DNA from: Thermoanaerobaculia bacterium | GTDB lineage: Bacteria > Acidobacteriota > Thermoanaerobaculia > UBA5066 | Length of the DNA stretch: 64,000 nucleotides | Direction: 5' to 3' | NCBI GenBank assembly: GCA_963719225.1 | Contig: CAVRAY010000001.1 | Location: 384,001-448,000 of the forward strand | Shown here: piece by piece, positions 1-64,000 of the stretch | How positions within the stretch are numbered: position 1 is the first letter of the stretch | How the letters are laid out: every line of letters begins with the position of its first letter | Translations under genes and position numbers: made by a program | Notes under the pieces: model-generated | Seen by the model: the letters and a program-made list of their open reading frames with translations, nothing else | Databases searched by the model: none | What the model was told of the DNA's origin: nothing

Positions 1-156
1 ACGAGATCCTCGACGCCGTGTCTCGTGATGAAGACCGGCTCTCCGGTTCGGTGACAAAGCCGCGAGATCTCGTGTGACTTGTTGCGCAGGTCGGAGATCG
101 ACCGGATGGACGGCATGGAAGGATCCTATCAAAATCGTGATAGTTCCTCACACGCG

Positions 157-1650
157 TCACACTCCCGCGGGAAGCACCGACTCCGACCGCAAAGGCGCGG
201 CGCCGCCGTCCGCGGGACGCGACAGGAGGCGGCGCCGGAACTTCAGGTGCCTTTTCCGGGTGGCCTCCACGAGCGGTCCCCAGACCGTGTGGACGAGGCC
301 GTGCTTGATCAGGACGTGCCAGAGCGCGTTCGATCGCTTGTAGAGCCACGACATGGCGAGGTACGGGAGCACGGCCCGCGCCTCTTCGGGCCGGCGCCGC
401 CAGATGGAAGCCGCGGAGAAGAGCCGCTCGTAGAGCCACGCGTATCCGCGCTCGAGCTCCTCGGGCGACATGTGCCGCGGCCGGAAGACGGCGTGTGCGG
501 TGTCGTAGAGGTCCCAGTTCCGGTGCAGCAGCCGTCCGCCCGCCTCCATCGTCCGAAAGAGCGGAGTCCCGGGATACGGCGTCAGGATGTGAAACGTCGC
601 GCACTCGAGCCGGTTCTCCTCGATCCACTCCGCGGTCCGCGCGAAGACGTCGCGCCGGTCCCCGTCGAAGCCGAGCACGAAGCTGCCGTTCACCTGGATG
701 CCGTTCGCGTGGAGAAGGCCCACGCGCCGCGCGTAGTCGTCCGCCCGGGGAGTCTTCTTGCGCGCCTCGGCGAGGTTCGCGTCCGTGAGCGACTCGAGGC
801 CGATGAAGACGCCGGTGCATCCGGCGAGGGCCATCTCGCGGACGAGCGAAGGGTCGTCGGTGACGTCGAGCGTCACCGCCGCGCTCCAGATGCGCCCGAG
901 CGGACGGAGCCCCCGGCAGAGCGAGCGAAGGTAGTCCGGGCGCGAGCCCAGGTTGTTGTCGACGAAGACGGCGTACGGCTGTCCGCCCTCCTCGAACTCG
1001 CGCGCGACCTGCTCGACGTCGCGCACGTGGTACGGCATGCGCAGGCCCCGCGTCGAGAGATAGCAGAAGCCGCAGCGGTTGTGGCACCCACGCGTGGCGA
1101 TGAGGCTCGTGGACGTGAGGAAGCTCCGGCGCGGCACGAGGTCGCGCCGCGGGGCCGGGTCCTCCCGGTAGGGACGCTCGTAGTCCGCGTCGTAGCGGGG
1201 CGCGAGGCGGCCCTTCTCGATGTCGTCCAGGATCCGCGGCCAGAGAGCCACGCCGTCGCCGACCGCGAGGGCGTCGGCGTGCGGCGCGGCCTCGTCGGGA
1301 CAGGAAAGGACGTGAAGCCCGCCGAGGATCACGGTGGATCCGCGCGCCCGGTACCAGTCCGCGAGGGCGTAGGCGCGACACGCGAAGGTGAGATGCACGG
1401 TGATGCCGACGACCTCCGGAAGAGGATCCCAGGGCGGGCGGCCTCTCAGGAGGTTCTCGTCCCAGAGGGCGACCTCCCAGCCGGGAGGAGTCGCCGCCGC
1501 GACGCTCGTGAGGGCGAGCGTGGGCGTCAGGACGTGCTTGCCGAAGCTCGCGTGCGGGTCCTTCGGGTAGAAGGGGTTCACGAGGAGGGCGTGGCGGCGC
1601 TCGAGGCGGGACGCTGGAAGAGCCGGATCGAGGGGAGGCGCGATCGCCAT
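157..1650 (-). CDS. B12-binding domain radical SAM protein
   Basis: CxxxCxxC motif (GCHNRCGFC). N-terminal cobalamin-binding-like domain (ILGGLHV..PDEA), plus VFIGLES, FVLGFDGD and ILTPYPGTPL motifs. Start set at the ATG at 1650 (MAIAPP); the longer ORF overlaps the upstream gene. Confidence 0.88.
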   Translation of the reverse strand: MAIAPPLDPALPASRLERRHALLVNPFYPKDPHASFGKHVLTPTLALTSVAAATPPGWEVALWDENLLRGRPPWDPLPEVVGITVHLTFACRAYALADWYRARGSTVILGGLHVLSCPDEAAPHADALAVGDGVALWPRILDDIEKGRLAPRYDADYERPYREDPAPRRDLVPRRSFLTSTSLIATRGCHNRCGFCYLSTRGLRMPYHVRDVEQVAREFEEGGQPYAVFVDNNLGSRPDYLRSLCRGLRPLGRIWSAAVTLDVTDDPSLVREMALAGCTGVFIGLESLTDANLAEARKKTPRADDYARRVGLLHANGIQVNGSFVLGFDGDRRDVFARTAEWIEENRLECATFHILTPYPGTPLFRTMEAGGRLLHRNWDLYDTAHAVFRPRHMSPEELERGYAWLYERLFSAASIWRRRPEEARAVLPYLAMSWLYKRSNALWHVLIKHGLVHTVWGPLVEATRKRHLKFRRRLLSRPADGGAAPLRSESVLPAGV

Positions 1651-1702
1651 TTCGCGAGGCACGCGGAGCCGGCGAGGCCGCGAGGCGAAGGGAGCGTCGG
1701 GG

Positions 1703-2455
1703 TCAGAGAGAGCCGGCACTCGGAGCCTCGTTCCCGGAGGCAACGGGAGGCCCAGCGGAGGAAAGCCCTCCGAACCGGCGCTCGCGTTTTCGATAGCGCC
1801 GCACGGCGTCGGCCAGATCGGGGCCGCCGAAGTCCGGCCACATGCGGACGGTGAAGAAGAGCTCCGCGTAGGCGACCTCCCAGAGGAGGAAGTCGCTGAG
1901 GCGGCGCTCGCCCGCCGTCCGGATGAGGAGATCCACGTCCGGAGCCTGGTTCGCCGGGCCGTAGGCGGCCCCGAGCCGGGCCGTGAAGCTCTCGCGCGTG
2001 AAGGGCTGGAAGGGCGGGTTCTCGCACGCGCGAAGGATGGCGTCCTGCGCGGAGTAATCGACCGCGAGGCGGAGGAGCAGGGAAGTCCCCCCGGCGGTGG
2101 CGCCTTCGGCCGCCCGGATGGCGTCGGCGAGCGCGTCCGAAATCCGGTCACGGCGGCCGATGACGGAAAGCCTCACCCCCTTTTCGACGAGAAGAGCGGC
2201 CTCCTTTTCGAGGTAACGCTGGAAGAGACCCATGAGAGTTCCGACTTCTTCCGGCGGGCGCTTCCAGTTGTCGGAGGAGAAAGCGTAGAGCGTGAGAGTG
2301 CCGATTCCGAGGGCGGGCGCGGCCTCGACCGTCCGGCGTACCGCCTCGGCCCCGGCTCGATGGCCGGCGACACGCGGCGCGCCGCGCGCAGCCGCCCAGC
2401 GTCCGTTGCCGTCCATGATGATCGCGACGTGAAGACGGACGCTCTCGTTCGCCAT
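1703..2455 (-). CDS. uppS: cis-prenyltransferase (undecaprenyl diphosphate synthase family)
   Basis: [24 protein letters not shown] and [16 protein letters not shown] motifs. Confidence 0.9.
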
Positions 2456-2475
2456 GCGGCGACTTTCGCCTTTTC

Positions 2476-2500
2476 ACTTTACACTGTCAAGTACTTTATA
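2476..2500. promoter_or_regulatory. AT-rich imperfect inverted repeat (ACTTT-ACACTGT-CAAGT) upstream of uppS, candidate operator/promoter
   Basis: Sequence cactttacactgtcaagtactttata; reads TTGACA and TATAAA on the minus strand. AT-rich island in a GC-rich background. Confidence 0.45.
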
Positions 2501-2529
2501 GGCAGGGCCGGAGCGACCGCTCTTGCCCC

Positions 2530-3714
2530 TCAGACGACGTCGAATTCCCTGCCGACCGTGATGAATGCCTCCACCGCCTCCTCGAGGTCCGCATCCGTGT
2601 GGACCGCGGAAATCTGGCAGCGCAGCCGCGCGTGGCCTTTCGGGACGACGGGGAAGCCGAAGCCCGAAACGTAAACGCCGCGTTGAAAAAGCGCGTCCGA
2701 CATCGCGAGCGCCTTCGCCGTGTCGCCGACGATCACCGGGACGATCGGGTGGATTCCGTCCGGAATCCGGAAGCCCGCGGAACGCATGCGCGATCGGAAC
2801 GTGAGCGCGTTCTTCTGGACCCGATGGGCGGGCGACGGGTCCTCCATCAGCATGCGGAACGCCTCGAGGCTGGACGCCGCGACCGCGGGCGGGAGCGCGT
2901 TCGAGAAGAGCGACGTGCGCGAGCGCTGTCTCAGGAGGTCCACGACGGGCGCGGGCCCGGTCGTGAAGCCGCCCGCCGCCGAGCCCATCGCCTTGCCGAG
3001 CGTCGACGTGAAGAGCGAGACGCGATCCAGGACACCCAGCTCCTCGGCCGAGCCGCGGCCGGTCTTCCCGAGGACGCCTGTCGCGTGGGAATCGTCCACC
3101 ACGAAGGTCGTGTCGTACTTCTCGCAGAGGTCCGCGAGCTCGTGGAGCGGACCGATCTCGCCTTCCATGGAAAAAACGCCGTCCGTGATGAAGAGCCGGC
3201 GGCGCGACGCCTGCGCCTCCTGGAGGGCCTTCTCGAGCGCCGGAAGGTCTCCGTGCGGCGTCAGGAAACGCTTCGCCTTGCAGAGGCGGACGCCGTCGAT
3301 GATCGAAGCGTGGTTGAGGGCGTCGGAGAGGAGCGCGTCCTCCTCGCCGAGAAGCGGCGCGAAGAGGCCTTCGTTCGCGTTCCAGCAGGACATGTAGAGG
3401 ATCGTGTCCTCGGTCCCGAAGAACCGCGAGATCGTCCCTTCGAGCTCCTTGTGGAGGGCCTGCGTGCCGCAGATGAAACGCACCGAGCCGACCCCGTTGC
3501 CCCACTTTTCGAGCGCCTCCTTCGCGGCCTTCACGATGCGCGGGTGGTTCGCGAACCCGAGGTAGTTGTTCGAGGTGAGCATGAGGACGTCGCGTCCGTC
3601 CACGCGCACGCGAGCGCCCGTGGGACCTTCGAGTACCCGCTCCTTCTTCCAGGTCTTCGCGTCCTTGAGCGCGGAGACCTCGGCGCGGCAGAAATCGACG
3701 AGGCTGGTGTTCAT
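2530..3714 (-). CDS. kbl: glycine C-acetyltransferase (2-amino-3-ketobutyrate CoA ligase)
   Basis: SNNYLG, SVRFICGT, DALNHASIIDG, TDGVFSMEG, DDSHATG, TLGKA (PLP lysine) and LRCQISA. Start at ATG 3714. Confidence 0.9.
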   Translation of the reverse strand: MNTSLVDFCRAEVSALKDAKTWKKERVLEGPTGARVRVDGRDVLMLTSNNYLGFANHPRIVKAAKEALEKWGNGVGSVRFICGTQALHKELEGTISRFFGTEDTILYMSCWNANEGLFAPLLGEEDALLSDALNHASIIDGVRLCKAKRFLTPHGDLPALEKALQEAQASRRRLFITDGVFSMEGEIGPLHELADLCEKYDTTFVVDDSHATGVLGKTGRGSAEELGVLDRVSLFTSTLGKAMGSAAGGFTTGPAPVVDLLRQRSRTSLFSNALPPAVAASSLEAFRMLMEDPSPAHRVQKNALTFRSRMRSAGFRIPDGIHPIVPVIVGDTAKALAMSDALFQRGVYVSGFGFPVVPKGHARLRCQISAVHTDADLEEAVEAFITVGREFDVV

Positions 3715-3743
3715 ACCAGCGAGGTTATCCGAAAAACGAGGCG

Positions 3744-4853
3744 TTACTTCTTTCGGATCTCGGCCGCGACGAACTGCGTCGCCAGGAGGCTCCCGGCCGT
3801 GTTCGCGGAAACCACGAAGGTGCCTTTCACGTGAACGGCCGAGCCGGCGACGATGCCGGTGTCGAGCTTCGTGAGCCCGTTCACGAGGACGTCCCGCGAG
3901 GAGATCTTCCAGTGGCCCAGCGGAGATCCGTTCGCGGTCGGAACGGCGGGAATCGACTCGACGACGCCGTCGAACTCGGTCGCGCGCTCGCCTCCGGCCG
4001 GAGGCCTGACGGTGGGCGCCTTGACGATCGACACCGCGACGAGATACGAGGGGCCGTAAGTGCCCGGCGGCGGGTTGTGGACTTTCGCGACGACGTCGAC
4101 GATGTCGCCGACCTTCGGGTCTCCCACGATCTTCGTGTCGGAATCCAGCTGCACCGTGCGGCCCGCGATCGTCCAGGCCGTGGGCGTGATCGTCTCGACG
4201 GCCCCATGCCAGGCAAAGAGCGGGGGCGGCGTGAACGCCCCGTAGGCTTCGACGCTCGTCGCGACGAACCCGCCGGAATTCACGACGGCGACGATCGCGA
4301 ACATGCCGGCGGTGAGATCTTCGATGCCCTTGACGGCGCCGTTCGGGCCGCCGCCGGACCACTTCGTGCCCGCGCTCGTCGCGACCGTGTGGAAGAGCAT
4401 CGTGAACTTCCTGCCCGCGACGTCCACCGACTGGATCGTGCCCGTCAGCTCGCCCGCGCGCGTCTGAAACACCACGACCTTCGTCGCCGGGAGGGGCAGC
4501 GGCGGGAAGACGGCCGGGATCACGTCCGGCACCGTCACCTGCGCGACCACGCGTGCCCCGACGAGAATTCCGGACCACGGGAGGGGATTCGCGAGGCGAT
4601 CGTCACCGCCCGTGATCGTGGCGTTCGTCACGTCGATCTGGATTCCGCCTTCGATGAGGTCGAGGATCGGACCCGCGACTTTCGAAACCGTTCCTTCGAC
4701 AGAGGATGCCCTCACGGGCATGGGGAACGAGGAGCCATCTCCCGCGGCCGCAACCGGAGCCAGGCTGAAAAGAAGGAGAGCCACGACGAGAGCGGAGGAA
4801 GTTCCGAAGAGAGGAAGTCGAGAGGTGCGCGCAAGAAGGGAACGAGTCGTCAT
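3744..4853 (-). CDS. secreted protein with repeated OB-fold-like (DUF5666-like) domains
   Basis: Signal peptide and four repeated units (EGTVSKV.., GTIQSVD.., GAVETIT.., DGVVESI..), two ending in A..V/I motifs (FVATSVE, FVAAEI). Confidence 0.65.
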   Translation of the reverse strand: MTTRSLLARTSRLPLFGTSSALVVALLLFSLAPVAAAGDGSSFPMPVRASSVEGTVSKVAGPILDLIEGGIQIDVTNATITGGDDRLANPLPWSGILVGARVVAQVTVPDVIPAVFPPLPLPATKVVVFQTRAGELTGTIQSVDVAGRKFTMLFHTVATSAGTKWSGGGPNGAVKGIEDLTAGMFAIVAVVNSGGFVATSVEAYGAFTPPPLFAWHGAVETITPTAWTIAGRTVQLDSDTKIVGDPKVGDIVDVVAKVHNPPPGTYGPSYLVAVSIVKAPTVRPPAGGERATEFDGVVESIPAVPTANGSPLGHWKISSRDVLVNGLTKLDTGIVAGSAVHVKGTFVVSANTAGSLLATQFVAAEIRKK

Positions 4854-4916
4854 CGTGGCTCTCCTTCCGGACGCATGGAAGTGTCCGGGTCGGAACCGTT
4901 CCCACGACCCCGGGGT

Positions 4917-5570
4917 CTAACGACGACGTCGAACCGCCTTTTTCTTCGCGGCCTTCTTGGCGGGTCTCTTGACGAGCTTCTTTGCGGGCTTTTTCTTCGA
5001 AACGGTCCTTTTTGCCGGGCGTCGCGCCGCCTTTTTCGACACCTTCCTCTTCGCGGGCCGTGTTTTCTTCTTCGCCGCCTTCTTCGGCGCGGGGCGCCGC
5101 GCCTTCTTCTTCGCGCCGCCGAGCGAACGCGCCTGCTCGCGTCTCCTGCGCGCGTGGAGCTTCTGCTTGACGAGATCCTCGACCTGCGACGTCGGCACCC
5201 AGTCTTCGTCGGGGTGCAGGTCCGAGGCCTGGAAGACGATGATCCGGTAGCCGTCCGGATCCAGGATCTCCGCGGAGCGACCCGTGAATTCGTCGGTCGG
5301 AGGCCGGGTGACCGTGACTCCGCGCTCCTTCAGCTTCGCGATGCTCTCGTCGAGCGACCACGTGGAAAAGACCGCGGCGACCTGGTTGCGCGAAGGCACC
5401 TCACCGGGACGCAGGGGCGTGAGCTTGAGAAGCAGAGGACCCAGCGCGAATTCGACCCAGTCATTCTCGAAACCGCCGCCTTCGGGGAGCCCGAGGGTTT
5501 CCCCGTAAAACCGGCGTGAACGCTGGAAATCGCTTGCGGAAACGTGTATCCGCCTGAGAGCGAGAAACAT
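4917..5570 (-). CDS. VOC/glyoxalase family protein with Lys/Ala/Arg-rich histone H1-like tail
   Basis: SRRFYGETLGL and ILDPDGYRI VOC motifs; C-terminal KKAAKKK/PAKK repeats. Confidence 0.8.
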   Translation of the reverse strand: MFLALRRIHVSASDFQRSRRFYGETLGLPEGGGFENDWVEFALGPLLLKLTPLRPGEVPSRNQVAAVFSTWSLDESIAKLKERGVTVTRPPTDEFTGRSAEILDPDGYRIIVFQASDLHPDEDWVPTSQVEDLVKQKLHARRRREQARSLGGAKKKARRPAPKKAAKKKTRPAKRKVSKKAARRPAKRTVSKKKPAKKLVKRPAKKAAKKKAVRRRR

Positions 5571-5720
5571 CTTCAAACCTCCGAATCCGTCTCCCGGAAG
5601 GACGCCGGCCCCGAAAAACCATGGAACCGTGGGCGAGACAGTCCGCGTTCCTCCCGTTCCGGGGGAGCCGGCCAGAACTGATTTCCGGACGATGGATTCT
5701 AGAAGGAAGTGGTTGAATTT

Positions 5721-6158
5721 TCAATCACTTTCGTGCTCATGACCGACTTCCCCGCAAGGCTCGATCCAGACCGCGCCGGAAGGGCCGAACTCGTGCTTCC
5801 AGATCGGAACCCGGGCCTTGATCGCCTCGATTCCTGCCCGGCAGGCGGCAAACGCCTCCGCCCGATGAGGGGCGGACGCCGCGACCACGACCGCGACATC
5901 CCCTACCACGAGGGCTCCAACCCTATGACGGAAAAGCACTTGAGCAGCAGGATGGGCCTTCTCGAGCTCCTGGGAGATGCGGGCCATCTCCTTCTCGGCC
6001 ATGGGGCCGTAGGCCTCGTAGACGAGCCGATCCACGGAATGTCCCTCGTTTTCACTCCGCACGACCCCCACGAACAGGGCGAGACCGCCGTCTTTTCCGC
6101 GGCGAAGCCCGTTCAGAAGCGCTGAGGGATCGAGCGGGTCCGCGGAGAGGAAGCTCAT
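5721..6158 (-). CDS. moaE: molybdopterin synthase catalytic subunit
   Basis: LVYEAYGPMA, HRVGAL, SAPHRAEAF and IKARVPIWKHE. Start at ATG 6158. Confidence 0.9.
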   Translation of the reverse strand: MSFLSADPLDPSALLNGLRRGKDGGLALFVGVVRSENEGHSVDRLVYEAYGPMAEKEMARISQELEKAHPAAQVLFRHRVGALVVGDVAVVVAASAPHRAEAFAACRAGIEAIKARVPIWKHEFGPSGAVWIEPCGEVGHEHESD

Positions 6159-6192
6159 GGAAACATGATAAGACCCGTGCCGGAATCGAACG

Positions 6193-6960
6193 ATGACGAC
6201 GCGCCGCCGCCGCGTGCTGGCCGTCTCCGCGCTCAAGGGCGGGGTGGGAAAAACGACGACCGCCGTGAATCTCGCCGCCGCCGTGGCGCGCGCCGGGCGC
6301 CGGACCTTGCTCGTGGACGCCGATCCCCAGGGCGGCGTCGGGCTGTCCCTCGGACTCGCACCGGACGCGCGGGGGCTCGCGGCCTGGGTGACGAAGAACG
6401 CCTCCTTCGACGACTCGGTGGTACGAGCAGCTCGCGAGAATCTCGACGTCCTTCCGGCAGGCGACCGGCTCCTCGACGTGGAGGACGTGTTCCGCGAAAA
6501 GGGGAAGGAGAAGCGCAGGACCCGCCTCGAGAGGCGGTTCGAAGGGCTCGAGAAAGAGGAGTACGACGTCGTCATCTTCGACTGTCCGCCCGCGGCCTCG
6601 CTTCTCCTCGAGAACGTGTATCACGTGGCGGACGAGCTCATCCTGCCCGCGAAGCTCGATTTCCTCTCGCTCCCCGCGCTCGAGAAGACCCGCCTCTTCG
6701 TGAAGGAGGGGAACGCGTCGCGCGAAAAGCCGCTCCGGATCACGGGCGTCCTGCCGACGTTCTACGACCTGAGGACCAGCGTCTCGACGGAGCTCCTCGA
6801 CACCCTCCGCGAGCGTTTCACGAAGATCCTCTCGCCGATCCGCATCAACGTCGCGCTCGCCGAAGCGCCGTCCGTCGGAAAGACGATCTTCGAGTTCGAC
6901 GGCTCGTCGCGCGGCGCGGTCGACTACGCGCTCCTCGCGGAAGACCTCAAGCTGGCCTAG
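6193..6960 (+). CDS. ParA/Soj family ATPase (orphan)
   Basis: Deviant Walker A KGGVGKTT, LVDADPQG, DCPP and IRINVALAEAPS. Confidence 0.9.
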   Translation: MTTRRRRVLAVSALKGGVGKTTTAVNLAAAVARAGRRTLLVDADPQGGVGLSLGLAPDARGLAAWVTKNASFDDSVVRAARENLDVLPAGDRLLDVEDVFREKGKEKRRTRLERRFEGLEKEEYDVVIFDCPPAASLLLENVYHVADELILPAKLDFLSLPALEKTRLFVKEGNASREKPLRITGVLPTFYDLRTSVSTELLDTLRERFTKILSPIRINVALAEAPSVGKTIFEFDGSSRGAVDYALLAEDLKLA

Positions 6961-9365
6961 GGAACGTCCACGGGCGGGATCTTCAGCCGGCGGACGATGG
7001 CCTGGAAGCGGGGCTCGGAGCGCAGCGGCACCCACGGCGAGAAAACTCGGAGAAACACGAGGCGGCCTTCTCTCTCGTCGGCGGCTTTCTCCAGCCAGTC
7101 CAGCGCTTTTTGCCTGTGGCCGAGGCCGACCTCCAGGAGCACGAAAGCGAGCGGAGAGACGAACCGCTCCTTCGACATTGCCTCGAGCTTGTGAAGAGCG
7201 TCCTCGGCCTCGGCACGCCTTTCGACGCGCGCGCAGGCGTATCCCCAGGCGGCGAGCGGATCCGGCTGGCCCTCCGCGAGCTTCATGGCGCGCGTGAACT
7301 CCGAAATGGCTTCGTCGGAGTGTCCCGCCCGGAGCTGGGAAAAGCCTAGGAAGATCCGCGTCAACGGGGACGCCGGGTCCAGGTCGACCGCTTCCTTGAG
7401 CCTCGTCACCGCTTCTGCGTCATCCCCGGCGAAGTACGACGCCATTCCCACGTCCATGTTGATGACGACGTTCAGCGGGTCGAGCCGGCGCGCGAGGCGG
7501 ATCTCCCGGAGGGATTCCTCGAAGCGGCTCGACGCGCTGAGGAGGTTCGAGTACCGCTGGTGCGCTTCCGCGTCGTTCGGATTGAGGGCGATCGCGGTGA
7601 GGAATCCCTCTTCCGCGCCCTTCCAGTCCCAGTCGAACTCGTACTTCGCGTCCGCGAGCGCGGCGTGCGCACCGCTCAACGTCGGATCGAGCTCCACGGC
7701 GCGGAGAGCCGCCTCGCGCTGCTTCGGTAGGATCTCGCGGGGCGGCTGCACGCCGTAGAACGCGAGGACGTTGTACAAGTCCGCGAGGCCCGCCCACGCG
7801 AGCGCTTCTTTCGGGTCGCGCTCGAGGACTTTCTGGAAGAGGGCGAGACTCTTCTGGTAGCCCTCTTCAGTCCGCTTGTTCCACTGGTACCGAGCGCGCA
7901 GGTAGAGGTCCCAGGCCTCGGCGTCGTGCGCCGCGCGGCCGGCGAGGCGTTTCTTGTCCGCCCCGCTCAGCGGGAGGTTCAGCGATCGCGAGATCTTCTG
8001 CGCGATCTCGGCGGGCAGGGAGGACGTGCCGGCGTTCGGGCTCGTGAGCCGATCCCCCCAGATCTGCGCGCCAAGCTGCACGTCGAGGAGCTCGGCCTGT
8101 ACCGAGATGGCGTTCTCACGGCGCTGCACGCGTCCGGACAGGACGGCCTGGACTCCAAGCCTATGTCCGGCCTTACGGGGATCCTTCTCGTCGAGGCTGT
8201 ACACGGTCGTCCGCGCCATCACGCGCAGCCCGGGCACCCGGGACAGGGTGTTGATGAGGTCCTCCGTGATGCCCTCGGACAGATACTCGTCCTCGGTTCT
8301 TCCCGTGTCGTTGACGAACGGAAGGACGGCGAGGGATTCGACTCGTTCGGAAGGCCGAAGGAGGCGCGGCACGACGAGCGCCACGAGAGCGGCTGCCGCG
8401 ACGAGGCACGCGGCGATGAGCGCGGTGCGGCGCCCGCCCTTCGCTGCCGGCGAAGGCGTCACGAGCGTCGGCGCGATGGGCTCGCTCCGCGCCACGGGGC
8501 CCGAAGCCGTGCCCGCGAGCTTCAGCGCAAACGCGAGATCCTGCGCCGTCTGAAACCTCCTCCCCGGGTCCTTTTCGAGGCAGCGCAGGACGAGCAGCCG
8601 CAGATCCTCGGGGAGGCCGGGCGCGAGATCGGCGGGATCCCGGGGATCCTTGCGCAACGTGGCGACCAGAACTTCCGGGGCGGTTTCTCCCGCGAAAGAC
8701 CGCTTGCCCGTCACCATCTCGTAGAGAACACAGCCGAACGAGAAAATGTCGCTGCGCGCATCCGCGGAGTGGCGCCGGATCTGTTCCGGCGAGATGTAGC
8801 CCGCCGTACCCACGAGGGTCCCGGTCTCGGTGATCGGCGTGTCGTCTTCCGCCCGGCCCGGATCCGTGTCGCGCGCTTCGAGCGTGGCGATTCCGAAGTC
8901 GAGGATCTTCACGCGCCCGTCCGAGGTCAGAAAGATGTTGCTGGGCTTCAGATCGCGGTGGACGACGCCGTGCGCGTGCGCGGCCGCGAGACCGTCGGCG
9001 ACGGCGAGGCCGATCTCGACCGCCTTCCGCCAGGGGAGGGAGCTGCGAAGCGCGCCCTGCCCCAGCCTCTCGCCCAGGGTCTGGCCCTCGAGCAGCTCCG
9101 TGACCGCGAAGGAGAGTCCGGCCTCGGAGCCCACGTCGTGGATGTCGAGGATGTTCGGATGCGAGAGGGCCGCCACGGCGCGCGCCTCGCGCTCGAACCG
9201 CGCGCGCGCTGCCGTATCGAGGGCGAGAGTCTCGGAAAGGACTTTTACGGCGACTTCGCGGCCGAGTCGCGTGTCGCGTGCGCGGTAGACCTCGCCCATC
9301 CCGCCGGCACCGATGGGTGCCAGGATTTCATAGGCTCCGAGGCGAGTTCCCTCGCGCAGGGTCAA
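6957..9365 (-). CDS. Hanks-type Ser/Thr protein kinase with TM segment, TolB-like domain and TPRs
   Basis: IGAGGMGEVY, VAVK, HRDLKPSN, KILDFG, SLAVLPF and C-terminal TPRs. Confidence 0.92.
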   Translation of the reverse strand: MTLREGTRLGAYEILAPIGAGGMGEVYRARDTRLGREVAVKVLSETLALDTAARARFEREARAVAALSHPNILDIHDVGSEAGLSFAVTELLEGQTLGERLGQGALRSSLPWRKAVEIGLAVADGLAAAHAHGVVHRDLKPSNIFLTSDGRVKILDFGIATLEARDTDPGRAEDDTPITETGTLVGTAGYISPEQIRRHSADARSDIFSFGCVLYEMVTGKRSFAGETAPEVLVATLRKDPRDPADLAPGLPEDLRLLVLRCLEKDPGRRFQTAQDLAFALKLAGTASGPVARSEPIAPTLVTPSPAAKGGRRTALIAACLVAAAALVALVVPRLLRPSERVESLAVLPFVNDTGRTEDEYLSEGITEDLINTLSRVPGLRVMARTTVYSLDEKDPRKAGHRLGVQAVLSGRVQRRENAISVQAELLDVQLGAQIWGDRLTSPNAGTSSLPAEIAQKISRSLNLPLSGADKKRLAGRAAHDAEAWDLYLRARYQWNKRTEEGYQKSLALFQKVLERDPKEALAWAGLADLYNVLAFYGVQPPREILPKQREAALRAVELDPTLSGAHAALADAKYEFDWDWKGAEEGFLTAIALNPNDAEAHQRYSNLLSASSRFEESLREIRLARRLDPLNVVINMDVGMASYFAGDDAEAVTRLKEAVDLDPASPLTRIFLGFSQLRAGHSDEAISEFTRAMKLAEGQPDPLAAWGYACARVERRAEAEDALHKLEAMSKERFVSPLAFVLLEVGLGHRQKALDWLEKAADEREGRLVFLRVFSPWVPLRSEPRFQAIVRRLKIPPVDVP

Positions 9366-9398
9366 GCTGACTCCAGGGAATTCTATTCTCGACGCTGT

Positions 9399-10682
9399 TC
9401 AGAACTCCTTCGTGAACGAGAAATACACGGCGTTGCGGCCCGCGGACCCCGCGTCGTTCTGCCGACTCTCGAGGCCGAAGTTGCGCGAGAAGAAGAGCTC
9501 GATCGTGGAGCTCCAGAGGAACCCGCTCGTGAGTCCGACCGTAATGCCGTTGAGAGTGTCCGTTCGGCTCACGAACCCTCCCTGCGCGTCGAGACGGAGG
9601 CGGTCCGCGAGCGCCAGCGTTCCGCGCGCCGAGAGGAAGAGGAAGAACGTCGCTTCGAAGCGGTACTCGAGGTTCAGGATGCCGTAGCCCCGCGTCGCGA
9701 TCTCGTCGAAGGCGGCCGCGGGAAGAATGGGCTGCGAGAGGCTCTCGAAATCGCCGGCGTTGGATCCTCCCGACAGACGCAGCGCGGAAAAGCGATCCAG
9801 GTTCGAGCCCGCGCCGCCGTATGCCGAGACGAGAAGCCGGTGACGCTCGCTGTTCACGAACGGGACGGGAAGCGCCGCCAGCGCGTAGACGCTGACCGCC
9901 GACCAGCTCCGCGTCCCATCGGCCGGGTGCTGCCCTGTCGGACCTCCGCCCCAGTCCTGCCAGCCGGCACGATGCGCCCAGACGGCGTCGAGCCCCCCGC
10001 CGAAGCCCCGGTGGGGAAGCTCGAGAAGATTCCGCTCGAACGCGTCCACCCTGAGGCGGCCGTGAACGCGGCCCTCGTACGCATCCGAGGGAGGGCGGAA
10101 GGAATCGCTCGTGTCTGAGCCGCGCCGGAAGAAGAGGAAGCCGGGCTCGTACGTCAGCGCGGCCTCGACCGCGTTGTCCTGGAGAGACGGAGCGATCGTG
10201 AAGCGCGTCCCGAGGCCGACGCCCGCACGCACCAAGGACCACTCCAGCTCCTCGGACGCGATCCGGCGCCCCTCGACGTATTCCGAGCGCGCCCACGGGA
10301 GAGTCGTGTTCTCGAAGGTGAGGACGCTCTCGAGATTCCTGGAAAGCTTCCGGTTCCAGCGGACGTCGTCATAGACGCCCAGGAGAATCCCGCGGAAGCG
10401 CTCCTGGCCGCAATTCCGGTTCCTCCACAGAACCAGCGCTCCCTGCGGAACGAGCGTCCGGTTCTCGGGGCCATCCGGAATCCACTGGAGCGCGGCCCAG
10501 AGCTCGGTGACGTGCGATCGGTCCCGCGGCGAGACCTCGACGGTCCTGCCGAACACCGAGCCCGTGAAGGCCTCGCCGGCCCGCGGGGTGCGGTCTTCAG
10601 CCGGCGATACGGCGGGCCACAGGAGGGTGCCGCAGCCGAAGAGGCAGAGCAGAAACGCCCGGCCGGCTCTCATGTCGATCAC
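9399..10682 (-). CDS. hypothetical outer-membrane beta-barrel protein
   Basis: Signal peptide, alternating beta-strand pattern and C-terminal YFSFTKEF (terminal Phe). Start codon uncertain. Confidence 0.6.
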   Translation of the reverse strand: MIDMRAGRAFLLCLFGCGTLLWPAVSPAEDRTPRAGEAFTGSVFGRTVEVSPRDRSHVTELWAALQWIPDGPENRTLVPQGALVLWRNRNCGQERFRGILLGVYDDVRWNRKLSRNLESVLTFENTTLPWARSEYVEGRRIASEELEWSLVRAGVGLGTRFTIAPSLQDNAVEAALTYEPGFLFFRRGSDTSDSFRPPSDAYEGRVHGRLRVDAFERNLLELPHRGFGGGLDAVWAHRAGWQDWGGGPTGQHPADGTRSWSAVSVYALAALPVPFVNSERHRLLVSAYGGAGSNLDRFSALRLSGGSNAGDFESLSQPILPAAAFDEIATRGYGILNLEYRFEATFFLFLSARGTLALADRLRLDAQGGFVSRTDTLNGITVGLTSGFLWSSTIELFFSRNFGLESRQNDAGSAGRNAVYFSFTKEF

Positions 10683-10751
10683 TTTCCCTATCTCCTACAG
10701 GCTGTTCAGAAGGTGGGCGGCGGGCACGAAGCTGTAAATGATGAGGATGAG

Positions 10752-11312
10752 CTAAAGATCCCCGGCGGAGCTCACCGCGTCGCCCCTTTCGCTCGACGGC
10801 GACGAGCTGGTGAGCGAGACCGGCTCGAGGCGGAGGACGACGAGCGGCGGATCGAGCTTGTATGCGGCTCCGTTGCCGTTGTCGATGAGAAATCCGGCGC
10901 CGGAGAGCGCCACGCCCCCGATGACGGCGCCGGTTGCAGCCCCTTCGAAGGCCAGAAAGCCCGAGTCGCTCCTGTGGCCGATGGTGCCCCCCGCGACGAT
11001 CCCGACGGGAATGCCGATCGCGTTGAGCCAATCCCAGCCCGAATCCTTCCGCGTTAACGCGACGCGCTTCGTCACGTAGCCGTCTTTCTCGACGACGATC
11101 TCGAGGGCTTTCTCCTTTCTCTTCAGCTTCAGGACGCCGGGAGTCGTGATCTTCTGATCTCCCACGGAGGCGGTCGCCCCCGGCGGCTCGGTCTCGACGC
11201 GCACTTCCTGGTGCACGCCATGGATCATGGTGGCGCAACCTGAAAGGAACGGAGCAAGGACCAGCACGAGGGACACTCCGGAAGGTCGGAGACCTTTGCA
11301 ACGAGCGTTCAT
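10752..11312 (-). CDS. PEGA-domain lipoprotein with glycine-rich hydrophobic segment
   Basis: Lipobox LSGC, VETEPPGA..TTPG..VEKDGY PEGA-like pattern and a Gly-zipper-like region. Confidence 0.7.
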   Translation of the reverse strand: MNARCKGLRPSGVSLVLVLAPFLSGCATMIHGVHQEVRVETEPPGATASVGDQKITTPGVLKLKRKEKALEIVVEKDGYVTKRVALTRKDSGWDWLNAIGIPVGIVAGGTIGHRSDSGFLAFEGAATGAVIGGVALSGAGFLIDNGNGAAYKLDPPLVVLRLEPVSLTSSSPSSERGDAVSSAGDL

Positions 11313-11408
11313 GGCGTTTCTCCTTTTCTCTTTGGAAAAGGTGGAGCTGCTCGCCGCCGACTGTCTTCAGGGAATTTCCGGGTTCTTCTGGTATTTTTCG
11401 AGAAACCC

Positions 11409-12086
11409 ATGCGCCTCGGGTTTGGGGATTGCGTCTTCGACTCGGACACGCGCGAGCTCGCGCGTGGAGGCAAACCTGTTCACGTTTCCCCGAAGGCCTT
11501 CCGCCTGCTCGAGCTGCTCCTGAAGAGCCGCCCCCGCGCGCTCTCGAAGACCGAGCTCAAGGACGCGATCTGGCCGAAGACGTTCGTCCTCGAGACGAAT
11601 CTCGCGAACCTCGCGGCAGAGCTGCGCGCCGCCACCGGCGAGAAAGGCCGGCAGTCCCGCTTCATCCGGACGGTCCACGGCTTCGGCTACGCGTTCTCGG
11701 GCGAGGTCCGGGAAGAGGGGGACCCGGCGCGGGAAGTCGAGGCGTCCTTCCGCCTGCTTGCGGGAGAAGAAGAGTTCCGCCTTCGGGAAGGCAGGACGAT
11801 CGTCGGGCGCGACAGGTCCGCCGGCGTGTTCCTCGACGACTCCACGGTCTCGCGGAGGCATGCGCGTCTCGTCGTCGACGGACCGAGGGTCACGATCGAG
11901 GATCTGGGCAGCAAGAACGGAACGTTCGTCTCCGGCCGCAAAGTGGAAGGCGTGTCGGCCTTGGAGGACGGAGACGAGATCCAGGTCGGATCGGTCTTTG
12001 TGACCTTCCAGACGGCGCCCGAAGGCCGTTCGACGGCCACCGCGCGACGGAAGTCGACGGCCTCGCGGCGGCTGAGAGCCTTGTAG
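11409..12086 (+). CDS. winged-helix (OmpR C-terminal-like) + FHA domain regulator
   Basis: FIRTVHGFGYAF wing; FHA motifs GR..VSRRHA..DLGSKNGTFV. Confidence 0.88.
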   Translation: MRLGFGDCVFDSDTRELARGGKPVHVSPKAFRLLELLLKSRPRALSKTELKDAIWPKTFVLETNLANLAAELRAATGEKGRQSRFIRTVHGFGYAFSGEVREEGDPAREVEASFRLLAGEEEFRLREGRTIVGRDRSAGVFLDDSTVSRRHARLVVDGPRVTIEDLGSKNGTFVSGRKVEGVSALEDGDEIQVGSVFVTFQTAPEGRSTATARRKSTASRRLRAL

Positions 12087-12120
12087 AGCGCTCGCCAGCC
12101 CTCCTCGCCCGCGCCTCCCG

Positions 12121-12148
12121 TTGACAGGGTCCGCAGAGAGTGTATGCT
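12121..12148 (+). promoter_or_regulatory. sigma70-type promoter
   Basis: TTGACA (12121-12126), 16-nt spacer, TATGCT (12143-12148). Confidence 0.65.
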
Positions 12149-12154
12149 TCCCGT

Positions 12155-12176
12155 GATTAGACCGATCGGTCTAATC
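12155..12176. promoter_or_regulatory. TetR/NemR-type operator palindrome
   Basis: Perfect 22-bp palindrome GATTAGACCGATCGGTCTAATC containing TAGACC-N4-GGTCTA, just downstream of the -10 box. Confidence 0.85.
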
Positions 12177-12205
12177 CGAAGGCGCAATCGAAAGGAGGTA
12201 CGGTC

Positions 12206-12592
12206 ATGCGGGTGGCGAAGGACAACGTGGATGTCAGGATCGAGATTCCGGGGGCCGTGGTCCGGCAGCGGATGAACTTCGGCGATGCGAACGGATTGGA
12301 CAAGCTGAGCGGCGAGTATTTCACGCTCGCGGCGGGCGTGGACACCACCCCGCTCTTCAGGGGATTGGAGGGCGACCTCTGTCAGTGTCCGCACTGGGGC
12401 TTCGTCCTGCGCGGGCAGCTCACGACGACGGACGCCAGCGGTGCACAGGAGACGGTGAAGACGAACGATCTCTTTTACTGGCCGCCCGGTCACAACGTCA
12501 GGGTCGACACGGACGCGGAGATCGTCATGTTCAGCCCACAGCGCGAGCACAGCCGGGTGATCGCGCATATGATCGAGAAAGTCAAACAGTAG
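12206..12592 (+). CDS. cupin-fold protein
   Basis: CQCPHWGFVLRG...FYWPPGH cupin motifs; SD AGGAGG upstream. Confidence 0.8.
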   Translation: MRVAKDNVDVRIEIPGAVVRQRMNFGDANGLDKLSGEYFTLAAGVDTTPLFRGLEGDLCQCPHWGFVLRGQLTTTDASGAQETVKTNDLFYWPPGHNVRVDTDAEIVMFSPQREHSRVIAHMIEKVKQ

Positions 12593-12620
12593 TTCGTTTG
12601 CGGGACGACGCCTGGCGCTC

Positions 12621-13199
12621 ATGACGCATCCGACCAAGCAGCGCCTGCTCGACGTCGGATTGACCATGCTTCTCGAGCATGGCTACAACGATCTGGGCAT
12701 CCAGGAACTGCTCGCGGCGACGGGCACTCCGAAGGGATCCTTTTACCATCACTTCCGTGACAAAGAGGACTTCGCGCTCCAGGTCATCGACCAGTACATG
12801 GGGAATGTACACGGGGCCCTCGACGCCTGTCTCGGCGACGAGGGCCGTCCCCCGTTGGGACGCGTGCGCCGGTTTTTCGAGCTGACGCAAGAGCACTACA
12901 GGAAGGAAGGCTACATGGGATGCCTGCTTGGGGGGCTCGGGCAGGAACTGTCGGGCGTGAGCGACACGTTCCGACGCAAGATCGAGGGGTGCTTCTCCGA
13001 GATCGCCAGGCGAATCGCGGGATGCCTGGAAGAAGCCCGGAAACGGGGCGACATCCATGCCGACTCGGATACGCGGCGCATGGCGAGCGTACTGGTCAAT
13101 TGCTGGGAGGGCGCGGCGCTCCGAAGCCGGCTGCGGGGGAACGCGGCTCCGCTGACTGCGATGCTCGACTTCTACTTCCAGTCGGTTGTCCGCCGGTGA
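12621..13199 (+). CDS. TetR/AcrR family regulator, NemR-like
   Basis: GTPKGSFYHHFRDKEDF HTH, GCLLG and WEGAALR. Confidence 0.88.
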   Translation: MTHPTKQRLLDVGLTMLLEHGYNDLGIQELLAATGTPKGSFYHHFRDKEDFALQVIDQYMGNVHGALDACLGDEGRPPLGRVRRFFELTQEHYRKEGYMGCLLGGLGQELSGVSDTFRRKIEGCFSEIARRIAGCLEEARKRGDIHADSDTRRMASVLVNCWEGAALRSRLRGNAAPLTAMLDFYFQSVVRR

Positions 13200-13231
13200 G
13201 AAAGGGTGAATAACCTCCTGAGCACCAGCAG

Positions 13232-13474
13232 CTAGCCGCCCGCGACGGGCGGCAGGAGCGCGACGGTGTCGCCCGGCGCGACGGGGTCGGTTTCCCGGGC
13301 CCAGGACTCGTTGACCGCGACCTTCGCACGCGTCCCGAAGCGCGCGATGGCGGGATGCGCGGCCTCGAGAGCGCGCCTCAGCGTCGTGACCGTGGCCGGC
13401 TCGGGGATCTCGACGGAGATGCAGGGACCCACGTCATCCTTCAGCGAAGCGAAGAGGAGGACGTCGACGCGCAC
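13232..13474 (-). CDS. moaD: MoaD/ThiS sulfur carrier
   Basis: 80 aa; LFASL, VAVN and C-terminal LLPPVAGG. Confidence 0.88.
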   Translation of the reverse strand: MRVDVLLFASLKDDVGPCISVEIPEPATVTTLRRALEAAHPAIARFGTRAKVAVNESWARETDPVAPGDTVALLPPVAGG

Positions 13475-13505
13475 AGGGGAATTCTAGTGTTCCCCGTCGG
13501 GGCGA

Positions 13506-15482
13506 TCAGCGATAGAAGCCATTCACGTCCAGGACGACATGGACGGAGCCGGGAGAGGCGTTCCACACGGTCACGGTTCCGTCCGGCGTTCCTCCAAGAG
13601 CGACATGGGCGTTGTTCGCCCGCGTCTGGCCTGCGGCGAAGCTGAGGATCGCGGTCTGCGGGGCCGCGAGACCCGCCGGGTAGACGTCCACGAAGCCGGC
13701 GGCCTGTGGCTGGGTCACGGTGACGTTGAGGGAGATGGCCACCGCGTCCGCGGGAATCGCGCAGATGCCCGCTACGGCGAAGTCACGCGCGGACGTTGCG
13801 GCGAGCGCCGACCCCAGGATGCGCGTGTCGACGAGCCGGCATGGCGCAAGGGGCGTGAGCTTGAGAGAGGAACCGAACGTCACGGGCGCATAGAGGAACG
13901 CGTCCACGCTGCCGTTGAGGTCCGAAGCGGCGAGGTCCGTCGCGAGGCTGTCGAATGCCACGAGGTTCCCGTCCGCGCTCAGGAGCGGGCCCGTCGAGTC
14001 CCCGTTGCCGGCCACGCCGGGCGCAACCGGCCTCCGGCTCGCGAGCTGCGTCTTCCCGCCGGTTCGGTCGAAGACGAAGACGTTGACGAAGCCGTTCGTC
14101 GGGTTGGGCACGAGGTCCTGGGCCCGGCTCTCAAAGGCGATCCGGCTCCCGTTCGCGTTGATCGCGGGGTTGAAAGACTCCTGGCTTCCGGTCTGCGATG
14201 CCGCGACGATGCCCATGCTCACCAGCGTGTTGCTTCCCGAGGTGCGGTCGAAGACAAAGACGTCGTACATCGAGCCATTCGGGTCCGCCTGGCCCGCTAC
14301 GAGGCTGACCGAGGTGCTCGCATAGGCCACGGCGCTGCCGTCCGCACTGATCTTCGGGAACACGGAGTGGCCGTCGGCGGTCGTCTTCGCGTCGCCGGGC
14401 GCGCGGCTCACGAGAATCGTCGTGTCGCTCGTCCTGTCCCAGAGAAGGACGTCGCCGAGGAACATGTTCGCGTCGACCATCTGTGGAACGATGTCGCTCG
14501 CGGAACTCATGTAGGCGACGAAGCGTCCGTCTGCGGTGATGCTGGGGGCCTGCGAGAAGGAATTTCCGGACGACGCCGGCGCTCCCGCGACGTGGCTCAC
14601 GAGGGTCGTGCTCCCCGTGACGCGATCGAAGAGGAAGACATCGGGGAACTGGAATCCAGGCGGGTCCACCTGTCCCGGGACGAGGTCCGACGCGGTGCTC
14701 GGGAAGGCGATATACCGCGCGTCGGCGCTCAAGACAAATTCGCTGACTGCGGCGTTCCCCGTCCGCGAGACGAATCCGGCCGCGTGGCTCACGAGAGTCA
14801 CCTGGCCCGTGAGCCGGTCGAACAGGAAGACGTCCGGCTCGGACGGATCGTGCGCGAGGAGCTCGGCCGTCACGAGGTTCGTCGCCTGGCTCAGGAAGGC
14901 GACAAAGTGGCCGTCGGCGCTGACGAACGGGGAATGAGACAGCGCGTTGCCGCCTGTGAGCACGCTTCCCGGGACGTGGCTCACGAGCTGGTTGGCCCCG
15001 CTGAGGCGGTCGTAGAGGAAGACGTTGCCATCCGGGTTTCCGGCCGTCATGCCCGCGACGACGTTCGTCGACTGGCCTGAATACGCGACCCAACGCCCGT
15101 CCGCGCTGATCGTCGACGAGGACGAGAAAGCGTTCGCGGTCGTGGTCGGAGAGGCTGGAGCGTGGCTCACGATCGACGTGGCCCCCGTCGTTCTGTCCGT
15201 CAGATAGACGGCGGCATAACCGTCGTTGACTTGACCGGGGACGAGGTCGACACCCCAGCTCGCAAAAGTGACCCAGCGAGCGTCGGCGCTGAAGCACGAG
15301 ACGGACCTCGCGCCCGCGGCCGAAACGAAGCTGAGTCCGTCCGGGGTCGAGCCGGGCACGCCGTCACGGTGAGCGAGAGGTCGAACATCGTAGGCAGACG
15401 CCGGCGCGCAACTCGCGACCAGCGCCAGGGCGGCCAGGAAGGGCCGATGTCGCACGACGACGCGATCATATTCTCGATGCAT
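13506..15482 (-). CDS. secreted TolB-like/PD40 beta-propeller protein with C-terminal PCRLVDTR domain
   Basis: Signal peptide; about seven repeats of SADGR.VAF.S.A..LV...DVFLFDR.TG...LVS; distinct C-terminal domain. Confidence 0.8.
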   Translation of the reverse strand: MHREYDRVVVRHRPFLAALALVASCAPASAYDVRPLAHRDGVPGSTPDGLSFVSAAGARSVSCFSADARWVTFASWGVDLVPGQVNDGYAAVYLTDRTTGATSIVSHAPASPTTTANAFSSSSTISADGRWVAYSGQSTNVVAGMTAGNPDGNVFLYDRLSGANQLVSHVPGSVLTGGNALSHSPFVSADGHFVAFLSQATNLVTAELLAHDPSEPDVFLFDRLTGQVTLVSHAAGFVSRTGNAAVSEFVLSADARYIAFPSTASDLVPGQVDPPGFQFPDVFLFDRVTGSTTLVSHVAGAPASSGNSFSQAPSITADGRFVAYMSSASDIVPQMVDANMFLGDVLLWDRTSDTTILVSRAPGDAKTTADGHSVFPKISADGSAVAYASTSVSLVAGQADPNGSMYDVFVFDRTSGSNTLVSMGIVAASQTGSQESFNPAINANGSRIAFESRAQDLVPNPTNGFVNVFVFDRTGGKTQLASRRPVAPGVAGNGDSTGPLLSADGNLVAFDSLATDLAASDLNGSVDAFLYAPVTFGSSLKLTPLAPCRLVDTRILGSALAATSARDFAVAGICAIPADAVAISLNVTVTQPQAAGFVDVYPAGLAAPQTAILSFAAGQTRANNAHVALGGTPDGTVTVWNASPGSVHVVLDVNGFYR

Positions 15483-15559
15483 CTCCGCCCTCGACTCTAG
15501 AGTGGGGCGGGACGCAAAAGCATTTCACCGCCTAGAATCGCCGGCTCGGAGGTCGCGTC

Positions 15560-16345
15560 ATGGCGGAGGGACGTCTCACCGGAAAGAACGCGCTCGTGAC
15601 GGGAGCGGGCAGGGGAATCGGCCGGGCCATCGCGCTGCGGCTCGCCGAGGAAGGCGCGCACGTGGCGGTCGGGGCGCGCAAGGAAAGCGACGGCGCGGCC
15701 GTCGTGGCCGAGATCCAGCGTGCCGGAGGCTCGGCAATTGCCGTCCTCCTCGACGTCGTGGACGCCGCCTCCGTCGCGACGGGGGTCGAGCGAGCCGCAC
15801 GCCCGAACCGGCGCCTCGACATTCTCGTGAACAACGCGGGCGTCGGCGGTCCGACTCCCTTCGACGGCGACGAACGCTCCGACGAGGCCTGGCAGCGGAT
15901 TCTCGACGTCAACCTCACGGGCACCTGGCGCGTCTGCCGCGCGGCGCGGCCGTTCCTTCCCGACGGCGGGCGTGTCGTGAACCTGTCCTCGGTGACGGGA
16001 CGCTTCGGGGTCCCCGGCATGGCGGCGTACAGCGCGTCCAAGCACGCCATCATCGGGCTCACACGCACGCTCGCGCTGGAGCTCGCTCCGCGGAAGATCA
16101 CCGTGAACGCCCTCTGTCCGGGGTGGGTCGACACGGACATGGGGCGCTCCGGCATCCTCCTCATGGGCAAGTCCATGGGGAAGAACGTGGAAGAGGCCTT
16201 CGCGCTCGCCGCTAAGATGGCGCCTCTCGGCGAGGTCCTCTCGTCGCCCGAGGTCGCGGGACTCGTCGCGTATCTCGTGTCCCCCGAAGCGAAGAACGTG
16301 ACGGGCCAGGCCATCGTGATCGACGGCGGCCAGGTGATGCCCTGA
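15560..16345 (+). CDS. short-chain dehydrogenase/reductase
   Basis: TGAGRGIG, NNAG, YSASK and CPGWVDT. Confidence 0.92.
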   Translation: MAEGRLTGKNALVTGAGRGIGRAIALRLAEEGAHVAVGARKESDGAAVVAEIQRAGGSAIAVLLDVVDAASVATGVERAARPNRRLDILVNNAGVGGPTPFDGDERSDEAWQRILDVNLTGTWRVCRAARPFLPDGGRVVNLSSVTGRFGVPGMAAYSASKHAIIGLTRTLALELAPRKITVNALCPGWVDTDMGRSGILLMGKSMGKNVEEAFALAAKMAPLGEVLSSPEVAGLVAYLVSPEAKNVTGQAIVIDGGQVMP

Positions 16346-17049
16346 CGAGAAACATCCGGGCCGTCTTTTTCGACGCGGGGCAGACCCTTCTCGAGGCGGA
16401 TCCGCCCGTGGAGGAGGTCTACCGCAAAGCGTTCGCGACGCATGGAGTCGAGGCGGAGCTCGACGCGGTGCACCACGCCGTCCGCGCGACGTGGCAGGAG
16501 GTCGACGCCCGGCGCGCACGCGGTGAGGAACGCTGGGGAGGGCCGGAGGGCGAGGTGGGGTTCTGGCGGCGCTTCGTCGAGGAGGTCTTCGGCCGCTCGG
16601 GCGGGAGCGGGCTGCCGGAGCCGCTGCTCAAAGGTCTCGTCGAGCACTTCCGCGAGGACAAGCACTGGAGGGTCTATCCCGAGGCGCGCGAGGTCCTCTC
16701 GGCGCTTCGCGGCGCGGGAATGACGCTCTTCGTCGTCAGCAACTGGGACTCCACGCTCGTGACCCTCCTCGAGAGGCTGGAGCTTTCGCCCTTCTTCGAC
16801 GGCGTCATCGTCTCGGCGGTCTTCGGAGCCTCGAAGCCCTCGCGAGCCATCTTCGACGAGGCCATCCGCCTCGCGGGCGTTCCCCACGCGGAAGCTCTTC
16901 ACGTGGGCGATTCGCTCGTCGACGACTATCACGGCGCGCGCGCGGCGGGCCTTCACGCGCTGCTCCTCGACCGCGCGGGGCGCGCGCCCGAAGGCTTCGA
17001 GACCATCCGCTCCCTGTCCGAGCTGCCGCTCCGGCTTCTGGCCCGCTAG
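16342..17049 (+). CDS. HAD-superfamily hydrolase (IA)
   Basis: Motif I (IRAVFFDAGQTL) lies upstream of the listed ORF start; also VVSNWD, SKP and HVGDSLVDD. The probable start is a CTG overlapping the SDR stop. Confidence 0.82.
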   Translation: MTRNIRAVFFDAGQTLLEADPPVEEVYRKAFATHGVEAELDAVHHAVRATWQEVDARRARGEERWGGPEGEVGFWRRFVEEVFGRSGGSGLPEPLLKGLVEHFREDKHWRVYPEAREVLSALRGAGMTLFVVSNWDSTLVTLLERLELSPFFDGVIVSAVFGASKPSRAIFDEAIRLAGVPHAEALHVGDSLVDDYHGARAAGLHALLLDRAGRAPEGFETIRSLSELPLRLLAR

Positions 17050-17092
17050 ACTCGCGCGACTGGGTCGCAGGCGCATCGCAGGAGGAACCCGT

Positions 17093-18697
17093 TTGAGAGA
17101 CCGGCTGTTTCGGACGAAGACGATCGAGCAGCTCCAGGCGAGCATGGAAGAGCCTGTTCCCGGCCAGGGACATCTCAAGCGGACGCTCACGGCGTGGGAC
17201 CTCACGTTCATGGGTGTCGGCGCGATCATCGGGGCCGGAATCCTCTCGAGTCTCGGCACCGGGCTCGCCGGCGGCTTCGACTCCTCCTACGGCGTCACGC
17301 GTCCTCCCGCGGGGCCCGCCCTGATGATCAGCTTCCTCCTCACGGCCGTTGCCTGCGGGTTCACGGCGTTCTGCTACGCGGAGATGGCCTCCATGATTCC
17401 CGTCTCCGGCTCGGCCTACACGTACGCCTACGCGACGCTCGGCGAGCTGATGGCGTGGATCATCGGCTGGGACCTCCTCCTCGAATACGCGATCTCGAAC
17501 GTGGCGGTCGCGATCTCGTGGGGAAGTTACGCGAACAACCTCCTGCAGGGCGTGGGGATCCATCTGCCCGGCTGGCTCACGCTCGACAGCCGCACGATGC
17601 TGCAGGTGAGCGAGGAGTTTCTGAAGGCGCACCCGGACGCGTCGAGCCTCTCGGCGAGGCTCGGCTATCTCGCGCAGGCCAAGTCGGGCGCCCTCGCCGG
17701 CGCGACGGCGTTCCCGAGCTGGGACGCCCTGTCAGCCGCTCCTCAGGTCGGCGGATTTCCCGTCGGGATGAACCTCCTCGCGATGCTCATCACGATCGTC
17801 ATCACGGCTCTCTGCGCGTGGGGCATCAAGGAATCCGCGCGCTTCAACAACGTGATCGTCTTCGTGAAGGTCGTGCTCCTCCTCGGCGTCATCGCCATCG
17901 GCGCGTTCTACGTCAAGCCCGCGAACTACATCCCGTTCTCGCCGAACGGCCTCAAGGGCATCCAGGCGGGCGCCGCAATCATCTTTTTCGCGTTCATCGG
18001 CTTCGACGCGGTGTCGACGACGGCCGAGGAGACACGCAATCCCGGCCGGGACCTCCCGCGCGGGATCCTGGGGAGCCTCGCGATCTGCACGGTGATCTAC
18101 GTCGGGGTCTGCGCGGTCGTCGCGGGCATCCTCCCGTACGCGGCCTACCGCGGCGTCGCCGATCCCATCGCGCACGCGTTCTCGTCCATCGGAATGAACC
18201 GCGTCGCCGGCATCGTGTCGATCGGCGCCGTCGCGGCGCTCTCGGGGGCGCTCCTCGTCTACCAGCTCGCGCAGCCGCGGATCTTCATGGCGATGGCGCG
18301 CGACGGCCTCCTGCCGCGCTGGTTCGCGCACGTCGGCCCGCGCGGAACGCCGCTGAACGCCACTTGGGTCACGGGCGTCCTCGTCGTGGTTCCGGCGGGA
18401 CTCCTGAACATCGACGAGGTCGTGGAGCTCACGAACATCGGGACGCTCTTCGCGTTCGTCCTCGTCTGCCTCGGGGTCCTCATCCTGCGCGTGAGGCGTC
18501 CGGAGGCGCTTCGCAAGTTCAAGACCCCCGCCGTGTGGCTGAGCGCGCCGCTCGGAATCCTCTTCTGCCTCTGGCTCGCGCTGGGCCTGCCGAAGCACAC
18601 CTGGGAGCGCTTCGTGATCTGGCTCGCGATCGGTCTCGCGCTCTACTTCCTCTACGGCATCCGCCGGAGCCGCCTCGAAGCGCGCACGCTCAGTTGA
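17093..18697 (+). CDS. APC family amino acid permease
   Basis: GAIIGAGI, YAEMAS..SGSAYTY, GWDLLLEY and FAFIGFDAVST. Confidence 0.92.
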   Translation: MRDRLFRTKTIEQLQASMEEPVPGQGHLKRTLTAWDLTFMGVGAIIGAGILSSLGTGLAGGFDSSYGVTRPPAGPALMISFLLTAVACGFTAFCYAEMASMIPVSGSAYTYAYATLGELMAWIIGWDLLLEYAISNVAVAISWGSYANNLLQGVGIHLPGWLTLDSRTMLQVSEEFLKAHPDASSLSARLGYLAQAKSGALAGATAFPSWDALSAAPQVGGFPVGMNLLAMLITIVITALCAWGIKESARFNNVIVFVKVVLLLGVIAIGAFYVKPANYIPFSPNGLKGIQAGAAIIFFAFIGFDAVSTTAEETRNPGRDLPRGILGSLAICTVIYVGVCAVVAGILPYAAYRGVADPIAHAFSSIGMNRVAGIVSIGAVAALSGALLVYQLAQPRIFMAMARDGLLPRWFAHVGPRGTPLNATWVTGVLVVVPAGLLNIDEVVELTNIGTLFAFVLVCLGVLILRVRRPEALRKFKTPAVWLSAPLGILFCLWLALGLPKHTWERFVIWLAIGLALYFLYGIRRSRLEARTLS

Positions 18698-19175
18698 CCG
18701 TGTAGCGGAGCCGTTCCAGGAAGGCGCTCGCGAGCGGATCGCCCGGGTGGAGGCGGAGCACCTCTTCGAACTCGCGCGTCGCTTCCGCGATCTGTCCGCG
18801 GGAGAAGTAGAGCCGCCCCAGGTTCAGGTAGGGAAAGTGCCGGGGCTCGTAGCGCTCGGCGCGCTTGGCCTTCTCGAACCACTCGACGGCCTCCTCGGGA
18901 CGGTCGAGCTGGATCAGATACGACCCGATGTCGTTGTACGGATTGCCGAAGCTCGGATCCGTCGCGATCGCCTTGCGGCATTCGGCGATCGCGTCCTCGA
19001 ATCGGCCGAGGAACGAGTACGCCCAGCCGCGAAACGTGTAGCCCTCCGCGGTCGGCGCCACCATCAGCGACTTCGTGAAGAGCTCTATGGCTCCGGACAC
19101 GTCGCCGGTCAGGAGCGCCTCGGTGCCCTCTTCCCACAGGCTCAAAGCGCGGGAGCGAATGTCCTCGCCCGACAT
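18690..19175 (-). CDS. TPR protein
   Basis: Tandem TPRs (PTAEGYTFRGWAY, GNPYNDIG). Confidence 0.85.
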   Translation of the reverse strand: MSGEDIRSRALSLWEEGTEALLTGDVSGAIELFTKSLMVAPTAEGYTFRGWAYSFLGRFEDAIAECRKAIATDPSFGNPYNDIGSYLIQLDRPEEAVEWFEKAKRAERYEPRHFPYLNLGRLYFSRGQIAEATREFEEVLRLHPGDPLASAFLERLRYTVN

Positions 19176-19195
19176 GAGGAGAGTCTACCTTCGCC

Positions 19196-20269
19196 TCAGC
19201 GGAGCGCGCCCAACCCGCCCGTTCCCGCGTAACCCGTCATCTCGACGTACCCGCGGCCGAGCGGCGCGTGGTCGGACGCGGCGCGCACGTCGCAGGCGCC
19301 CTCCCAGTACGTCACGCGCGTGGACTTCTCCGTCACGAGCTCCTGGCCGGCGAGGACCGGAACGACGTCGAGGTGAAGCGACGCACGAGGCACGTGGAGC
19401 GTCCAGCGCGACGGATACGTCCCGCCGCTCTCCGGGCTCTTCCAGCGGGCGGTCTCCTCTATGGAAAAGTCCTCCGGGGAAAGAGGCTGAGCTCTCCCGT
19501 CCTTCGCGACGAGCGTCCCGGAAGAGAACGAGGCGGCTCCGGCCTTCCCGCGCATCCGGTAGAGCATGAGGTCGCGCCCGTCGAGAAGGTGCAGGCCGAA
19601 CCAGTCCCAGCCCGCCGTGTCCCTTCCGATCGAGCCCGTGCCCCATTCGTGATCGAACCAGGAAAGCCCCGTTACGGGTTCGCTCTTCCCGCCGCCCGTC
19701 CACCACCCCTCGGTGCGAAGGCGCGTCAGGCTCACGTATCGGCTGACCGCCTCGCGCTCGGAGCCCTTGCGCGAAAGGCCCCCCTCGCCGTGGAGGACCG
19801 GGGCCTTTTCGGGAGTCAGGACGAGCGAGATCTCCTCGCCGCGGTCCGCCGCGAAAAGCACGAGCCGGCCCCCGACTTCCTCGAGGCGCCAGTCCTCGTT
19901 CGCGACGAAGAGCCGGTCCTCGCGAGCGAACGCCGCTCCGACGCCCGACCGGTGGGCGCGCTCCGCGAACCGAAACGTCCCGGCGGCCGCGTCCGTCCGC
20001 GCGAAGTGCGCGAGGAAGAGGTCGCGGGCGGCGAACGCCGACGTGCGCGCGGAGCGGGGCTCGTCGGCGATACCCGTGCGAAAGAACGTGAGCTGGTAGC
20101 CCAGCCGCTTCCCGGAAGACGTCTCGAGCTGACCCGTGACGTACCACCACTCCACGCGCGCGTCGTCGTGCGAGGCGTGATCGCGGGGGAACGAGAGATT
20201 TTGCTTCGGATCGATGGGATTGAAGCGTCCGGCGAACAGGAGGAGCGCGAGTGCGAGATGCTTCATCAT
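19196..20269 (-). CDS. lipocalin-like / carotenoid 1,2-hydratase (AttH/CrtC-like) secreted protein
   Basis: FPRDH..H..EWWY, GYQLTFFR, WFDHEW, GWDW, YWEG and GYVEMTGY. Confidence 0.85.
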   Translation of the reverse strand: MMKHLALALLLFAGRFNPIDPKQNLSFPRDHASHDDARVEWWYVTGQLETSSGKRLGYQLTFFRTGIADEPRSARTSAFAARDLFLAHFARTDAAAGTFRFAERAHRSGVGAAFAREDRLFVANEDWRLEEVGGRLVLFAADRGEEISLVLTPEKAPVLHGEGGLSRKGSEREAVSRYVSLTRLRTEGWWTGGGKSEPVTGLSWFDHEWGTGSIGRDTAGWDWFGLHLLDGRDLMLYRMRGKAGAASFSSGTLVAKDGRAQPLSPEDFSIEETARWKSPESGGTYPSRWTLHVPRASLHLDVVPVLAGQELVTEKSTRVTYWEGACDVRAASDHAPLGRGYVEMTGYAGTGGLGALR

Positions 20270-22968
20270 TCTTCTTTCAGTGCGGCCGCGACGTCCGTCG
20301 CGGCCGCGAGGCCGGCCGGCCGTGACGCGGCCGCGAGCGTCGCGAGGAGGACGAGGCCGAGCGCCGCCGCGAGAAAGGTCCACGGCACGTGCATCGCGAT
20401 GGTCCAGCCGAACGACTGGCGATTGATCACGTTCACGAGCACGAACGACATCGCGCCGCCCGCGAGCGCCCCGAGGCCGACTCCGAGGCCGCCGATCGCG
20501 GCGGCTTCGTACCTGACCGCGCGCCTCACGCGCGCCGCCGAAGCGCCGAGGACGCGGAGGAGGCCGATCTCGCGCCGCCTCTCCAGGACGAGCGCGGTCA
20601 GCGTGTTGAAGACGCCGAGGACCGCGACAGCGAGCGCAACCGCCTCGAGCGCGTACGTGACGGCGAACGTCCGGTCGAAGATCTTGAGGACGACTCGCCG
20701 GAGCGTGGCGTTCGTCCGGACGCGGAGCGCGAACCGCGCGCGCAGAGCCGCCGCCACGCGGCGCGCGCCCTCCTCGGGCGTGATTCCGTTCCGGAGCGTC
20801 ACGGCGAGAGTCACGGCGCCCGTCAGCGACCACAGCCTCTGGAAGTGCGCGCGGTCGAGCGTGACGGTGCCACGGTCGTTGGAATAATCCGTGTAGATCC
20901 CGGCGACGCGCACCTGGACGGGCCCGCGGTCCGTGGGGAGCTCCACGAAATCGCCTATCTTCATGCGGAACTTCTCGGCGAACGGCTCCGAGATCATCGC
21001 CTCGTCCTTCGCGAGGGCTTCCGCAAGGACCGTCCGCGTATCGCGCCCGTCCACGAGAGGCAGGTTCCCGTGCTTCGCGATGAACGAGAAGAGGCCGGAG
21101 CCGATGGTGAAGGGCACACCGTCCCTCGTGGCCGAGAAAGCCAGGAAAGGATCGACCTCGTCCACGCCCGGCACGCTCCTCACGAGCTCGATCGCCTCGT
21201 CCGGGATCCTGCCGAAGGACGGTCCCGATCGTCCGCTCGCCGGCGACAGGAAGAGATCCGAGGCGAGCGTCTCTTCCACCCACGTCGAGACCGTCGTGCG
21301 GAAGGAGCCGACCATGACCGCGACCGAGACCATCATCGAAAGGGCCATCGTGAGCGCGGCGACGGCGACCGACGTGCGCGAGAGGCTGCCCGTCAGGTTC
21401 GCGCGCGCGATCCGGGCCTCGACGCCGAAGAGGCGCAGCGCGAGAGCGTCCAAACGTGCCGCCGCGAACGTCACGGCCGCGGGTGCGAGGAGAGAGACGC
21501 CTGAGACGATCAGGAACACCGAGACGAATCCGAAGAGCGGCAGGCCCTCGACGGGCCCGGGCCGCGTCGCGAGGAACGCGAGGACGAGCAGGGCGGAGCC
21601 CGCGATCGCGAGCGGACGCGTGCGTCGCCGTCGCGCGGCCTCGACGGAGCCGTGGCGCATCGTCGCCGCGGGCTCGACGGCCGCGGCCTCGAGGGCGGGA
21701 GCGAGAGCCGACAGGACGGACGTGACGACGCCGGCGGCGAACGCGAAGAGCAGCACGAGAGGCTCGAAGTGGAGCGCGGGATGCGCCGACGGCAGGTAGA
21801 GCTCGGTCGCGGTGCCGCCCACGAGAAGGAGCGCGCCCTTCGCGAGCGCCAGGCCGAGCGCCACGCCGGCCGCGCTGCCGAGGATGCCGAGGGCGAGGCC
21901 CTCGGCGAGGAACACGCCGAACACGGAGCGCTTCGAGGCCCCGAGCGCCCGGACCGTGCCGATGTCCGTGCGCCGCCTCAGGACCGAGATGGACAGCGTG
22001 TTGTAGACGAAGTACATCCCGACGAGGAGCGCGATCAGTCCGAGCGCGGACAGGTTTACCCGAAACGCGCGCACGAGGCGATCGACGGTTTCCGTGCGCC
22101 GTTCCGGGCGTCCGGCCGTCGTGCCGGGCGGCAGAGAAGCGCGGATCTCCTCCTCGAAACGCGCGCGATCGTCTTCGGAGAGACCCGGCGGCAGGACGAC
22201 GTCGATGCGGTCGAGACGGCCGACCTTCCCGAACGCCTCCTGCGCGACCGCGAGGTCCATGAACACGATAGACCCGGCAGCCGCGCGCGCAGCTCCGGTG
22301 GGGCGAAGCACGGCGGCGACGCGGAACCTTCGTTCTTTGCCATTGGTCACGAGCGGCAGGTAGTCGCCAGTATGAAGATGATTCTTTTCTGCAAATACAG
22401 ATGTGACGAGAATCGAATCCTTCTCGAAGATGGACAGGGCGTCGCTCGCTTCGCTCGCGTGCTTAGAAGGGTAATTTTGCTCCGGCGCCGCGGCGCGCTC
22501 TTTGCCCTTTTCACCTTCTAAGAAAGACTGCGATGGGTGAGCTCCACTGTAGCTCGCGTGCTCCGCCGAACCGTCCTGCGAGGGAGCAAAAGAATATTCC
22601 CGCGCTGCCCCGTCTGCGAGCGGATCGATGCCGAGCACCTCGACAACCTCGCCGTCCGCAGCTCCCGCCGCGGCCGTCTCGGTGATCGCCGGCGCGAGCG
22701 TCGCGCCCGCGCGTCGGAGCCAGGCGAGGCGCTCGAGCGTGGCCTCGGGGATGCCCGGGCCGTCGGCGAGTACGGTGATCCCGGCCTTCCCGGCGACGAA
22801 GTCCACGGTGTCGGAGAAGGACGAAAGCACCGACGCGTTCGCGAGGCGGATCGCGGCGATCGTCGCGACGCCGACGGCGATGCCCGAGACAGTGAGCAGG
22901 AACCGGAGGCGGTCTTTCGCGGCCGGCCGGAGGACGAGAGGGCCGACGAGCGCGAAGAAGCCGGTCAC
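20266..22968 (-). CDS. FtsX/MacB-like ABC permease (two-repeat, AttFG-like)
   Basis: GIAVGVA, RRRTDIGTVRALG, ERRREIGLLRVLG and INRQSFGW. Confidence 0.88.
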   Translation of the reverse strand: MTGFFALVGPLVLRPAAKDRLRFLLTVSGIAVGVATIAAIRLANASVLSSFSDTVDFVAGKAGITVLADGPGIPEATLERLAWLRRAGATLAPAITETAAAGAADGEVVEVLGIDPLADGAAREYSFAPSQDGSAEHASYSGAHPSQSFLEGEKGKERAAAPEQNYPSKHASEASDALSIFEKDSILVTSVFAEKNHLHTGDYLPLVTNGKERRFRVAAVLRPTGAARAAAGSIVFMDLAVAQEAFGKVGRLDRIDVVLPPGLSEDDRARFEEEIRASLPPGTTAGRPERRTETVDRLVRAFRVNLSALGLIALLVGMYFVYNTLSISVLRRRTDIGTVRALGASKRSVFGVFLAEGLALGILGSAAGVALGLALAKGALLLVGGTATELYLPSAHPALHFEPLVLLFAFAAGVVTSVLSALAPALEAAAVEPAATMRHGSVEAARRRRTRPLAIAGSALLVLAFLATRPGPVEGLPLFGFVSVFLIVSGVSLLAPAAVTFAAARLDALALRLFGVEARIARANLTGSLSRTSVAVAALTMALSMMVSVAVMVGSFRTTVSTWVEETLASDLFLSPASGRSGPSFGRIPDEAIELVRSVPGVDEVDPFLAFSATRDGVPFTIGSGLFSFIAKHGNLPLVDGRDTRTVLAEALAKDEAMISEPFAEKFRMKIGDFVELPTDRGPVQVRVAGIYTDYSNDRGTVTLDRAHFQRLWSLTGAVTLAVTLRNGITPEEGARRVAAALRARFALRVRTNATLRRVVLKIFDRTFAVTYALEAVALAVAVLGVFNTLTALVLERRREIGLLRVLGASAARVRRAVRYEAAAIGGLGVGLGALAGGAMSFVLVNVINRQSFGWTIAMHVPWTFLAAALGLVLLATLAAASRPAGLAAATDVAAALKEE
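22505..22525 (-). repeat. intragenic TTTCTTAGAA motif, copy A
   Basis: Minus strand reads TTTCTTAGAAGGTGAAAAGGG. A partial inverted copy CTTAGAAGGG lies at 22462-22471. Confidence 0.7.
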
Positions 22969-23654
22969 GGCTCGAGCCTTCCGTCGCGCAGGCGAAGGAC
23001 GCGCGAGGCGTGTGCCGCGGCTTCGGCGGAATGCGTCGCCATCACGACGGTGATGCCGCGCTCCGCCACGAGGCCGGAGACGAGATCGAGGACCTGCCCG
23101 CCCGTCTTCGAGTCGAGATTTCCCGTGGGCTCGTCGGCGAGGAGAAGAGCGGGCTCGTTCGCGAGCGCCCGCGCCACGGCGACGCGCTGCATCTGTCCGC
23201 CCGAGAGCTCGTACGGGTAGGCGCGCTCCTTGTCCGCGAGGCCGACGTCGAGAAGGCCGCGCGCCGCGCGCACGTCCGCGTCAGGCGGAGACACTCCCTC
23301 GAGGAGAAGCGGCAGCGCGACGTTCTCGAGCGCGGTCATCGTGGGGAGGAGATTGAAGAACTGGAACACAGTGGCCGCCGTTTTCCGCCGATACGCGTCG
23401 CGGTCGTCCTCGGACAGCGTCGCGAGGTCCTTCCCGTCCACGAGGACCCGGCCGGACGTCGGGCGGTCGAGGCCGCCGAGGAGATTCAGGAGCGTCGACT
23501 TGCCGCAACCCGATGGGCCGAGCAGCGCCGTGAAGGTGCCGGGCTCGAGCGCGAAGGAGACGCCGAGGAGCGCGTCCACGCCCGCCGCCCCGCTTCCGCC
23601 GCCGTAGGACTTCGTCACGGACTCGGCCATCACGCGGGCGCCCACGACCCTCAT
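22965..23654 (-). CDS. ABC transporter ATP-binding protein (LolD/MacB-like)
   Basis: GPSGCGKS, LSGGQMQR, LLADEPTGNLD and H-loop. Confidence 0.92.
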   Translation of the reverse strand: MRVVGARVMAESVTKSYGGGSGAAGVDALLGVSFALEPGTFTALLGPSGCGKSTLLNLLGGLDRPTSGRVLVDGKDLATLSEDDRDAYRRKTAATVFQFFNLLPTMTALENVALPLLLEGVSPPDADVRAARGLLDVGLADKERAYPYELSGGQMQRVAVARALANEPALLLADEPTGNLDSKTGGQVLDLVSGLVAERGITVVMATHSAEAAAHASRVLRLRDGRLEP

Positions 23655-23689
23655 CCTACGTATGATGCCCGCGTCGCGATGGACGCCGC

Positions 23690-24499
23690 GTGCTGAAGAA
23701 CCTCGCCGGCCTGTGGCGCCACCGCGCGCTCGCCTACGTCCTCGTCGCCCGCGAGCTGAAGGCACGTTATCGCGGCAGCGTGCTCGGGTTCTTCTGGTCG
23801 CTCCTGAATCCGCTCCTCATGCTCGCGGTCTACGCGATCGTCTTCGCCGTCATCTTCACGGGCCGCGGCCCGGAGACGTCGCCCTACGCGCTCTTTCTCT
23901 TCTCCGGCCTCCTGCCGTGGAACTGGCTCTCGTCGTCCCTGACGGACGCGGCCGCGTCGCTCACGACGCACGGCGCGCTCCTGAAGAAGATCCTCTTTCC
24001 GGCCGAGGTGCTGCCGCTCGTGGCGGTCCTCGCGCAGGGCCTCCACTTCGTCTTCGCTCTGCCGGTCCTCCTCGCCGGGCTCGTCCTCGGTGCGTTCGGG
24101 GTCTTCGGTCCGGCGATTCCCCTCGGATGGCCTCTCGTCCAGGCCGTGCCGCTCTTCGTCCTCGAGGGGGTGTTCGTCGCCGGCGTCGGCCTTTTCCTCG
24201 CCGCGCTCACGGTCCATTTCCGCGACGTGAAGGATCTCCTCGCGACGGCGCTGTCGCTCTGGTTTTTCGCGACGCCCGTCCTCTACACGCTCTCGGACAT
24301 CAAGCAGGATCGCATGCGTGCGCTCCTGAAGCTCAATCCCGCGGCGCCTCTCTTCGACGCGTGGCGCGACGCGCTCTTCTATGCCCGGTGGATCGAGCCG
24401 TCCCGGTGGGGGCTCCTCCTCGCGATCGCGCTGGTCGCGTTCTTCCTCGGATACGCGCTCTTCGACCGGCTGCGCGACTCGTACCCGGAGGCCGTGTGA
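23690..24499 (+). CDS. wzm: ABC-2 polysaccharide export permease (Wzm/TagG-like)
   Basis: RELKARYRGSVLGFFWSLLNPL, FRDV, TPVLY and LNP. Confidence 0.85.
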   Translation: MLKNLAGLWRHRALAYVLVARELKARYRGSVLGFFWSLLNPLLMLAVYAIVFAVIFTGRGPETSPYALFLFSGLLPWNWLSSSLTDAAASLTTHGALLKKILFPAEVLPLVAVLAQGLHFVFALPVLLAGLVLGAFGVFGPAIPLGWPLVQAVPLFVLEGVFVAGVGLFLAALTVHFRDVKDLLATALSLWFFATPVLYTLSDIKQDRMRALLKLNPAAPLFDAWRDALFYARWIEPSRWGLLLAIALVAFFLGYALFDRLRDSYPEAV

Positions 24500-25947
24500 A
24501 GACCGAAACGCAAGCCGCGTCCGCCGTCACGGCCGAGGGCCTGTCGAAGAGCTACCGCAAGTGGGGGAGGACGCGCGCGTTCGGGACGCTGAAGTCGGCG
24601 CTCCTCGGGCGGTCGCTGGCGGCGGCGCTCGCGCCGTCCGAGGTGGTCGCGGCGCTCTCGGACGTGTCCTTCACGGTCGCGCGCGGCGAGACCTTCGGCG
24701 TCGTCGGGCCGAACGGCTGCGGCAAGTCCACGCTGCTGAAGCTCGTCGCCGGCCTCTTCAAGCCCACTTCGGGGCGGATTTCCGTAGACGGAAAGGTCTC
24801 CGCCCTCATCGAGCTCGGCGCGGGCTTCCACCCGGAGATCTCGGGGCGCGAGAACGTCGTCATCAACGGCGTCATGCTCGGGCTCACGCGCAAGGAGATC
24901 GAGCGCAAGCTGCCCGAGATCATCGCGTTCTCGGGCCTCGAGGACTTCATCGACGAGCCCGTGAAGACGTACTCGTCGGGCATGTACGTGCGCCTCGGCT
25001 TTGCGGTGGCCGTGCACGTGGACCCGGACATCCTCGTCGTGGACGAGGTGCTCGCGGTGGGCGACGAGTCCTTCGCGCACCGCTGCCTCGACACGATCGC
25101 GGACTTCTCGCGGCGCGGCAAGACGATCTTCTTCGTGTCGCACTCGCTCGTCCTCGTGGAGGAGCTGTGCGACCGCGTGCTCTACCTTGAGAATGGCCGC
25201 GTCAAGGCGCTCGGCGACCCCAGGGAGACGCTCGCGAAATACCGCATGGACGTCGCGGCGGGGGAAGGTATGCGGCTTTCGACCGAGCACAAGAGGGATC
25301 AGGAAATTTTGCTTCGGACAAGAGAAGAGAAGATTTTCTTAGAAGGGGTAAAAGGGTCTGGGGCACCCGACGCCGGCGCGGTTGTCGAGCGAGCTGAAGC
25401 CGATTCCCCCTTCAAAGAAAATCCACCGTTTCCCGATGCTCCTCGAAAGCAGGATCTGGAACCGCCGTCGGAAAAACCTCTGGAACAGAAGATTCCTCTT
25501 CGCCGATGGGGTAACCGGGACGTGTCGATCACGGGATGCCGGCTGCTCGACTCTTCCGGCGCGGAGCGCTACGCGTTTCGCTCGGGGGAATCGCTGACAG
25601 TCGAGATTTCCGTCGAGCCGCGCGCGCCAACGTCCGACTTCGTCTTCGGCATCGGGATCTTCACTCCCGACGAGGTGTGCGTGCACGGGTGCAACACGGA
25701 GATCGACGGGTTCCTGCCGGAGCGTCTCGACGGCCCCGCGATCGTGCGCGTGACGCTGCCGCGCGCCGACCTCGGCACCGGGACGTACCTTCTGGACGTG
25801 GCGGTGCACTCCCGCCGCGAGACGCCGTACGACTACTGGCGCGGCGCGTGCCGCTTCCAGGTGGACTCGCCGGACCGCGAAGCCGGTCTCTACCGCCCCG
25901 AGCGCCGCTGGGCGTTTGCCGGCGCCGTCTGGGTGAGCTCGCGGTGA
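24496..25947 (+). CDS. wzt: polysaccharide ABC ATPase with C-terminal Wzt_C carbohydrate-binding domain
   Basis: GPNGCGKST, ELGAGFHPE, YSSGMYVRL and DEVLAVGD; C-terminal domain after a low-complexity linker. Confidence 0.88.
   Translation: MKTETQAASAVTAEGLSKSYRKWGRTRAFGTLKSALLGRSLAAALAPSEVVAALSDVSFTVARGETFGVVGPNGCGKSTLLKLVAGLFKPTSGRISVDGKVSALIELGAGFHPEISGRENVVINGVMLGLTRKEIERKLPEIIAFSGLEDFIDEPVKTYSSGMYVRLGFAVAVHVDPDILVVDEVLAVGDESFAHRCLDTIADFSRRGKTIFFVSHSLVLVEELCDRVLYLENGRVKALGDPRETLAKYRMDVAAGEGMRLSTEHKRDQEILLRTREEKIFLEGVKGSGAPDAGAVVERAEADSPFKENPPFPDAPRKQDLEPPSEKPLEQKIPLRRWGNRDVSITGCRLLDSSGAERYAFRSGESLTVEISVEPRAPTSDFVFGIGIFTPDEVCVHGCNTEIDGFLPERLDGPAIVRVTLPRADLGTGTYLLDVAVHSRRETPYDYWRGACRFQVDSPDREAGLYRPERRWAFAGAVWVSSR
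25335..25356 (+). repeat. intragenic TTTCTTAGAA motif, copy B
   Basis: TTTCTTAGAAGGGGTAAAAGGG. Confidence 0.7.
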
Positions 25948-27653
25948 TCCGGCCGGAACGCGTCGACCGGACGCTCCTCCTGCTCCTCCTTCTCGCGATC
26001 CTTCTGCTCGTGCTCGAGCCCGGCGCCGTTCCGCTCTTCGAGCCGGACGAAGGCCGCTACGCCGAGATTCCGCGCGAGATGCTCGCCACCCGCGACTTCC
26101 TGACGCCGCGCCTGAACGGCGTCCTCTACTTCGAGAAGCCGCCGCTGTACTACTGGACGGTCGCCGCGTTGATCGCGCTCCTCGGCCCGACCGAGCTCGC
26201 CGTACGCCTGCCGGGGAAGCTCGCTGCGGTGTCGATGGTCCTCCTCGCCGTGGCCTTCGCGCGGCGACGCTGGGGCACGCGAACGGGCCTGCTCGCCGGC
26301 CTGATCCTCGCGACGTCCATCCTCCTCGTCGCTCTCGCGCGCATCGCGTTGATCGACCCGATGCTCTCGGCGTCTCTGGCGGCCGCGACGTTCGCCTTCA
26401 CGGCGTTCGCGGAGGCGGACGCCGCCGGAGAGAGCCGGCGCGCCCGGCGGGCGCTCTACGTCTTTCACGCCGCCTGCGCGGCGGCGGTCCTTCTCAAGGG
26501 TCTCGTCGGGGTCGTCCTGCCGGGAGGGGCGATCGTCCTCTGGACGCTCGTCACCGGGCAGTGGCGAACGCTGCGCCGCGTCTTTTCGCCGGGGCCCCTC
26601 GTCCTCTTCGCGATCCTCGCGGTGCCGTGGCACGTCGCGATGGCCTTCCGCCATTCGGACTTCCTGCAGTTCTATTTCGTGCACGAGCACTTCCAGCGCT
26701 TCGCGACGACGGAGCACCGGCGGGCGGGTCCCCCCGCCTATTTCATTCCGGTCCTCCTCGCGGGCTTCCTTCCGTGGACGGGATTCTTCGGGCGCTTCCG
26801 GGAGGCGTGGCCGGGGTTTTCCATCAGCGGGTGGCGCACGCGCGCGACCGAGGGCTTCCTCTGGATCTGGTCGATCCTCGTCTTCGCGTTCTTCTCGGCC
26901 TCTGGGTCGAAGCTCATCCCGTACGTCCTTCCGATCTGGCCCGCCCTTTCGGTCCTTCTCGCGCTCGGCATCGAGCGCGCGCGTCAGCGGGGCGCCGAGT
27001 TCCGTGCCGACCGGCGGATCACGGCGGCGTTCTTCGGACTCCTCTTCGCGGGCGCGGCGGCGTTCGGATGGGGAGCGGGTTTTCTCGACCGCTTCGGGAA
27101 GGGTCGCACCGGACTCCTCGCGCTCGTGGCTCTTCTCGGCGGTTTCGTCCTCAACGTCTCTCCTCGATTTTTCGGCGCGAGAAAAGGGGGAGATCCCGTC
27201 CTCGCCGTGGCGGCGCCGTGGCTCGCCTTCGTGGCGGGGCTTCTCGTCGTGCTCCCTGGTGCGGCTCGCGTGATCACGCCGTGGCCCATCGTCTCGCGCG
27301 CCCGGGAGATCCTGCGGGCGGACGATCTGCTCCTGCAGAAGGGCCACTACCTCGAGGTCCTTCCGTTCTATCTCGGGCGGCTGACGCCGATCGCCACGCT
27401 GGGCTGGAGCGAGCTCGATTTCGGGCGCTCGCACCCCGGAACCAAGGCGCTTTTTCCGACCGACGAAGACTTTGCCGCGGACTGGAACGGGAGCCGCCGG
27501 GTTCTCGTCGTCGCGCACCGGGATCAGCTCGCCGGATTCGGTCGGCCGCCGCTTTCCGGGACTCCTCCCGAGGTCCTCGCGCGGGAGGCGAACGGGAAGC
27601 ACTGGCTGCTCTCGAATCGGAGGATAGGATCAGGATCCAATAGTTTGGATTAA
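25944..27653 (+). CDS. arnT: ArnT-like GT-C glycosyltransferase (Ara4N transferase family)
   Basis: PDEGRYAEIPREM, YFEKPPLYYW, LLKG, EHFQRF and SKLIPYVLP. Confidence 0.8.
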   Translation: MIRPERVDRTLLLLLLLAILLLVLEPGAVPLFEPDEGRYAEIPREMLATRDFLTPRLNGVLYFEKPPLYYWTVAALIALLGPTELAVRLPGKLAAVSMVLLAVAFARRRWGTRTGLLAGLILATSILLVALARIALIDPMLSASLAAATFAFTAFAEADAAGESRRARRALYVFHAACAAAVLLKGLVGVVLPGGAIVLWTLVTGQWRTLRRVFSPGPLVLFAILAVPWHVAMAFRHSDFLQFYFVHEHFQRFATTEHRRAGPPAYFIPVLLAGFLPWTGFFGRFREAWPGFSISGWRTRATEGFLWIWSILVFAFFSASGSKLIPYVLPIWPALSVLLALGIERARQRGAEFRADRRITAAFFGLLFAGAAAFGWGAGFLDRFGKGRTGLLALVALLGGFVLNVSPRFFGARKGGDPVLAVAAPWLAFVAGLLVVLPGAARVITPWPIVSRAREILRADDLLLQKGHYLEVLPFYLGRLTPIATLGWSELDFGRSHPGTKALFPTDEDFAADWNGSRRVLVVAHRDQLAGFGRPPLSGTPPEVLAREANGKHWLLSNRRIGSGSNSLD

Positions 27654-27732
27654 AAATCCTCCTTCGCGCCGCCTGGTCAGATTTCTCCCTTTGCCTGCAG
27701 TGCCTTACCGTCTGATAGGCTTTCACCCTCGG

Positions 27733-27748
27733 AGGCAGCGGAATTGCA
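27733..27748 (+). promoter_or_regulatory. candidate sigma54 (-24/-12) promoter
   Basis: AGGCAGCGGAATTGCA gives GG-N10-GC with TTGC, upstream of the first TonB receptor. Confidence 0.4.
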
Positions 27749-27765
27749 CCCGGTTTTGTGGTTTT

Positions 27766-27796
27766 CGTCACACCCTCGGACAAGGAGGGTGTGACG
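27766..27796. repeat. perfect 12-bp inverted repeat in the long intergenic leader
   Basis: CGTCACACCCTC-ggacaag-GAGGGTGTGACG. Confidence 0.7.
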
Positions 27797-27983
27797 TAAG
27801 CTCCAAAAAGACCTCGGAGAGCTTTGCGGAGCGGTCAAACAGGAAACCAGAAATAGAGCCTCGGGTGAGCAAAACCAAACGCGAAAGGAGAGTACGAAGG
27901 ACTTCCACAGTACTGTCGAATCTCTACATCGAGTCCTTACGACAGGATCCCATTTTCGTTTCAATTCAGGAGGTAGATTGAAT

Positions 27984-30932
27984 ATGAAATCAAGTTGGCT
28001 GAGCACGTTCATGGTGCTCGCGCTCGCCGTCCTCGGTCTGACGGCGAACGTGGCCTACTCGCAGGTCACCGGCAACATGGTCGGGGCCGTCAGAGACAGC
28101 AACGGCGGCGGACTCCCGGGCGCCTCGGTCGAAATCAAGAGCCCGGCTCTCCAAGGGATGAGAACGGCCGTCACCGCGAGTGACGGCAGCTTCCGATTCT
28201 CGCAGCTCCCTCCCGGCGAATACCTAGTGACGTTCTCCCTCTCGGGTTTCTCCAAGGTCGAGAAGAAGGCTGCCGTGCAGCTCGACAAGACGGTCCACGT
28301 CGACGCGGCTCTTCAGATCAGCGTCAGGACGGAAGAGATCATCGTGACGGGCGAGGCGCCGGTCGTGGATGCCACATCCTCGTCATCCGGCGCGAACTTC
28401 ACGTCGGACTTCGTGAAGACGCTCCCCGTTGGGCGCAACTTCGCGGCTTTGGCCACGAAGACCCCGGGCGTCGTTCAGGGCTTTGGGGCGGACGCGGCGA
28501 ACTTCAACGTCTACGGCTCGACCGGCGCCGAGAACAGCTTCGTCATCGACGGCGTCGACACGACGGAGGCCCGCTACGGGCGCCAGGGCAAGGCGGTGAC
28601 ACAGGAGTTCATCCAGGAGATCGAGGTCAAGGCCGGCGCCTTCCAGGCCGAGTATGGCCACGCCCAGGGGGGCGTCCTGAACGCCATCACCAAATCGGGC
28701 GGAAACACATTCCACGGGGACGCATTCGGCTACTTCTCCGGCAAGCCGAACACCGCCGATGGCAGCGACATCTGGCAAGCGGAGGACAAGCACCTCCAGC
28801 AGAAGGCTGACTCCTTCGGCACGACCCGTTCCCAGACGGATCCGATCCGGAACACGGCGAACAACGACTTCGGCGCGGATCTCGGCGGCTTCTTCGTCAA
28901 GGACCGCATCTGGTTCTTCGGGGCGTACGACCGCGTCTACCAGGGGCGGACCGACTACCTGAACAAAGCGGCCGGCTCGTGCACGACGAGCCCCTGCCCG
29001 CCCGGCACGGGACCGGGCACCGGAACCCTGAGCGGGGCGTCGTTGCCCACCACGTTCGACCAGGACCTCTACGCCGGGAAGCTGACGTTCACGGCGGCCT
29101 CCTGGCTCACCTTGGTCGGCTCGATCTTCGGAGACCCGCAGACCCGCGCTCCCAATCTGGGCACGCCTCTGGCGGGCGCCTCCGTGGGTACGTACGCAGG
29201 GACGCAGAAGCTCGGCGGCGTTGACTACAGCGGCCGGGTTTCGGGCGTCGTCGGCTCGTCCTTCCTCTTCGAGGGGCAGGCGGCGAAGCACCAGGAGGAG
29301 AACACCCCAACCCCGGCGAACACGGCGGACCCCCGTATCCTCCCGACCATTCCGTCGGGGCTTCCGCGGCAGGGCGGGTTCGGCTTCTACGAGGCGGCCA
29401 AGTACAACCGGAATTACTTCAAGGCGAATGCGAGCCTCTTCGCGAACTTCCTCGGGTCGCACGAATTCAAGGGGGGCGGCGACTACGCCGACGTCCGGTC
29501 CGAGATCACCCGCCAGTACACGGGGCCGGCGGGAGCGAAGCAGGACATCTACACCCGAGTTTTCGTCGAGGGGACGGTCTACCAGCACGAGTACAACTCT
29601 ACGGGCCTGCGGAACGCCGCTGGGGACCCGATCGAGACGGACTCGAACCTGGCCCCGATCTCGCGCACGAACAACTACGGCCTCTTCATCCAGGACAAGT
29701 GGCAGGTGCTCCCGAACCTGACCTTGAACATCGGATTCCGCTACGAGGATCAGAAGGTCAAGGATGTGTTCGGCGCGACTCAGATCCACGTCGCGAACGA
29801 GCTGATGCCGCGCGTGGGCTTCGCCTGGGACTTCCTGGGCGGCGGAAAGTCGCGCCTCTACGGGAACTACGCGCGCTTCTACGAGACGATGCCGACGGAC
29901 ATCAACATCCGGGCTTACGGCTACGAGATCACGACGGCCGTCTACAACCAGGACATCAACAGCTTCCACGGCGACGCGAACGTCTGTGGCGCGGGGAAAT
30001 GGCACGACGCCGCGGGCAACGCCTACACGGTGTGCAGCGCCGGGCGCCAGAGCACGATCAAGACGGGCGGCAGCTTCGGCGAGCCGACTGAGCCCGGCAT
30101 CAAGGGCCAGTTCTCGGACGAATACACCCTCGGCGTCGAGTTCCAGCCCATCACCGACCTCTCGGTCGGCGCAAAGTACATCTACCGCAGCCTCGGCCGG
30201 GTGATCGAGGACGGCGGAACCGTGAACGCCGCCGGGGACCTCGAGTACTTCATCTTCAACCCTGGGGACACGTTCATCAGCCCCGCCTCCGGCGAACTCG
30301 TCGGGGGGGACTACGCGGACGTGCCCCCGCGGCGCTTCTACAGGGCCGTGCAGCTCACCGCCCAGAAGCGCTTCAGCAACAAGCTCCAGTTCATCTTCTC
30401 GTACACCTGGTCCAAGCTGGAGGGCAACTACGACGGCGTCTTCCAGACCTCTACGACGCAGCTCGACCCGAACATCAATTCGGCGTACGACTATCGCCGG
30501 TTCCTCGACCACGCGTACGGCTACCTCTCGAACGATCGGCGCCACACGTTCAAGCTCGACGGCTCGTACGTGACGCCGTTCGGCCTCACCGCCGGTCTCT
30601 CGGCCTACTACTACACCGGAACGCCGATCACCCAGTACGGCTACGACAATGACTACCGCAACTACGAGCTCTACCTCTCGGATCGTGGAACCGTGGGCCG
30701 CACGCCGGACGTCTACGACGCCGACCTCCACCTCAGCTACCAGTTCCCGGTCGGTCCGATCAAGATCCTCGTGGGCGCGGACGTCTTCAGCGTGTTCAAC
30801 ACGCAGAGGACCCTGGCCGTGGATCAACGCTACGACCTCGGGCCCGGAGGACCCCAGCAGGCCAACTACCTGCAACCCGTCCAGTTCACTCCGCGTCGTT
30901 CCCTCCGCCTGACCACGAGGGTGAGCTTCTAA
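27984..30932 (+). CDS. TonB-dependent receptor, Oar-like, with N-terminal carboxypeptidase-regulatory-like domain (copy 1)
   Basis: Signal peptide, LPGASV..FRF..LPPGEY, AEYG..GGVLNAITKSGGN and C-terminal RVSF; SD AGGAGG. Confidence 0.9.
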   Translation: MKSSWLSTFMVLALAVLGLTANVAYSQVTGNMVGAVRDSNGGGLPGASVEIKSPALQGMRTAVTASDGSFRFSQLPPGEYLVTFSLSGFSKVEKKAAVQLDKTVHVDAALQISVRTEEIIVTGEAPVVDATSSSSGANFTSDFVKTLPVGRNFAALATKTPGVVQGFGADAANFNVYGSTGAENSFVIDGVDTTEARYGRQGKAVTQEFIQEIEVKAGAFQAEYGHAQGGVLNAITKSGGNTFHGDAFGYFSGKPNTADGSDIWQAEDKHLQQKADSFGTTRSQTDPIRNTANNDFGADLGGFFVKDRIWFFGAYDRVYQGRTDYLNKAAGSCTTSPCPPGTGPGTGTLSGASLPTTFDQDLYAGKLTFTAASWLTLVGSIFGDPQTRAPNLGTPLAGASVGTYAGTQKLGGVDYSGRVSGVVGSSFLFEGQAAKHQEENTPTPANTADPRILPTIPSGLPRQGGFGFYEAAKYNRNYFKANASLFANFLGSHEFKGGGDYADVRSEITRQYTGPAGAKQDIYTRVFVEGTVYQHEYNSTGLRNAAGDPIETDSNLAPISRTNNYGLFIQDKWQVLPNLTLNIGFRYEDQKVKDVFGATQIHVANELMPRVGFAWDFLGGGKSRLYGNYARFYETMPTDINIRAYGYEITTAVYNQDINSFHGDANVCGAGKWHDAAGNAYTVCSAGRQSTIKTGGSFGEPTEPGIKGQFSDEYTLGVEFQPITDLSVGAKYIYRSLGRVIEDGGTVNAAGDLEYFIFNPGDTFISPASGELVGGDYADVPPRRFYRAVQLTAQKRFSNKLQFIFSYTWSKLEGNYDGVFQTSTTQLDPNINSAYDYRRFLDHAYGYLSNDRRHTFKLDGSYVTPFGLTAGLSAYYYTGTPITQYGYDNDYRNYELYLSDRGTVGRTPDVYDADLHLSYQFPVGPIKILVGADVFSVFNTQRTLAVDQRYDLGPGGPQQANYLQPVQFTPRRSLRLTTRVSF

Positions 30933-30961
30933 TCTTTTCTTCTTCCAAACCTCCCGGTCTC

Positions 30962-30984
30962 AGGGCCCCTTCGGGGGCCCTTTT
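30962..30984 (+). terminator. rho-independent terminator
   Basis: AGGGCCCC-TTCG-GGGGCCCT followed by a T run. Confidence 0.85.
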
Positions 30985-31008
30985 CATTTGGCTATCATCC
31001 GATCGGAG

Positions 31009-33027
31009 ATGGGTCAGCTCTTCGCGCAACCCCGGATGCGCCGGTTCCTCCTCGCTCTCTTCACGCTCTCCGGGGCCTTCTCGCCGCTCGCATGCAAGAA
31101 GTCGCCGAAGGCCGTCGCGCCGCAAGAGGTTGTCGCGCGCCGCATCCCCGTCGAGCTGGATGACCCGCCGCGGGAGTCCCGCTCTCGGGATAGCCGCCCC
31201 CGAGTCGTCCTGATCGGTCTCGACGGAGCCGACTGGACGATCCTGGACCGCCTCGCAGCGAATGGCGCGATGCCAAACGTGAACCGGCTCGTGCGCGAAG
31301 GTCGCTCGATGCGCCTGAGAAGCTTCGTCCCCCTCCTGTCTCCGGTCGTCTGGGCCACGATCGCGACCGGCGCGAGCCCGGCCGTCCACGGCGTCCTCGA
31401 TTTCCAGGAGGTGGAGCCGGGGACCGGAGCCATCACGCCGATCTCCGGCCGCTCGCGCCGCGTGCCCGCAGTCTGGAACGTCGCCTCGGCGCAGGGGCTG
31501 AAGGTCGGCGTGGTCGGGTGGTGGGCGACTCATCCGGCGGAAGAGGTGAACGGCTTCTTCGTCTCGGACCACGCCAGCTCGATCCTGTTCGAAGGTTCCA
31601 GGGACGCCATAACGTTTCCCCCGTCGCTTTCCGACGGCGTTCTGCATGTCGTGGAGGACGAGCGGCGGATCTCCGACGCGGACCTCGCCCCATACTTCAG
31701 GATGAGCGAGGAGGAACTGGCGGGCGCGAGGAGGCAGGGAGGCGGGTTGGAGAACCCGGTCGTGGCGATGGAGAAGATCCTCGCCGCGACGCGCACGGTG
31801 CAGCGGATCGCGCGGAGCCTCTACGACCGCGAGCGGCCCGAGCTGACCGCCGTCTATTTCGAGGGGACCGACTCGATCGGTCACGTCTTCGCGTCCTACG
31901 TCCCGCCCCGCCTTCCGTGCGTCTCGGACGAAGACTTCCGCCGTTACTCCCGAACGGTCGACGCCTACTACACGACCGTGGACCGCCTTCTCGGTCAGTG
32001 GATGCGCCGGGCAGAGGAGGACGGCGCGACTCTCATGATCTGCTCCGACCACGGCTTCAAGTGGGAGGAGGACCGGACGTGTCAACGCTCTTCGCTCAAC
32101 TTCGCCACTGCGGCCTTCTGGCACCGACTGGACGGAATCCTTCTCCTGTGGGGAAACAACGTAAGACCCTCGCCCGGACGGGGGGATGCGAGCGTGTACG
32201 ACGTGGCGCCCACGGTCTCCGCGCTCCTCGAACTCCCCGTCGACCCGAAGATGCAGGGGAAGGCGCTCCTCTCCGCTTTCCAAGGTGTGTCGTCGCCGCC
32301 CCGCCGCGAGGTCTTCCGGAATGTGGAGGTTCGCCGGCTCGCGTCCAACGCGCCCACGGCCGCGCAGCGGAGCGAGTATGCCGAGAAGCTGCGCTCCCTC
32401 GGCTACCTCACCGGGTCGGAGTCGAAGAGCCTTTCGGTGGCGGACGAGGGGGCCAGGCCGGGCCGAACCGAGGGGGCGTGGAACAACCTCGGGCTCTACC
32501 AGCGGGAAGCGGGTCTCCTCGACGAAGCGGAGCGGTCGTTCCGGGAATCGCTGCGCCTGAAGCCGGACTACTCCTCTCCCATGTTCAATCTCGCCGTCCT
32601 CGAGCGGACGCGGGGCCGTTGGGAACCTGCCCTCGACTGGCTCTTCAAGTCGCTCGCGGCAGGCCACGCGGAGCCCGACGAAACTCTTCTGCAGTGGGTT
32701 TCGGCCGCAACGAAGGCGAAGCGGAGATCCTCCGCTGTCGCGATCCTGGAACGGGGCGTCGAGCGGTATCCCAAGGCCGAAAAGCTGAGATGGCCGCTGG
32801 CCCGCCTCCGCCTCGAGGCGAAGGACTGTGAGGGTGCTCTCGCGGCGTTGCGAGACTTCGCGGAAAAGGGGAGCCGGGAAACCCTGAACCTCCTCGGCCT
32901 ATCCGAGATGTGCCTCGGGCACCCGGAACAAGCGCGCCAGTACCTCGAACGCTCGCTGGCCCTCGATCCCGCTCAGCCTCCGATTCGGGAGGCACTCCGG
33001 CTCATGGCAGAAGCAGCGCAGAACTAA
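31009..33027 (+). CDS. alkaline phosphatase/phosphodiesterase family lipoprotein with C-terminal TPRs (copy 1)
   Basis: IGLDGADW, SPVVWATIATG, TDSIGH, SDHGF, DVAPT and LRSLGYL; lipobox PLAC. The start may be 31036. Confidence 0.85.
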   Translation: MGQLFAQPRMRRFLLALFTLSGAFSPLACKKSPKAVAPQEVVARRIPVELDDPPRESRSRDSRPRVVLIGLDGADWTILDRLAANGAMPNVNRLVREGRSMRLRSFVPLLSPVVWATIATGASPAVHGVLDFQEVEPGTGAITPISGRSRRVPAVWNVASAQGLKVGVVGWWATHPAEEVNGFFVSDHASSILFEGSRDAITFPPSLSDGVLHVVEDERRISDADLAPYFRMSEEELAGARRQGGGLENPVVAMEKILAATRTVQRIARSLYDRERPELTAVYFEGTDSIGHVFASYVPPRLPCVSDEDFRRYSRTVDAYYTTVDRLLGQWMRRAEEDGATLMICSDHGFKWEEDRTCQRSSLNFATAAFWHRLDGILLLWGNNVRPSPGRGDASVYDVAPTVSALLELPVDPKMQGKALLSAFQGVSSPPRREVFRNVEVRRLASNAPTAAQRSEYAEKLRSLGYLTGSESKSLSVADEGARPGRTEGAWNNLGLYQREAGLLDEAERSFRESLRLKPDYSSPMFNLAVLERTRGRWEPALDWLFKSLAAGHAEPDETLLQWVSAATKAKRRSSAVAILERGVERYPKAEKLRWPLARLRLEAKDCEGALAALRDFAEKGSRETLNLLGLSEMCLGHPEQARQYLERSLALDPAQPPIREALRLMAEAAQN

Positions 33028-34091
33028 TTCTTCGGGAGCATAGTCTTCGCCACGGTCTCGAGCGTCGCGAGGACGTCGTGCCCCCTTTGCAGGACGTCAA
33101 CGCCGGCGCCTTCCTTCGTCTGGAACTCGAACTCGACCTCGGTGAACCGGACTTCCTTCGGGAGCCGATCGCGCCGGTAGTGCCAAGTCTCGCGAGTCCC
33201 CTGGAGCGTCTCGGCGGAAAGCGCGACACGAGGCACGAGCCGCATGGACGTGCTGCCGTCCGCATTCCTGACCATCTCGGAAGTGGGAGCATTCCGGCTG
33301 ACCTGAATCGGGTCGTCTTCGGGCTTGAGAGGGCTTTGGCCGACATAGCTCGGGGGACCGAGCAGGACGAAGACAAGCCCCCGATCCGTCGCGCTTCCCC
33401 TCGTCTCGCCCTGCTTGAGTCGCAGGTCTGCGAACCGGATCCTGCGTTCGATCTCCTGCTTTTGCGCCGGATCCCGTCGCTGCCAGAAAGTGTGGATGAA
33501 CTCTACCCGGTCTGCCGTAGACTGGAGAGCCCGCCAAGACTGCTTTTCCTCCTTCGTCATGAAGTACCGGACGGGACCTTCAGCCCAGCGCTCGTCTGGG
33601 AACGCCGCCGGCTCCTCCTGGTCTTCGGGGAAGAAGTGTGCGTAATCGCTCGCGATCCCGTTGTCGAGGGCGGCGGGAACATGCGGCGGCGGCGGCGCCT
33701 TCTCTCGGACGTTATTGAAGACCTCGATCACGGCCTTCGGAAACATGGCCGGGTCGAGCCGCGCGTTGGGCGCGGCTTCCAGATACTTCTCGAACTGGAG
33801 GCGCGCGTCCTCGTTCTTCCCGAGGGCCGCCAGGTTCGCGCCCCGGTAAAACGCAATGATCGGCTCCAGCTTCGTCCGCGCGGCCTCGAATCCGGACGCG
33901 CGGCTCATCTCGTCCAGCCGGTGGAAGGTCTCGAGGGAGGCCTCGTAGGTCCCCGTCCTGAACTCGGACTTCCCCTTCTGGAACAGCTCGTTGAGGGGAG
34001 CTTGCGCCCGGGCGTCCGTCGCGAAGAGCACCCCGGCGAAGATCATCAGTATCGGGGACCGCCAGAACCACCGGGAGAAGGTGCTACTCAT
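33024..34091 (-). CDS. GWxTD-domain protein with N-terminal TPR
   Basis: YFMTKEEK..FIHTFWQRRDP..RRIRFAD..GSATDRGLVFVLLGPP..ETWHY. Confidence 0.8.
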   Translation of the reverse strand: MSSTFSRWFWRSPILMIFAGVLFATDARAQAPLNELFQKGKSEFRTGTYEASLETFHRLDEMSRASGFEAARTKLEPIIAFYRGANLAALGKNEDARLQFEKYLEAAPNARLDPAMFPKAVIEVFNNVREKAPPPPHVPAALDNGIASDYAHFFPEDQEEPAAFPDERWAEGPVRYFMTKEEKQSWRALQSTADRVEFIHTFWQRRDPAQKQEIERRIRFADLRLKQGETRGSATDRGLVFVLLGPPSYVGQSPLKPEDDPIQVSRNAPTSEMVRNADGSTSMRLVPRVALSAETLQGTRETWHYRRDRLPKEVRFTEVEFEFQTKEGAGVDVLQRGHDVLATLETVAKTMLPKN

Positions 34092-34230
34092 CGCACGCCT
34101 CGAAACGCATCGAGTCTACCTCAAGGCAGGGCCTTCATTCGAATAGAATCGAATAGCAAACTCTCCATCGGCCGTCGAACCCCAGGTCGAGATCCCCCGT
34201 TTTCGTTTCGATTCAGGAGGTAGATCGAAT

Positions 34231-37200
34231 ATGAGATCTCGTTGGCTGAGCACGTTCGTGTTGCTCGCGCTCACCGTTCTCGGTTCGATGGCGAACGAGG
34301 CTCGTTCCCAGACGACCGGAGATATCGAGGGCGCGGTCAGCGACTCGAATAACTCACCGCTTGCCGGCGGGTCGGTCGAGATTAAGTCGTCGGCTCTTCA
34401 GGGCACCCGCACGGCCGTGACGGATGCCGCCGGCCGCTTCCGCTTCCCGGCGCTCCCGCCCGGCGACTACGCGGTCGTCGCGTCGCTGTCCGGTTTCACG
34501 AAGGTGGAGAGATCGAGTATTCACGTCCGGCTCGGCGCCACGGTCACGATTCCCATCTCGTTGTCAGTCTCGGTGAAGGAGGACATCATCGTCACGGGTG
34601 AAGCTCCGGTTGTCGACACGACCAGGACGGTCATCGGGACGACGACCTCGGCCGAGTCTCTCCAGAAGCTTCCGCTCGCCCGCAACTTCTCGTCCATCGC
34701 ATTTCGCGCGCCCGGCACGGGCACCGATAACGCCGGCGGCGCGACGGTATACGGCGCGACGTCGCTCGAGAACCAGTACATCATCGACGGCGTCAACACG
34801 AGCGCCATCAAGGGATACTCGCTCGGCACGACCGACGGCAACCAGGGCAAGACGCTGAACCAGGAGTTCATCCAGGAAGTCGAGGTCAAGACCGGCGGCT
34901 ACGAGGCCGAATACGGCCGGGCCCTCGGCGGAACAATCAACGTCGTCACGAAGTCCGGCGGCAACGAGTTCCACGGAGACCTCTTTGGGTACTACGACCC
35001 GAAGAACGTCGCCGCCGTCGACGCACACCAGGCCGACCGCGCGGCCGAGGGCCTCGCCTCGCTTGCGGTCGCAAACCGTGTCGACTACGGCGCGGATCTT
35101 GGCGGCTACTTCGTCAAGGATCGCCTCTGGTTCTTCGGCGCGTACGACCGGGTCCAGAGAGATCAGGACTTCACCCGGCAGCTCACGGGGGTCACCTCCA
35201 CGGGTACCCTCTGCGGCACCGCCTGTCCGCAATCGAGTGGCACGACGGCGACTAGGTCGGACCTCTTCTCCGGCAAGCTCACGCTCCGCCTCGGCGAGGC
35301 CAACACGATCGCGGTCGCGGCGTTCGGCGACCCGAGCACGACCGGCAACACGGTGCGCGCCATCGTCGGTCCCGACGCGGCCGCCCTCGGAAACCGGGAC
35401 TTCGGCGGCACGGACCTTTCGGCGAAGTACGACGGCATCTTCGGCACGCAGTTCCTCGCCCAAGGTCAGTTTGGCTACCACGCGGAAAAGAACAAGATTG
35501 CAGCGGCGAATTCGGCGGCGGCCGATCCCCTCGTCGCGCCTGACTTCATCCGCACGCAGCCGGGCTTCCTCACCGAGCGCTACCCGAACTCCGGCTTCGG
35601 CACCGTGACCGACGAGAATTTCAAGCGGTACGCCTACAAACTCGCTGGCACCTGGTTTCTGGGCGCGAACGAGATCAAGGGCGGCGCGGACTTCGAGGAC
35701 ATCAAGTCCTCGTTCGCGACGAACTACATCGGCATCACGCGGCGCTTCCTCGCGGTCTCTGAGGGCGGCACCGAGCTCACGAGCCAGCATCGGTATTACG
35801 CCTCCGTTCCTCTCGGCCTGAACTGCCTCCGGAGCGCGGACGGCACGGTCCCGGTCGCGGGCGAAATCGTGCTCATCACCGACTGTAAGGGCTGGAAACC
35901 GGGGCAGGATTTCTCCGACCCTCACACCCAGAACCTCGGGGCCTTCGTGCAGGATTCCGTGAAGCTCCTGAAGAACCTCACCGTCAACGTCGGAGTCCGT
36001 TACGAACAGCAAAAGCTGTACGGCGTCGAGGTCGCCACAACGTTCACCGTGAAGAACGAGTGGTCGCCGCGCCTCGGCATCGTGTGGGACCCGATGAACA
36101 ACGGCAGGTCCAAGGTCTTCGGTTCCTACGGCCGCTTCTACACCGCGATCCCGCAGGACCTCCAGACCCGCTCGCTCGGCCGCGAAGCGACCATCATCGT
36201 GTCGAACACCACGACCACGAACACTCTGAACCCGATCGGGGCGGTGGGCTTTGCCCAGACCGGCGACTTCGTGAACCCTGAGGGCCTCAAAGGCATGTAT
36301 CAGGACGAGGCGATCCTGGGCTTCGAGTACGAAGTCGCCCGGGGCTGGTCCATCGGAGTCAAGGGAATCTACAAGGCCCTAGGCCGCGTCCTCGAGGATC
36401 GCTGTGACATCCCGTACAACGCCGACACGACCGCAATCCTGTCGTCTGACGATCCGTACATCAAGGCCTTCCAGCCGACGTGCGCGCTCATCAACGTCGG
36501 GGAAGGCGGTACCTTGAACACGATCAAGGACCCGGCTGACAAGCAGTGCTACCCGAACGGCGCCACGAACCCCGAAGGCTCCTACAAAGCGTCCTCGCCT
36601 TGCGAGACGACGCATGCGGTCCGCAAGTACCGCGGGATCGAACTGGATCTTGCCCACCGTTTCTCGAACAACTTCTTCATGCAGGCCTCCTACGTCTACT
36701 CGAAGCTCGAGGGGAACTACTCGGGCAACCTTTCGCAGACGCGTGAAGGTGGTCAGTTCGACCCGAACATCAACGCGGACTTCGACTACCCGGGCCTCGT
36801 GACGAACTCCTACGGCCTTCTCCGGAACGACACGCCGCATCAGGCCAAGTTCACGGGCTACTACGCCTTCCCGTTCGGCCTCACGGCGGGCTTGAACTTC
36901 ACGTTCCAGTCCGGCCGTCCGATCAGCCTGATCGGCTGCCCCGAGGACTTCGTGGCCTGCGCGTTCGGCTATTCGCAGGAAGGCTTCATCGTCCCCAAGG
37001 GCACGTATGGCCGGATGCCCTCGATCTACGAGGGTGACTTCCACCTCGAGTACGCGCTGCGCATCGGACAGGTCTCGATCACGCCCATGGTCGACGTCTT
37101 CAACTTTCTGAACCGTCAGGCGGAGACGTCGCGGGACGATCTTTACAACAACCAGGGCGAAGCCGCCCTCAACGCTCCCTGCACGGCTCCGGCGAGCGAC

Positions 37201-37320
37201 ACGACCAACGCGGGCAAGACGGGCTTCTTCGCCTCCTGCGCCCCGAACGCGAACTACGGCAAGCCGATTGCGTGGCAGGCGCCGCGGTCGGTCCGCTTCG
37301 GCGCTCGCGTTTCCTTCTAA
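34231..37320 (+). CDS. TonB-dependent receptor, Oar-like (copy 2)
   Basis: Paralogous to 27984-30932 (EFIQE.EVK, KSGGN.FHGD, KDR.WFFGAYDRV, SKLEGNY, RVSF). Confidence 0.9.
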   Translation: MRSRWLSTFVLLALTVLGSMANEARSQTTGDIEGAVSDSNNSPLAGGSVEIKSSALQGTRTAVTDAAGRFRFPALPPGDYAVVASLSGFTKVERSSIHVRLGATVTIPISLSVSVKEDIIVTGEAPVVDTTRTVIGTTTSAESLQKLPLARNFSSIAFRAPGTGTDNAGGATVYGATSLENQYIIDGVNTSAIKGYSLGTTDGNQGKTLNQEFIQEVEVKTGGYEAEYGRALGGTINVVTKSGGNEFHGDLFGYYDPKNVAAVDAHQADRAAEGLASLAVANRVDYGADLGGYFVKDRLWFFGAYDRVQRDQDFTRQLTGVTSTGTLCGTACPQSSGTTATRSDLFSGKLTLRLGEANTIAVAAFGDPSTTGNTVRAIVGPDAAALGNRDFGGTDLSAKYDGIFGTQFLAQGQFGYHAEKNKIAAANSAAADPLVAPDFIRTQPGFLTERYPNSGFGTVTDENFKRYAYKLAGTWFLGANEIKGGADFEDIKSSFATNYIGITRRFLAVSEGGTELTSQHRYYASVPLGLNCLRSADGTVPVAGEIVLITDCKGWKPGQDFSDPHTQNLGAFVQDSVKLLKNLTVNVGVRYEQQKLYGVEVATTFTVKNEWSPRLGIVWDPMNNGRSKVFGSYGRFYTAIPQDLQTRSLGREATIIVSNTTTTNTLNPIGAVGFAQTGDFVNPEGLKGMYQDEAILGFEYEVARGWSIGVKGIYKALGRVLEDRCDIPYNADTTAILSSDDPYIKAFQPTCALINVGEGGTLNTIKDPADKQCYPNGATNPEGSYKASSPCETTHAVRKYRGIELDLAHRFSNNFFMQASYVYSKLEGNYSGNLSQTREGGQFDPNINADFDYPGLVTNSYGLLRNDTPHQAKFTGYYAFPFGLTAGLNFTFQSGRPISLIGCPEDFVACAFGYSQEGFIVPKGTYGRMPSIYEGDFHLEYALRIGQVSITPMVDVFNFLNRQAETSRDDLYNNQGEAALNAPCTAPASDTTNAGKTGFFASCAPNANYGKPIAWQAPRSVRFGARVSF

Positions 37321-37342
37321 CTCGTTCTCGATCGATTCTTTC

Positions 37343-37370
37343 GGGCCCCGGGCAACCGGGGCCCTTTCTT
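37343..37370 (+). terminator. rho-independent terminator
   Basis: GGGCCCCGG-GCAA-CCGGGGCCC followed by TTTCTT. Confidence 0.85.
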
Positions 37371-37394
37371 CTTGGGCCAGTAGAATCCTTTCCG

Positions 37395-39380
37395 GTGGCT
37401 CGACTTTCCCGTCATCCGAAGAGGCTCGCCGTCTTCGCCGCAGCGCCGCTCCTCGCCGCGGCCCTGCCCGCACAGGCTTCGAACCCGCCCGCGCCGGCAG
37501 CGGCTTCGAGGCCGCGCATCGTCCTCGTGGGCTGGGACGGCGCGGACTGGAAGCTGCTCGACCCGCTCCTCAAGGACGGGCGGCTTCCGAACCTCGCGGG
37601 AGTGATCGCGCGCGGAAGAACCTGGAGCTTCGCCACGTACCAGCCGATGGCTTCGCCGTTGATCTGGACCACGATCGCGACGGGGCGGACGCCGGTGGAC
37701 CACGGCGTGACGGACTTCCAGGAGCTGGATCTGAAGACCCGGGCGCGCCTCCCCATCTCCGGCCGGTCGCGCAGGGTGCCCGCGATCTGGAACCTGGCCT
37801 CCGCGAAGGGCCTGACGGTGGGCGTCGTCGGCTGGTGGGCGACGTGGCCGGCCGAGAATGTGAAAGGCTTCTTCGTCTCGGACCGTGCGGCGCCCGTGCT
37901 CTTCGATCCCGAGGCCCTCTCGAAGTCCCCCGGGCTCACGTGGCCGGAAGGTCTCGCCGACGGCGTGCGCCTCATCGGACGGCGCGAAGGCAACCCTTCG
38001 TTCGAAGACGTCGCCCAGGCGCTGCACGTTTCGCGCGCCGAGTTCGACGCGGCGGTCGCGGAGAAGAAGGACCTCTCCAACCCGATCACGGGCTATCGGA
38101 AGATCCTCGGCGTCACGCGCGTCATCGGGAAAGTCACCCTCGAGCTGTACGACCGCGGTGCCCCCGAGCTGTTGATGGTGTACTTCCAGGGGACCGACGA
38201 GATCGGCCACGTCCTCGGCCGCTACGATGCGCCGAAGCTGCCGGCGGTCTCCGAAGGGGAGTTCAGGAAGTACAAGGACGGCGTCGCCGCGTTCTACGCC
38301 GAGGCCGACCGCATCCTCGGAGAGCTGGCCCGACGCGCCCAGAACGACGGCGCGACGCTGATCCTCGTCTCGGACCACGGTTTCAAGCAGGGCTCCGACC
38401 GCCCCGCCCTCGCGTCCGGAACGAACTTCGACAGCGCTTTTCTCTGGCACGAGCAGCCGGGAGTCCTCGTCGCGGCGGGCCCCGCGGTGACGCCGTCTCG
38501 GGCGCGCGGAAAGGCGAACGTCTTCGACCTCACCCCCACGCTCTGCAGGATCCTCGGCTTGCCTCAGGATCCGGCCTTCGAGGGAAAGACCATCGCGGGC
38601 TTCCGGCTCCGGCCGGCCGTGGCGCGGGCGGCGTGGGCGAAGGCGGCGCCGGTCGAGCGCCTCGCCGTCGCGGTGAGCCCCGACGCCGACCGGAAATCCG
38701 CCGAGGAGTTCACGAAGCAGCTCATCTCGCTCGGCTACCTCACGGGCGCCGAAGCCTCGGCCGTGGACGCGCGCCCCGCCGACCGAACCGGAACCGAGAC
38801 CGCGGGCTCCTTTCAGAACGTCGGCACGTTCCTGCGCGAGCGCGGAAAGCCGGCGGAGGCGGTGACCTGGTATCGCAAGGCCCTCGAAGTGAACCCGAAG
38901 TCCGCGACGGCCTGGGTGAACCTTTCGACGGCGCTCCACCAGATCGGCCGCCACGACGAATCCGACGACGCGCTCGTGACGGCCGTCCAGAACGGCTATT
39001 TCGATCCCGAAGCGACGGTCTATCGCCGCGTGAAGCTCTACGCGGAGGGCCCGAAGAACCGGGAGCAGCGGCGGAGGCTGGTCTCTTTCATGCGCAAGGT
39101 GGTCGCAGCCTTTCCGCGCGACGACCGCTATCGCGCCTCGCTCGGGAAGGCGCTCTTCGAGGATCAGGATTGCGCGTCGGCGCAGCCGATCTTCGTGGAG
39201 CTCGCGGGAAGGACGCCCGTGGACCCGGACAACCTGAATCTCCTCGCGCTGACGAGCTGGTGCCTCGGGGAAACTTCCCGGGCCCAGGACGCTTTCAAGC
39301 GCTCGCTGGCGGTGAACCCGAATCAGCCGGTCGTCCGCGAGGGCCTCGCGACCCTTCAGAAGGGTCAGCCGCCGCGATGA
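37395..39380 (+). CDS. alkaline phosphatase/phosphodiesterase family protein with TPRs (copy 2)
   Basis: VGWDGADW, SPLIWTTIATG, TDEIGH, SDHGF and LISLGYL. GTG start inferred 8 nt after TAGAAT. Confidence 0.85.
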   Translation: MARLSRHPKRLAVFAAAPLLAAALPAQASNPPAPAAASRPRIVLVGWDGADWKLLDPLLKDGRLPNLAGVIARGRTWSFATYQPMASPLIWTTIATGRTPVDHGVTDFQELDLKTRARLPISGRSRRVPAIWNLASAKGLTVGVVGWWATWPAENVKGFFVSDRAAPVLFDPEALSKSPGLTWPEGLADGVRLIGRREGNPSFEDVAQALHVSRAEFDAAVAEKKDLSNPITGYRKILGVTRVIGKVTLELYDRGAPELLMVYFQGTDEIGHVLGRYDAPKLPAVSEGEFRKYKDGVAAFYAEADRILGELARRAQNDGATLILVSDHGFKQGSDRPALASGTNFDSAFLWHEQPGVLVAAGPAVTPSRARGKANVFDLTPTLCRILGLPQDPAFEGKTIAGFRLRPAVARAAWAKAAPVERLAVAVSPDADRKSAEEFTKQLISLGYLTGAEASAVDARPADRTGTETAGSFQNVGTFLRERGKPAEAVTWYRKALEVNPKSATAWVNLSTALHQIGRHDESDDALVTAVQNGYFDPEATVYRRVKLYAEGPKNREQRRRLVSFMRKVVAAFPRDDRYRASLGKALFEDQDCASAQPIFVELAGRTPVDPDNLNLLALTSWCLGETSRAQDAFKRSLAVNPNQPVVREGLATLQKGQPPR

Positions 39381-40321
39381 GCGTGCCGCACGTCCCCCGA
39401 AAGGTGTCCGTCGTCGTGCCGGTCTACAACGAGGAGGCGAACCTCCCGGAGCTTTTGCCGCGCCTTCTTCCCGTCCTCCGCGGCCTCGGCCGTCCCTTCG
39501 AGATCGTCTTCGCGGACGACGGCTCGCGCGACCGGTCGCTCGAGATTCTAAAGGCCGCCGCCGCCGCCCATCCGGGCCACGTGAAGGTCGTCGAGCTGGT
39601 GCGGAACGCGGGCCAGCACATGGCGATCCTCGCGGGCTTCACGGCGACGGACGGCGAGTACGTCCTCACGCTCGACGCCGATCTCCAGAATCCGCCCGAG
39701 GAGATCCCGAAGCTCGTGGACGCGATGGATCAGGGTCACGACGTCGTCGGGACGATCCGGCAGAACCGGCGGGACACGTTCTTCCGGCGCGTCGCGTCCC
39801 GACTCGTGAACCGCACGACGGCCGTGATCACCGGCATGCGCCTGAACGACTACGGCTGCATGCTGCGCGGATACCACCGCGACGTCGTGGACGTCATGTC
39901 GGCCTCGGACGAGGCCGCGACCTTCCTTCCCGCGCTCGCGCAGCAGTACGCCCGGCGGCCGATCGAGATCCCCGTGGCGCACGCCGAGCGCACGGCGGGC
40001 GAGTCGAAGTATTCTCTGTACAAGCTCGTGCGTCTGAACTTCGACCTCATGACCGGTTTTTCCGTCGTGCCGCTGCAGCTCTTCACGCTGTTCGGGTTCG
40101 TCACGGCCCTCTCGGGGTTCGGGTTCGGCGTCTTCCTGCTCCTGCGCCGGCTCGTGGGAGGCGCCGAGGCGGAGGGCGTCTTCACGCTCTTCGCGCTCGC
40201 CTTCGTCGTCATGGGCGTCCTCATGGCCGGGATCGGGATCGTGGGCGAGTACGTGGGTCGCATCTACCAGCAGGTGCGCGGTCGCCCGCGCTTCCTGATC
40301 CGGAAAGTCTGGGGGGCCTGA
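39377..40321 (+). CDS. arnC: undecaprenyl-phosphate Ara4FN transferase-like GT2
   Basis: [40 protein letters not shown] and GEYVGRIY. Confidence 0.82.
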
Positions 40322-41235
40322 TGGGGGGAATTGTCGTCTGTGCTTACTCCGACGTCGGGTACAAGTGCCTGAAGACGCTCTTCGACGCCGGCGAGAGCGT
40401 GCGCGTCGTCTACACGCACGACGACATCCCGGGGGAGGAGCGCTGGTTCGACTCGGTGGCGGAGCTCGCGCGAGAGCATGGCATCGAGCCGCGGCGCGTC
40501 GCCGACCTGAACGACCCTCTCGACGAAAAGAGCATCCGCGCCGTGTCGCCGGATTTCCTGCTCTCCTTCTACTTCCGGAAGATGATTCCGGGACGCATCC
40601 TCGCCCTCGCGCGCCGCGGAGCTCTCAACATGCACGGCTCTCTCCTGCCCGCGTTCCGCGGCCGCTCGCCGGTGAATTGGGCGATTCTCAAGGGGGCGAC
40701 GGAGACCGGGGCCTCCCTCCACTACATGACCGAGAAGCCGGACGCCGGCGACCTCGTGGACCAGGAGAGCGTTCCTATCGGGCCCGAAGACGACGCCCTG
40801 GCCGTGTCGCGCCGGGTCGCGGACGCGGCCGCGCTCGTCCTCGCGCGGTCGCTTCCCCGCCTCAAGGCAGGCACTGCTGCGCGCATTCCGCTCGACCTCT
40901 CGAAGGGGTCCTATTTCGGCGGCCGCAAGCCCGAGGACGGTCTCATCGACTGGACACAGAGCGCGAAAGAGATCCACGACCTCGTCCGCGCCGTCACGAA
41001 GCCCTGGCCCGGCGCGTTCACGGACGTCTTCGGCAAGAAAGTCACGATCTGGAAGACGCGGCTCTCCCCCCACGGCGGACACGACGTCTTTTCGGGAAAA
41101 GTCGAGCTCACGGAGCGCTCCGTGATCGTCTTCGCGGGGGACGACCACACGGTCGAGATCGTGGCGGCGCGCCCGGAGGGCGGAGCGGATCTCGATGCCG
41201 CGGGATTCCACTCCTGGCTGTTGAGCAGCGTCTGA
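40321..41235 (+). CDS. formyltransferase (ArnA N-terminal domain as a separate protein)
   Basis: [31 protein letters not shown] and [13 protein letters not shown]. Confidence 0.85.
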
Positions 41236-42266
41236 TGAGAGTCCTGATCCTCGGCGTCAACGGCTTCATCGGGAACGCCCTCACGCGCCGCATCCTCACC
41301 GGCACGGACTGGGAGGTTTTCGGCCTCGACGTCGGAAGCGACCGCATCGAGGAGTTCCTGCCCGACAAGAGGTTCCGCTTCCTCGAGGGCGACATTTCGA
41401 TCAACCGCGAGTGGATCGAATACCACGTCAAGAAGTGCGACGTCGTGCTGCCGCTCGTCGCGATCGCGACTCCCGCGACGTACGTGAAGAACCCGCTGTC
41501 CGTCTTCGAGCTGGACTTCGAGGAGAACCTCCGGATCATCAAGATGGCGGGGAAGTACGGCAAGCGCGTCGTCTTTCCGTCCACGTCCGAGGTCTACGGG
41601 ATGTGCCCGGACAAGGAATTCGACGAGGACCGCTCGCCGCTCGTCTACGGGCCTATCGCGAAGCCCCGCTGGATCTACTCGGCCTCCAAGCAGCTCCTCG
41701 ACCGCGTCATCTCCGCGATGGGCGCCGCGCAGGGGCTGAAGTACACGCTCTTCCGCCCGTTCAACTGGTACGGCCCGCACCTCGACAACGTGGACGCGCC
41801 CAAGGAAGGCTCGAGCCGCGTCCTCACGCAGTTCCTGCACAACATCCTCTACGGCGTGCCCATCAAGCTCGTGGACGGCGGCGCGCAGCGGCGATGCTTC
41901 ACGTACATCGAGGACGGCATCGACGGGCTCATGACGATCCTCGAGAACCCGCGCGGAAAAGCCGACAGCCAGATCTTCAACCTCGGGAACCCCCGGGCCG
42001 ACCTGTCGATCGACGAGCTCGCGCACGCACTCATCGACACCGTGGCGACGTATCCGAAATTCGCCGCGGCCGCGAAGAAAACGCGGATCGTGAAAGTCTC
42101 GTCGAAGGAGTACTACGGCGAGGGCTATCAGGACATCACGACGCGCGTGCCGTCGGTCGCGAAGGCGAAGAAGCTCCTCGGGTGGACGCCGAAGACGGAC
42201 TTTCCGACGGGACTCCGGAAGACGCTCGACTTCTACCTCAAAGGCCGCAAGCCTCCCGTCGTTTGA
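41235..42266 (+). CDS. arnA: UDP-glucuronate oxidase/decarboxylase (ArnA C-terminal domain)
   Basis: [53 protein letters not shown] and YQDI. Confidence 0.88.
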
Positions 42267-43279
42267 AGAAGCTCGCCCTCAAGGTCGACGTCGACACCTA
42301 CCGCGGGACGCTGGAAGGCGTGCCGCGTCTCGTGGACCTCTTCGAAAAGCACGGCGTCAAGGCGACGTTCTTCTTCTCGCTCGGACCCGACACGAGCGGC
42401 AAGGCGATCAAGCGCATCTTCCGGAAGGGCTTCGTGAAGAAGGTCCTCTCGGCGAGCCCGGCGGCGTCTTACGGCTTCCGCACGATGCTCTACGGGACGC
42501 TGCTTCCGGCGCCGGACATCGGCGGCCGCAAAGAAACCGTCGCCCGGATGCGCGAGGCCTCGGCCGCGGGACACGCCGTCGGCATCCACGCGTGGGACCA
42601 CATCGACTGGCACGACCGCCTGCCGGCGATGGCGAGGTCCGAGATCGAGGACGTCGTCGCGAAAGAACACGCGCGCTTCGCGGCGATCTTCGGGAAGCCC
42701 GCGTTGTTCCAGGCAGCTCCGGGATGGACCGCGACCCCGCTTTCCGTCGAAGTGCAGGAATCGCACGGCCTCCTCGCGACCTCGGACACGCGCGGCGGCG
42801 AGCCGTTCTTCGCGCTGCGCGCGGATGGCGTGCCGAGCAAGGTCCTCGAGATCCCTTCGACGCTGCCGACGCTGGATGAGCTCTTGGCCCTCTCGTTGCC
42901 TGGGGCCGGGACCCAGATTGAAAAGGCCTGCAAATTTCTTAGAAAGGGAATGAAGGGAGGCGCGTCGGCGGGGGGCGGCGGGGCAGAGTCTGCGGTGGCG
43001 GTGCCTGAGCAGACCGCGGCTCGAGAGCCCGTCGAAGTCCATTCGATTCACACGGAAATCGAGGGCGGCACCGCCTATTTCGCGCCCTTTACCGATTTGC
43101 TCGCCGCCTGGAGGAGCGACGGCGTGACCTTTCTTACCTTCGAAGAAATTTGCAGAACGCTGCTCCCCGCGGATACGCCTGCACGAAACGCTCGGGAGCA
43201 AATATCGATTCCTGTCAAGCGTCTCACCTTCACGATGCTCCCTGGACGCGCGCTGCCCGTCGCGACGGGAGTGGGATGA
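42263..43279 (+). CDS. arnD: Ara4FN-phosphoundecaprenol deformylase (polysaccharide deacetylase family)
   Basis: [37 protein letters not shown] and HTEIEG. Confidence 0.82.
42935..42957 (+). repeat. intragenic TTTCTTAGAA motif, copy C
   Basis: TTTCTTAGAAAGGGAATGAAGGG. Confidence 0.7.
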
Positions 43280-43286
43280 TTCGCGC

Positions 43287-43745
43287 ATGAAGAGCCTCCA
43301 GGAGACCTACGCGCCCCAGAACCGCTGCTTCGGATGCGGCCCGACGAACGAGAAGGGGCTGCGCATTCGAAGCTTCGCCGAGGGCGACGAGTTCGTCGCC
43401 ACCTGGAAGCCCGAGCCGCACCACCTCGCCTTCGAAGGCATCGTGAACGGGGGCATCATCGGAGCGCTCCTGGATTGCCACAGCAACTGGGCCGCCGCGA
43501 TCCACCTCATGAAGAAGGCGGGGGCTGCGTCGCCGCCTTTCACGGTCACGGCGGAATTCCACGTCCACCTGATGCGCCCCACGCCCATGGACGAGCCGCT
43601 CCACCTGAAAGCGCGCGTGGTCGATTCCTCCGAGTCCTGGGCGGTCGTGGACGCGGAGATCGAGGCGGCCGGGAAAGTGACCGCGACGTGCAAGGGCACG
43701 TTCGTCGCCGTGCGCGAAGGCCACCCCGCGTTCCGGCGCTGGTAG
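43287..43745 (+). CDS. PaaI family (hotdog) thioesterase
   Basis: CFGCG..N..GL, NGGIIGALLDCH and VTAEF..RPTP. Confidence 0.85.
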   Translation: MKSLQETYAPQNRCFGCGPTNEKGLRIRSFAEGDEFVATWKPEPHHLAFEGIVNGGIIGALLDCHSNWAAAIHLMKKAGAASPPFTVTAEFHVHLMRPTPMDEPLHLKARVVDSSESWAVVDAEIEAAGKVTATCKGTFVAVREGHPAFRRW

Positions 43746-43755
43746 GACCCGTCCG

Positions 43756-46041
43756 TCAGGGTGCGAGGTCGAGGACGACGCGCGCGGACCCCGCCGGAAC
43801 CGGTACGCCGATGAGATGAAGGTCGGCGGCGAGAAGCGTGGCGCGGTGCCCGTTCACGGTGGCGACGGCTCGCGGCGTGAAGCTCCGATCCACGTGGAGG
43901 ATCGCGGGACGTGCGCCCGAGGTCTCGATCACGAGGCGGTCGGGCGCGTCTTCGAGGACGCGGGCCTCGGCGGAAGGATCGCGCCCTTCCGAGGCCAGCG
44001 CCGCGGCGTTTTTCCCGTAGACGACGACGTCGGTCTTCGGGTCGAAGTCGTCGCGCTCGAAAACGGAAACGGTCTCGGTGATCGAGCCCGCCGCCAGGAC
44101 ACGGCTCGAGCGCCTCACGCCGGGCAGGGGAGCAGTGAGCTTCCAGAGGGTCACCGGCACGCCGACGGACGCTTCGACGAAGACGGGCGTGAGGCCCGCT
44201 GTTTCGGCCGGCACGTCCGAGGCGATCACGGACGTCACCGCAGCCGCCCGAAGCCACTTCACGCGGCGCTCCCAGCTTCTCTGGCGCAGGACGTCCGAGG
44301 CGTAGCGCGTGAGGATCGTGTAGCTGCCGTCGGGGTCCGGGTCCCAGGCATACGCGAGACCGTGAGGCGCGCCGGAGAGGGCCCAAGCCTGACGAGTCTG
44401 CGCCAGAGCCAGATCGAGGAGGCCGTCGCTCTCGACGCGCCCGGCGGCGCCGCGGCGCACGGCGTCGAAATCCTTCGAGGCCCGCTCGAAGACGCGCCCT
44501 CCGAGAGCGGCGGCGCGCGCGACGAGCGGAGACGGCTTGTCGTAAAGGGACGCCGGAACGCGCGGAATCGTGGTCGGGGCGCCGGCGAGGAGCGAAAGCG
44601 CCGTCGCGCCGAGCAGGATGAGGCCGCCGCGCGCGTCGGCGGCCCCGCGCAGGAGGAGGAGCGCGACGAGGAGGAGCCCGGCGCCTGCAAGCGCCGCCTG
44701 ACCCGGCAGCCGATTCACGACGGGGGCGAGGACGATGCGCGGGTCCGATCTCCACGCCGGGTCCCAGCCCGAGAGAAGCACTCTCTCGACGCGAAGGGGA
44801 GCGAGGCGTCCCGCGATGGCGAGAGCCGCCATGAGACCGCCGAGCGCGAGGAGGACGCCCGCCGCACGCCGCCGGAAACGCGGCAGGACGCCTTCGACGA
44901 GAAGGCGGTCCGCGCCTCGCGCCGCGAGGGCCGCGAGCGCGAACGTGAAGAGAAGGAGCGCCTTGACGGGATAGCGCAGGACGTGGGCGGCAGGCACGGC
45001 CTCGTAAAGGGCGCGCATCCCCGGGAGCCACGGCGCGACGGAGGCGGCGAGCGCCACGGCTGCGGCGCCGATCCAGAAACGGCCCTCGCTCCGCCGCGCG
45101 GAGACGACGAAGACGGCGGCGAGCGCGAAAGGGACGACTCCGAAGGAGAGCGAAGCGTGGTACGGCGGGTTTCCCTGGGTCACCGCGAACCCCCAGAACG
45201 CTCCCGAGACGATTCGCGTGGGATCGCCGAAGAGCAGGGGGAACGGCGTCTCGAGGAGTCGGAGCGGATGGAACCCGACGGCGGCGAATTCGTTCCAGGA
45301 AAAACCTCTCGAGCGGCGCGCCGCGAAGGTCGACGCGCGCGCGACCTCGAAGAGCCACGGCGATACGAGAAGGGCCGCCGCGAACCCTCCTCCGAAAAGG
45401 GCGAAGAGGCCGCGTTTTCGCTCCTCGCCCGGCCCGCGGATCGCGAGGGCCAGAGCCAGAAGGAGGGCGAGGGCCGCGAGCGCGGGCTCGCCGCCGAGGA
45501 CGAGGAGCGCCGACGAGATCAAGGCGAGACCGCCCGCGCGCAGGAGGTCGGGCCGGCCCGCCGCGGTCCGCGCCCGTGCGACGGCGAAGAGCAGCCACGG
45601 CATCCAGGCGATCGTCGTCGTCGCGTTCAGGAACGCGGCCGAGGACAGGACGTAACCCGAGAGGCCGAACGCGAACGCCCCGGCCAGCGCCGCCTCCCTC
45701 GAACGGACCTCCGTGCCGAGGAAAAGGAACGTACCGAGGAGACCCAGGCCCAGGTGGAGGAGGAGATGAAGGCCGAGAAATCGCGGGCTCGCCGGAAAGG
45801 GATACGCGAGGAGGAGGTTCGGATTGCCCCGATACGCCTGCCCGAAGGACGCGTACGGATCGAGGCGCGCGCCGTCGAGGCTGGCGGCGAGCGCGCGGGC
45901 CGGCCGCTGCGTCGTCGCGATGTCGCGGTACGCGGGGGTCGTCCGGCCGGAGAGGAGATCCGCGTGTGTGAAGAGCGCGGCAACCACGAGGAGCGCTGCG
46001 GCCAGCGCCGCCGGAAAGAAAGAGGCGCGCCGGTCGCTCAC
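43756..46041 (-). CDS. YfhO-like multi-pass membrane protein (GT-C)
   Basis: N-terminal YRD loop, AFGLSGY, GGEP, RYP; C-terminal periplasmic domain (GVPVPAG..V.L). Confidence 0.7.
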   Translation of the reverse strand: MSDRRASFFPAALAAALLVVAALFTHADLLSGRTTPAYRDIATTQRPARALAASLDGARLDPYASFGQAYRGNPNLLLAYPFPASPRFLGLHLLLHLGLGLLGTFLFLGTEVRSREAALAGAFAFGLSGYVLSSAAFLNATTTIAWMPWLLFAVARARTAAGRPDLLRAGGLALISSALLVLGGEPALAALALLLALALAIRGPGEERKRGLFALFGGGFAAALLVSPWLFEVARASTFAARRSRGFSWNEFAAVGFHPLRLLETPFPLLFGDPTRIVSGAFWGFAVTQGNPPYHASLSFGVVPFALAAVFVVSARRSEGRFWIGAAAVALAASVAPWLPGMRALYEAVPAAHVLRYPVKALLLFTFALAALAARGADRLLVEGVLPRFRRRAAGVLLALGGLMAALAIAGRLAPLRVERVLLSGWDPAWRSDPRIVLAPVVNRLPGQAALAGAGLLLVALLLLRGAADARGGLILLGATALSLLAGAPTTIPRVPASLYDKPSPLVARAAALGGRVFERASKDFDAVRRGAAGRVESDGLLDLALAQTRQAWALSGAPHGLAYAWDPDPDGSYTILTRYASDVLRQRSWERRVKWLRAAAVTSVIASDVPAETAGLTPVFVEASVGVPVTLWKLTAPLPGVRRSSRVLAAGSITETVSVFERDDFDPKTDVVVYGKNAAALASEGRDPSAEARVLEDAPDRLVIETSGARPAILHVDRSFTPRAVATVNGHRATLLAADLHLIGVPVPAGSARVVLDLAP

Positions 46042-46781
46042 CGGAAGAGCGGGTCGTTCCGCCATCCCCACTTGACGGCCTTGAACCGGGCCATGACGCC
46101 GAGGATCGAGAAGCCGTACACGCACGAGTTCCAGAAGTCGATCTGCGAGGCCTCGTCGAAGTACCGCGTCACGATGGGGACCTCGCGGATGCGCATGTTC
46201 TTCCACATGCCCGCGGCGATGATCTCCGTGTCGAAGACGAAGCCGTCCGAGAAGGCTTCGAGGTTCACGCTCTCGAGATAGCGGCGGGAATAGGCGCGGA
46301 GGCCCGAGTGGTACTCGGTGAGGTAGAGGTAGAAGGTGGCGTTCTCGACGGCAGTCAGGAAGATGTTCGCGAGGTACTTCCATTTCGGCATCCCGCCCTC
46401 GAGCGGGCGCCCCCCGAGCATCCTGCTGCCGAACATCGCGTCTTCGTCGCCTCGCGCGATGGGGCCGATCAGGTCGGGGAGGACCGAGGCGTCGTACTGG
46501 TGATCGGGGTGCACCATGACGCAGATGTCCGCGCCCCGCTGGAGCGCTGTCGCGTAACAGGTCTTCTGGTTCGCGCCGTAGCCGCGGTTCTCGGCGTGCG
46601 TCACGACGTGGAGGCCCGGAATCGCGCGCGCGACCTCGACCGTGCGGTCCTTCGAGGCGTCGTCCACGAGGATGATGTCGTCCACCCAGTCCTTCGGGAT
46701 CTCGTTCCACGCCAGGTGCAGCGTCTTCTCGGCGTTGTAAGCGGGCATCACGACGGCCACCCGCTTTCCCTGAATCGGCAT
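46038..46781 (-). CDS. GT2 glycosyltransferase (polyprenol-phosphate glycosyltransferase-like)
   Basis: MPAYNAE, VDDASKD, NRGYGANQK, HPDHQY, GSR and EYHSGLRAY. Confidence 0.88.
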   Translation of the reverse strand: MPIQGKRVAVVMPAYNAEKTLHLAWNEIPKDWVDDIILVDDASKDRTVEVARAIPGLHVVTHAENRGYGANQKTCYATALQRGADICVMVHPDHQYDASVLPDLIGPIARGDEDAMFGSRMLGGRPLEGGMPKWKYLANIFLTAVENATFYLYLTEYHSGLRAYSRRYLESVNLEAFSDGFVFDTEIIAAGMWKNMRIREVPIVTRYFDEASQIDFWNSCVYGFSILGVMARFKAVKWGWRNDPLFR

Positions 46782-46793
46782 CTCCGAGGGATT

Positions 46794-48712
46794 CTAGGGT
46801 GCGGCCGCCTCGCGCACGCGAAAGACCCGGAACCGCGGCTGGAAGCTGCCGTCGGCGCGGCGCGTCCCGGTCTTCGAATCGAGTACCCGCTCGAGAAACG
46901 GCGCCGGGTTCGGAGAATCCGACTCGTGCACCCGCCTCGCGAACATCCGCGCCGTCGGCGTGGGCGGGCGGCCGGCGGCGGCCGCGTAGGCGGGAAGGAG
47001 CGGCGCGAGGTCCGTCGTGACGAGATAGCGGCACTTCGCCGCGGAGAGGATCGCGAGAGCTTCGGCGTCGTCCGTCGCCGTGAAGAGGCGGCATTGCCGG
47101 CGCCAGCCATAGACGAACGGGTCCGCAGCGGACGGCCGCTCGGCGATCGCCGTCACGAAGTGCCCCGCGGACCAGGGAGGCATGACGCCCGGGATCGCGC
47201 CCGGAGCGGGAGGCGGCACGACCGACGGTTCCACCGGCGGCGGATCGAGAACGCGCAGCCGTGCGAAGAGGTCCAGCACGTCGTAGCCGGGTGCGTCCGC
47301 GAAGGCGCGCGCCCGCGCGAGATAGGGGAGGCCGGGCAGGACGACGAGACAGACGGCGAGGGCGATCGGCACAGCGGTACGAGCGCGCGGGGGAGCTGCC
47401 GCGGCGCGACGCGCCCAAGGAGCTCGGCGAGCGCGAGCGCGGCGAAGATCGCGAGGTAATAGACGTTGCGCTGCTGAAAGAGGGCCATCGCGAAAACGGC
47501 GGCCGCGAAGAAGGCGAGAAGGAGGCGGGCGGCGCCTCGCGGCGGCATCGGCCGCCGAAGCGACGCCCGGAGCCACACGAGCGCCGCGAGCGGCACGAGG
47601 AGGAAGCCCGGAGACACCTCGCGCACGGCGCGCTCCAAGGAGCTCCACCCCCGTATGAGCGGCTGACACTCGGCGACGAGCCGCAGAAACTCGGGCGGAT
47701 AGGAAAGGAAGCCGCCTTCCGCGAAGTCACCGGACCCCGCTCCCGCCCCTCCCTTGAAGACGTACGCCCCGCCGTGAAAGACCGAGTCGAGGACGCGCCG
47801 CGCGTTGGGCAGCGCGACCGCGAGGCCGAGGGCCGTGAGAAGCCCCCACAGCGCGCGGCGCCGGAGCGTCGGCGCGCGCGCCGCCGCGAGCGCGAGAAGC
47901 GGCACGGTGGCGCCCGCGAGGAGGAGAGGCTGGAACCAGCCGAAGGAGACGAACGAGAAAGGCATGGGCTCCGCGGGAAGGGTCGCGGCGGCCCCGAGGG
48001 CGACGAGCGCCGTGGCGACGAGGCCCGCCACGGCCGCGGCCTCGCCGAGCGCGAGCGCGGCCCACAGGAACGAGAGGCCGGCGACGAACACGGCGCCCTG
48101 CCACGTGAGGACGGCCAGGGCGATCGCGGCTCCGAAGGGAACGGCCCGCAGGAATCGCGCGTCGCCGCGGGCGGAGGCGGCCCACGCGCCGGCCGCGAGG
48201 ACGAGGAGGAGGTTCAAAGCCTCGGCCACGTGATGGTCGAAATGCCCGAAGCCTCCCCAGAGCACGGCCGCGGGGAGCGCGACGTAGGCGGCCGTCGCGA
48301 TCCGGGCGCGCCGCCGGCCGAACGAGCGCCTCGCCACGGCGAAGAGCGGCAGGATCTGGAGCGCGCCCAGGAGCGCGGGAAGGGTCGCCGCGACCGTGAG
48401 GACTTGTTCCGTCGTCGCCCCGCGTCCGAAGAGAAGGCGCGCCGCGCCGCCCGCGACGAGATCGAACGCCGGTGGCCAGATGAAGACGCCGCCTTCGGGG
48501 TGGTTCAGGTACGGATCGCGATACGGGACGCGGGGGAAGTTCCGGGCGACGGAGACGGTCCGTCTGAGGTGCCCGTAGCAGTCCGGCGACAGGAGGCGAA
48601 AGCCGCGGGAGGTCGCTGCCGGAAAGGGCGCGAGGCGCAGCGCGAGCGCGGCGAGGAACATGCACCACACGAATCGCCCGTCCCGCGAGATGCGTCCGGA
48701 GCGCGCGCTCAC
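46794..48712 (-). pseudogene. AglB/STT3-like oligosaccharyltransferase, frameshifted near 47370-47430 (or sequencing error)
   Basis: [22 protein letters not shown] and GHFDHHVAE in ORF 47153-48712. The last TM and the periplasmic domain with PPWSAGH (WWDYG-equivalent) continue in another frame to 46794. Confidence 0.7.
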
Positions 48713-48762
48713 TCCCGAGAGCGTAGCAGGGCGCCGGGCAACCCTCCCCCTACAATCGCCGG

Positions 48763-50493
48763 ATGGTCGAGGGCCGCCGGTTGAGATTCTGGGCCGCCGT
48801 GCTTCTCCTCGCCTCTCTGGGCTCGGCGCTCGTCTTCGATCACACGCGCCTCGACAGCCCGACGATGGACGAGCCGTTCCACACGCTCGCGGCGGCGGAA
48901 TACGCGATCGCGGGCACGTACTACGCGAACCTGGAGCACCCTCCCCTCGTGAAGCTCCTGTCGGGATTCGCGATCCGGGCGGCGGGAGGACGCGCGCCGA
49001 GGATGGAGGTCCCGTTCTCGATGGCGACGGCCGAGCAGCCCAGGCCGTTCAGCTTCAGCTCGCCGCTGCGTCCCGAGACGCTCTTCGCCGTCGCGCGCGC
49101 GCCGGTTCTCGCGCTGTTCTTCCTTCTCGTCGTCGTCGTCGGCGGGGCCGTGCGCTCGTGGGCAGGCGACCTCGCCGGAATCCTCGCGGCCGCGCTCGTC
49201 GCGTTCGAGCCCAATCTCCTCGCGCACGCGGGTGTCGTTCACACGGACCTCGCGGCCGCGCTGGGTTTCTTCGGGACGCTCGTTCTCGCGGTCAAGGCCC
49301 TCGAGCGCCGCTCGCTCGGCTTGTGGGCGGCGGCCGGCGCTGCTCTCGGCGCGAGCCTCGCCGCGAAGTTCTCGTGCGTCCTCCTCGTCCCGATGGTCGC
49401 GCTCCTCGCGCTGACCGGCCTCTTCCGGGAGCGTCGGGCCGCCGCCCGGGAAGGCCGCCTTCCGGATCTCGTCGCCCTCAAGGGGCTCCTTCTCGCGGGC
49501 GCGACGTCGCTCGCGGTCCTCCTCGGCTGCTACGCGATCGCCATGCGGCACATGAGCGGCGGCGAGGCCGCCAAGGCGGTGCGCCTTTTTCTCGTCACGC
49601 GGCAGGCGCCCGAGGCGACGATCGACCGGATCCTCGCGATCTCGCGGCTCGACAAGGAAGCCGGCCACTATGCGGCGGGTCTCGCGGGCATCGCCGTCCA
49701 GAACAAGACGGGCGGCGGCGTGAACACCCTCCGCGGAAAGCTCTCGGTGGACGGATTCTGGGAGTACTTCTTCGTCGCCTTCGCGGTGAAGAGCACGCTC
49801 GCCACGCTGGCGATTCTCCTGATCGCCTGCGCTGCGGGCATCGCGCGAAAGGTCCGCCCCGACCTCGTCCTGCTCACGCTCGTCCTCCCGCCGGCCTATC
49901 TCTTCCTGACCGGCATGGCGACGTCCTACAACATCGGTATCCGCCACATGCTGCCCGTGTACCCGCTCCTCCTCGCGGCAGCCGTTCTCGTTCTGTTCCG
50001 GTCTCTGTCCGCGCGCGCGGCCGCGGTCGTCCTCGCCGTTCTCGCCTCGGGGCAGGTCGTCGAGACCCTCAGCGTCCATCCGCACGAGCTCTCGTTCTTC
50101 AACGTCGCCGCGGGAGGGCCGGCGAACGGCGCGGCATGGCTGAACGACTCCAACCTGGACTGGGGACAGGACCTCGAGCGGCTCGCGCGCCGGCTCGAGG
50201 CGCGCGGCGAGGAAGGACGCACGACGATCGCGTATTTCGGCGGAGGCGACGTGCCGTACTACGCGCCAAAGGCGCGGGTGTTCATCCCGGCGCGGACACC
50301 GCTCACCCCCGGCCTCTGGGCGGTGTCCTCGTTCCTCATGTGCTGCGGGCCGGAGGCGATGGCCTTCCACGGCGATCCGGCCGCCGCCGTGGGCTTCCAG
50401 CAGCTTCGCCGAGAGATCTCCGCGCGCGGAACGCCCGTGGGTCGCGTGGGATACTCCATCGTCCTGTACGACCTGAAAGAAAAGAGCCCATGA
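48763..50493 (+). CDS. PMT/ArnT-like GT-C glycosyltransferase
   Basis: [26 protein letters not shown] and [10 protein letters not shown]. Confidence 0.8.
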
Positions 50494-51902
50494 AGCTGTC
50501 GATCGTGATGCCGGCGTACAACGAGCGCCGGACGATTCGCGAGATCCTCGCGCGGGTCAAGGCCGTCGACCTCGGAGACCTCGAGCGCGAGATCCTGATC
50601 GTGGACGACGGCTCGGAGGATGGCACGCGGGAGCTCCTCAAGGAGCTCGACGGCAAGGACGGCGTCCGCGTCCTGCTGCAGCCGCGCAACATGGGGAAGG
50701 GAGCGGCCGTCTGGGCCGGCATGCGGGCCTCGACGGGAGACCTCGTCGTCATCCAGGACGCGGACCTCGAGTACGACCCGGAGGAATACCCGGTGCTGCT
50801 CGGGCCGATTCTCGCCGGCAAGGCGGACGTCGTTTACGGATCCCGCTTCCTGGGAAGCCCTCACGGACACCGCGTCCTCTATTACTGGCATACCGTCGGA
50901 AACCGGCTGCTCACGCTCATGTCGAACCTCTTCACGGACCTGAACCTCTCCGACATGGAGACCTGCTACAAGGTCATGACGCGCGGCGTCGTGGACCGGC
51001 TCGATCTCAAATCGCAGCGTTTCGGCGTGGAGCCCGAGATCACGTGCAAGGTGGCGCGCATGCGCGCCCGGATCTTCGAGGTCCCCATCTCCTACAGCGG
51101 ACGAACTTACGAAGAGGGCAAGAAGATCGGCGCCAAGGACGCCTTCCAGGCCGTCTGGACGATTCTCAAGTACTTCCGCTGGGAGGCTCCGGACAGCGAC
51201 GTCGGAGCGATCACGCTGCGGCGGATGGGGGAGCTCTCCGTCTACAACCGCTGGCTTCACGATCGGGTCGACGGGTGGCTCGGGTCGCGTGTCCTCGAGG
51301 TCGGCTCGGGAGTCGGAAACCAGACCCGTTTCTTCGCCGACAAGGAACGGGTCATCGCCTCGGACATCGAGCCGCACTACGTTCGCGAGCTCCGCACACG
51401 GTTCGAAAAGCACGGAAACGTCCGCGTCGCCTCGTTCCGTTTTCCGCTCACCCCCCAGGACCGCGCCGATCTCGAAGCGGAGCGGATCGACTCGATCGTC
51501 TGCATGAACGTGCTCGAGCACATCGAGAACGACGCGGGAACGCTCGCGGATTTCTGCCGCGTCCTCCAGCCGGGAGGACACCTTGCGCTTCTCGTGCCCG
51601 CTCTTCCCGCCCTCTACGGCACGCTCGACGAGAACCTGCGCCACTACCGCCGCTACGAGAAGGGCGCCCTCGCGACCCTCGTGGGACACGCGGGATTCAC
51701 GGTGGAATCCGTCCGGTACCTGAACCGCCCCGGCGTCCTGGGCTGGTGGCTGAACTCGCGCGTCCTCAAGCGCCGCGTCCTTCCGAAGAGGCAGCTGGGG
51801 GCCTTCAAGTGGATCATGCCGCTGCTGGAGGCAGAGGAGAGGACGGAGCCGTCGTTCGGGATGTCCCTCCTCGTCCTCGCCCGGAAACCCCAAGCGGCGT
51901 GA
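50490..51902 (+). CDS. GT2 glycosyltransferase fused to class I SAM methyltransferase
   Basis: QDADLEYDP and DMETCYK in the N-terminal part; [18 protein letters not shown] and HYRRY in the C-terminal part. Confidence 0.88.
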
Positions 51903-54133
51903 AGCAAAAGGCGCCGGACCTGGTACCGGCTCTCGTCCTCGTGTTCGGCGCCGCGGCGCTTCGCTTCGCGCCCTTTCTGGCCGGCGGCACGCTGTACCGC
52001 CGCGACGCGGGCTTCTTCTTCGTCCCCTGGAGGCTCGTTCTCGCGAGATTCTTCCGGGCGGGCGAGGCGCCGTTCTGGAACGAGTGGATGTCGGCCGGAA
52101 GGGCCTTCGCGGCCGATCCCAACGCCGCGGTTTTCTGGCCCCTGTCGCCCCTTCTCCTCGTCGTCTCGCCGACCGTCCTCGCCCTCGCGAACGCCGCTCT
52201 CCTTCTGGGCGTCTTCTTCTTCGCGCTCCGCCGAATCGGGCTCTCGGCGACGGCGTCCGGCGCCGGGACGCTCGTCCTTCTCTTCTCGGGTGTCTTCCAG
52301 GCGCTGCCTGTTTACGCGACGACGTGCGCGGCGGCCGTTCCGCTTTCCCTAGCGCTCGTCGAGGCCCCGCGCCTTTCCGCGCGCGAGCCCGCCATCCGCC
52401 GCCGCGCCTGTGCTTTCGCGGCGCTCGCCTTCGGCCTTTCCGCGCTCGGCGGCGAGCCCGCGGTGACGCTGATGGGCGCCGCGGCCTTCGTCGCGGTCGC
52501 GATCGGCGCGGCAAAGGGATCGCGCCCGCGCGCGACGGCCGGCGGCGTCTTCGCGCTCGCCCTCGGGATCGGGATCGCCGCGATCCAGGTCCTTCCGGCG
52601 GCCCTCGAGGTGGCCCGGTCCGCTCGTGGCGCGGGGATGCGTCCCGAGCACGGCGCCCTCTTCTGGTCCGTGCGTCCGGCACGCGTCCTGACGCTCCTCG
52701 AGCCCCGCCTCACGGGAGATCCGCCGGGGGACACGGCCTCGTTCTGGGGCTCGGGCACGTTCGACGCGGGAAATCCGTACTTCGAGGACCTCGCGCTCGG
52801 CCTCGTGCCCCTCCTTTTCGCGGCGGCCGCGTGCCGCGATCGGCGCGGGCGCGCGGCGCTTCTCCTCGCGGGGTCGGGAACGGTTCTTTCCTTCGGGCGG
52901 TTCCTGCCAGGCTACTCGGTCCTCGCCGCGGCGCTCCCGGTGATCCGGTATCCGGAGAAGTGGTGGCTGCTCGTGACGCTCGCGCTCGCGGCGGCGGCGG
53001 CGGTCGGCGTCGAGGCAGTCTTTTTAGGCGAGGCGGAGGTTCGGGAATCGGCGCGAAGGATTTTGCTGAAGACCGCCGTGGGAATGGCTCTCGTCTGCGG
53101 CGCGCTGCTCGCTTTGGCGTTCGGCGCTGAAGATTTTCTTAGAAAGGGCATATGGGCTGTGGGACTGGGCGCCGGATCCACTTCTGCTGCGGCCGTGGCT
53201 TCGGCTCTTCGCCCCCACCTCATTCTAGGAACTCTTAGTCTTGTCGTCATCGCGGCACTCACATCGCTCGTCACGCACAACTGCCAGCCCGAACCCCTCT
53301 TCACCTTCGAGGAGAAGCTGCGCAGCCCGCTGCTTCTCGCCGGCATTCTCGGCGTGCTGTTCTTCACCGACGCCGCGCGGCGCGTCGCCGGAACCTGCCC
53401 CGCGGGGCCGCCGGATCTCTACCGCAAGGAGACGCCCGCGGTCGCGCTCGTCGGGAAGGAGGCCGGTGCCGGCCGTTTCTACGACGACGGTGCGGACGAT
53501 GCCCCGACCGCGGCGCGAAGGACGCGCGAGGCCGGCGGCCTCGACCTCCTTCGTCCCGTCACGGGAACGGCTTTCGGCATCCGGTACGCGGGGGAGAACG
53601 ATGTGGACCGAATGACGGCGGCCCCGTCGGTGCGGTTCGCGAGCCAGACGGCGGGCCTGGGCTGGTGGCCGGAGAAGGTCGCGCGCCTGCGCCGGCTCGG
53701 AGTTGCCATCGTCCGCACCGCGGTTTCGCCTCCCGATCCGACCGGCGTCGTCGAGCTCGGGCGCTTCGGGGGCGATCGGATCCTGCGCATCGAGGGAACG
53801 CGCGACGAGTTCGCGGTCCTGCCGGCGGGAGGCGGACGCGTGACGGTCGAGGAACGCGGCGCGAATTTCGCGCGTCTCGCCCTCCACGTCGCGCTGCCCG
53901 CCGCGATCCTTTCCGTCTCGCGGAGCTTCGATCCGAACTGGCACGCCCTCCTGGACGGGAAAGAGCTCGTCCTCCGCCCCGCGGACGGTTTTCTGACGGC
54001 CGCGGACGTGCCGCAGGGAGACCACGAGCTCGTCCTTCGGTACCGCAATCCCGCTTTCGCGGCCGGAGGGGCGCTGTCGATCGCATCGCTTCTTTTCGTC
54101 GCTCTTCTCGCACGATCTCCCGGCGGGCCATGA
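51899..54133 (+). CDS. YfhO-like multi-pass membrane protein (GT-C)
   Basis: YRRD..FFFVP, PFWNEW..G..FAADPN, GGEP, RYPEK; C-terminal [18 protein letters not shown]. Confidence 0.75.
53135..53156 (+). repeat. intragenic TTTCTTAGAA motif, copy D
   Basis: TTTCTTAGAAAGGGCATATGGG; shares the 16-mer GAAGATTTTCTTAGAA with copy B. Confidence 0.7.
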
Positions 54134-56235
54134 AGGCCTCTCTCCGCGCCCGCCTCCCGCTTGCGGCGGCGATCGTCCTCGCTCTCCTGCCGTTCCGCGA
54201 GTTCCTCGGTTCCGGAGTGCCGTCCGGCCGCGACCTCCTTTTCTATTTCTTTCCGCTCAAAGCCCACCTCGTCGAGGCGGTGACGCGCGGCGAGATGCCG
54301 TGGGTGGACCGTTTTCGATGGGGCGGATCGCCGCTCCTGGGCGCGCCTTCGGCGGCCCCCTTCGACCCCGCGAACATCCTCTTTCTGGTCCTGCCGCTCG
54401 GTGCGGCCATGAAGGCGTGGATCCTCCTCCACCTCGGCGTCGCGCTCGCGGGTTTCGCCGCGTTCACGCGGCGCCTCGGGCTCGAGCGCGGGCCGGCAGC
54501 CGTCGCCGGGCTCGTCTTCGCGCTCGGTGGCACGACCGTGTCGCTCGCCGCGTTTCCACCCACGCTTTCCGCCCTCTCGATCCTCCCCTGGTTCGCCGCG
54601 TTCGTGTTCGACCTCGTCCGTGCACCGGGAAGGCGCACGACGGCGGCCGTCGCCGCCTCCGCCGCTCTGATCCTCCTCGCCACGTCGCCCGAGCTCATTT
54701 TCTTCTCGGCGTGTGTCGCCGTTGCGGTCTTCTTCTCGGCGCGCCGCGAGGCCGGGACCTGGCGCCAGGCGATGCGTCCTCTGACTCTCCTCGCGCTGAG
54801 CGCGCTTCTTGCCGGCGGCCTCGGCGCGATCGCGCTCCTGCCGGCGGCCGCCACCGCCGAGCGCAGCGTCCGCTCGCCGGGGGGCGGCCTGGGAACCGGA
54901 GCCGCGTCGATCAAGCCGCTCGCTGTCCCGCGACTTCCCGAACTCCTCTTCGACGGGGTGGTCGCGGACTGGACGGTCGTCGCGGTGGTGCCGCGCGTCC
55001 CGGACTATCCGTTTCTCCCCTCCCTGACGCCGGGGCGCGTCGCGTGGGCGCTCGTCCTCGCGGGGCTGCTCCGAAAAGGCACCGGGCGGATCGCCGCAAT
55101 CGGTATCGCTCTTTTCGGAACCCTGCTCGCGCTCGGCGACGCGACGCCGTTCTTCGGCCTCGTGGCAAGAGCGGTCCCTCTCCTCGCGCGGATCCGGTAC
55201 CCGGAAAGACACGTGATCCTCGCGGGCTTCGGTCTCGCCTGGCTCGCCGCTCTCGGCATCTCGCGGCTCGCAGCTGCCGTCTCGCCTCGCGCCCGGAAGG
55301 TCGTCCTCGTGCTCCTCGCCCTTGCGGTCTTCGTGGACCGCGAAGGAGTCGCGCGCCGCCTCTCGCCGGTCGAGGACGCGTCCCTCCTGACAAAACGGCC
55401 TCCTCTTCTCGCGTCGTTGCCGGAGGCTTCCGGGGACGCGCCGCCACCTCGTCTCTTCTTCAACGATGCCTACCAGCCCGTTCCGATGTACGACACGCGC
55501 GACATCGTGGCCGTGAGCCGGGTCGGGTGCCAGACGCTCCTTCCCGCGTACGCGTCGCTCTTCGGCGTCGGCTACCAATTCGAGCTCGACTACGACCTCT
55601 CCCTCTCCGCGGAGGCGTTCGAGTGGACGCGGCTCCTTTCGAAGGCGGTGCCGAAGACGCCTTCTCTCGCTTTGCGTTTCGTCCGCGCCGCCGGTGTTTC
55701 GGCAATCCTGAAGAGCGATCGCGAGGCGGACGGGCGCTACCACCCGCACCTGATGAAGATCTTCAATCCCCTGCCGCCGTACCGCTTCGCGGCGCGTGTC
55801 GTCGCCTCCGGCGATGCGTCGTCGGTCTTCTCGAAGCTTCTCGAGGACGGCTTTTCCGCCGACACGGCGTACGTCGACACCGCGCTGCCGGGCGTTCCCG
55901 CTCTTCCCGCGGCTGGCCGGATCCTCTCAGCGGTCGACCGGCCTTCCGGGCTCCTCCTCGACGTCGAGGTGGACGGTCCGGCGCCGGGTTTCCTCATGCT
56001 CTACCGCCTGCGTGAAGCGGCGGAAGAGGCGACGCTCGACGGGCGTCCCGTTCCGGTCTCGCAGGTGGCCTTCGGGTTCGCGGGCCTCCCGGTCCCGCCG
56101 GGGAGACATGCTTTGCGATTGCGGCCCGACACGCGCTGGGTGAAGATCGGGGCGTTGATCTCCACCCTCACGGCGCTCGGTCTGGCCGCCGCCCTGCTCT
56201 CTCCCAGGCACCGCGCCGCATCCGGGAGCGCATGA
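54130..56235 (+). CDS. YfhO-like multi-pass membrane protein (GT-C)
   Basis: RDLLFYFFP, PW...GGSPL, RYPER and C-terminal VPPGRHALRL. Confidence 0.75.
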   Translation: MKASLRARLPLAAAIVLALLPFREFLGSGVPSGRDLLFYFFPLKAHLVEAVTRGEMPWVDRFRWGGSPLLGAPSAAPFDPANILFLVLPLGAAMKAWILLHLGVALAGFAAFTRRLGLERGPAAVAGLVFALGGTTVSLAAFPPTLSALSILPWFAAFVFDLVRAPGRRTTAAVAASAALILLATSPELIFFSACVAVAVFFSARREAGTWRQAMRPLTLLALSALLAGGLGAIALLPAAATAERSVRSPGGGLGTGAASIKPLAVPRLPELLFDGVVADWTVVAVVPRVPDYPFLPSLTPGRVAWALVLAGLLRKGTGRIAAIGIALFGTLLALGDATPFFGLVARAVPLLARIRYPERHVILAGFGLAWLAALGISRLAAAVSPRARKVVLVLLALAVFVDREGVARRLSPVEDASLLTKRPPLLASLPEASGDAPPPRLFFNDAYQPVPMYDTRDIVAVSRVGCQTLLPAYASLFGVGYQFELDYDLSLSAEAFEWTRLLSKAVPKTPSLALRFVRAAGVSAILKSDREADGRYHPHLMKIFNPLPPYRFAARVVASGDASSVFSKLLEDGFSADTAYVDTALPGVPALPAAGRILSAVDRPSGLLLDVEVDGPAPGFLMLYRLREAAEEATLDGRPVPVSQVAFGFAGLPVPPGRHALRLRPDTRWVKIGALISTLTALGLAAALLSPRHRAASGSA

Positions 56236-57662
56236 GCCTGGAGCCGGCTGCCCGCCGCCGCGCCGCCCTGTACGGCGGGGCGACCCTCGTTGCCGCGCTC
56301 GCGCTGTGGGCGATCCCGGCCTTCATCTCCCGTCTCGTCCCGGACGTGGTGGTTCGCCGGACGTACGTCGAAGCCGACGCCGCCATGAAGACCGAGGCGG
56401 TCAAGCTCCTCGGCGAATACGTCCGGATCGACACCTCGAATCCCCCGGGGCACACACGCCCCGCGATCGAGTTCCTCACCCGAATCCTCGAGTGCGAAGG
56501 GATTCCCGTGACGGTCACCGGCGCCGATCCGGAGCGCCCGATTCTCGTGGCTCGTCTCAAGGGCCGGACCTCCGAGGGGGCGCTCGCGCTTTACAACCAC
56601 GCGGACGTGGTTCCGGCCGGGGACCTCACGAAGTGGACGAAGCCGCCCTTCGCGGGAGAGCGCGGCGAGGGCCGTGACAGAGACCACCTCTTCGGCCGGG
56701 GAACGCTCGACATGAAGGGACAGACGATTGCGAACGTCCTCGCGCTCGCCTCCCTCGTGCGGGCGGGCGTCGTTCCCCTTCGCGACATCGTTTTCGTCGT
56801 GGAATCCGGAGAGGAGACCTATGACGAGAGCCTCGGGATGATCTGGATCATGGACCACCGTCCGGACCTTCTCCGGGGCGTGACGGACGTCTTCAACGAG
56901 GGAGGCGTCAACGAGGTCAGGACGCAGCAGGTCGAGCGCTTCGGCATCGAGGTCATGCAGAAAGCAATCCTCTCCGTGGACGTTCTCGCGAAGGAGCAGA
57001 AGCCGCTGGAGGATTTCGCGGCGTTTCTGAAGGTCGAGGATGAAAAAGAGCCGATACGCGTGGTGCCCGCCGTGCGGGAGTTCCTGCGATTCATCGCCCC
57101 CTCGCGCTCGGACGTCTGGGGCCGCCGAATGATCGGAGAGGCCGAGAAGATCGGCCCCGGAACGGAGTTCTGGCAGTACGTTCCCGAGGTCTATCGGGCC
57201 CTCCTCAGGGACAGCATCTACATGGGAGCGATCCAGAAGGAACCGGGCGGCTTCTCCATGCGCGTCGTGAAGACGCTCTTGCCCGGGAGCCCGGTCGCCG
57301 CCGCCAGGGGCCGGCTCGACGGCTGGCTTCGGGAGCGGAACCTCCGTCTGCGCGTCATTATGGCGACCGCGGACTCCGTGTCGAGCGCCGCGGAGGGACG
57401 CGCCTACCGGTGCGTCGAGAACGTGTTCAGCATGGACGAGGCGCATGCCCCGGTCGGGCCTTACATCCTGAGCAACCAGTACACGTCGTCCCAGGGGATT
57501 CGGGCGCGCGGCCTTCGCGCCTACGGTGTCTCCCCTTTCGCCGTGAGCATTTACGACGCGTTGTCGATTCATCACGAGAACGAGCGCATTTCCCTGCCGT
57601 TCTTCGTCGATGGAATCGAGCGGATGAGGCGGATCCTCTTCGAGTTCGCGACCTCGCCCTGA
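56232..57662 (+). CDS. membrane-anchored M20/M25/M40 metallo-hydrolase
   Basis: RIDTSNPPG, HADVV, GRGTLDMKG, GEE, NEGG and IHHENE. Confidence 0.85.
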   Translation: MSLEPAARRRAALYGGATLVAALALWAIPAFISRLVPDVVVRRTYVEADAAMKTEAVKLLGEYVRIDTSNPPGHTRPAIEFLTRILECEGIPVTVTGADPERPILVARLKGRTSEGALALYNHADVVPAGDLTKWTKPPFAGERGEGRDRDHLFGRGTLDMKGQTIANVLALASLVRAGVVPLRDIVFVVESGEETYDESLGMIWIMDHRPDLLRGVTDVFNEGGVNEVRTQQVERFGIEVMQKAILSVDVLAKEQKPLEDFAAFLKVEDEKEPIRVVPAVREFLRFIAPSRSDVWGRRMIGEAEKIGPGTEFWQYVPEVYRALLRDSIYMGAIQKEPGGFSMRVVKTLLPGSPVAAARGRLDGWLRERNLRLRVIMATADSVSSAAEGRAYRCVENVFSMDEAHAPVGPYILSNQYTSSQGIRARGLRAYGVSPFAVSIYDALSIHHENERISLPFFVDGIERMRRILFEFATSP

Positions 57663-57696
57663 GCGGTCCGGCTGCTACACTCCGGACCCGGGCTCG

Positions 57697-57713
57697 CTGG
57701 CACGCTCCTCGCG
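57697..57713 (+). promoter_or_regulatory. candidate sigma54 promoter
   Basis: CTGGCACGCTCCTCGCG gives TGGCACG-N4-TCGC, ~50 nt upstream of an SD-led ATG. Confidence 0.45.
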
Positions 57714-57763
57714 TCATCGAGCTTCACGTGCCGGCCCGGCCGGCATCCCGTTCAGGAGTACCG

Positions 57764-58327
57764 ATGAAGGTCCCGCTCGTTTTCTTCGCAGGCCTGGCGC
57801 TCGCGGCCCTTCCTTCTGCCGCGCAGGTGCAGGTGCAGACGAAGCAGATCGGTCCCACGCCCGGATCGAACTCCCCCGGCACCGGCGCGCCGGCCGCGCA
57901 GCCCACGCCACCGCCCTGTCCCGGCATGGCCGGCCTCGAGGTCGGCCAGACCCGCACGTTTTCGTTCGAGCGCATGGCTCTGCGCGAGCCCGCGAAAAAG
58001 ACGGTGACGCGCGACCTCAAGGTCGTGCACACCCCGGCGGGGCGCCCGTGGACGGTCGACGTCACGTACGCGTCCGATGCGCTCGACGCGAAAGTCGTGG
58101 CGCTCCATTACCTGCTCGACCCGCCCTCGGGTCTCTACGAAGGCATCCTCGAAAGGTACGGCAAAGGCACGCCCGTCGCGTCCGAATCCGGCGTGTCGTC
58201 GTGGGACATCCCGCATTGCAGCGTGCGCCTTCGTTACCGCATGGGGGTCTCGGAAAAGCAGCGCCGGGTGGAGGAGCTCTGGGTCGAGCCGCTGACGTCG
58301 AGAAACGCCACCGCCCGGAAGCGCTGA
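57764..58327 (+). CDS. hypothetical secreted protein
   Basis: SD AGGAG, signal peptide and Pro-rich linker; no recognisable domain. Confidence 0.7.
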   Translation: MKVPLVFFAGLALAALPSAAQVQVQTKQIGPTPGSNSPGTGAPAAQPTPPPCPGMAGLEVGQTRTFSFERMALREPAKKTVTRDLKVVHTPAGRPWTVDVTYASDALDAKVVALHYLLDPPSGLYEGILERYGKGTPVASESGVSSWDIPHCSVRLRYRMGVSEKQRRVEELWVEPLTSRNATARKR

Positions 58328-58343
58328 CCGGCTTTCCCCCACG

Positions 58344-60623
58344 ATGAGGCGCGCTCTCTCGGGGCTCCTCGCCGCGGCGCTTGCGGCGGTGCTTCTCGCG
58401 TTCGCCGCCCTCGGCTTTCTCGTCGAACGGAATCTTCCGGACCTTTTGTTTCCGAGAATCCCGGGCCTCGACGCGAGCGTTTCCGTTTCGTTCGACGACC
58501 GGGGCGTCGCAACCGTGACGGCCGGGAGCGTCGGAGACGCCCTCCGCGCCCAGGGTTATCTCACGGCGCGCGAGCGGCTGTTCCAGATGGAGCTCCAGCG
58601 CCGCGCTGCCGGCGGCGAGCTGGCGGAAATCTTCGGGAAAATCGTTCTCCCGTCGGACCGGCTTCACCGGACCTACGGTTTTCCCCGCGTCGCCGAAGCA
58701 GCCGTTCCTCTCCTTCCCGCGGCGGAACGTGCGGACGTCCAGGCGCTGACGGACGGCATCAACGCGTTCGTCGACACGCATGCGGGCCGCTGGGGCCTGG
58801 AGTTCGCCCTGTTGCGGCTCGAGCCGCGCCGATACACCGCGGCCGATGCGTTGCGCGTTCTGCTCCTCATGTGCGAGGACCTATCCTCTTCCTGGCGAAG
58901 GGAGCTGGCCAACGAGCGTCTCCTCAGTCGCCCGCGCGCGCTTCGGCGGTTCCTGACCTCGCCGTTCACGTCCGACGATCTCGTCCTCTTTCCGGACGCC
59001 GGGAAACCCGAGCTGCCCGTGCTGCCCGAGCTGGAAGGCGCGGTTCCGGCCGCTGCCCTCGGTCTCGCATCCCCTGACACGTCCGAAGAGGAACGCGCCG
59101 GCTCGAATGGCTGGGTCGTCTCCGGCGCCCTGACCAAGAGCGGCAAGCCCATTCTCGCGAACGATCCGCACCTCGGCTTGAACATGCCCGGGATCTGGCT
59201 GCCGATGCGTTTCGTCATCCGCGGCCGCGTCGTCGAAGGCGTGACCTTGCCGGGGCTCCCGGGCGTCACCTTGGGGCGGAGCGAGCGCGTCGCGTGGGGA
59301 TTCACGAACCTCTACGCCGACGTCCAGGACCTCTACCGGGAGACGATCGTGGACGGCAGGGCGAAGCGCGGCTCGGAATGGGAACCCGTCCGCGAGCGCG
59401 AAGAGACGATCCGGGTGCGCGGCGCGGCTGAAGAGCGCCTCGTCGTCCGCGAGACGTCGCACGGCCCCCTCGTGTCGGAGAACCTCGCGCTGAAATGGGT
59501 CGTGCTCGATCCCTCGCACCTGCGGCTTCCCTCGTCGCGGGTCATGCAAGCCGTGGACTCCGAGGGCGTGAAGGTCGCTCTCGACGAACTCCTCGCGCCC
59601 GCGCAGAACGTCGTCTGGGCCGACGCTGCCGGTCACATCGGGTGGCGGGCGACCGGCCTCGTCCCGGTGCGGAGGCCGGGCACCGACGGTAGCGTGCCGT
59701 ATGACGGATCGGATCCTTCGAACGACTGGAAGGGCTTCGTGCCGCAGTCGGAGATGCCGCGCGCCGAGGATCCGGCAGAGGGTTTCCTCGCCACCGCGAA
59801 CCAGCGCGTGGCGGGGACGAGCTGGCCTCACGTGCTCGGCACCGACTGGCCCTCGCCCGCGCGGGCGCGCCGCATCGCATCCCTGCTGGAGGCCGCGAAG
59901 CACGAGGGACGCAAGCTCGACCGTGCCGCCGCCGAATCGATCCAGCTCGACACCGCCTCGCCCGCTCTCGCCGCCGTCATGGGAGCGCTCGCGCCTTTCC
60001 TGCCCGCGAAATGGGCCAGGCGATTCCGGGGTTGGGACGGGCGCGCCGACGCGGACTCGGCATCGTTCCTCGTCGCGCGCGCGTTTCGCCGCAGGCTGGG
60101 TGAGCGCGTCCTTCAGGCGTGGCGGATCCCGCCCGGGATCGGCCTCTCGGAGTACCGGGTCCTGGACGTCGCTCGGGCGAACGACGCCGCCTTCCGGCGG
60201 GCCGGACTCGGAGCCAAGGCGATGCTCGTCCGGGGGGCTTTCGACGAGGCGCTCGCGGACCTTTCCAAGAGCGGCCACGATCCCGCGCGCTTCTGCTGGG
60301 GCGAGGCGAACCGGCTCGCCGTGCGGCATCCGCTGGGGCGCGTGCCGGGCCTCGCCTGGCTCTTCGATCCGCCGTCGTTTCCGCAATCGGGGGCGACAGG
60401 AATCGTGCGGGTCGCCTCCGCCACGTTCGGGCAGTCCATGCGCTTCATCGTGGACTGGGGAGCGCCGGAAGAGGCGACCCTCGTCGTCCCCTTCGGCGTC
60501 TCCGGGCACGTGGGCTCGCCTCATCGCTTCGACCAGCTTCCTCTCTGGCGCAACGGCGATCCCTCCGGCGCTTCGACCCGGTTGTCGCGGCCCGCGCGCG
60601 AAAAAGCCGTCTTCCTGCCTTGA
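58344..60623 (+). CDS. penicillin acylase family Ntn-hydrolase
   Basis: QGY..ARERLFQMEL.RR, GSNGW (beta-chain Ser), ANDPHL, WGFTN and ATANQR. Confidence 0.9.
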   Translation: MRRALSGLLAAALAAVLLAFAALGFLVERNLPDLLFPRIPGLDASVSVSFDDRGVATVTAGSVGDALRAQGYLTARERLFQMELQRRAAGGELAEIFGKIVLPSDRLHRTYGFPRVAEAAVPLLPAAERADVQALTDGINAFVDTHAGRWGLEFALLRLEPRRYTAADALRVLLLMCEDLSSSWRRELANERLLSRPRALRRFLTSPFTSDDLVLFPDAGKPELPVLPELEGAVPAAALGLASPDTSEEERAGSNGWVVSGALTKSGKPILANDPHLGLNMPGIWLPMRFVIRGRVVEGVTLPGLPGVTLGRSERVAWGFTNLYADVQDLYRETIVDGRAKRGSEWEPVREREETIRVRGAAEERLVVRETSHGPLVSENLALKWVVLDPSHLRLPSSRVMQAVDSEGVKVALDELLAPAQNVVWADAAGHIGWRATGLVPVRRPGTDGSVPYDGSDPSNDWKGFVPQSEMPRAEDPAEGFLATANQRVAGTSWPHVLGTDWPSPARARRIASLLEAAKHEGRKLDRAAAESIQLDTASPALAAVMGALAPFLPAKWARRFRGWDGRADADSASFLVARAFRRRLGERVLQAWRIPPGIGLSEYRVLDVARANDAAFRRAGLGAKAMLVRGAFDEALADLSKSGHDPARFCWGEANRLAVRHPLGRVPGLAWLFDPPSFPQSGATGIVRVASATFGQSMRFIVDWGAPEEATLVVPFGVSGHVGSPHRFDQLPLWRNGDPSGASTRLSRPAREKAVFLP

Positions 60624-61504
60624 GAATTTTCGTCTTCACCCTTGCCGCACTGGCGGCTTTCCGCCCGCCGGTGCTTCCGCGCCCTCTCTGGCTGACGGTC
60701 ACGGCCTCCGCCTCGAGACCGCGACAGGGCGGCATCGTGGCGTTCACGGTCAGGAGCGAGCGCGCCCTCCCCGGGCTCGTCCTCGTCGACGGGGATGCGC
60801 GCATTCCGCTCGAGCGCGAAACGGACGGCACCAGGTTCCACGGCCTCTACGGTCTGGACCTCGAGGCGACGACCGGCGAGCGTCGGCTCTCCTTCGAGAC
60901 TCCCGACGGTGCGGTGACGGTCCCCTGGTCCTTACGCGTGGCCCCGGGCCGCTTCAGAGTCCAACGTCTCTCCGTCGATCAGCGCTTCGTGGAGGTGCCT
61001 GAGGAGGAGCGCGAGCGGGTGAAGGCGGATCAGGCTCGAGTCGCGGCGGCGTACCGTCACGCGTCGGAGGCCCGGCTCTCCACGTCTTTCGAGCGGCCTC
61101 TTCGCGCTCGATCCAGCGGCAACTTCGGCGCGCGCCGCGTCTACAACGGCAAGACCGAGAGCTTTCACGCGGGACTCGACCTGTCGGCCGCCGAAGGGAC
61201 TCCGGTCGCGGCCGCCGGCGACGGGCGCGTCGTTCTCGCGGGAGATCTCTACTTCAGCGGCGGCACGGTGCTCCTGGATCACGGGGCCGGCCTTTTCACG
61301 CAGTATTTCCACCTTTCGCGCATCGACGTGAAGGAGGGAGACGCCGTCGCGAAGGGAACACGCCTCGGCGCGTCGGGGCACACGGGACGCGTCACGGGCC
61401 CGCACCTGCACTGGGGCGCGAGGCTCCACGGGGCGCGCGTGGATCCCGTGAATCTCCTCGTGCTTCCCGCGTGGCCCCTTCCAAGCACCGACGCGGCTCC
61501 TTGA
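60620..61504 (+). CDS. M23 family metallopeptidase
   Basis: HAGLD, YFHL and TGPHLHWG. TTG start overlapping the upstream stop is inferred. Confidence 0.88.
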   Translation: MRIFVFTLAALAAFRPPVLPRPLWLTVTASASRPRQGGIVAFTVRSERALPGLVLVDGDARIPLERETDGTRFHGLYGLDLEATTGERRLSFETPDGAVTVPWSLRVAPGRFRVQRLSVDQRFVEVPEEERERVKADQARVAAAYRHASEARLSTSFERPLRARSSGNFGARRVYNGKTESFHAGLDLSAAEGTPVAAAGDGRVVLAGDLYFSGGTVLLDHGAGLFTQYFHLSRIDVKEGDAVAKGTRLGASGHTGRVTGPHLHWGARLHGARVDPVNLLVLPAWPLPSTDAAP

Positions 61505-61518
61505 ACTAGACTTCGGGC

Positions 61519-61929
61519 ATGAGCGTCTTCATGAGCGGGAGACTGACTTCCCCCACGTCCACCGAGCTCGTCCACGGCCCGTCCGGAGCCGTTCTCGAGA
61601 CCACGGCTCCGAGGGACAACGGCGGCGACGGGAGCCGCTTCTCGCCTACGGACCTCTGCACCGCCTCGGCCGCCTCGTGCGCCGCGACGACCGTGAGCCT
61701 CTACGCGACGCGCAACGGAATTCCGCTGACCTCGATCGGGTTCGAGATCGAGAAGCACATGACCGCCGAGCCCCCGCGGCGCATCGCCAGGCTCGTGGCG
61801 CGCTTTCGCGTTTCGTCCCCGTGCGGCGACGAGGACTTCCAGAAGCTCGTCCAGGTCGGCAAGGCTTGTCCCGTCTTCCGCTCGCTGCACCCCGACGTCC
61901 TCATCGAGGACGTCTGGGAGCGGGGTTGA
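61519..61929 (+). CDS. OsmC family protein
   Basis: APRDNGGDG.FSPTDL...ASC and ACPV.RSLHP. Confidence 0.88.
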   Translation: MSVFMSGRLTSPTSTELVHGPSGAVLETTAPRDNGGDGSRFSPTDLCTASAASCAATTVSLYATRNGIPLTSIGFEIEKHMTAEPPRRIARLVARFRVSSPCGDEDFQKLVQVGKACPVFRSLHPDVLIEDVWERG

Positions 61930-61958
61930 GCGCCTTCCAGGTCCTCGATCTCGAGTGA

Positions 61959-62933
61959 TCAGGAGACGTTGGAGAAAGAGCCCGTCTCTCCCAGGGGAAA
62001 CCGCTCGGCCTCGATCTCGTAGCCAGCGGCCTGCCACGCGTCGAGCCCCCCTTCCAGCGGACGGACGAGCGTGAACCCGCGGTCCATGAGGAGGCGTGCC
62101 ACACGGGCCGCCGACGCTTCATTCGGTCACGTGCAGTAGAGGACGATTTCCCGATCCGTCGGCAGGTGCGAGATCTTCTCGTCCAGCTCGGCGACGTCGG
62201 CGACGATCGCCCCCGGGATTCGCCGCGGGTCGCGAGCGCGCGCGCTGCCGGACCGCACGTCGACGATCACCGGAGCCTCGCCGTCGTCCATGAGCCGGCG
62301 CAGATCGGTCGCGCGAATGCGCGCCATGCGCAGGACCTTGTAAAACCGCCTCCGCTGCATCCACTTCGCCGCGATGTAGAGGAGGAGCGCGAGGCCCAGG
62401 AGGACGAGAGCGCTTCCACCGAGCCCCGAGAGAAACGAAAGAGCCCGCTCGACGGCGCCATGGAAGAGGGCGCCGAGCGCCAGAGCGCCGCCTGCCCAGA
62501 GCACCGTGCCTCCCGCCGTGAACAGGAGGAACCGCGAAAGCGGCGCCTTCGCGGCGCCCGCGAGAGGAGGCGCGACGGTGGAATAGCCGGGGATGAACTT
62601 CGCGACGAGAAGGGACGCGAGGCCGTACGTGTCGAAGAGGCCCTCGGTCTGGCGCACGCAGGAATCCGGAGAGAGAGAAACCTTGCAGAGAGTCTTGAGG
62701 ATCTTCTGTCCGTAGCGGCGTCCGAGGAGGTACCAGACCGTGTCGGCCGCGACCGTCGCCACGAGGGCGGCGGCGAGGAGCTTTCCGAACTGCAGCCTGC
62801 CGTCCGCCGCCAGCGCTCCCGCCACGACGAGCGTCGGGACAGCGGGAACCGGGATGCCGAGCTGCTCGACGAGGACGTTCAGGAAGACGAACCCGACGCC
62901 ATGCTCGAGGATGAGGGCCGTCAGCTCGTTCAC
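61959..62933 (-). CDS. DedA (VTT) + rhodanese fusion with in-frame UGA, probable selenoprotein (CTU motif)
   Basis: DedA motifs (EQLGIPVPA, AKFIPG). The rhodanese continues past TGA 62127-62129 as PNEASAARVA...PLEGGLDAW to a stop at 61959. Confidence 0.8.
62093..62112 (-). promoter_or_regulatory. candidate bacterial SECIS hairpin
   Basis: GGCG-GCC-CGUGU-GGC-A-CGCC starting 14 nt after the UGA; G in the second loop position. Confidence 0.55.
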
Positions 62934-62934
62934 G

Positions 62935-63495
62935 TCAGCTCACGCCCGTCGACGAGGAGGAGACGGACGCCGGATCGACGCCGAGGCGCGCGAGGGCGCG
63001 CTCCCAGAGTCCCGTCACGTCGTGCGTGAAGACGAGCGCTGGGTCCCAGGGCAGGACGAGCCAGGTTCCTTCCTCCATCTCGCTCTCGAGCTGGTCCGCC
63101 GCCCAGCCCGAATACCCGAGGACGAGGAGACCCGGCGTGCCGGACGCCGGCGGCGCGGCGAAAAGCCTGGGAAGAATCTCCGCGGCGACCGAGACGCGCA
63201 ACCCGGGAGCCATCTCGACGGATTCGACGCCGGGCATCTCGTCGGTGAAGAGCGCGACGAGGCCGTTCGTGAAGATCGGGCCGCCGACGCGAAGCGGCGT
63301 CTCGGGATGGACACTCGTGTCCAGAGGCGGAGCGAGGAGCGAGACCGCCGGCTCGCCGAGGAACCGGTTTACGACCCAGCCCAGGGCGCCTTCGCGCGTG
63401 TGGTGGCCCATGACGACGACCGTCTTCTGGAAGTTCGGATCGAGCATGACGGGCGCGGCGAGAAGCAGATAGGGCGTCGTGAGGGACTCGACCAC
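62935..63495 (-). CDS. YqgE/AlgH family protein
   Basis: MLDPNFQKTVV, GALGWVVNR, VGGP and GYSGWAADQLESE. Confidence 0.9.
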   Translation of the reverse strand: MVESLTTPYLLLAAPVMLDPNFQKTVVVMGHHTREGALGWVVNRFLGEPAVSLLAPPLDTSVHPETPLRVGGPIFTNGLVALFTDEMPGVESVEMAPGLRVSVAAEILPRLFAAPPASGTPGLLVLGYSGWAADQLESEMEEGTWLVLPWDPALVFTHDVTGLWERALARLGVDPASVSSSSTGVS

Positions 63496-63538
63496 GCGGG
63501 AAGACTAGCGCGCCCGGCCGTCCCGCCCAAGGGGCGCG

Positions 63539-64000
63539 TCAGGTCGCGAACGCCTGCCAGGCCGCACGCGCGACCCGGGCGATGGCCTCCTCGCGGGACC
63601 CCGCATTCCGGCCGCCTCGCGTGAAGACGACGATGGCGAGATGGGTCCCATCGGGAAGCCTCACGATCCCCGCGTCGTTCGCGCAGCGCCCGACGGTGCC
63701 GGTCTTGTCGAGGACCTCCGTTCCTTTCGGCACGCCCGCGCGCAGGCGGCGGTCGCCCGTCGCGCAGCGGCGCATCGCATCGAGGATGCGGTCCGTCGAG
63801 GGGCGCGAAAGCAGGAGCGAGCCCGGACGCGCTCGCGGCGCTCCTCGCCCGGCGGGCCGGATCTCGACTTCCTCGTCGAGACGGAGAGTGCCTTTCTCGG
63901 CTGCGCCGAAAACGGCGATCGCGACCGGGAGCTTGAAGACGCTTGCCATCTGGAAGCGTCCCTCCCCGCGGTGCGACAGGCGCCTGCCGGATTCGACGTG
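63539..64000 (-). pseudogene. class A beta-lactamase-like gene (5' end beyond the window) lacking the central region
   Basis: RFQMASVFK (SxxK), DKTG and NDAGIV are present, but SDN and the omega loop are absent. Confidence 0.6.

Follow-up and report, generated by a model that had tools for sequence, protein, structure and literature searches.

Background

Two reports (PMC3337134, PMC3733652) describe REP and REPIN sequences as short lineage-specific repeats that occur in hundreds, mostly as inverted doublets whose variable spacers range from tens of bp to about 100 bp, and state that some REPs insert in frame in genes. Rickettsia palindromic elements and MITEs appear in PMC10969869 as 150-240-bp repeats inserted in frame into unrelated genes, and uptake sequences, according to PMC2817400, are written by substitution into proteins with the use of rare codons and in both orientations.

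The motif analyzed here resembles REP/BIME and REPIN-RAYT systems in that inverted doublets dominate its sites (574/831). Unlike REP/REPIN, its unit has neither a hairpin, a GTAG/CGTC foot nor a folding excess; two thirds of the sites are genic, many were made by substitution, and no RAYT flanked by them was seen. As with Rickettsia elements and MITEs, unrelated genes were found to carry a common repeat inserted in frame, whereas the modules of the motif are mosaic and break at cores, form no stable palindrome and showed no target duplication at the FtsX locus, and cores also arise and persist without an element. Compared with uptake sequences, the motif is about tenfold sparser, uneven, paired at a distance and linked to insertions. 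No publications describing it were found.

Results

A 24-bp site in four genes of the window and throughout the genome

The window, i.e. the whole 64,000-nucleotide stretch analyzed, had been reported in a preliminary description to carry four copies of TTTCTTAGAA in unrelated genes. These copies (A to D) and the features around them are as follows.

20266..22968, minus strand: FtsX/MacB permease gene, host of A
22506..22529, minus strand: site A, a 24-bp profile site in the FtsX/MacB gene, core TTCTTAGAA at 22516-22524, score 32.4
22460..22471, plus strand: degenerate head-to-head partner at 64 bp from A, with a score under the profile cut-off of 12
22544..22552, minus strand: shared-arm module CTACAGTGG, located 28 bp upstream of A
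22583..22591, minus strand: outer B box TTTTGCTCC of A, 67 bp upstream of A
22450..22590, minus strand: in-frame insertion around A, exceeding the loop of the sister genus by about 42 codons (approximate bounds)
24496..25947, plus strand: wzt ABC transporter ATPase gene, host of B
25307..25315, plus strand: B box upstream of site B
25331..25354, plus strand: site B in the Wzt interdomain linker, core 25336-25344, score 36.2
25401..25424, minus strand: head-to-head partner of B, core 25411-25419, 83 bp, score 28.1, also present in orthologs
25335..25455, plus strand: module that matches the FtsX insertion of relative G054 at 86% identity across 121 bp, E 1.6e-34
42263..43279, plus strand: polysaccharide deacetylase (ArnD-like) gene in an arn-type cluster, host of C
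42931..42954, plus strand: site C, core 42936-42944, aligned with outgroup native residues
43129..43152, minus strand: head-to-head partner of C, core 43139-43147, 211 bp, translated as TFEE
43195..43202, minus strand: B box upstream of the partner of C
51899..54133, plus strand: YfhO-like membrane protein gene (weak YfhO match, E 1.5e-4), host of D
53131..53154, plus strand: site D, core 53136-53144, aligned with outgroup native residues
53213..53236, minus strand: near partner of D, core 53223-53231, 95 bp, weak, score 18.2
53296..53319, minus strand: far partner of D, core 53306-53314, 178 bp, lying in a 12-residue insertion, score 20.6

All four copies were found again, with no further copy in the window, as were the sequence GAAGATTTTCTTAGAA common to B and D, the G-tract, short spacer and GGG that follow each copy, and the reading frames F-L-E-G (A, B) and F-L-R-K (C, D). 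The host genes had also been named correctly, the YfhO assignment resting on the weak match given above. The claimed collapse of codon bias is clear: GC3 per 20 codons falls from 85-100% to 35-75% at each copy. Absent from the preliminary description was that every copy has an opposite-facing partner; the one of A is degenerate here and present in full form in orthologs.

The 9-mer TTCTTAGAA occurs in 273 exact copies in the 4.75-Mb source genome, G000 (about 0.06 per kb). Within called genes there are 161 exact cores, versus 2-4 in five within-gene synonymous shuffles, which bears out the claim that the motif should be rare by chance. It forms the core of an asymmetric site of about 24 bp with about 830 genome matches (831 in the profile scan, score threshold 12). 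The profile is a quasi-palindrome with 1-3-base spacing and no GTAG/CGTC-type foot. Profile sites divide into 279 sense, 280 antisense and 272 intergenic (n=831), exact cores into 89, 67 and 108, respectively (n=264); called genes thus hold 559/831 profile sites, and intergenic DNA is nonetheless enriched. Co-orientation with the host gene, true for 4/4 window copies, is rejected as a general rule by the genome-wide sense and antisense counts. Of 278 TTA codons, 58 lie inside sites. An assembly chimera can be dismissed, since for a given gene the same codons carry the site in as many as 22 other genomes. A search of viral contigs with one strict 23-base pattern gave 0 exact matches, which is no proof of absence.

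Most sites are arranged in head-to-head pairs

Head-to-head pairs 45-300 bp apart comprise 69% of the profile sites. There are 264 adjacent pairs of this kind (30-300 bp), versus 12 (maximum 21) in 200 random placements, and among neighbours within 600 bp 382 are convergent and 33 divergent. In other genomes, 46/68 loci have an opposite site downstream and 3/68 one upstream. The spacing shows no 10.5-bp helical phasing (p 0.11; the best of 17 periods reached p 0.016, uncorrected).

The two arms might alternatively pair in the transcript, the resulting stem being recognised by a ribonuclease or the ribosome. In the predicted fold of the element, core does pair with core, and the cores co-vary weakly (z 3.1 for the core alone, 86.5 vs 85.3% identity, 247 pairs). 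Such an RNA-level signal is nevertheless extremely unlikely: no arm complementarity beyond the consensus was detected in the flanks of these pairs (z -1.8 to 1.7), one full 206-bp element folded no better than shuffles (z -0.83 as DNA, +0.44 as RNA), the Rfam search returned 0 matches, and the gradient along the chromosome and strand-specific mutation described below are properties of DNA.

Invertons were rejected, as no spacer inversion was seen in four ortholog sets and the dif-side spacers were 5 forward and 0 reverse. No public sequencing run contained half of the words searched; in four runs, whose contigs derive from relatives only, none of the listed joints changed strand at a site. Dips in depth at A and B, and one RNA-library contig that skips 68 bases at A, were not counted as evidence.

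Persistence, turnover and in-frame insertion

Matches in YfhO orthologs use the Arg codon AGA in 23/25 cases (genome use 2.7%) and the Leu codon CTT in 19/25 (genome use 8.2%). The rare codons kept in sites across the genus are a DNA-level constraint. Partners turn over: of the YfhO orthologs with site D, 20/22 have one, at 95 bp in some and at 148-178 bp in others.

When cores were aligned with outgroup proteins, 35/63 fell on native residues and 28/63 in or at insertions (control 4.4%), and insertions of at least 10 residues lay within 20 residues of 24/63 sites versus 1.4% in the control. Many sites arose by substitution, at poorly conserved positions. The earlier suggestion of linker-like or inserted peptide at three of the copies holds for A and B, which lie within insertions, and fails for the cores of C and D, which align with native residues of the outgroup.

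A modular repeat of about 200-240 bp is common to unrelated genes and intergenic spaces, and the ends or starts of shared modules often fall at a core. The full form is closed by inverted B boxes, part of each box being native coding sequence; the B box was defined by word counts and patterns, an EM search for an upstream box having failed to converge. These data could be explained by a non-autonomous mobile element of the MITE, REPIN or Rickettsia-element type, about 200-240 bp long and laid out as B box-arm-core, spacer and core-arm-B box, which was inserted in frame and then decayed, so that the sites are its surviving recognition sequences. This would account for the FtsX loop, which has 43-49 residues in other genera and is lengthened in the genus, always in frame, to as many as 115, for the G054 FtsX insert, which matches that of G000 wzt (86% identity over 121 bp) and 11 further places in G000, and for the same-strand core found within 130 bp of 17/19 strict B boxes. 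The 35/63 cores in aligned native codons, kinase paralogs that bear a site pair with no length change between the sites, and the FtsX insertion ends, the one locus examined, at which no target-site duplication is visible, argue against it. In addition, most spacers are unrelated (the all-against-all comparison was dominated by kinase paralogs absent from the gene calls), there is no stable hairpin, and scores are hardly higher for paired than for single sites (p 0.07). No autonomous partner with the same ends was present among 22 loci inspected or in one metagenome hit. The sole RAYT-type gene of G000 belongs to other repeats: GTAG-type sequences of its own flank it, its 3.4-kb locus contains no site, and the stretch in which it lies is free of sites and foreign in composition; G019 has none. 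A PF01797 search in G000 found nothing, and NF047646 hits in 4/5 genomes, G019 being the exception, are not flanked by a site pair. Altogether, we consider a mobile element of this kind rather unlikely.

Sites are concentrated toward dif and largely confined to one genus

The motif is present in 29/29 genomes of the genus, which belongs to the uncultured Acidobacteriota, weak in the sister genus and found once in 1/42 other genomes; no comparable other dialect was detected in 400 kb around dif of the outgroup genomes G028 and G027. Site density falls fourfold along the chromosome: 7.6 sites per 25 kb were counted close to dif and 1.9 close to the origin (Spearman -0.49, calculated for 163 of 190 bins and assuming a head-to-tail join of the two contigs), and this gradient was reproduced only in part in G019. 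It could reflect weaker selection on terminus genes. Replichore polarity, proposed for checking in the preliminary description, was not observed, with unpaired sites numbering 58 plus/65 minus and 62 plus/53 minus on the two arms; membership in the KOPS or Chi class was rejected for lack of this polarity.

Short, dispersed, terminus-biased and free of replichore polarity, the sites are similar to matS/MatP and XDS/XerD. The matS sites number tens and XDS a handful, whereas the present motif is asymmetric and paired, with about 830 sites in a broad gradient and no reader identified. Purely architectural sites of this type, at which a protein, perhaps XerD, sits on paired half-sites for organisation of the terminus half or SMC unloading, would leave the composition change to occupancy that shields DNA from repair and the modules to ordinary ectopic recombination. 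Along with the MatP/matS and XerD/XDS precedent (PMC11894783), this is consistent with the gradient centred on dif, the presence of SMC, a site within 250 bp of 16/21 dif loci of the genus and 0/9 outgroup loci, and the half-site-like core, which shares 9/11 bases with the left arm of B. subtilis dif (sequence from PMC3025954). XerD is encoded as well. The dif of the genus itself is canonical, common to motif-less families and located elsewhere than the motif sites, and its XerD arm matches the core at 7/11. The profile contains a single arm-like half with no second arm beyond 6 bases 3' of the core, so that a Xer/dif recombination site with two 11-bp arms around a 6-bp spacer was rejected. 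As the gradient is broad rather than a bounded domain, and strand-specific C loss and the fixed B-box arm are not explained by architecture itself, we judge this possibility unlikely.

A DNA uptake sequence accumulating by biased transformation would likewise be lineage-specific, occur in both orientations and be made by substitution at poorly conserved positions, and ComEC is present, in motif-less genomes too. Known uptake sequences reach 0.8-0.9 per kb, against about 0.06 exact cores per kb here; their even spacing of about one per kb does not agree with 273 cores in 4.75 Mb and a fourfold terminus-biased gradient. Widely spaced pairs inside genes, and insertions and shared modules that uptake sequences lack, make this origin very unlikely.

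Base composition around sites

In codons identical to the outgroup, with the motif masked, four-fold GC was 0.81 within 60 bp of sites versus 0.89 beyond 200 bp. Outside the pairs, C on the site strand dropped from 50 to 36-39% (sense) and from 42 to 30-32% (antisense) in a count that takes in inserted codons; G was maintained.

Search for a reader protein

Neither a cognate transposase nor a reader protein could be identified. ParB, encoded beside dif, has an identical recognition helix in motif-less families; HU/IHF, SMC and ComEC are present in all 5 genomes tested, motif-less relatives included, and an apparent long IHF frame proved to be a shadow of sppA. The histone fold PF00808 occurred in 0/5 genomes, and the second type II topoisomerase is found also in the motif-less G071. 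A 164-residue basic protein, with Atlas hits under 0.9, was present in 17/17 genomes of a motif-less genus, and other small basic proteins were phasin, glyoxalase or without match. None of these candidates was supported as a reader.

Discussion

The best reading, which we hold tentatively and put at somewhat less than an even chance, is that paired protein-bound sites act as break-and-repair hot spots. Head-to-head pairs would likely be bound by a putative host protein in terminus-biased chromosome handling, a protein rather than base pairing presumably reading both arms. The bound pair would probably be broken or stalled often, with repair rewriting the surrounding DNA. Breaks or stalled forks inside the pair may be resected, exposing on each side the strand that runs 5'->3' toward the pair, and we propose that C is lost outside the pairs because resection exposes this inward-running strand. 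Repair templated on other copies via the shared core could copy arms and spacers in frame and regenerate the cores, and the pairs may be maintained by selection or by such repair drive. Against this reading stand the lack of 10.5-bp phasing, unlike many looped protein complexes, the expectation that a site subject to breaks is normally eroded, the absence of a reader among candidates that also exist in motif-less relatives, and the fact that no break was observed.

Both ideas of the preliminary description survive in part, and they are not mutually exclusive. A protein site with locally altered mutation agrees with the pair geometry without arm complementarity, the rare codons, partner turnover, the terminus gradient and the synonymous GC dip. 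The in-frame mini-element is reflected in the modular repeat in unrelated genes and intergenic spaces; as no stable palindrome folds, the likeness to Rickettsia elements is one of behaviour only.

A further version, which we consider improbable, is a terminus-biased system that propagates itself: a host enzyme would recognise head-to-head sites, break the DNA between them and repair it from other copies. If it were true, one signal would organise the chromosome and act as a built-in mutator through which hundreds of genes, among them those of aminoacyl-tRNA synthetases, keep gaining in-frame peptide loops.

If the reading of paired sites as break-and-repair hot spots holds, a chromosome-wide signal evolved within one genus, overriding codon habits in about 290 genes and also reshaping their proteins, and it would unite chromosome-organising sites and in-frame selfish repeats, which are usually studied apart. 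Its distribution, from absent through rare in the sister genus to abundant in the genus, would offer a natural series for the birth of a signal, and peptides found inserted in this lineage, such as FLEGEE, PFEEK and poly-Ser/Glu/Lys loops, would be accounted for by the motif where they might otherwise pass for protein adaptations.

Occurrence of the motif in the genome and the family

The four copies of TTTCTTAGAA in the window, together with the reading frames, flanks and GC3 dips that the preliminary description had assigned to them, were recovered as described. In the host genome (G000; 4.75 Mb in two contigs, C1 and C2, 97% complete and 6% contaminated), the two strands together hold 273 copies of TTCTTAGAA. 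Among the 4062 genes called with a purpose-built hexamer model 161 copies were counted vs 2–4 in five synonymous shuffles, in agreement with the proposed enrichment beyond codon usage. An iterated profile of the site approximates to RRRWT-TTCTTNGAA-DGKRAADRRG, with a purine tract on the 5' side. It gave 832 matches scoring at least 17 vs 126 in the reversed genome, so that perhaps one-seventh of the weaker profile matches are noise.

The motif system is real, genome-wide and lineage-specific. The 12-mer TTTCTTAGAARG was present in every one of the 29 genus genomes (27–245 copies each) and in all eight of the sister genus (1–25), as a single copy in one of 26 other family genomes, and in none of 16 genomes from two other families (including the unpublished G025). 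A 27-base consensus matched 70 loci in a species-wide collection, 69 of which are labelled Acidobacteriota, Acidobacteria or Thermoanaerobaculia, the other being a 2.9-kb contig from another phylum. In the 400 kb around dif, 113 profile matches were found in G000, none in G028 and one in G027, and these regions of G028 and G027 held no comparably over-represented word. The system is apparently new to the literature; no published description of it was found among the papers listed from a largely open-access literature. Persistence as a signal is shared with DNA uptake sequences, but the element fails defining tests of such sequences (PMC2817400), and a role in uptake is very unlikely.

Sites form head-to-head pairs

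The unit is a pair of sites. Neighbours at most 600 bp apart (profile score at least 15) comprised 382 head-to-head, 33 tail-to-tail and 153 same-strand cases; 574 of 831 sites had a head-to-head partner within 300 bp, and adjacent head-to-head pairs numbered 264 vs 12 expected. Distances start at about 45 bp, peak at 83–84 bp and tail off to about 250 bp, and no 10.5-bp phasing was found in G000. Co-orientation with the host gene, suggested by the window copies, did not hold genome-wide in G000, where sense and antisense sites are equally common, nor did the sites show replichore polarity. Inverted partners might form an RNA stem. The two arms of a pair, however, are as alike as random arms, with a slight excess in the core alone, and the full element folds no better than shuffles; this explanation is scarcely credible.

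Orthologs of the window genes

The preliminary description had asked whether the patches around the motif are insertions; two of the four window copies lie in insertions, and the cores of the other two align with native residues. In wzt (30 loci) the linker bearing the pair extends the protein to 448–512 residues, compared with 415–429 in six full-length outgroups. Both sites are kept in 16 orthologs, spaced 83 bp in ten and 95 bp in six, and the first site is duplicated in two. The FtsX loop (30 loci, 28 shown) measures 43–49 residues in seven outgroup genomes vs 42–115 within the genus, every allele being in frame. Three 42-residue alleles are probably secondary deletions, because their sequence recurs inside longer alleles. 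In the ArnD-like gene (30 loci), by contrast, both cores align to native residues, and in-frame indels place them anywhere between 142 and 214 bp apart. Site D of the YfhO-like gene (26 loci, one excluded owing to a frameshift) is likewise native: 22 of the 23 orthologs from the genus carry it, with no indel relative to two outgroups. Its rare codons are retained (the rows, picked by pattern, include a few strays), and a partner lies at 95 bp, at 148–178 bp or at both in 20 of the 22.

Insertion, local mutation and shared modules

Reciprocal best hits in 800 kb of outgroup DNA were available for 37 of 289 site-bearing genes. Of 63 sites within these alignments, 35 had cores on aligned residues and 28 lay in or at insertions (control 4.4%); insertions of at least 10 residues occurred within 20 residues of 24 sites (control 1.4%). 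With motif and flank masked (49 genes), four-fold-site GC was 0.81 up to 60 bp, 0.86 up to 120 bp and 0.89 beyond, and the drop persisted in codons identical to the outgroup. Outside pairs, C was down 11–14 points, and G unchanged, on whichever strand runs toward the pair, independently of the gene's strand (inserted codons counted too).

A second box (B box: purine tract, then TTYTGCT and CCCTC or TCGGA) precedes 47 sites by 54–85 bp, and in G000 a core on the same strand lies no more than 130 bp from 17 of 19 strict B boxes. One B box, flanked by purines, stands alone near the start of the lipocalin-like gene, with no core within 300 bp:

window 20199-20207 (+), lone B box

Ten arms, the stretches between B box and core, share an extra word 28 bp ahead of the core; their hosts are FtsX, an ABC-F ATPase, kinase linkers, other genes and three intergenic places. 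The fullest FtsX alleles (206–239 bp) read B box-arm-core-spacer-inverted core-arm-inverted B box. The FtsX allele of G054 is 86% identical to the wzt insert of G000 across 121 bp and has 11 additional matching places in G000. With 12 candidates scored per genome, it matched in 23 of 28 other genus genomes, in two of the eight sister-genus genomes and in none of the other 26, many matches starting or stopping at a core. DNA has thus been copied between unrelated loci. Spacers within G000 are mostly unrelated to each other.

Such copying might reflect a decaying non-autonomous element, like REPINs (PMC3337134; RAYT classes in PMC6006769), REP dimers and intragenic REPs (PMC3733652) or MITEs and Rickettsia elements (PMC10969869). 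In-frame insertion is common to REPINs, Rickettsia elements and the present element, but it fails defining tests of each of these systems, and no target duplication is visible at the ends of the FtsX insertion; we consider this origin doubtful.

Several other loci in G000 were observed alongside:

G000:C1:1103000-1116000 and 2197000-2209500, integron integrase-like gene and attC-like repeats (18 copies of a common 10-mer, in two arrays and one lone copy); a cassette-like stretch that recurs five times bears one motif copy
G000:C1:2293328-2319755, tandem Ser/Thr kinase cluster, with further paralogs elsewhere
G000:C1:2113423-2116416 and 2438276-2441080, putative synthetase genes with five sites each, which we take to be isoleucyl- and alanyl-tRNA synthetase from sequence resemblance

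These kinases have a 101-bp pair written into the N-lobe (about 15 copies), with poly-Ser inserts after it, and in the sister genus the shared arm also occurs in their linker.

Position relative to dif

The chromosomal landmarks of G000 are:

C2:326 kb, dnaA
C1:2,037,568, canonical dif, close to the GC-skew maximum

Up to 400 kb from dif there were 7.6 sites per 25 kb, and at distances above 2 Mb the density had dropped to 1.9 (Spearman -0.49 over 163 of 190 bins, the 27 excluded being compositionally foreign, and a head-to-tail contig join inferred; -0.45 for C1 alone). Among the first 100 of the 167 matches in G019, density was about 63–67 per Mb on its contig C1 and on the 700 kb of its C2 that carry dif, and roughly 29 per Mb in the remainder. 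This supports the terminus gradient only partially, because dif and origin genes are 0.73 Mb apart there. A site lies within 250 bp of dif in 16 of 21 genus loci vs none of nine outgroup loci (G025 included), weak support for a link since the dif gap is the sole sizeable intergenic space in those loci. The core matches 9 of 11 bases of the left arm of B. subtilis dif (PMC3025954, our source for dif sequences) and 7 of 11 of the XerD arm of the G000 dif, a possible lead only. The element shares with matS its persistence as a signal but differs from it in defining traits (matS and XDS from PMC11894783), and a reading as purely architectural sites is unlikely.

A second parA-parB operon (G000:C1:2037865-2039524) directly adjoins dif in the genus and in eight of nine outgroup loci (L061-L090; G025 among the outgroups), its ParB having a recognition helix unlike that of the origin ParB. 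The 16-bp palindrome AAACACG-NN-CGTGTTT, with six G000 copies, two within 40 kb of dnaA, is possibly a second parS-like site. The site-free stretch G000:C2:746000-871796, likely contamination or a misjoin, contains a second smpB (at 775 kb of C2) and ends in 70 kb of deviating composition and codon use, where a RAYT with GTAG-type repeats is found.

A possible mechanism

No protein recognising the sites was identified among the candidates checked (ParB beside dif, HU/IHF, SMC, ComEC, a second topoisomerase, a basic protein). The second type II topoisomerase pair (ParC/ParE-like; G000:C1:1029222-1031546 and 3740723-3742639) is present in three family genomes tested and absent from two of other families. 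Cleavage of BIME-2 by gyrase and a 130-bp motif are described in PMC6379681. The basic protein (L292, G000:C1:3836045-3836539; 164 residues, family-wide, AT-hook-like tail) matched no Pfam family and is possibly an undescribed nucleoid protein.

Geometry without complementarity, codon-level constraint and turnover of partners lead us to infer a protein that would require two facing sites. A break between such sites, once resected, leaves the inward-running strand single-stranded, and repeated break repair marks DNA by loss of C from exposed strands, clustered indels, duplicated sites and sequence captured from other copies. Breaks between paired sites, if repaired repeatedly, would produce the C loss, indels, duplicated sites and captured sequence. 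Given this match and the two-site protein, we favour, tentatively and over a non-autonomous element, architectural sites, uptake sequences or an RNA stem, that the pairs may be docking sites for a terminus-biased chromosome-handling protein, which would double as repair hot spots.

What the first reader, a model, noticed from the sequence alone, without database searches (positions are those of the whole stretch)
23690..57662. ~34 kb envelope glycosylation island with six GT-C-type membrane enzymes
Seen: wzm/wzt, an ArnT-like gene, a PMT-like GT-C, three YfhO-like proteins, an AglB/STT3-like protein, three GT2s of the polyprenol-phosphate-sugar synthase type and Ara4N pathway genes. No GT4, Wzy or Wzz was recognised. 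Known: GT-C enzymes use lipid-phosphate sugar donors outside the cytoplasm. Inference: an undescribed periplasmic assembly line that decorates surface proteins or a glycopolymer with several lipid-linked sugars, rather than a standard O-antigen locus.
Basis: partly seen in the sequence, partly recalled or inferred. Interest (0 to 1): 0.7.

Follow-up and report, generated by a model that had tools for sequence, protein, structure and literature searches.

The report
Pilin-linked lipid-sugar glycosylation gene block
An uncultured acidobacterium and most examined relatives in its order keep a conserved gene block predicted to load sugars onto lipid carriers for six membrane transferases, one of them an archaeal-type glycosylating enzyme that has lost its usual target-reading motif, and the block likely decorates pili and other envelope molecules.

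Summary
The listed genes are real, but this is not an island. GC equals the genome's, about 40% of the span is unrelated cargo, and the gene order is inherited across one order of Thermoanaerobaculia (10 of 10 genus genomes; core in 9 of 10 from other families). Models confirm GT-C folds for a relative's AglB-like protein and for YfhO-1.

(1) The AglB-like enzyme keeps its metal ligands, but WWDYG is replaced by PW[S/A]xGH in every in-frame orthologue. Here it carries a one-base frameshift, likely a sequencing error.
(2) In the other two families the block runs straight into pilin–YfhO–pilD. Here that module lies 108 kb away.
(3) No arnB orthologue was found in this genus.

Best reading (0.5): a multi-donor undecaprenyl-phosphate-sugar glycosylation hub, with ArnT acting on lipid A and the rest mainly on pilins or exported proteins. 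No acceptor was tested, and a single assembly line is not shown. It is a new variant of multi-component transmembrane glycosylation. Earlier scan notes reported such a cluster, the pilin link and WWD-less AglB on other DNA.

The parts
23690..24499 (+). wzm, ABC-2 permease
   Evidence: PF01061 E 9.6e-15
24496..25947 (+). wzt, ATPase with C-terminal Wzt_C domain
   Evidence: PF00005 and PF14524 E 2.7e-24; the C-terminal domain is kept in other families
25944..27653 (+). ArnT-like GT-C (likely lipid A aminopentose transferase)
   Evidence: phmmer to C. metallidurans ArnT 5EZM E 8.6e-56; Arnt_C; below the NCBIfam ArnT cut-off, 213 vs 567 bits
27654..39403 (.). Variable non-glycosylation cargo: TonB-dependent receptor 28011-30932+, phosphodiesterase-TPR 31009-33027+, GWxTD protein 33024-34091-, TonB-dependent receptor 34231-37320+, phosphodiesterase-TPR 37527-39380+. 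It occupies the position of arnB in G028 and G038.
   Evidence: Pfam; tandem duplication at about 6.25 kb spacing; content varies between genus genomes and is not seen at this position in the other families
39404..40321 (+). arnC-like GT2, undecaprenyl-phosphate sugar transferase
   Evidence: PRK10714 369 bits, cut-off 529
40321..41235 (+). ArnA formyltransferase half
   Evidence: PRK06988 374 bits, over cut-off; dN/dS about 0.08 against G003
41235..42266 (+). ArnA decarboxylase half (UDP-4-keto-pentose/UDP-xylose synthase family)
   Evidence: PRK11908 554 bits, over cut-off
42263..43279 (+). arnD-like deformylase
   Evidence: PRK15394 188 bits, cut-off 382
43287..43745 (+). Hotdog-fold thioesterase, found in most loci of this family; role unclear
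   Evidence: PF03061
43756..46041 (-). YfhO-like GT-C no. 1 (761 aa), with positional orthologues in all three families
   Evidence: Model pLDDT 90.9; Foldseek AftD E 8.4e-11 and ArnT 2.7e-6; VIA Z 19.2 to STT3B, 18.4 to ArnT; tree
46038..46781 (-). GT2 without membrane tail, polyprenol-phosphate sugar synthase type
   Evidence: AglJ and PpgS profiles below cut-off; only PDB hit is Dol-P-mannose synthase 5MLZ, E 1.5e-7
46794..48712 (-). AglB/STT3-like GT-C, one base short near 47390-47372 in this assembly; PWSAGH in place of WWDYGH
   Evidence: intact in relatives; model of the G003 orthologue matches AfAglB at Z 37.3
48763..50493 (+). PMT_2-type GT-C with an invariant DE pair in the first loop
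   Evidence: PF13231/PF02366 E 1.2e-5; ESM Atlas PMT_2 clusters; alignment; not modelled
50490..51902 (+). GT2 (Dol-P-mannose-synthase/AglJ-like) fused to a SAM methyltransferase
   Evidence: best PDB hit 5MLZ E 4.7e-24; about 60% identical across the order
51899..54133 (+). YfhO-like GT-C no. 2
   Evidence: Weak PF09586; 588 bits to a YfhO profile built with it; BLASTP to YfhO-1 E 3e-13; not modelled
54130..56235 (+). YfhO-like GT-C no. 3
   Evidence: Weak PF09586; ESM Atlas YfhO clusters; not modelled
56232..57662 (+). Membrane-anchored M20 peptidase-family protein; in other families it directly precedes the pilin genes
   Evidence: PF01546

Best explanation
This is a gene block conserved across an order of Thermoanaerobaculia that likely works as a multi-donor periplasmic glycosylation hub, with type IV pilins and other exported proteins as the likely main targets. 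Shown: gene content, synteny, GT-C folds of two members, loss of the WWD motif, and linkage to pilin genes in relatives. Inferred mechanism, step 1: three GT-A enzymes load single sugars on undecaprenyl phosphate. ArnA/ArnC/ArnD would give an aminopentose, using an unlinked aminotransferase; the short GT2 would give a second sugar; and the GT2-methyltransferase fusion would give a third, probably O-methylated, sugar. Step 2: the donors are flipped, possibly by Wzm/Wzt, since no GtrA gene was found. Step 3: in the periplasm ArnT modifies lipid A, while the AglB-like, PMT-like and YfhO-like enzymes attach or extend sugars on protein acceptors chosen by a rule other than N-x-S/T.
For: Synteny: 10 of 10 fetched genus genomes keep the block; arnC-arnD, YfhO-1, AglB-like and GT2-methyltransferase stay together in 9 of 10 fetched from other families. 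Pilin link: in 12 of 12 fetched genomes of the other two families the block continues M20-pilin(s)-YfhO, with pilD next in 11; pilin-pilin-YfhO-pilD-kinase-pilT holds in 7 of 7 genus genomes including this one. In other orders of the class, 22 of 28 genomes have a YfhO match within 10 kb of a pilin match (my count). Precedents: GT-A plus YfhO-family enzymes O-glycosylate streptococcal proteins (PMC12041528, passages), and the GT-C TfpW next to pilA glycosylates pilin (10.1101/2020.04.19.049825, abstract and introduction). AfAglB, the closest structure, binds a dolichol-monophosphate donor (PMC8342417, passages), which suits the GT2 types here. Both parts of the AglB-like gene are under purifying selection (dN/dS 0.18 and 0.14 against G003).
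Against: No acceptor, donor sugar or activity was measured. In this genus the pilin module lies 43-108 kb from the block. The YfhO that sits beside pilD forms its own clade and is outside the window, and YfhO-2 and -3 do not group with the pilin-proximal copies of other families. YfhO and PMT_2 enzymes also modify glycopolymers (PMC8035078, passages), and YfhO-1's best Foldseek match is the arabinan enzyme AftD. The AglB-like gene is confined to this order (28 of 29 genomes, against 2 of 91 elsewhere in the class), whereas the YfhO-pilin link is class-wide, so it need not act on pilins. Related genomes are not independent samples. The AglB-like gene may be truly broken in this strain.
Confidence: 0.5

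Rival explanations
1. Glycopolymer tailoring: Wzm/Wzt exports a polysaccharide built by enzymes encoded elsewhere, and the GT-C enzymes add side sugars to it or to LPS, as in Gtr-type three-component systems. The pilin neighbours are incidental.
For: Wzt keeps a Wzt_C domain across the order, beside a conserved methyltransferase-bearing GT2; chain capping read by a Wzt binding module is known, and side-chain addition on ABC-exported O-polysaccharide is known (PMC11127046, passages). lpxC is present. YfhO-1 resembles AftD.
Against: No GT4 or Wzy-type polymerase gene lies in the block, and the genome's three other Wzm/Wzt pairs lie in regions with GT4 genes. wzm/wzt are detached from the AglB/YfhO core in G034 and G036. 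It does not explain YfhO sitting between the pilin genes and pilD or an AglB-fold enzyme.
Confidence: 0.25
2. A conserved neighbourhood of independent donor/transferase pairs that share only the lipid carrier: arn plus ArnT for lipid A, a distant YfhO for pilin, and the others for unrelated acceptors.
For: ArnT is unlinked from arnC-D in most genomes of the other families. AglB-like is detached in G028. Extra GT87-like, PMT_2 and YfhO genes come and go. The genes lie on both strands, and cargo is inserted within the block.
Against: The arnC-D, YfhO-1, AglB-like and GT2-methyltransferase core persists across three families despite only 30-70% protein identity. Several genes overlap by 4 bases, as in operons (YfhO-1 with the GT2; PMT through M20).
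Confidence: 0.18
3. Canonical N-glycosylation: the AglB-like protein is an ordinary oligosaccharyltransferase for N-x-S/T sites, fed by the GT2s as in the haloarchaeal Agl pathway.
For: AfAglB is the closest sequence and structure. The best NCBIfam hits are archaeal STT3 and AglJ. Pilins of the other families carry 44 sequons against 30 expected in 18 sequences.
Against: WWD is absent from 120 of 120 close homologues, and W458A-D459A inactivates PglB (PMC3527161, passages). The residue aligned to AfAglB Gln571 is V, G or similar. Heuristically called exported proteins show no sequon enrichment (810 observed, 835 expected). The 13 genus pilins scored have no sequon, against 10.8 expected.
Confidence: 0.07

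Closest known systems
Multi-component (three-component) transmembrane glycosylation systems: GtrB/GtrA/Gtr*, CsbB/GtcA/YfhO, streptococcal PgfS/PgfM1/PgfM2 and GtrB/PgtC2
   Same: GT-A polyprenol-phosphate sugar synthases are paired with YfhO- and PMT_2-type GT-C enzymes acting outside the cytoplasm.
   Different: Three donors and six GT-C enzymes in one diderm locus; no GtrA flippase found in the genome; Wzm/Wzt and an AglB-fold enzyme are present; acceptors are unknown.
Euryarchaeal AglB (A. fulgidus AglB-L, PDB 3WAJ/7E9S) and the Haloferax Agl pathway (AglJ, AglP, AglB, AglD/AglS)
   Same: Same fold (Z 37.3, rmsd 3.4 over 540 residues); the equivalents of D47, D161/H163, E360 and R426 are kept in this genus; AglJ-like GT2, a methyltransferase and further GT-C enzymes are neighbours.
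   Different: WWDYG has become PW[S/A]xGH; the Gln571 and His81 positions are changed; the protein is shorter (about 640 aa); no sequon enrichment is seen in exported proteins.
arn (pmr) Ara4N pathway with ArnT
   Same: arnC, both ArnA activities, arnD and an ArnT homologue are present, and the genome has lpxC.
   Different: ArnA is split; no arnB orthologue was found in 25 genus genomes; no arnE/F in the block; in most genomes of other families the donor genes stay with the AglB/YfhO core while ArnT lies elsewhere.
Pseudomonas aeruginosa group IV pilA-tfpW pilin O-arabinosylation
   Same: A GT-C gene lies directly downstream of pilin genes and is predicted to use a polyprenol-phosphate sugar.
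   Different: The enzymes are YfhO-type, with no D-Araf pathway genes in the block; the pilins have GspG-like heads; in this genome the pilin module is 108 kb from the block. Sequence similarity to TfpW was not tested.

Membership tests
Multi-component transmembrane glycosylation system | GT-A enzyme making a polyprenol-phosphate sugar | tested here: met
   Three GT2s match ArnC, AglJ/PpgS and Dol-P-mannose synthase; by homology only
Multi-component transmembrane glycosylation system | GT-C fold transferase | tested here: met
   Models of YfhO-1 and of the G003 AglB-like orthologue; ArnT by sequence; YfhO-2, YfhO-3 and the PMT-like protein by homology only
Multi-component transmembrane glycosylation system | Dedicated flippase (GtrA, Wzx or SMR type) | tested here: inconclusive
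   PF04138 found 0 matches in the 97%-complete genome; an unlinked 110-aa EamA/TMEM234 protein exists; Wzm/Wzt is an untested candidate
Multi-component transmembrane glycosylation system | Demonstrated transfer to an extracytoplasmic acceptor | not testable with these tools
   Needs biochemistry
N-oligosaccharyltransferase (STT3/PglB/AglB) | STT3/AglB fold | tested here: met
   Foldseek E 5.4e-21, TM 0.74 to 7E9S; Z 37.3 to 3WAJ, on the intact G003 orthologue
N-oligosaccharyltransferase (STT3/PglB/AglB) | Metal and phosphate ligands (first DXD, DHH, TIXE glutamate, arginine) | tested here: met
   D44, D159/H161, E348 and R415 align to AfAglB D47, D161/H163, E360 and R426; the threonine of TIXE is not kept
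N-oligosaccharyltransferase (STT3/PglB/AglB) | WWDYG Ser/Thr-binding motif | tested here: not met
   PW[S/A]xGH in 62 of 66 ORFs, the other 4 being frameshifted, and in 114 of 120 homologues; WWD in 0 of 120
N-oligosaccharyltransferase (STT3/PglB/AglB) | DK/MI motif | not tested
   Lies outside the aligned range
N-oligosaccharyltransferase (STT3/PglB/AglB) | Intact reading frame in this genome | tested here: inconclusive
   One base short in the assembly; no reads from the same strain were found
Canonical arnBCADTEF pathway | arnC, arnA, arnD and arnT | tested here: met
   ArnC, ArnD and ArnT score below their equivalog cut-offs
Canonical arnBCADTEF pathway | arnB aminotransferase | tested here: not met
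   No match above 47% identity in 25 genus genomes, against 70-100% in 13 of 16 genomes of other families; other DegT-family genes exist
ABC-dependent O-antigen locus | Wzm/Wzt | tested here: met
ABC-dependent O-antigen locus | Cytoplasmic chain-building glycosyltransferases in the locus | tested here: not met
   No GT4 in the interval; the three GT2s are of the synthase type
Genomic island | Atypical composition or patchy distribution | tested here: not met
   GC 0.677 equals the contig's; no tRNA in the window; conserved flanks and gene order
Pilin glycosylation system (TfpW-like) | GT-C gene adjacent to the pilin gene | tested here: inconclusive
   Met for the fourth YfhO outside the window and for the block in other families; not met for the window's six GT-C genes in this genome
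Pilin glycosylation system (TfpW-like) | Glycosylated pilin | not testable with these tools
   Needs mass spectrometry

The most novel reading that the evidence does not exclude
A bacterial counterpart of the euryarchaeal dolichol-phosphate pathway with a new acceptor rule. A WWD-less AglB primes pilins or exported proteins from an undecaprenyl-monophosphate sugar on a residue outside N-x-S/T. YfhO and PMT-like enzymes then build the glycan outward in the periplasm from aminopentose and methylated-sugar donors flipped by Wzm/Wzt. It would be a model case for a large multi-phylum family of WWD-less AglB homologues.
Probability: 0.2. Interest if true: 0.85.

Novelty: new variant of a known kind. 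Interest (0 to 1): 0.57.

Why it matters
The WWDYG pocket is treated as the conserved reader of the N-glycosylation sequon. An order of bacteria keeps an AglB-fold enzyme under purifying selection without it, next to its probable donor enzymes and, ancestrally, next to candidate acceptors (pilins). That gives a concrete gene set with which to ask what WWD-less AglB homologues glycosylate; 98 of 113 full-length representatives in the profile search lack WWD and come from several phyla. It would also add a protein or pilus glycosylation system in Acidobacteriota, for which my literature searches found none, and possibly transferases with new acceptor rules for glycoengineering.

Tried and rejected
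Island or recent transfer: rejected on GC, flanks and synteny.

Programmed frameshift or two-gene AglB: rejected. Close relatives have one 637-642 aa frame, and three run contigs each carry the extra base.

Same-strain reads: the best run shared only 0.18 of sampled words, so sequencing error versus real lesion stays open. A wider frameshift-rate estimate timed out and was not repeated.

Profile-profile comparisons gave no signal: PMT-like against ArnT, and YfhO against AglB-like (probability 0.2% and 1.5%). The PMT-like protein had no PDB sequence hit, and the YfhO profile hit only one unrelated designed protein.

Rfam found nothing. The promoter/terminator scan was uninformative.

Sequon counts in pilins point opposite ways in different families, and no sequon is invariant, so they are not used as support for the best reading.

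No complex prediction was run, as enzyme-substrate pairs are rarely informative.

The maximum-likelihood tree did not finish. FastTree was used instead, with long branches flagged, so no donor or order of events is claimed.
Full report
**Source and gene content.** The window is G000:C1:384001-448000 of a two-contig genome, 97% complete with 6% contamination. Record titles of the 80 closest loci name Thermoanaerobaculia or Acidobacteriota. Genes were picked from the overlapping high-GC ORFs with a codon model and scanned against Pfam and NCBIfam. In order: wzm; wzt with a Wzt_C domain; ArnT-like; an 11.75-kb stretch of two TonB-dependent receptors, two phosphodiesterase-TPR proteins and a GWxTD protein; arnC; the two halves of arnA; arnD; a thioesterase; then on the minus strand YfhO-1, a short GT2 and an AglB-like gene; then on the plus strand a PMT_2 protein, a GT2-methyltransferase fusion, YfhO-2, YfhO-3 and an M20 peptidase. 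GC is 0.677, equal to the contig's, and there is no tRNA.

**Conservation.** I fetched 40 kb around the AglB-like gene from 20 of the 37 relatives with a match, choosing long contigs. All 10 genus genomes keep the block in the same order, and the receptor cargo varies. In 9 of 10 genomes of the other two families arnC-arnD, YfhO-1, AglB-like and the GT2-methyltransferase stay together; wzm/wzt are in range in 7 of the 10. The exception, G028, has the rest of the block intact and its AglB-like gene elsewhere. Other families add GT87-like, PMT_2 and further YfhO genes, a PAP2 phosphatase and GDP-sugar enzymes. ArnT is found in 40 of 41 genomes, but in most genomes of the other families it is unlinked from arnC-D. 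GT-C genes are abundant anyway: 30 PMT_2 matches and 7 YfhO-like ORFs in this genome. Tallies include G025, which is unpublished; no gene-order claim rests on it.

**Folds.** YfhO-1 gave a confident model (pLDDT 90.9). Its best Foldseek matches are AftD and ArnT, and the top 20 rows of the wide search are all GT-C-type membrane proteins (Z 19.2 to 8.3). For the AglB-like protein I folded the intact G003 orthologue (about 89% identical; pLDDT 87.7). It matches A. fulgidus AglB best (E 5.4e-21; Z 37.3, rmsd 3.4 over 540 residues). ArnT matches the solved ArnT by sequence. YfhO-2, YfhO-3 and the PMT-like protein were not modelled; they rest on homology and ESM Atlas features. The two tail-less GT2s have Dol-P-mannose synthase as best PDB hit.

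[quoted passage not shown] Five relative loci and contigs from 3 of the 4 runs laid have one more base just after a run of five C's. Both parts show dN/dS like their neighbours (0.18 and 0.14, rough counting method). A sequencing error is therefore likely, but no same-strain reads were available. Aligned to AfAglB, it keeps D47, D161-H162-H163, E360 and R426, which PMC8342417 (passages read) places at the metal and phosphate sites. WWDYG, which that paper assigns to the sequon's Ser/Thr pocket, reads PW[S/A]xGH in 62 of 66 ORFs, the other 4 being frameshifted, and in 114 of the 120 listed homologues; none of the 120 contains WWD. The Gln571 and His81 positions are also changed, and in other families the DHH and arginine positions vary. 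In PglB, W458A-D459A is inactive (PMC3527161, passages). A profile search found 1153 representatives at E 1e-30 or better. Of the 150 listed, 118 were 560 aa or longer; I dropped 5 misaligned rows, and of the 113 left 15 have WWD, 20 have xWD and 78 have neither. In a FastTree tree, 14 of the 15 WWD rows fall in one clade that includes a Halobacteriota AglB. Named WWD-less rows come from Nitrospinota, Myxococcota, Omnitrophota and Elusimicrobiota. The close subfamily is order-specific: 28 of 29 genomes in the order, 2 of 91 elsewhere in the class, at a strict cut-off. Exported proteins, called by a hydropathy heuristic, show no sequon enrichment (810 against 835 expected in 598 proteins); this is a weak test.

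**The pilin link.** A fourth YfhO gene lies 108 kb away, between two type IV pilin-like genes (N-methyl motif, GspG-like head) and pilD, followed by a kinase and two pilT genes. This order holds in 7 of 7 genus genomes examined, at 43-108 kb from the block where both share a contig. In the other two families, 13 of 16 genomes had a pilin match. In all 12 that I fetched, the block runs directly into M20-pilin(s)-YfhO, and pilD follows in 11, one contig ending first. The most economical reading is one locus later split in this family, though I did not test the order of events. In other orders, 22 of 28 genomes have a YfhO match within 10 kb of a pilin match (my count; 5 had no YfhO match at the cut-off and 1 had its pilin at a contig end). 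Against over-reading: kin are not independent, and the pilD-adjacent YfhO is a separate clade from the window's three. Pilin sequon counts disagree between groups: 0 against 10.8 expected in 13 genus pilins, and 44 against 30.2 in 18 others, after dropping 5 frameshifted rows.

**Donors and flipping.** An arnB orthologue (70-100% identity to the query) is present in 13 of 16 genomes of the other families, but none of 25 genus genomes has a match above 47%. It is also missing from the two loci of sister genera where the region was covered. The formyltransferase and deformylase remain under purifying selection (0.08 and 0.25), and all 20 genus genomes searched have two or more other DegT-family genes. 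A substitute aminotransferase is plausible but untested. No GtrA flippase was found. The genome has four Wzm/Wzt pairs; the other three lie in regions with GT4 genes, and this one does not. Whether it flips lipid-linked single sugars or exports a polymer made elsewhere is open. lpxC is present, so ArnT has a plausible lipid A acceptor.

**Comparison and novelty.** The logic is that of multi-component transmembrane glycosylation (PMC8035078 and PMC11127046, passages), with YfhO-family protein O-glycosylation in streptococci (PMC12041528, passages) and TfpW (10.1101/2020.04.19.049825, abstract and introduction) as precedents for protein acceptors. The Haloferax Agl pathway (PMC3871713, passages) is the closest analogy for combining AglJ, a methyltransferase, AglB and a second lipid-monophosphate transferase. 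The AglB-like protein works like an AglB-fold transferase but fails the WWDYG membership test. Searches for this system returned nothing relevant in the listings: Thermoanaerobaculia with glycosyltransferase gave 0 papers, and searches listed none on it. The library lacks most subscription journals, and supplements were not read, so a phylogenetic mention of such homologues may exist. Earlier AI notes of this scan describe a WWD-less acidobacterial AglB and pilin-linked GT-C clusters in this class on other DNA. I reached the WWD point, and the pilin link; two notes had mentioned pilus-like neighbours in Omnitrophota. These notes are not independent support.

**Verdict.** A real, order-conserved glycosylation block and a new variant of a known kind. 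Mechanism and acceptors are inferred. Interest 0.57.

Noticed in passing
G000:C1:3266490-3268523 (L136:8490-10523): A second, stand-alone AglB-like paralogue (677 aa) with PWDYGH at the WWDYG position, next to a beta-lactamase-fold gene and with no donor genes recognised nearby.
   Followed up: partly
window 27949-39380: Tandem duplication, at about 6.25 kb spacing, of a TonB-dependent receptor plus phosphodiesterase-TPR cassette; copy number and the GWxTD gene vary among genus members, and the cassette stands where arnB lies in G028 and G038.
   Followed up: partly
window 39404-43279: The Ara4N-type pathway is kept under purifying selection although no arnB orthologue was found in the genus; G031 and G035 in another family also lack a close one.
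   Followed up: partly
G000:C1:548565-549731 (L135:8565-9731): The 13 genus pilins scored have no N-x-S/T sequon (10.8 expected), whereas pilins of the other families are Asn-rich and have up to five.
   Followed up: partly
G000:C1:461392-502800 (L133, L134): A polysaccharide locus with Wzc-like, Wza-like, Wzm/Wzt, Wzy_C and GT4 genes lies directly beside large genes whose N-termini look like PKS/NRPS modules (not scanned), within the stretch that separates the block from the pilin module.
   Followed up: no
G000:C1:2973357-2988023 (L137): Another cluster with a small EamA/TMEM234 protein, several methyltransferases, a methyltransferase-GT2 fusion, an SGNH protein and three multi-pass membrane proteins with little or no Pfam match; possibly a second lipid-sugar system.
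   Followed up: no
window 56232-58327: The membrane-anchored M20 peptidase is a near-constant neighbour between the YfhO genes and the pilins across the order. The next gene here encodes a small exported protein with a Pro/Thr/Gly-rich linker, a possible O-glycosylation target.
   Followed up: no
window 19196-23654: A CrtC/lipocalin protein with an FtsX/MacB-type ABC transporter sits divergently from wzm; the transporter genes are at this position in most relatives examined.
   Followed up: no
G000:C2:30237-31034 and C2:772988-773788: Two lpxC matches on the second contig; this may be real duplication or part of the 6% contamination.
   Followed up: no

What the first reader, a model, noticed from the sequence alone, without database searches (positions are those of the whole stretch)
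61959..62933. DedA-rhodanese fusion with UGA at the CxC position and a SECIS-like hairpin: probable selenoprotein
Seen: the ORF track stops at IVLYCT, but after TGA (62127-62129) the frame continues for 55 codons as PNEASAARVARLLMDRGFTLVRPLEGGLDAW..., completing the rhodanese fold. A hairpin GGCG-GCC[CGUGU]GGC-A-CGCC begins 14 nt downstream. Known: homologs typically read YC(S/T)CPNE, and bacterial SECIS elements lie just 3' of the UGA with a G early in the loop. Inference: a CxU membrane-anchored sulfur/selenium transferase that standard gene callers would truncate.
Basis: partly seen in the sequence, partly recalled or inferred. Interest (0 to 1): 0.75.

Follow-up and report, generated by a model that had tools for sequence, protein, structure and literature searches.

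The report
Selenocysteine-recoded DedA-rhodanese membrane protein
A membrane-protein gene carries an internal TGA codon, kept in dozens of related bacteria together with a conserved RNA hairpin, that is very likely read as selenocysteine, so databases list a cut-off version of a protein predicted to hand sulfur or selenium between a membrane domain and an enzyme domain.

Summary
Observation confirmed. The minus-strand gene 62933-61959 encodes DedA(VTT)+rhodanese with TGA at codon 269 (YCT-U-PNE) and 55 more codons. The genome has selA, selB, selD and tRNA-Sec. All 45 full-length matches among 60 relatives carry one TGA. Full-length homologues have Cys there (80 of 82). In a phylum sample, 26 of 26 TGA genomes have selA, against 3 of 15 Cys genomes. 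The hairpin is not unusually stable, but its core is kept in 59 of 60 TGA genes and 0 of 18 Cys genes, and it holds the three least variable synonymous codons of 78 scored. Recoding: about 97%. Function is inferred only. A second Cys pair (C83/C92) in the DedA part, plus loss of two flippase residues, suggests a cytoplasmic-face thiol/selenol relay; no operon supports a substrate. The CxU rhodanese selenoprotein and the Cys-form fusion are each known. The Sec fusion was not found in the reviews searched, but this scan reported it before on other DNA (look-alikes in 13 genomes). Verdict: new variant of a known kind, moderate interest.

The parts
61959..62933 (-). Full CDS: DedA(VTT)-rhodanese fusion, 324 aa when TGA269 is read as Sec; GTG start, TGA stop at 61961-61959
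   Evidence: AlphaFold2 model of the read-through protein pLDDT 93.2, pTM 0.86
62469..62849 (-). DedA/VTT domain core (residues 29-155); the membrane part as a whole is residues 1-196 (62346-62933)
   Evidence: PF09335 54.2 bits, cut-off 33.9; models
62658..62687 (-). C83-x8-C92 cysteine pair in the helical hairpin between TM1 and re-entrant helix 2; absent from the genome's stand-alone DedA paralogue
   Evidence: C83 in 75 of 82 and C92 in 74 of 82 full-length representatives; paralogue alignment
62025..62312 (-). Rhodanese-like domain (residues 208-303), spanning the TGA
   Evidence: PF00581 50.3 bits, cut-off 22.2; NF041203 84.9 bits, cut-off 115; fold matches Z 16.9
62127..62135 (-). C267-T268-U269 motif; TGA codon at 62129-62127
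   Evidence: TGA in 60, TGC/TGT in 18 and TCC in 1 of 79 loci
62093..62112 (-). Predicted bacterial SECIS hairpin; conserved core 62108-62098, loop 62105-62101
62935..63495 (-). Upstream neighbour, YqgE/AlgH family; its stop is 1 nt before the GTG start; conserved only within the genus
   Evidence: PF02622; seen in 21 of 79 loci, all same genus
61519..61929 (+). Convergent downstream neighbour, OsmC-like protein without an in-frame TGA; conserved only within the genus
   Evidence: PF02566; 16 of 79 loci

Best explanation
The gene encodes a DedA-rhodanese fusion whose internal UGA is very likely recoded as selenocysteine through a downstream hairpin, giving a membrane protein predicted to use its C267-x-U269 motif and a second cysteine pair (C83/C92) as a thiol/selenol relay for a sulfur or selenium species at the inner membrane. 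Shown by sequence and comparison: the frame, the Cys/TGA pairing, the Sec machinery, the conserved hairpin core and the four conserved thiol positions. Inferred step 1 (about 0.97): SelB binds the GCC[CGUGU]GGC stem-loop 21 nt after the UGA and delivers Sec-tRNA. Inferred step 2 (about 0.75): both motifs face the cytoplasm, going by the positive-inside rule. Inferred step 3 (about 0.5): U269, as the more reactive nucleophile, picks up or reduces a sulfane-sulfur or selenium group, C267 resolves it, and C83/C92 exchange with the motif, coupling the chemistry to passage through or gating of the DedA domain. This would be analogous to, but not homologous with, the YeeE/YeeD transporter plus sulfur-carrier pair. 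The confidence figure is for all three steps together.
For: Recoding: selA 443 bits, selB 296-322 bits, selD 335 bits with its own TGA and tRNA-Sec(TCA). 45 of 45 full-length matches in 60 relatives have one TGA, and it was checked at codon 269 in 33 of them. Cys sits at that column in 80 of 82 full-length representatives. selA is present in 62 of 63 TGA genomes tested and 3 of 15 Cys genomes; the one TGA genome without selA has a 62-bit tRNA-Sec. The SECIS core occurs in 59 of 60 TGA loci and 0 of 18 Cys loci; codons 276-278 have the three lowest synonymous entropies of 78 scored; Arg277 is CGT in 46 of 60 against 5.9% CGT at other Arg sites. C at +20 goes with G at the synonymous +32 in 21 of 21 loci against 6 of 39. 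The region after the TGA is conserved as protein: 26% non-synonymous differences against 42% upstream. Relay: all four thiol positions are kept together in 70 of 82 representatives; the stand-alone DedA paralogue lacks C83/C92 and keeps the Asp and second Arg that the fusion has lost. The segments 71-110 and 188-210 are basic (6 and 8 K/R), while 156-172 has 1. pTM 0.86 for the two-domain model.
Against: No experiment shows Se incorporation or any activity. Hairpin energy is ordinary for this GC content. The lower stem is imperfect: 13 of 60 loci extend the 3-bp core by only 1-2 pairs. The core nucleotides also encode conserved residues, and Cys-form genes differ in those residues, so 0 of 18 is partly a protein-level difference. 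Kin are not independent in any count. The neighbourhood is not conserved beyond genus level and shows no recurring sulfur or selenium genes. Covariation between the domains was too noisy to read. Residue 272 is acidic (E/D in 80 of 82), unlike the basic loop of thiosulfate sulfurtransferases (recalled), which argues against simple thiosulfate chemistry. No atomic distances between C83/C92 and C267/U269 were available.
Confidence: 0.5

Rival explanations
1. Sec is inserted, but the four thiol/selenol residues form a binding site for a soft metal or metalloid (Hg, As, Cu, Zn and the like), and the protein acts in metal sensing or export rather than sulfur transfer.
For: Four conserved thiol positions and an acidic residue 272. 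The 2026 review links several predicted transporter selenoproteins to heavy-metal or metalloid resistance (PMC13188914, passage). DedA proteins have been tied to selenite uptake and indium extrusion (passages in PMC8679861 and PMC10470534).
Against: No metal-resistance operon is conserved around the gene. Among 83 neighbour ORFs scanned there were only scattered hints: one HlyD/CusB-type cluster in 10 loci without TGA, and two P-type ATPase-like fragments.
Confidence: 0.2
2. Sec is inserted, but the DedA part is still a lipid (undecaprenyl phosphate or phospholipid) flippase and the CxU rhodanese is a redox switch that regulates it.
For: The best DedA profile hits are UptA and DedA models. Todor et al. 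place rhodanese fusions in the COG0586 putative UndP-flippase subfamily (PMC10127716, section 6). E23 and a basic residue 112 are partly kept.
Against: It scores 47 bits against a UptA cut-off of 250. The Asp51 and Arg136 equivalents are replaced: column 32 shows no acidic residue among its six commonest, and column 118 is S/A/G. The genome has a canonical DedA paralogue. In P. aeruginosa, deleting the fusion PA1209 gave no growth or envelope phenotype, though neither did the other single deletions in those assays (PMC12893004, section 6).
Confidence: 0.17
3. Sec is inserted and the protein is an ordinary rhodanese (thiosulfate:cyanide sulfurtransferase) that the DedA part merely anchors to the membrane.
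For: Clear rhodanese fold: Z 15-17 to single-domain rhodaneses including GlpE. NCBI names the Cys form 'DedA family protein/thiosulfate sulfurtransferase GlpE'.
Against: The loop is two residues longer than in canonical rhodaneses and carries CxU-P-N-E. The model gives no reason for the conserved C83/C92 pair. GlpE profile 22.9 bits against a cut-off of 102.
Confidence: 0.1
4. The TGA is a true stop (truncated gene or pseudogene) or a sequencing error, or it is read as another residue.
For: TGA is the commonest stop in this genome (922 of 1347 long ORFs), so most transcripts may terminate there when selenium is scarce. Databases hold the 268-aa form.
Against: The same TGA sits at the same codon in 60 distinct loci across the phylum, at 35-88% identity. 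The downstream frame is 42-85 codons long in all 60 and is conserved as protein. TGA tracks selA. TGA is an ordinary stop in the genome, so a general reassignment is excluded.
Confidence: 0.03

Closest known systems
Rhodanese-like selenoprotein form 3 (NCBIfam NF041203 rhodanese_LYCAU; 'COG0607 form 2' in the 2022 review), CxU motif
   Same: Best NCBIfam hit for this protein and matched by 103 of 103 aligned members; same CxU motif (PMC13188914 Table 1; PMC9312934). Stand-alone CxU rhodaneses in three related genomes carry the same hairpin core.
   Different: The model is a 126-position stand-alone domain. This protein scores 84.9 bits (domain alone 87.3) against a cut-off of 115 and is fused to a DedA membrane domain with an extra C-x8-C pair.
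DedA family protein/thiosulfate sulfurtransferase GlpE (Cys-form DedA-rhodanese fusion, e.g. P. aeruginosa PA1209)
   Same: Same architecture PF09335+PF00581. Full-length Cys homologues reach 53-60% identity and carry C-x8-C and CxC. The fusion is noted in PMC10127716 and PMC12893004 as of unclear function.
   Different: Here the second Cys of CxC is TGA with a SECIS. Sec and Cys forms are interleaved on the tree, with at least 6-7 switches, and a single Sec clade is rejected (p-AU 1.6e-8). Whether PA1209 itself has the CxC motif was not checked.
COG0586 DedA/UptA undecaprenyl-phosphate flippases
   Same: VTT/DedA domain with two proline-broken re-entrant segments.
   Different: The Asp51 and Arg136 equivalents are missing and Arg130 is mostly Lys; far below UptA cut-offs.
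YeeE/YeeD (TsuA/TsuB) thiosulfate uptake pair; TsoB rhodanese/DsbD fusion-like selenoprotein
   Same: Functional analogy only: a membrane protein coupled to a small sulfur-handling domain. YeeE family and TsoB are listed as selenoproteins (PMC13188914). The YeeE-YeeD paper PMC11073785 was seen as a search listing only; the cysteine-relay detail is recalled.
   Different: No homology: Pfam gave only VTT and Rhodanese at E <= 0.001. TsoB has a UxxxxU motif.

Membership tests
Bacterial selenoprotein (UGA-Sec) | In-frame UGA with a conserved coding frame on both sides | tested here: met
Bacterial selenoprotein (UGA-Sec) | Homologues with Cys at the UGA position | tested here: met
   80 of 82 full-length representatives; 18 of 19 non-TGA loci are TGC/TGT
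Bacterial selenoprotein (UGA-Sec) | selA, selB, selC and selD in the genome | tested here: met
Bacterial selenoprotein (UGA-Sec) | bSECIS model: 3-9 nt loop, 4-16 bp upper stem, G in the first two loop positions, 16-37 nt spacing, MFE <= -7.5 (PMC13188914 Fig. 2 legend) | tested here: met
   5-nt loop CGUGU, 7 bp with a 1-nt bulge, 21 nt spacing, -10.4 kcal/mol; checked by hand and with an own scan, not with bSECISearch
Bacterial selenoprotein (UGA-Sec) | Selenium shown in the protein | not testable with these tools
   needs 75Se labelling or MS
NF041203 rhodanese_LYCAU (form 3) | CxU motif in a rhodanese domain | tested here: met
   C267-T-U269
NF041203 rhodanese_LYCAU (form 3) | Score at or above the curated cut-off of 115 bits | tested here: not met
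   84.9 bits whole protein, 87.3 domain alone
NF041203 rhodanese_LYCAU (form 3) | Stand-alone protein of about 126 residues | tested here: not met
   324-aa fusion
DedA/VTT superfamily | PF09335 above gathering score | tested here: met
   54.2 bits against 33.9
COG0586 UndP flippases (UptA/YghB type) | Acidic pair (YghB E39/D51) and basic pair (R130/R136) at the re-entrant tips (PMC10127716) | tested here: not met
   E23 and K112 present; D51 equivalent is V32 and R136 equivalent is S118, mapped through the genome's canonical DedA paralogue
Rhodanese superfamily | PF00581 and the rhodanese fold | tested here: met
   50.3 bits against 22.2; Z 16.9, rmsd 1.8 over 100 residues to 3gk5
Catalytic rhodanese (GlpE type) | Catalytic Cys as first residue of a six-residue loop after the strand (recalled) | tested here: inconclusive
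   Strand ends at 266 in the model. Alignments put the canonical Cys on C267 with a two-residue insertion (Alr3790 and 1yt8; own paralogue) or on 269 without a gap (6mxv).
Catalytic rhodanese (GlpE type) | Sulfurtransferase activity | not testable with these tools
   needs an enzyme assay
YeeE/YedE thiosulfate transporter | PF04143 domain | tested here: not met
   only PF09335 and PF00581 at E <= 0.001

The most novel reading that the evidence does not exclude
A DedA subfamily has been repurposed from lipid flipping into a single-chain chalcogen importer: the membrane domain, re-equipped with a C-x8-C pair, passes selenite or a sulfane-sulfur species to a fused CxU rhodanese. That would make it a candidate for the dedicated bacterial selenium uptake system that reviews say has not been identified, with its own Sec codon tying its synthesis to selenium supply.
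Probability: 0.12. Interest if true: 0.85.

Novelty: new variant of a known kind. Interest (0 to 1): 0.42.

Why it matters
It corrects a systematic mis-annotation: 83 of the top 120 database relatives are cut at the TGA. It adds a membrane-bound architecture to the CxU rhodanese selenoproteins, widespread in Acidobacteriota. Sec marks residue 269 as redox- or metal-active, which gives a first handle on DedA-rhodanese fusions, whose link to DedA function the literature calls unclear. If the relay is real, it offers a testable candidate for sulfur or selenium uptake. The increment is limited, since the CxU selenoprotein domain is catalogued and this scan has already reported the fusion from other genomes.

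Tried and rejected
Hairpin stability as evidence: rejected, z-scores are ordinary. A single fixed 6-bp structure across all loci: only 68% of cells pair because two registers exist, bulged and unbulged; the three core pairs never vary, so they give no covariation evidence, and slid controls reach a similar covariation score. Conserved operon: none beyond the genus (crude ORF caller, mostly 1.5 kb flanks, 83 of 314 called ORFs scanned). Domain-domain complex prediction on a Cys homologue: no answer, score 0.00, not evidence either way. MI-APC on 155 sequences (Neff 129): top pairs dominated by edge noise; S88-A275 and C83-C92 appear but may be phylogenetic. Fold search of the DedA part alone: no match at E <= 0.001 and best Z 5.4, so no solved template was found. 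Sequencing runs: best share 0.25, contigs of relatives only; contig depth peaks over 62064-62151 and no variant at the TGA was among the rows shown, but 147 rows were hidden and contigs cannot show expression. Small shares were not used to name a habitat. Linking the C. metallidurans selenite dedA mutant (Ledgham 2005) to this fusion: the paper was not held and no paper gave the locus; that species has a Cys-form fusion on its large plasmid record and other DedA genes, so the link is open. XdfA and Rhodanobacter YqaA are described as 200-250 aa DedA proteins, not this fusion. One origin of Sec: rejected on the tree (53 of 181 rows, near-duplicates dropped, quick LG+G4 tree, long-branch warning, no root, so gain and loss cannot be told apart).

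Full report
1. Observation. On the minus strand a GTG at 62933 opens a frame that table 11 ends after 268 codons at IVLYCT. The stop is TGA 62129-62127. Read as U, the frame runs 55 more codons to TGA 61961-61959, giving 324 aa. Pfam finds VTT/DedA at 29-155 and Rhodanese at 208-303, the latter spanning the TGA. The organism is inferred to be a Thermoanaerobaculia (Acidobacteriota) member from named records at 86-88% identity.

2. Sec machinery. The genome (97% complete, 6% contaminated) has selA, selB and selD above curated cut-offs, selD with its own in-frame TGA, and a tRNA-Sec with anticodon TCA. A simple genome-wide scan for coding-like read-through plus a bSECIS-like hairpin kept 11 of 131 candidate TGAs. 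This gene ranked sixth, among typical selenoprotein motifs: peroxiredoxin TxxU, thioredoxin-like UxxC, formate dehydrogenase UHxP and OsmC-like UxxT, named from their motifs. Several of the 11 are ordinary overlapping stops, and the scan missed selD. TGA is otherwise the main stop codon (922 of 1347 long ORFs), so this is site-specific recoding, not a code change.

3. Conservation of the codon. Of 60 related genomes, 45 have a full-length match and all 45 carry one TGA; 5 have split matches with a TGA in the C-terminal piece; 10 gave no such match with this query. The TGA was confirmed at codon 269 in 33 of the 45. In 250 genomes drawn from the phylum, 41 matched at E <= 1e-45: 26 have TGA and 15 have TGC/TGT, all read from DNA. 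selA was found in 26 of 26 TGA genomes and 3 of 15 Cys genomes. Over all 63 TGA genomes tested (63 of 67 known) it was found in 62; the exception, a 480-contig assembly, has a 62-bit tRNA-Sec, while the 12 selA-less Cys genomes score at most 51 bits. Kin are not independent. Among the top 120 database proteins, 83 are 268 aa and end at the TGA position, 36 are full length and 1 is partial. Among 150 representatives at 50% clustering, 82 passed the full-length filter, with Cys at column 269 in 80, and 26 end at [YF]Cx. After the TGA, codons 270-308 differ non-synonymously in 26% of comparisons against 42% upstream, and the frame is 42-85 codons long in all 60 TGA loci.

4. The SECIS. In 79 non-redundant loci (60 TGA, 18 Cys, 1 TCC; one duplicate and one contig-edge locus dropped) the core GCCCG[T/G]G[T/C]GGC at +21 occurs in 59 of 60 TGA genes and 0 of 18 Cys genes. 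Codons 276 (GCC in 60 of 60), 278 and 277 have the three lowest synonymous entropies of 78 degenerate positions scored. Arg277 is CGT or CGG and never CGC, whereas CGC makes up 49% of other Arg codons in these genes. Chance of the core given the residues and genome codon usage is about 0.04 per gene. The lower stem takes two registers: when +20 is C, the synonymous +32 is G in 21 of 21, against 6 of 39 otherwise. The single exception has the core GCC-AGUCU-GGC, the same as the hairpin behind this genome's formate dehydrogenase UGA. Stand-alone CxU rhodaneses in three relatives use the same core. The hairpin meets all four published bSECIS constraints (PMC13188914, Fig. 2 legend). Limits: the three core pairs are invariant and so give no covariation, and Cys-form genes differ in the encoded residues too.

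5. Anatomy and mechanism. The AlphaFold2 model of the read-through protein (C for U) is confident across both domains (pLDDT 93.2, pTM 0.86). The C-terminal part matches rhodaneses at Z up to 16.9; the DedA part has no solved template. The strand ends at residue 266, and most alignments put the canonical rhodanese cysteine on C267 with two extra loop residues, though one aligns it on 269; U269 is therefore not clearly the canonical catalytic site. The family keeps a second pair, C83-x8-C92, with all four positions intact in 70 of 82 representatives. The genome's stand-alone DedA lacks this pair and has the Asp and second Arg that define putative UndP flippases (PMC10127716, section 6), which the fusion has lost. 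Charge distribution suggests that C83/C92 and the rhodanese both face the cytoplasm (inference, using the two-re-entrant-loop topology in bioRxiv 2020.12.18.423352, passages). I therefore commit to a thiol/selenol relay that couples chalcogen chemistry to the DedA domain (about 0.5), ahead of metal binding (0.2), regulated flippase (0.17), plain anchored rhodanese (0.1) and no recoding (0.03). Nothing here identifies a substrate. Neighbouring genes are conserved only within the genus (YqgE/AlgH upstream in 21 loci, OsmC-like downstream in 16) and are unrelated elsewhere.

6. Evolution. On a tree built from columns before the motif, Sec and Cys forms interleave: 7 changes among 53 rows (6 forced by starred branches), and one Sec clade is rejected (p-AU 1.6e-8). 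A 181-row FastTree gave 23 changes against 53 for shuffles, counting truncated proteins as Sec. Without a root, gain and loss cannot be separated. Cys forms also occur in Betaproteobacteria.

7. What is known. The CxU rhodanese selenoprotein is catalogued as form 3/NF041203 (PMC13188914, passages and part 1 of 3 of section 7; PMC9312934, passages), but this protein is below the model's cut-off and is a fusion. The Cys-form fusion is known and unexplained (PMC10127716, passages, section 6 and a supplement search; PMC12893004, passages and section 6). The words DedA and VTT do not occur in the main text of either review, nor DedA or rhodanese in that of BSepDB (PMC13326102, passages). Its supplement was cut, so the family table was not seen, and the database itself could hold these genes under form 3. 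Searches for a report of the Sec fusion listed none by title or abstract; the library lacks most subscription papers, and Haft and Tolstoy 2025 and Ledgham 2005 were not held. PMC8679861 and PMC10470534 were seen as passages, PMC11073785 as a listing only. This scan has reported the same gene type before: look-alike stretches in 13 windows of 13 genomes, 8 shown; these are unchecked notes and not support. One row in the counts, alignments and trees comes from G037, which is marked unpublished; no conclusion depends on it.

8. Verdict. A real and almost certainly recoded selenoprotein gene; a new variant (membrane fusion) of a known selenoprotein kind, already seen elsewhere in this scan. Function is inferred. 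Interest 0.42.

Noticed in passing
G000:C1:736134 (-), 116472 (+), 208487 (-), 2228558 (+), 2923112 (-); selD at C1:3641398-3642363 (-): Further likely selenoprotein genes in this genome, named from motifs: formate dehydrogenase UHxP, peroxiredoxin TxxU, thioredoxin-like UxxC, OsmC-like UxxT, a second Prx-like UxxC, and SelD. Several hairpins close with GCC/GGC like the one studied here.
   Followed up: partly
L102:247-1077 (-), L103:1423-1830 (+), L104:1498-1998 (-): Stand-alone CxU rhodaneses in G038, G057 and G044 with the same SECIS core; NF041203 109-112 bits, just under the cut-off of 115. G000 has no such stand-alone copy.
   Followed up: partly
L105:6001-6975: Cupriavidus metallidurans large plasmid record carries the Cys form (CACP motif plus C-x8-C); whether it is the dedA of the selenite-resistance mutant is unknown.
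   Followed up: partly
P0167: A 2327-aa protein with 16 stretches matching the rhodanese part and no [YF]C motif; not examined.
   Followed up: no
P0064, P0075, P0089: Close homologues in which the motif reads YCSMC, a CxxC variant of CxC/CxU.
   Followed up: no
G000:C2:222382-222743 and C2:609793-610153: Two tmRNA genes with slightly different tag peptides on contig C2; may reflect the 6% contamination estimate or a duplication.
   Followed up: no
window 63539-64000 (-): Partial ORF that looks like a class A beta-lactamase-like serine hydrolase from its SxxK and KTG motifs (recalled motifs; not scanned); upstream of yqgE in 16 same-genus loci.
   Followed up: no
L098 (G218 second copy): A paralogue with Ser (TCC) at position 269 and a degenerate C83/C92 pair; its genome also has a Cys copy.
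   Followed up: no
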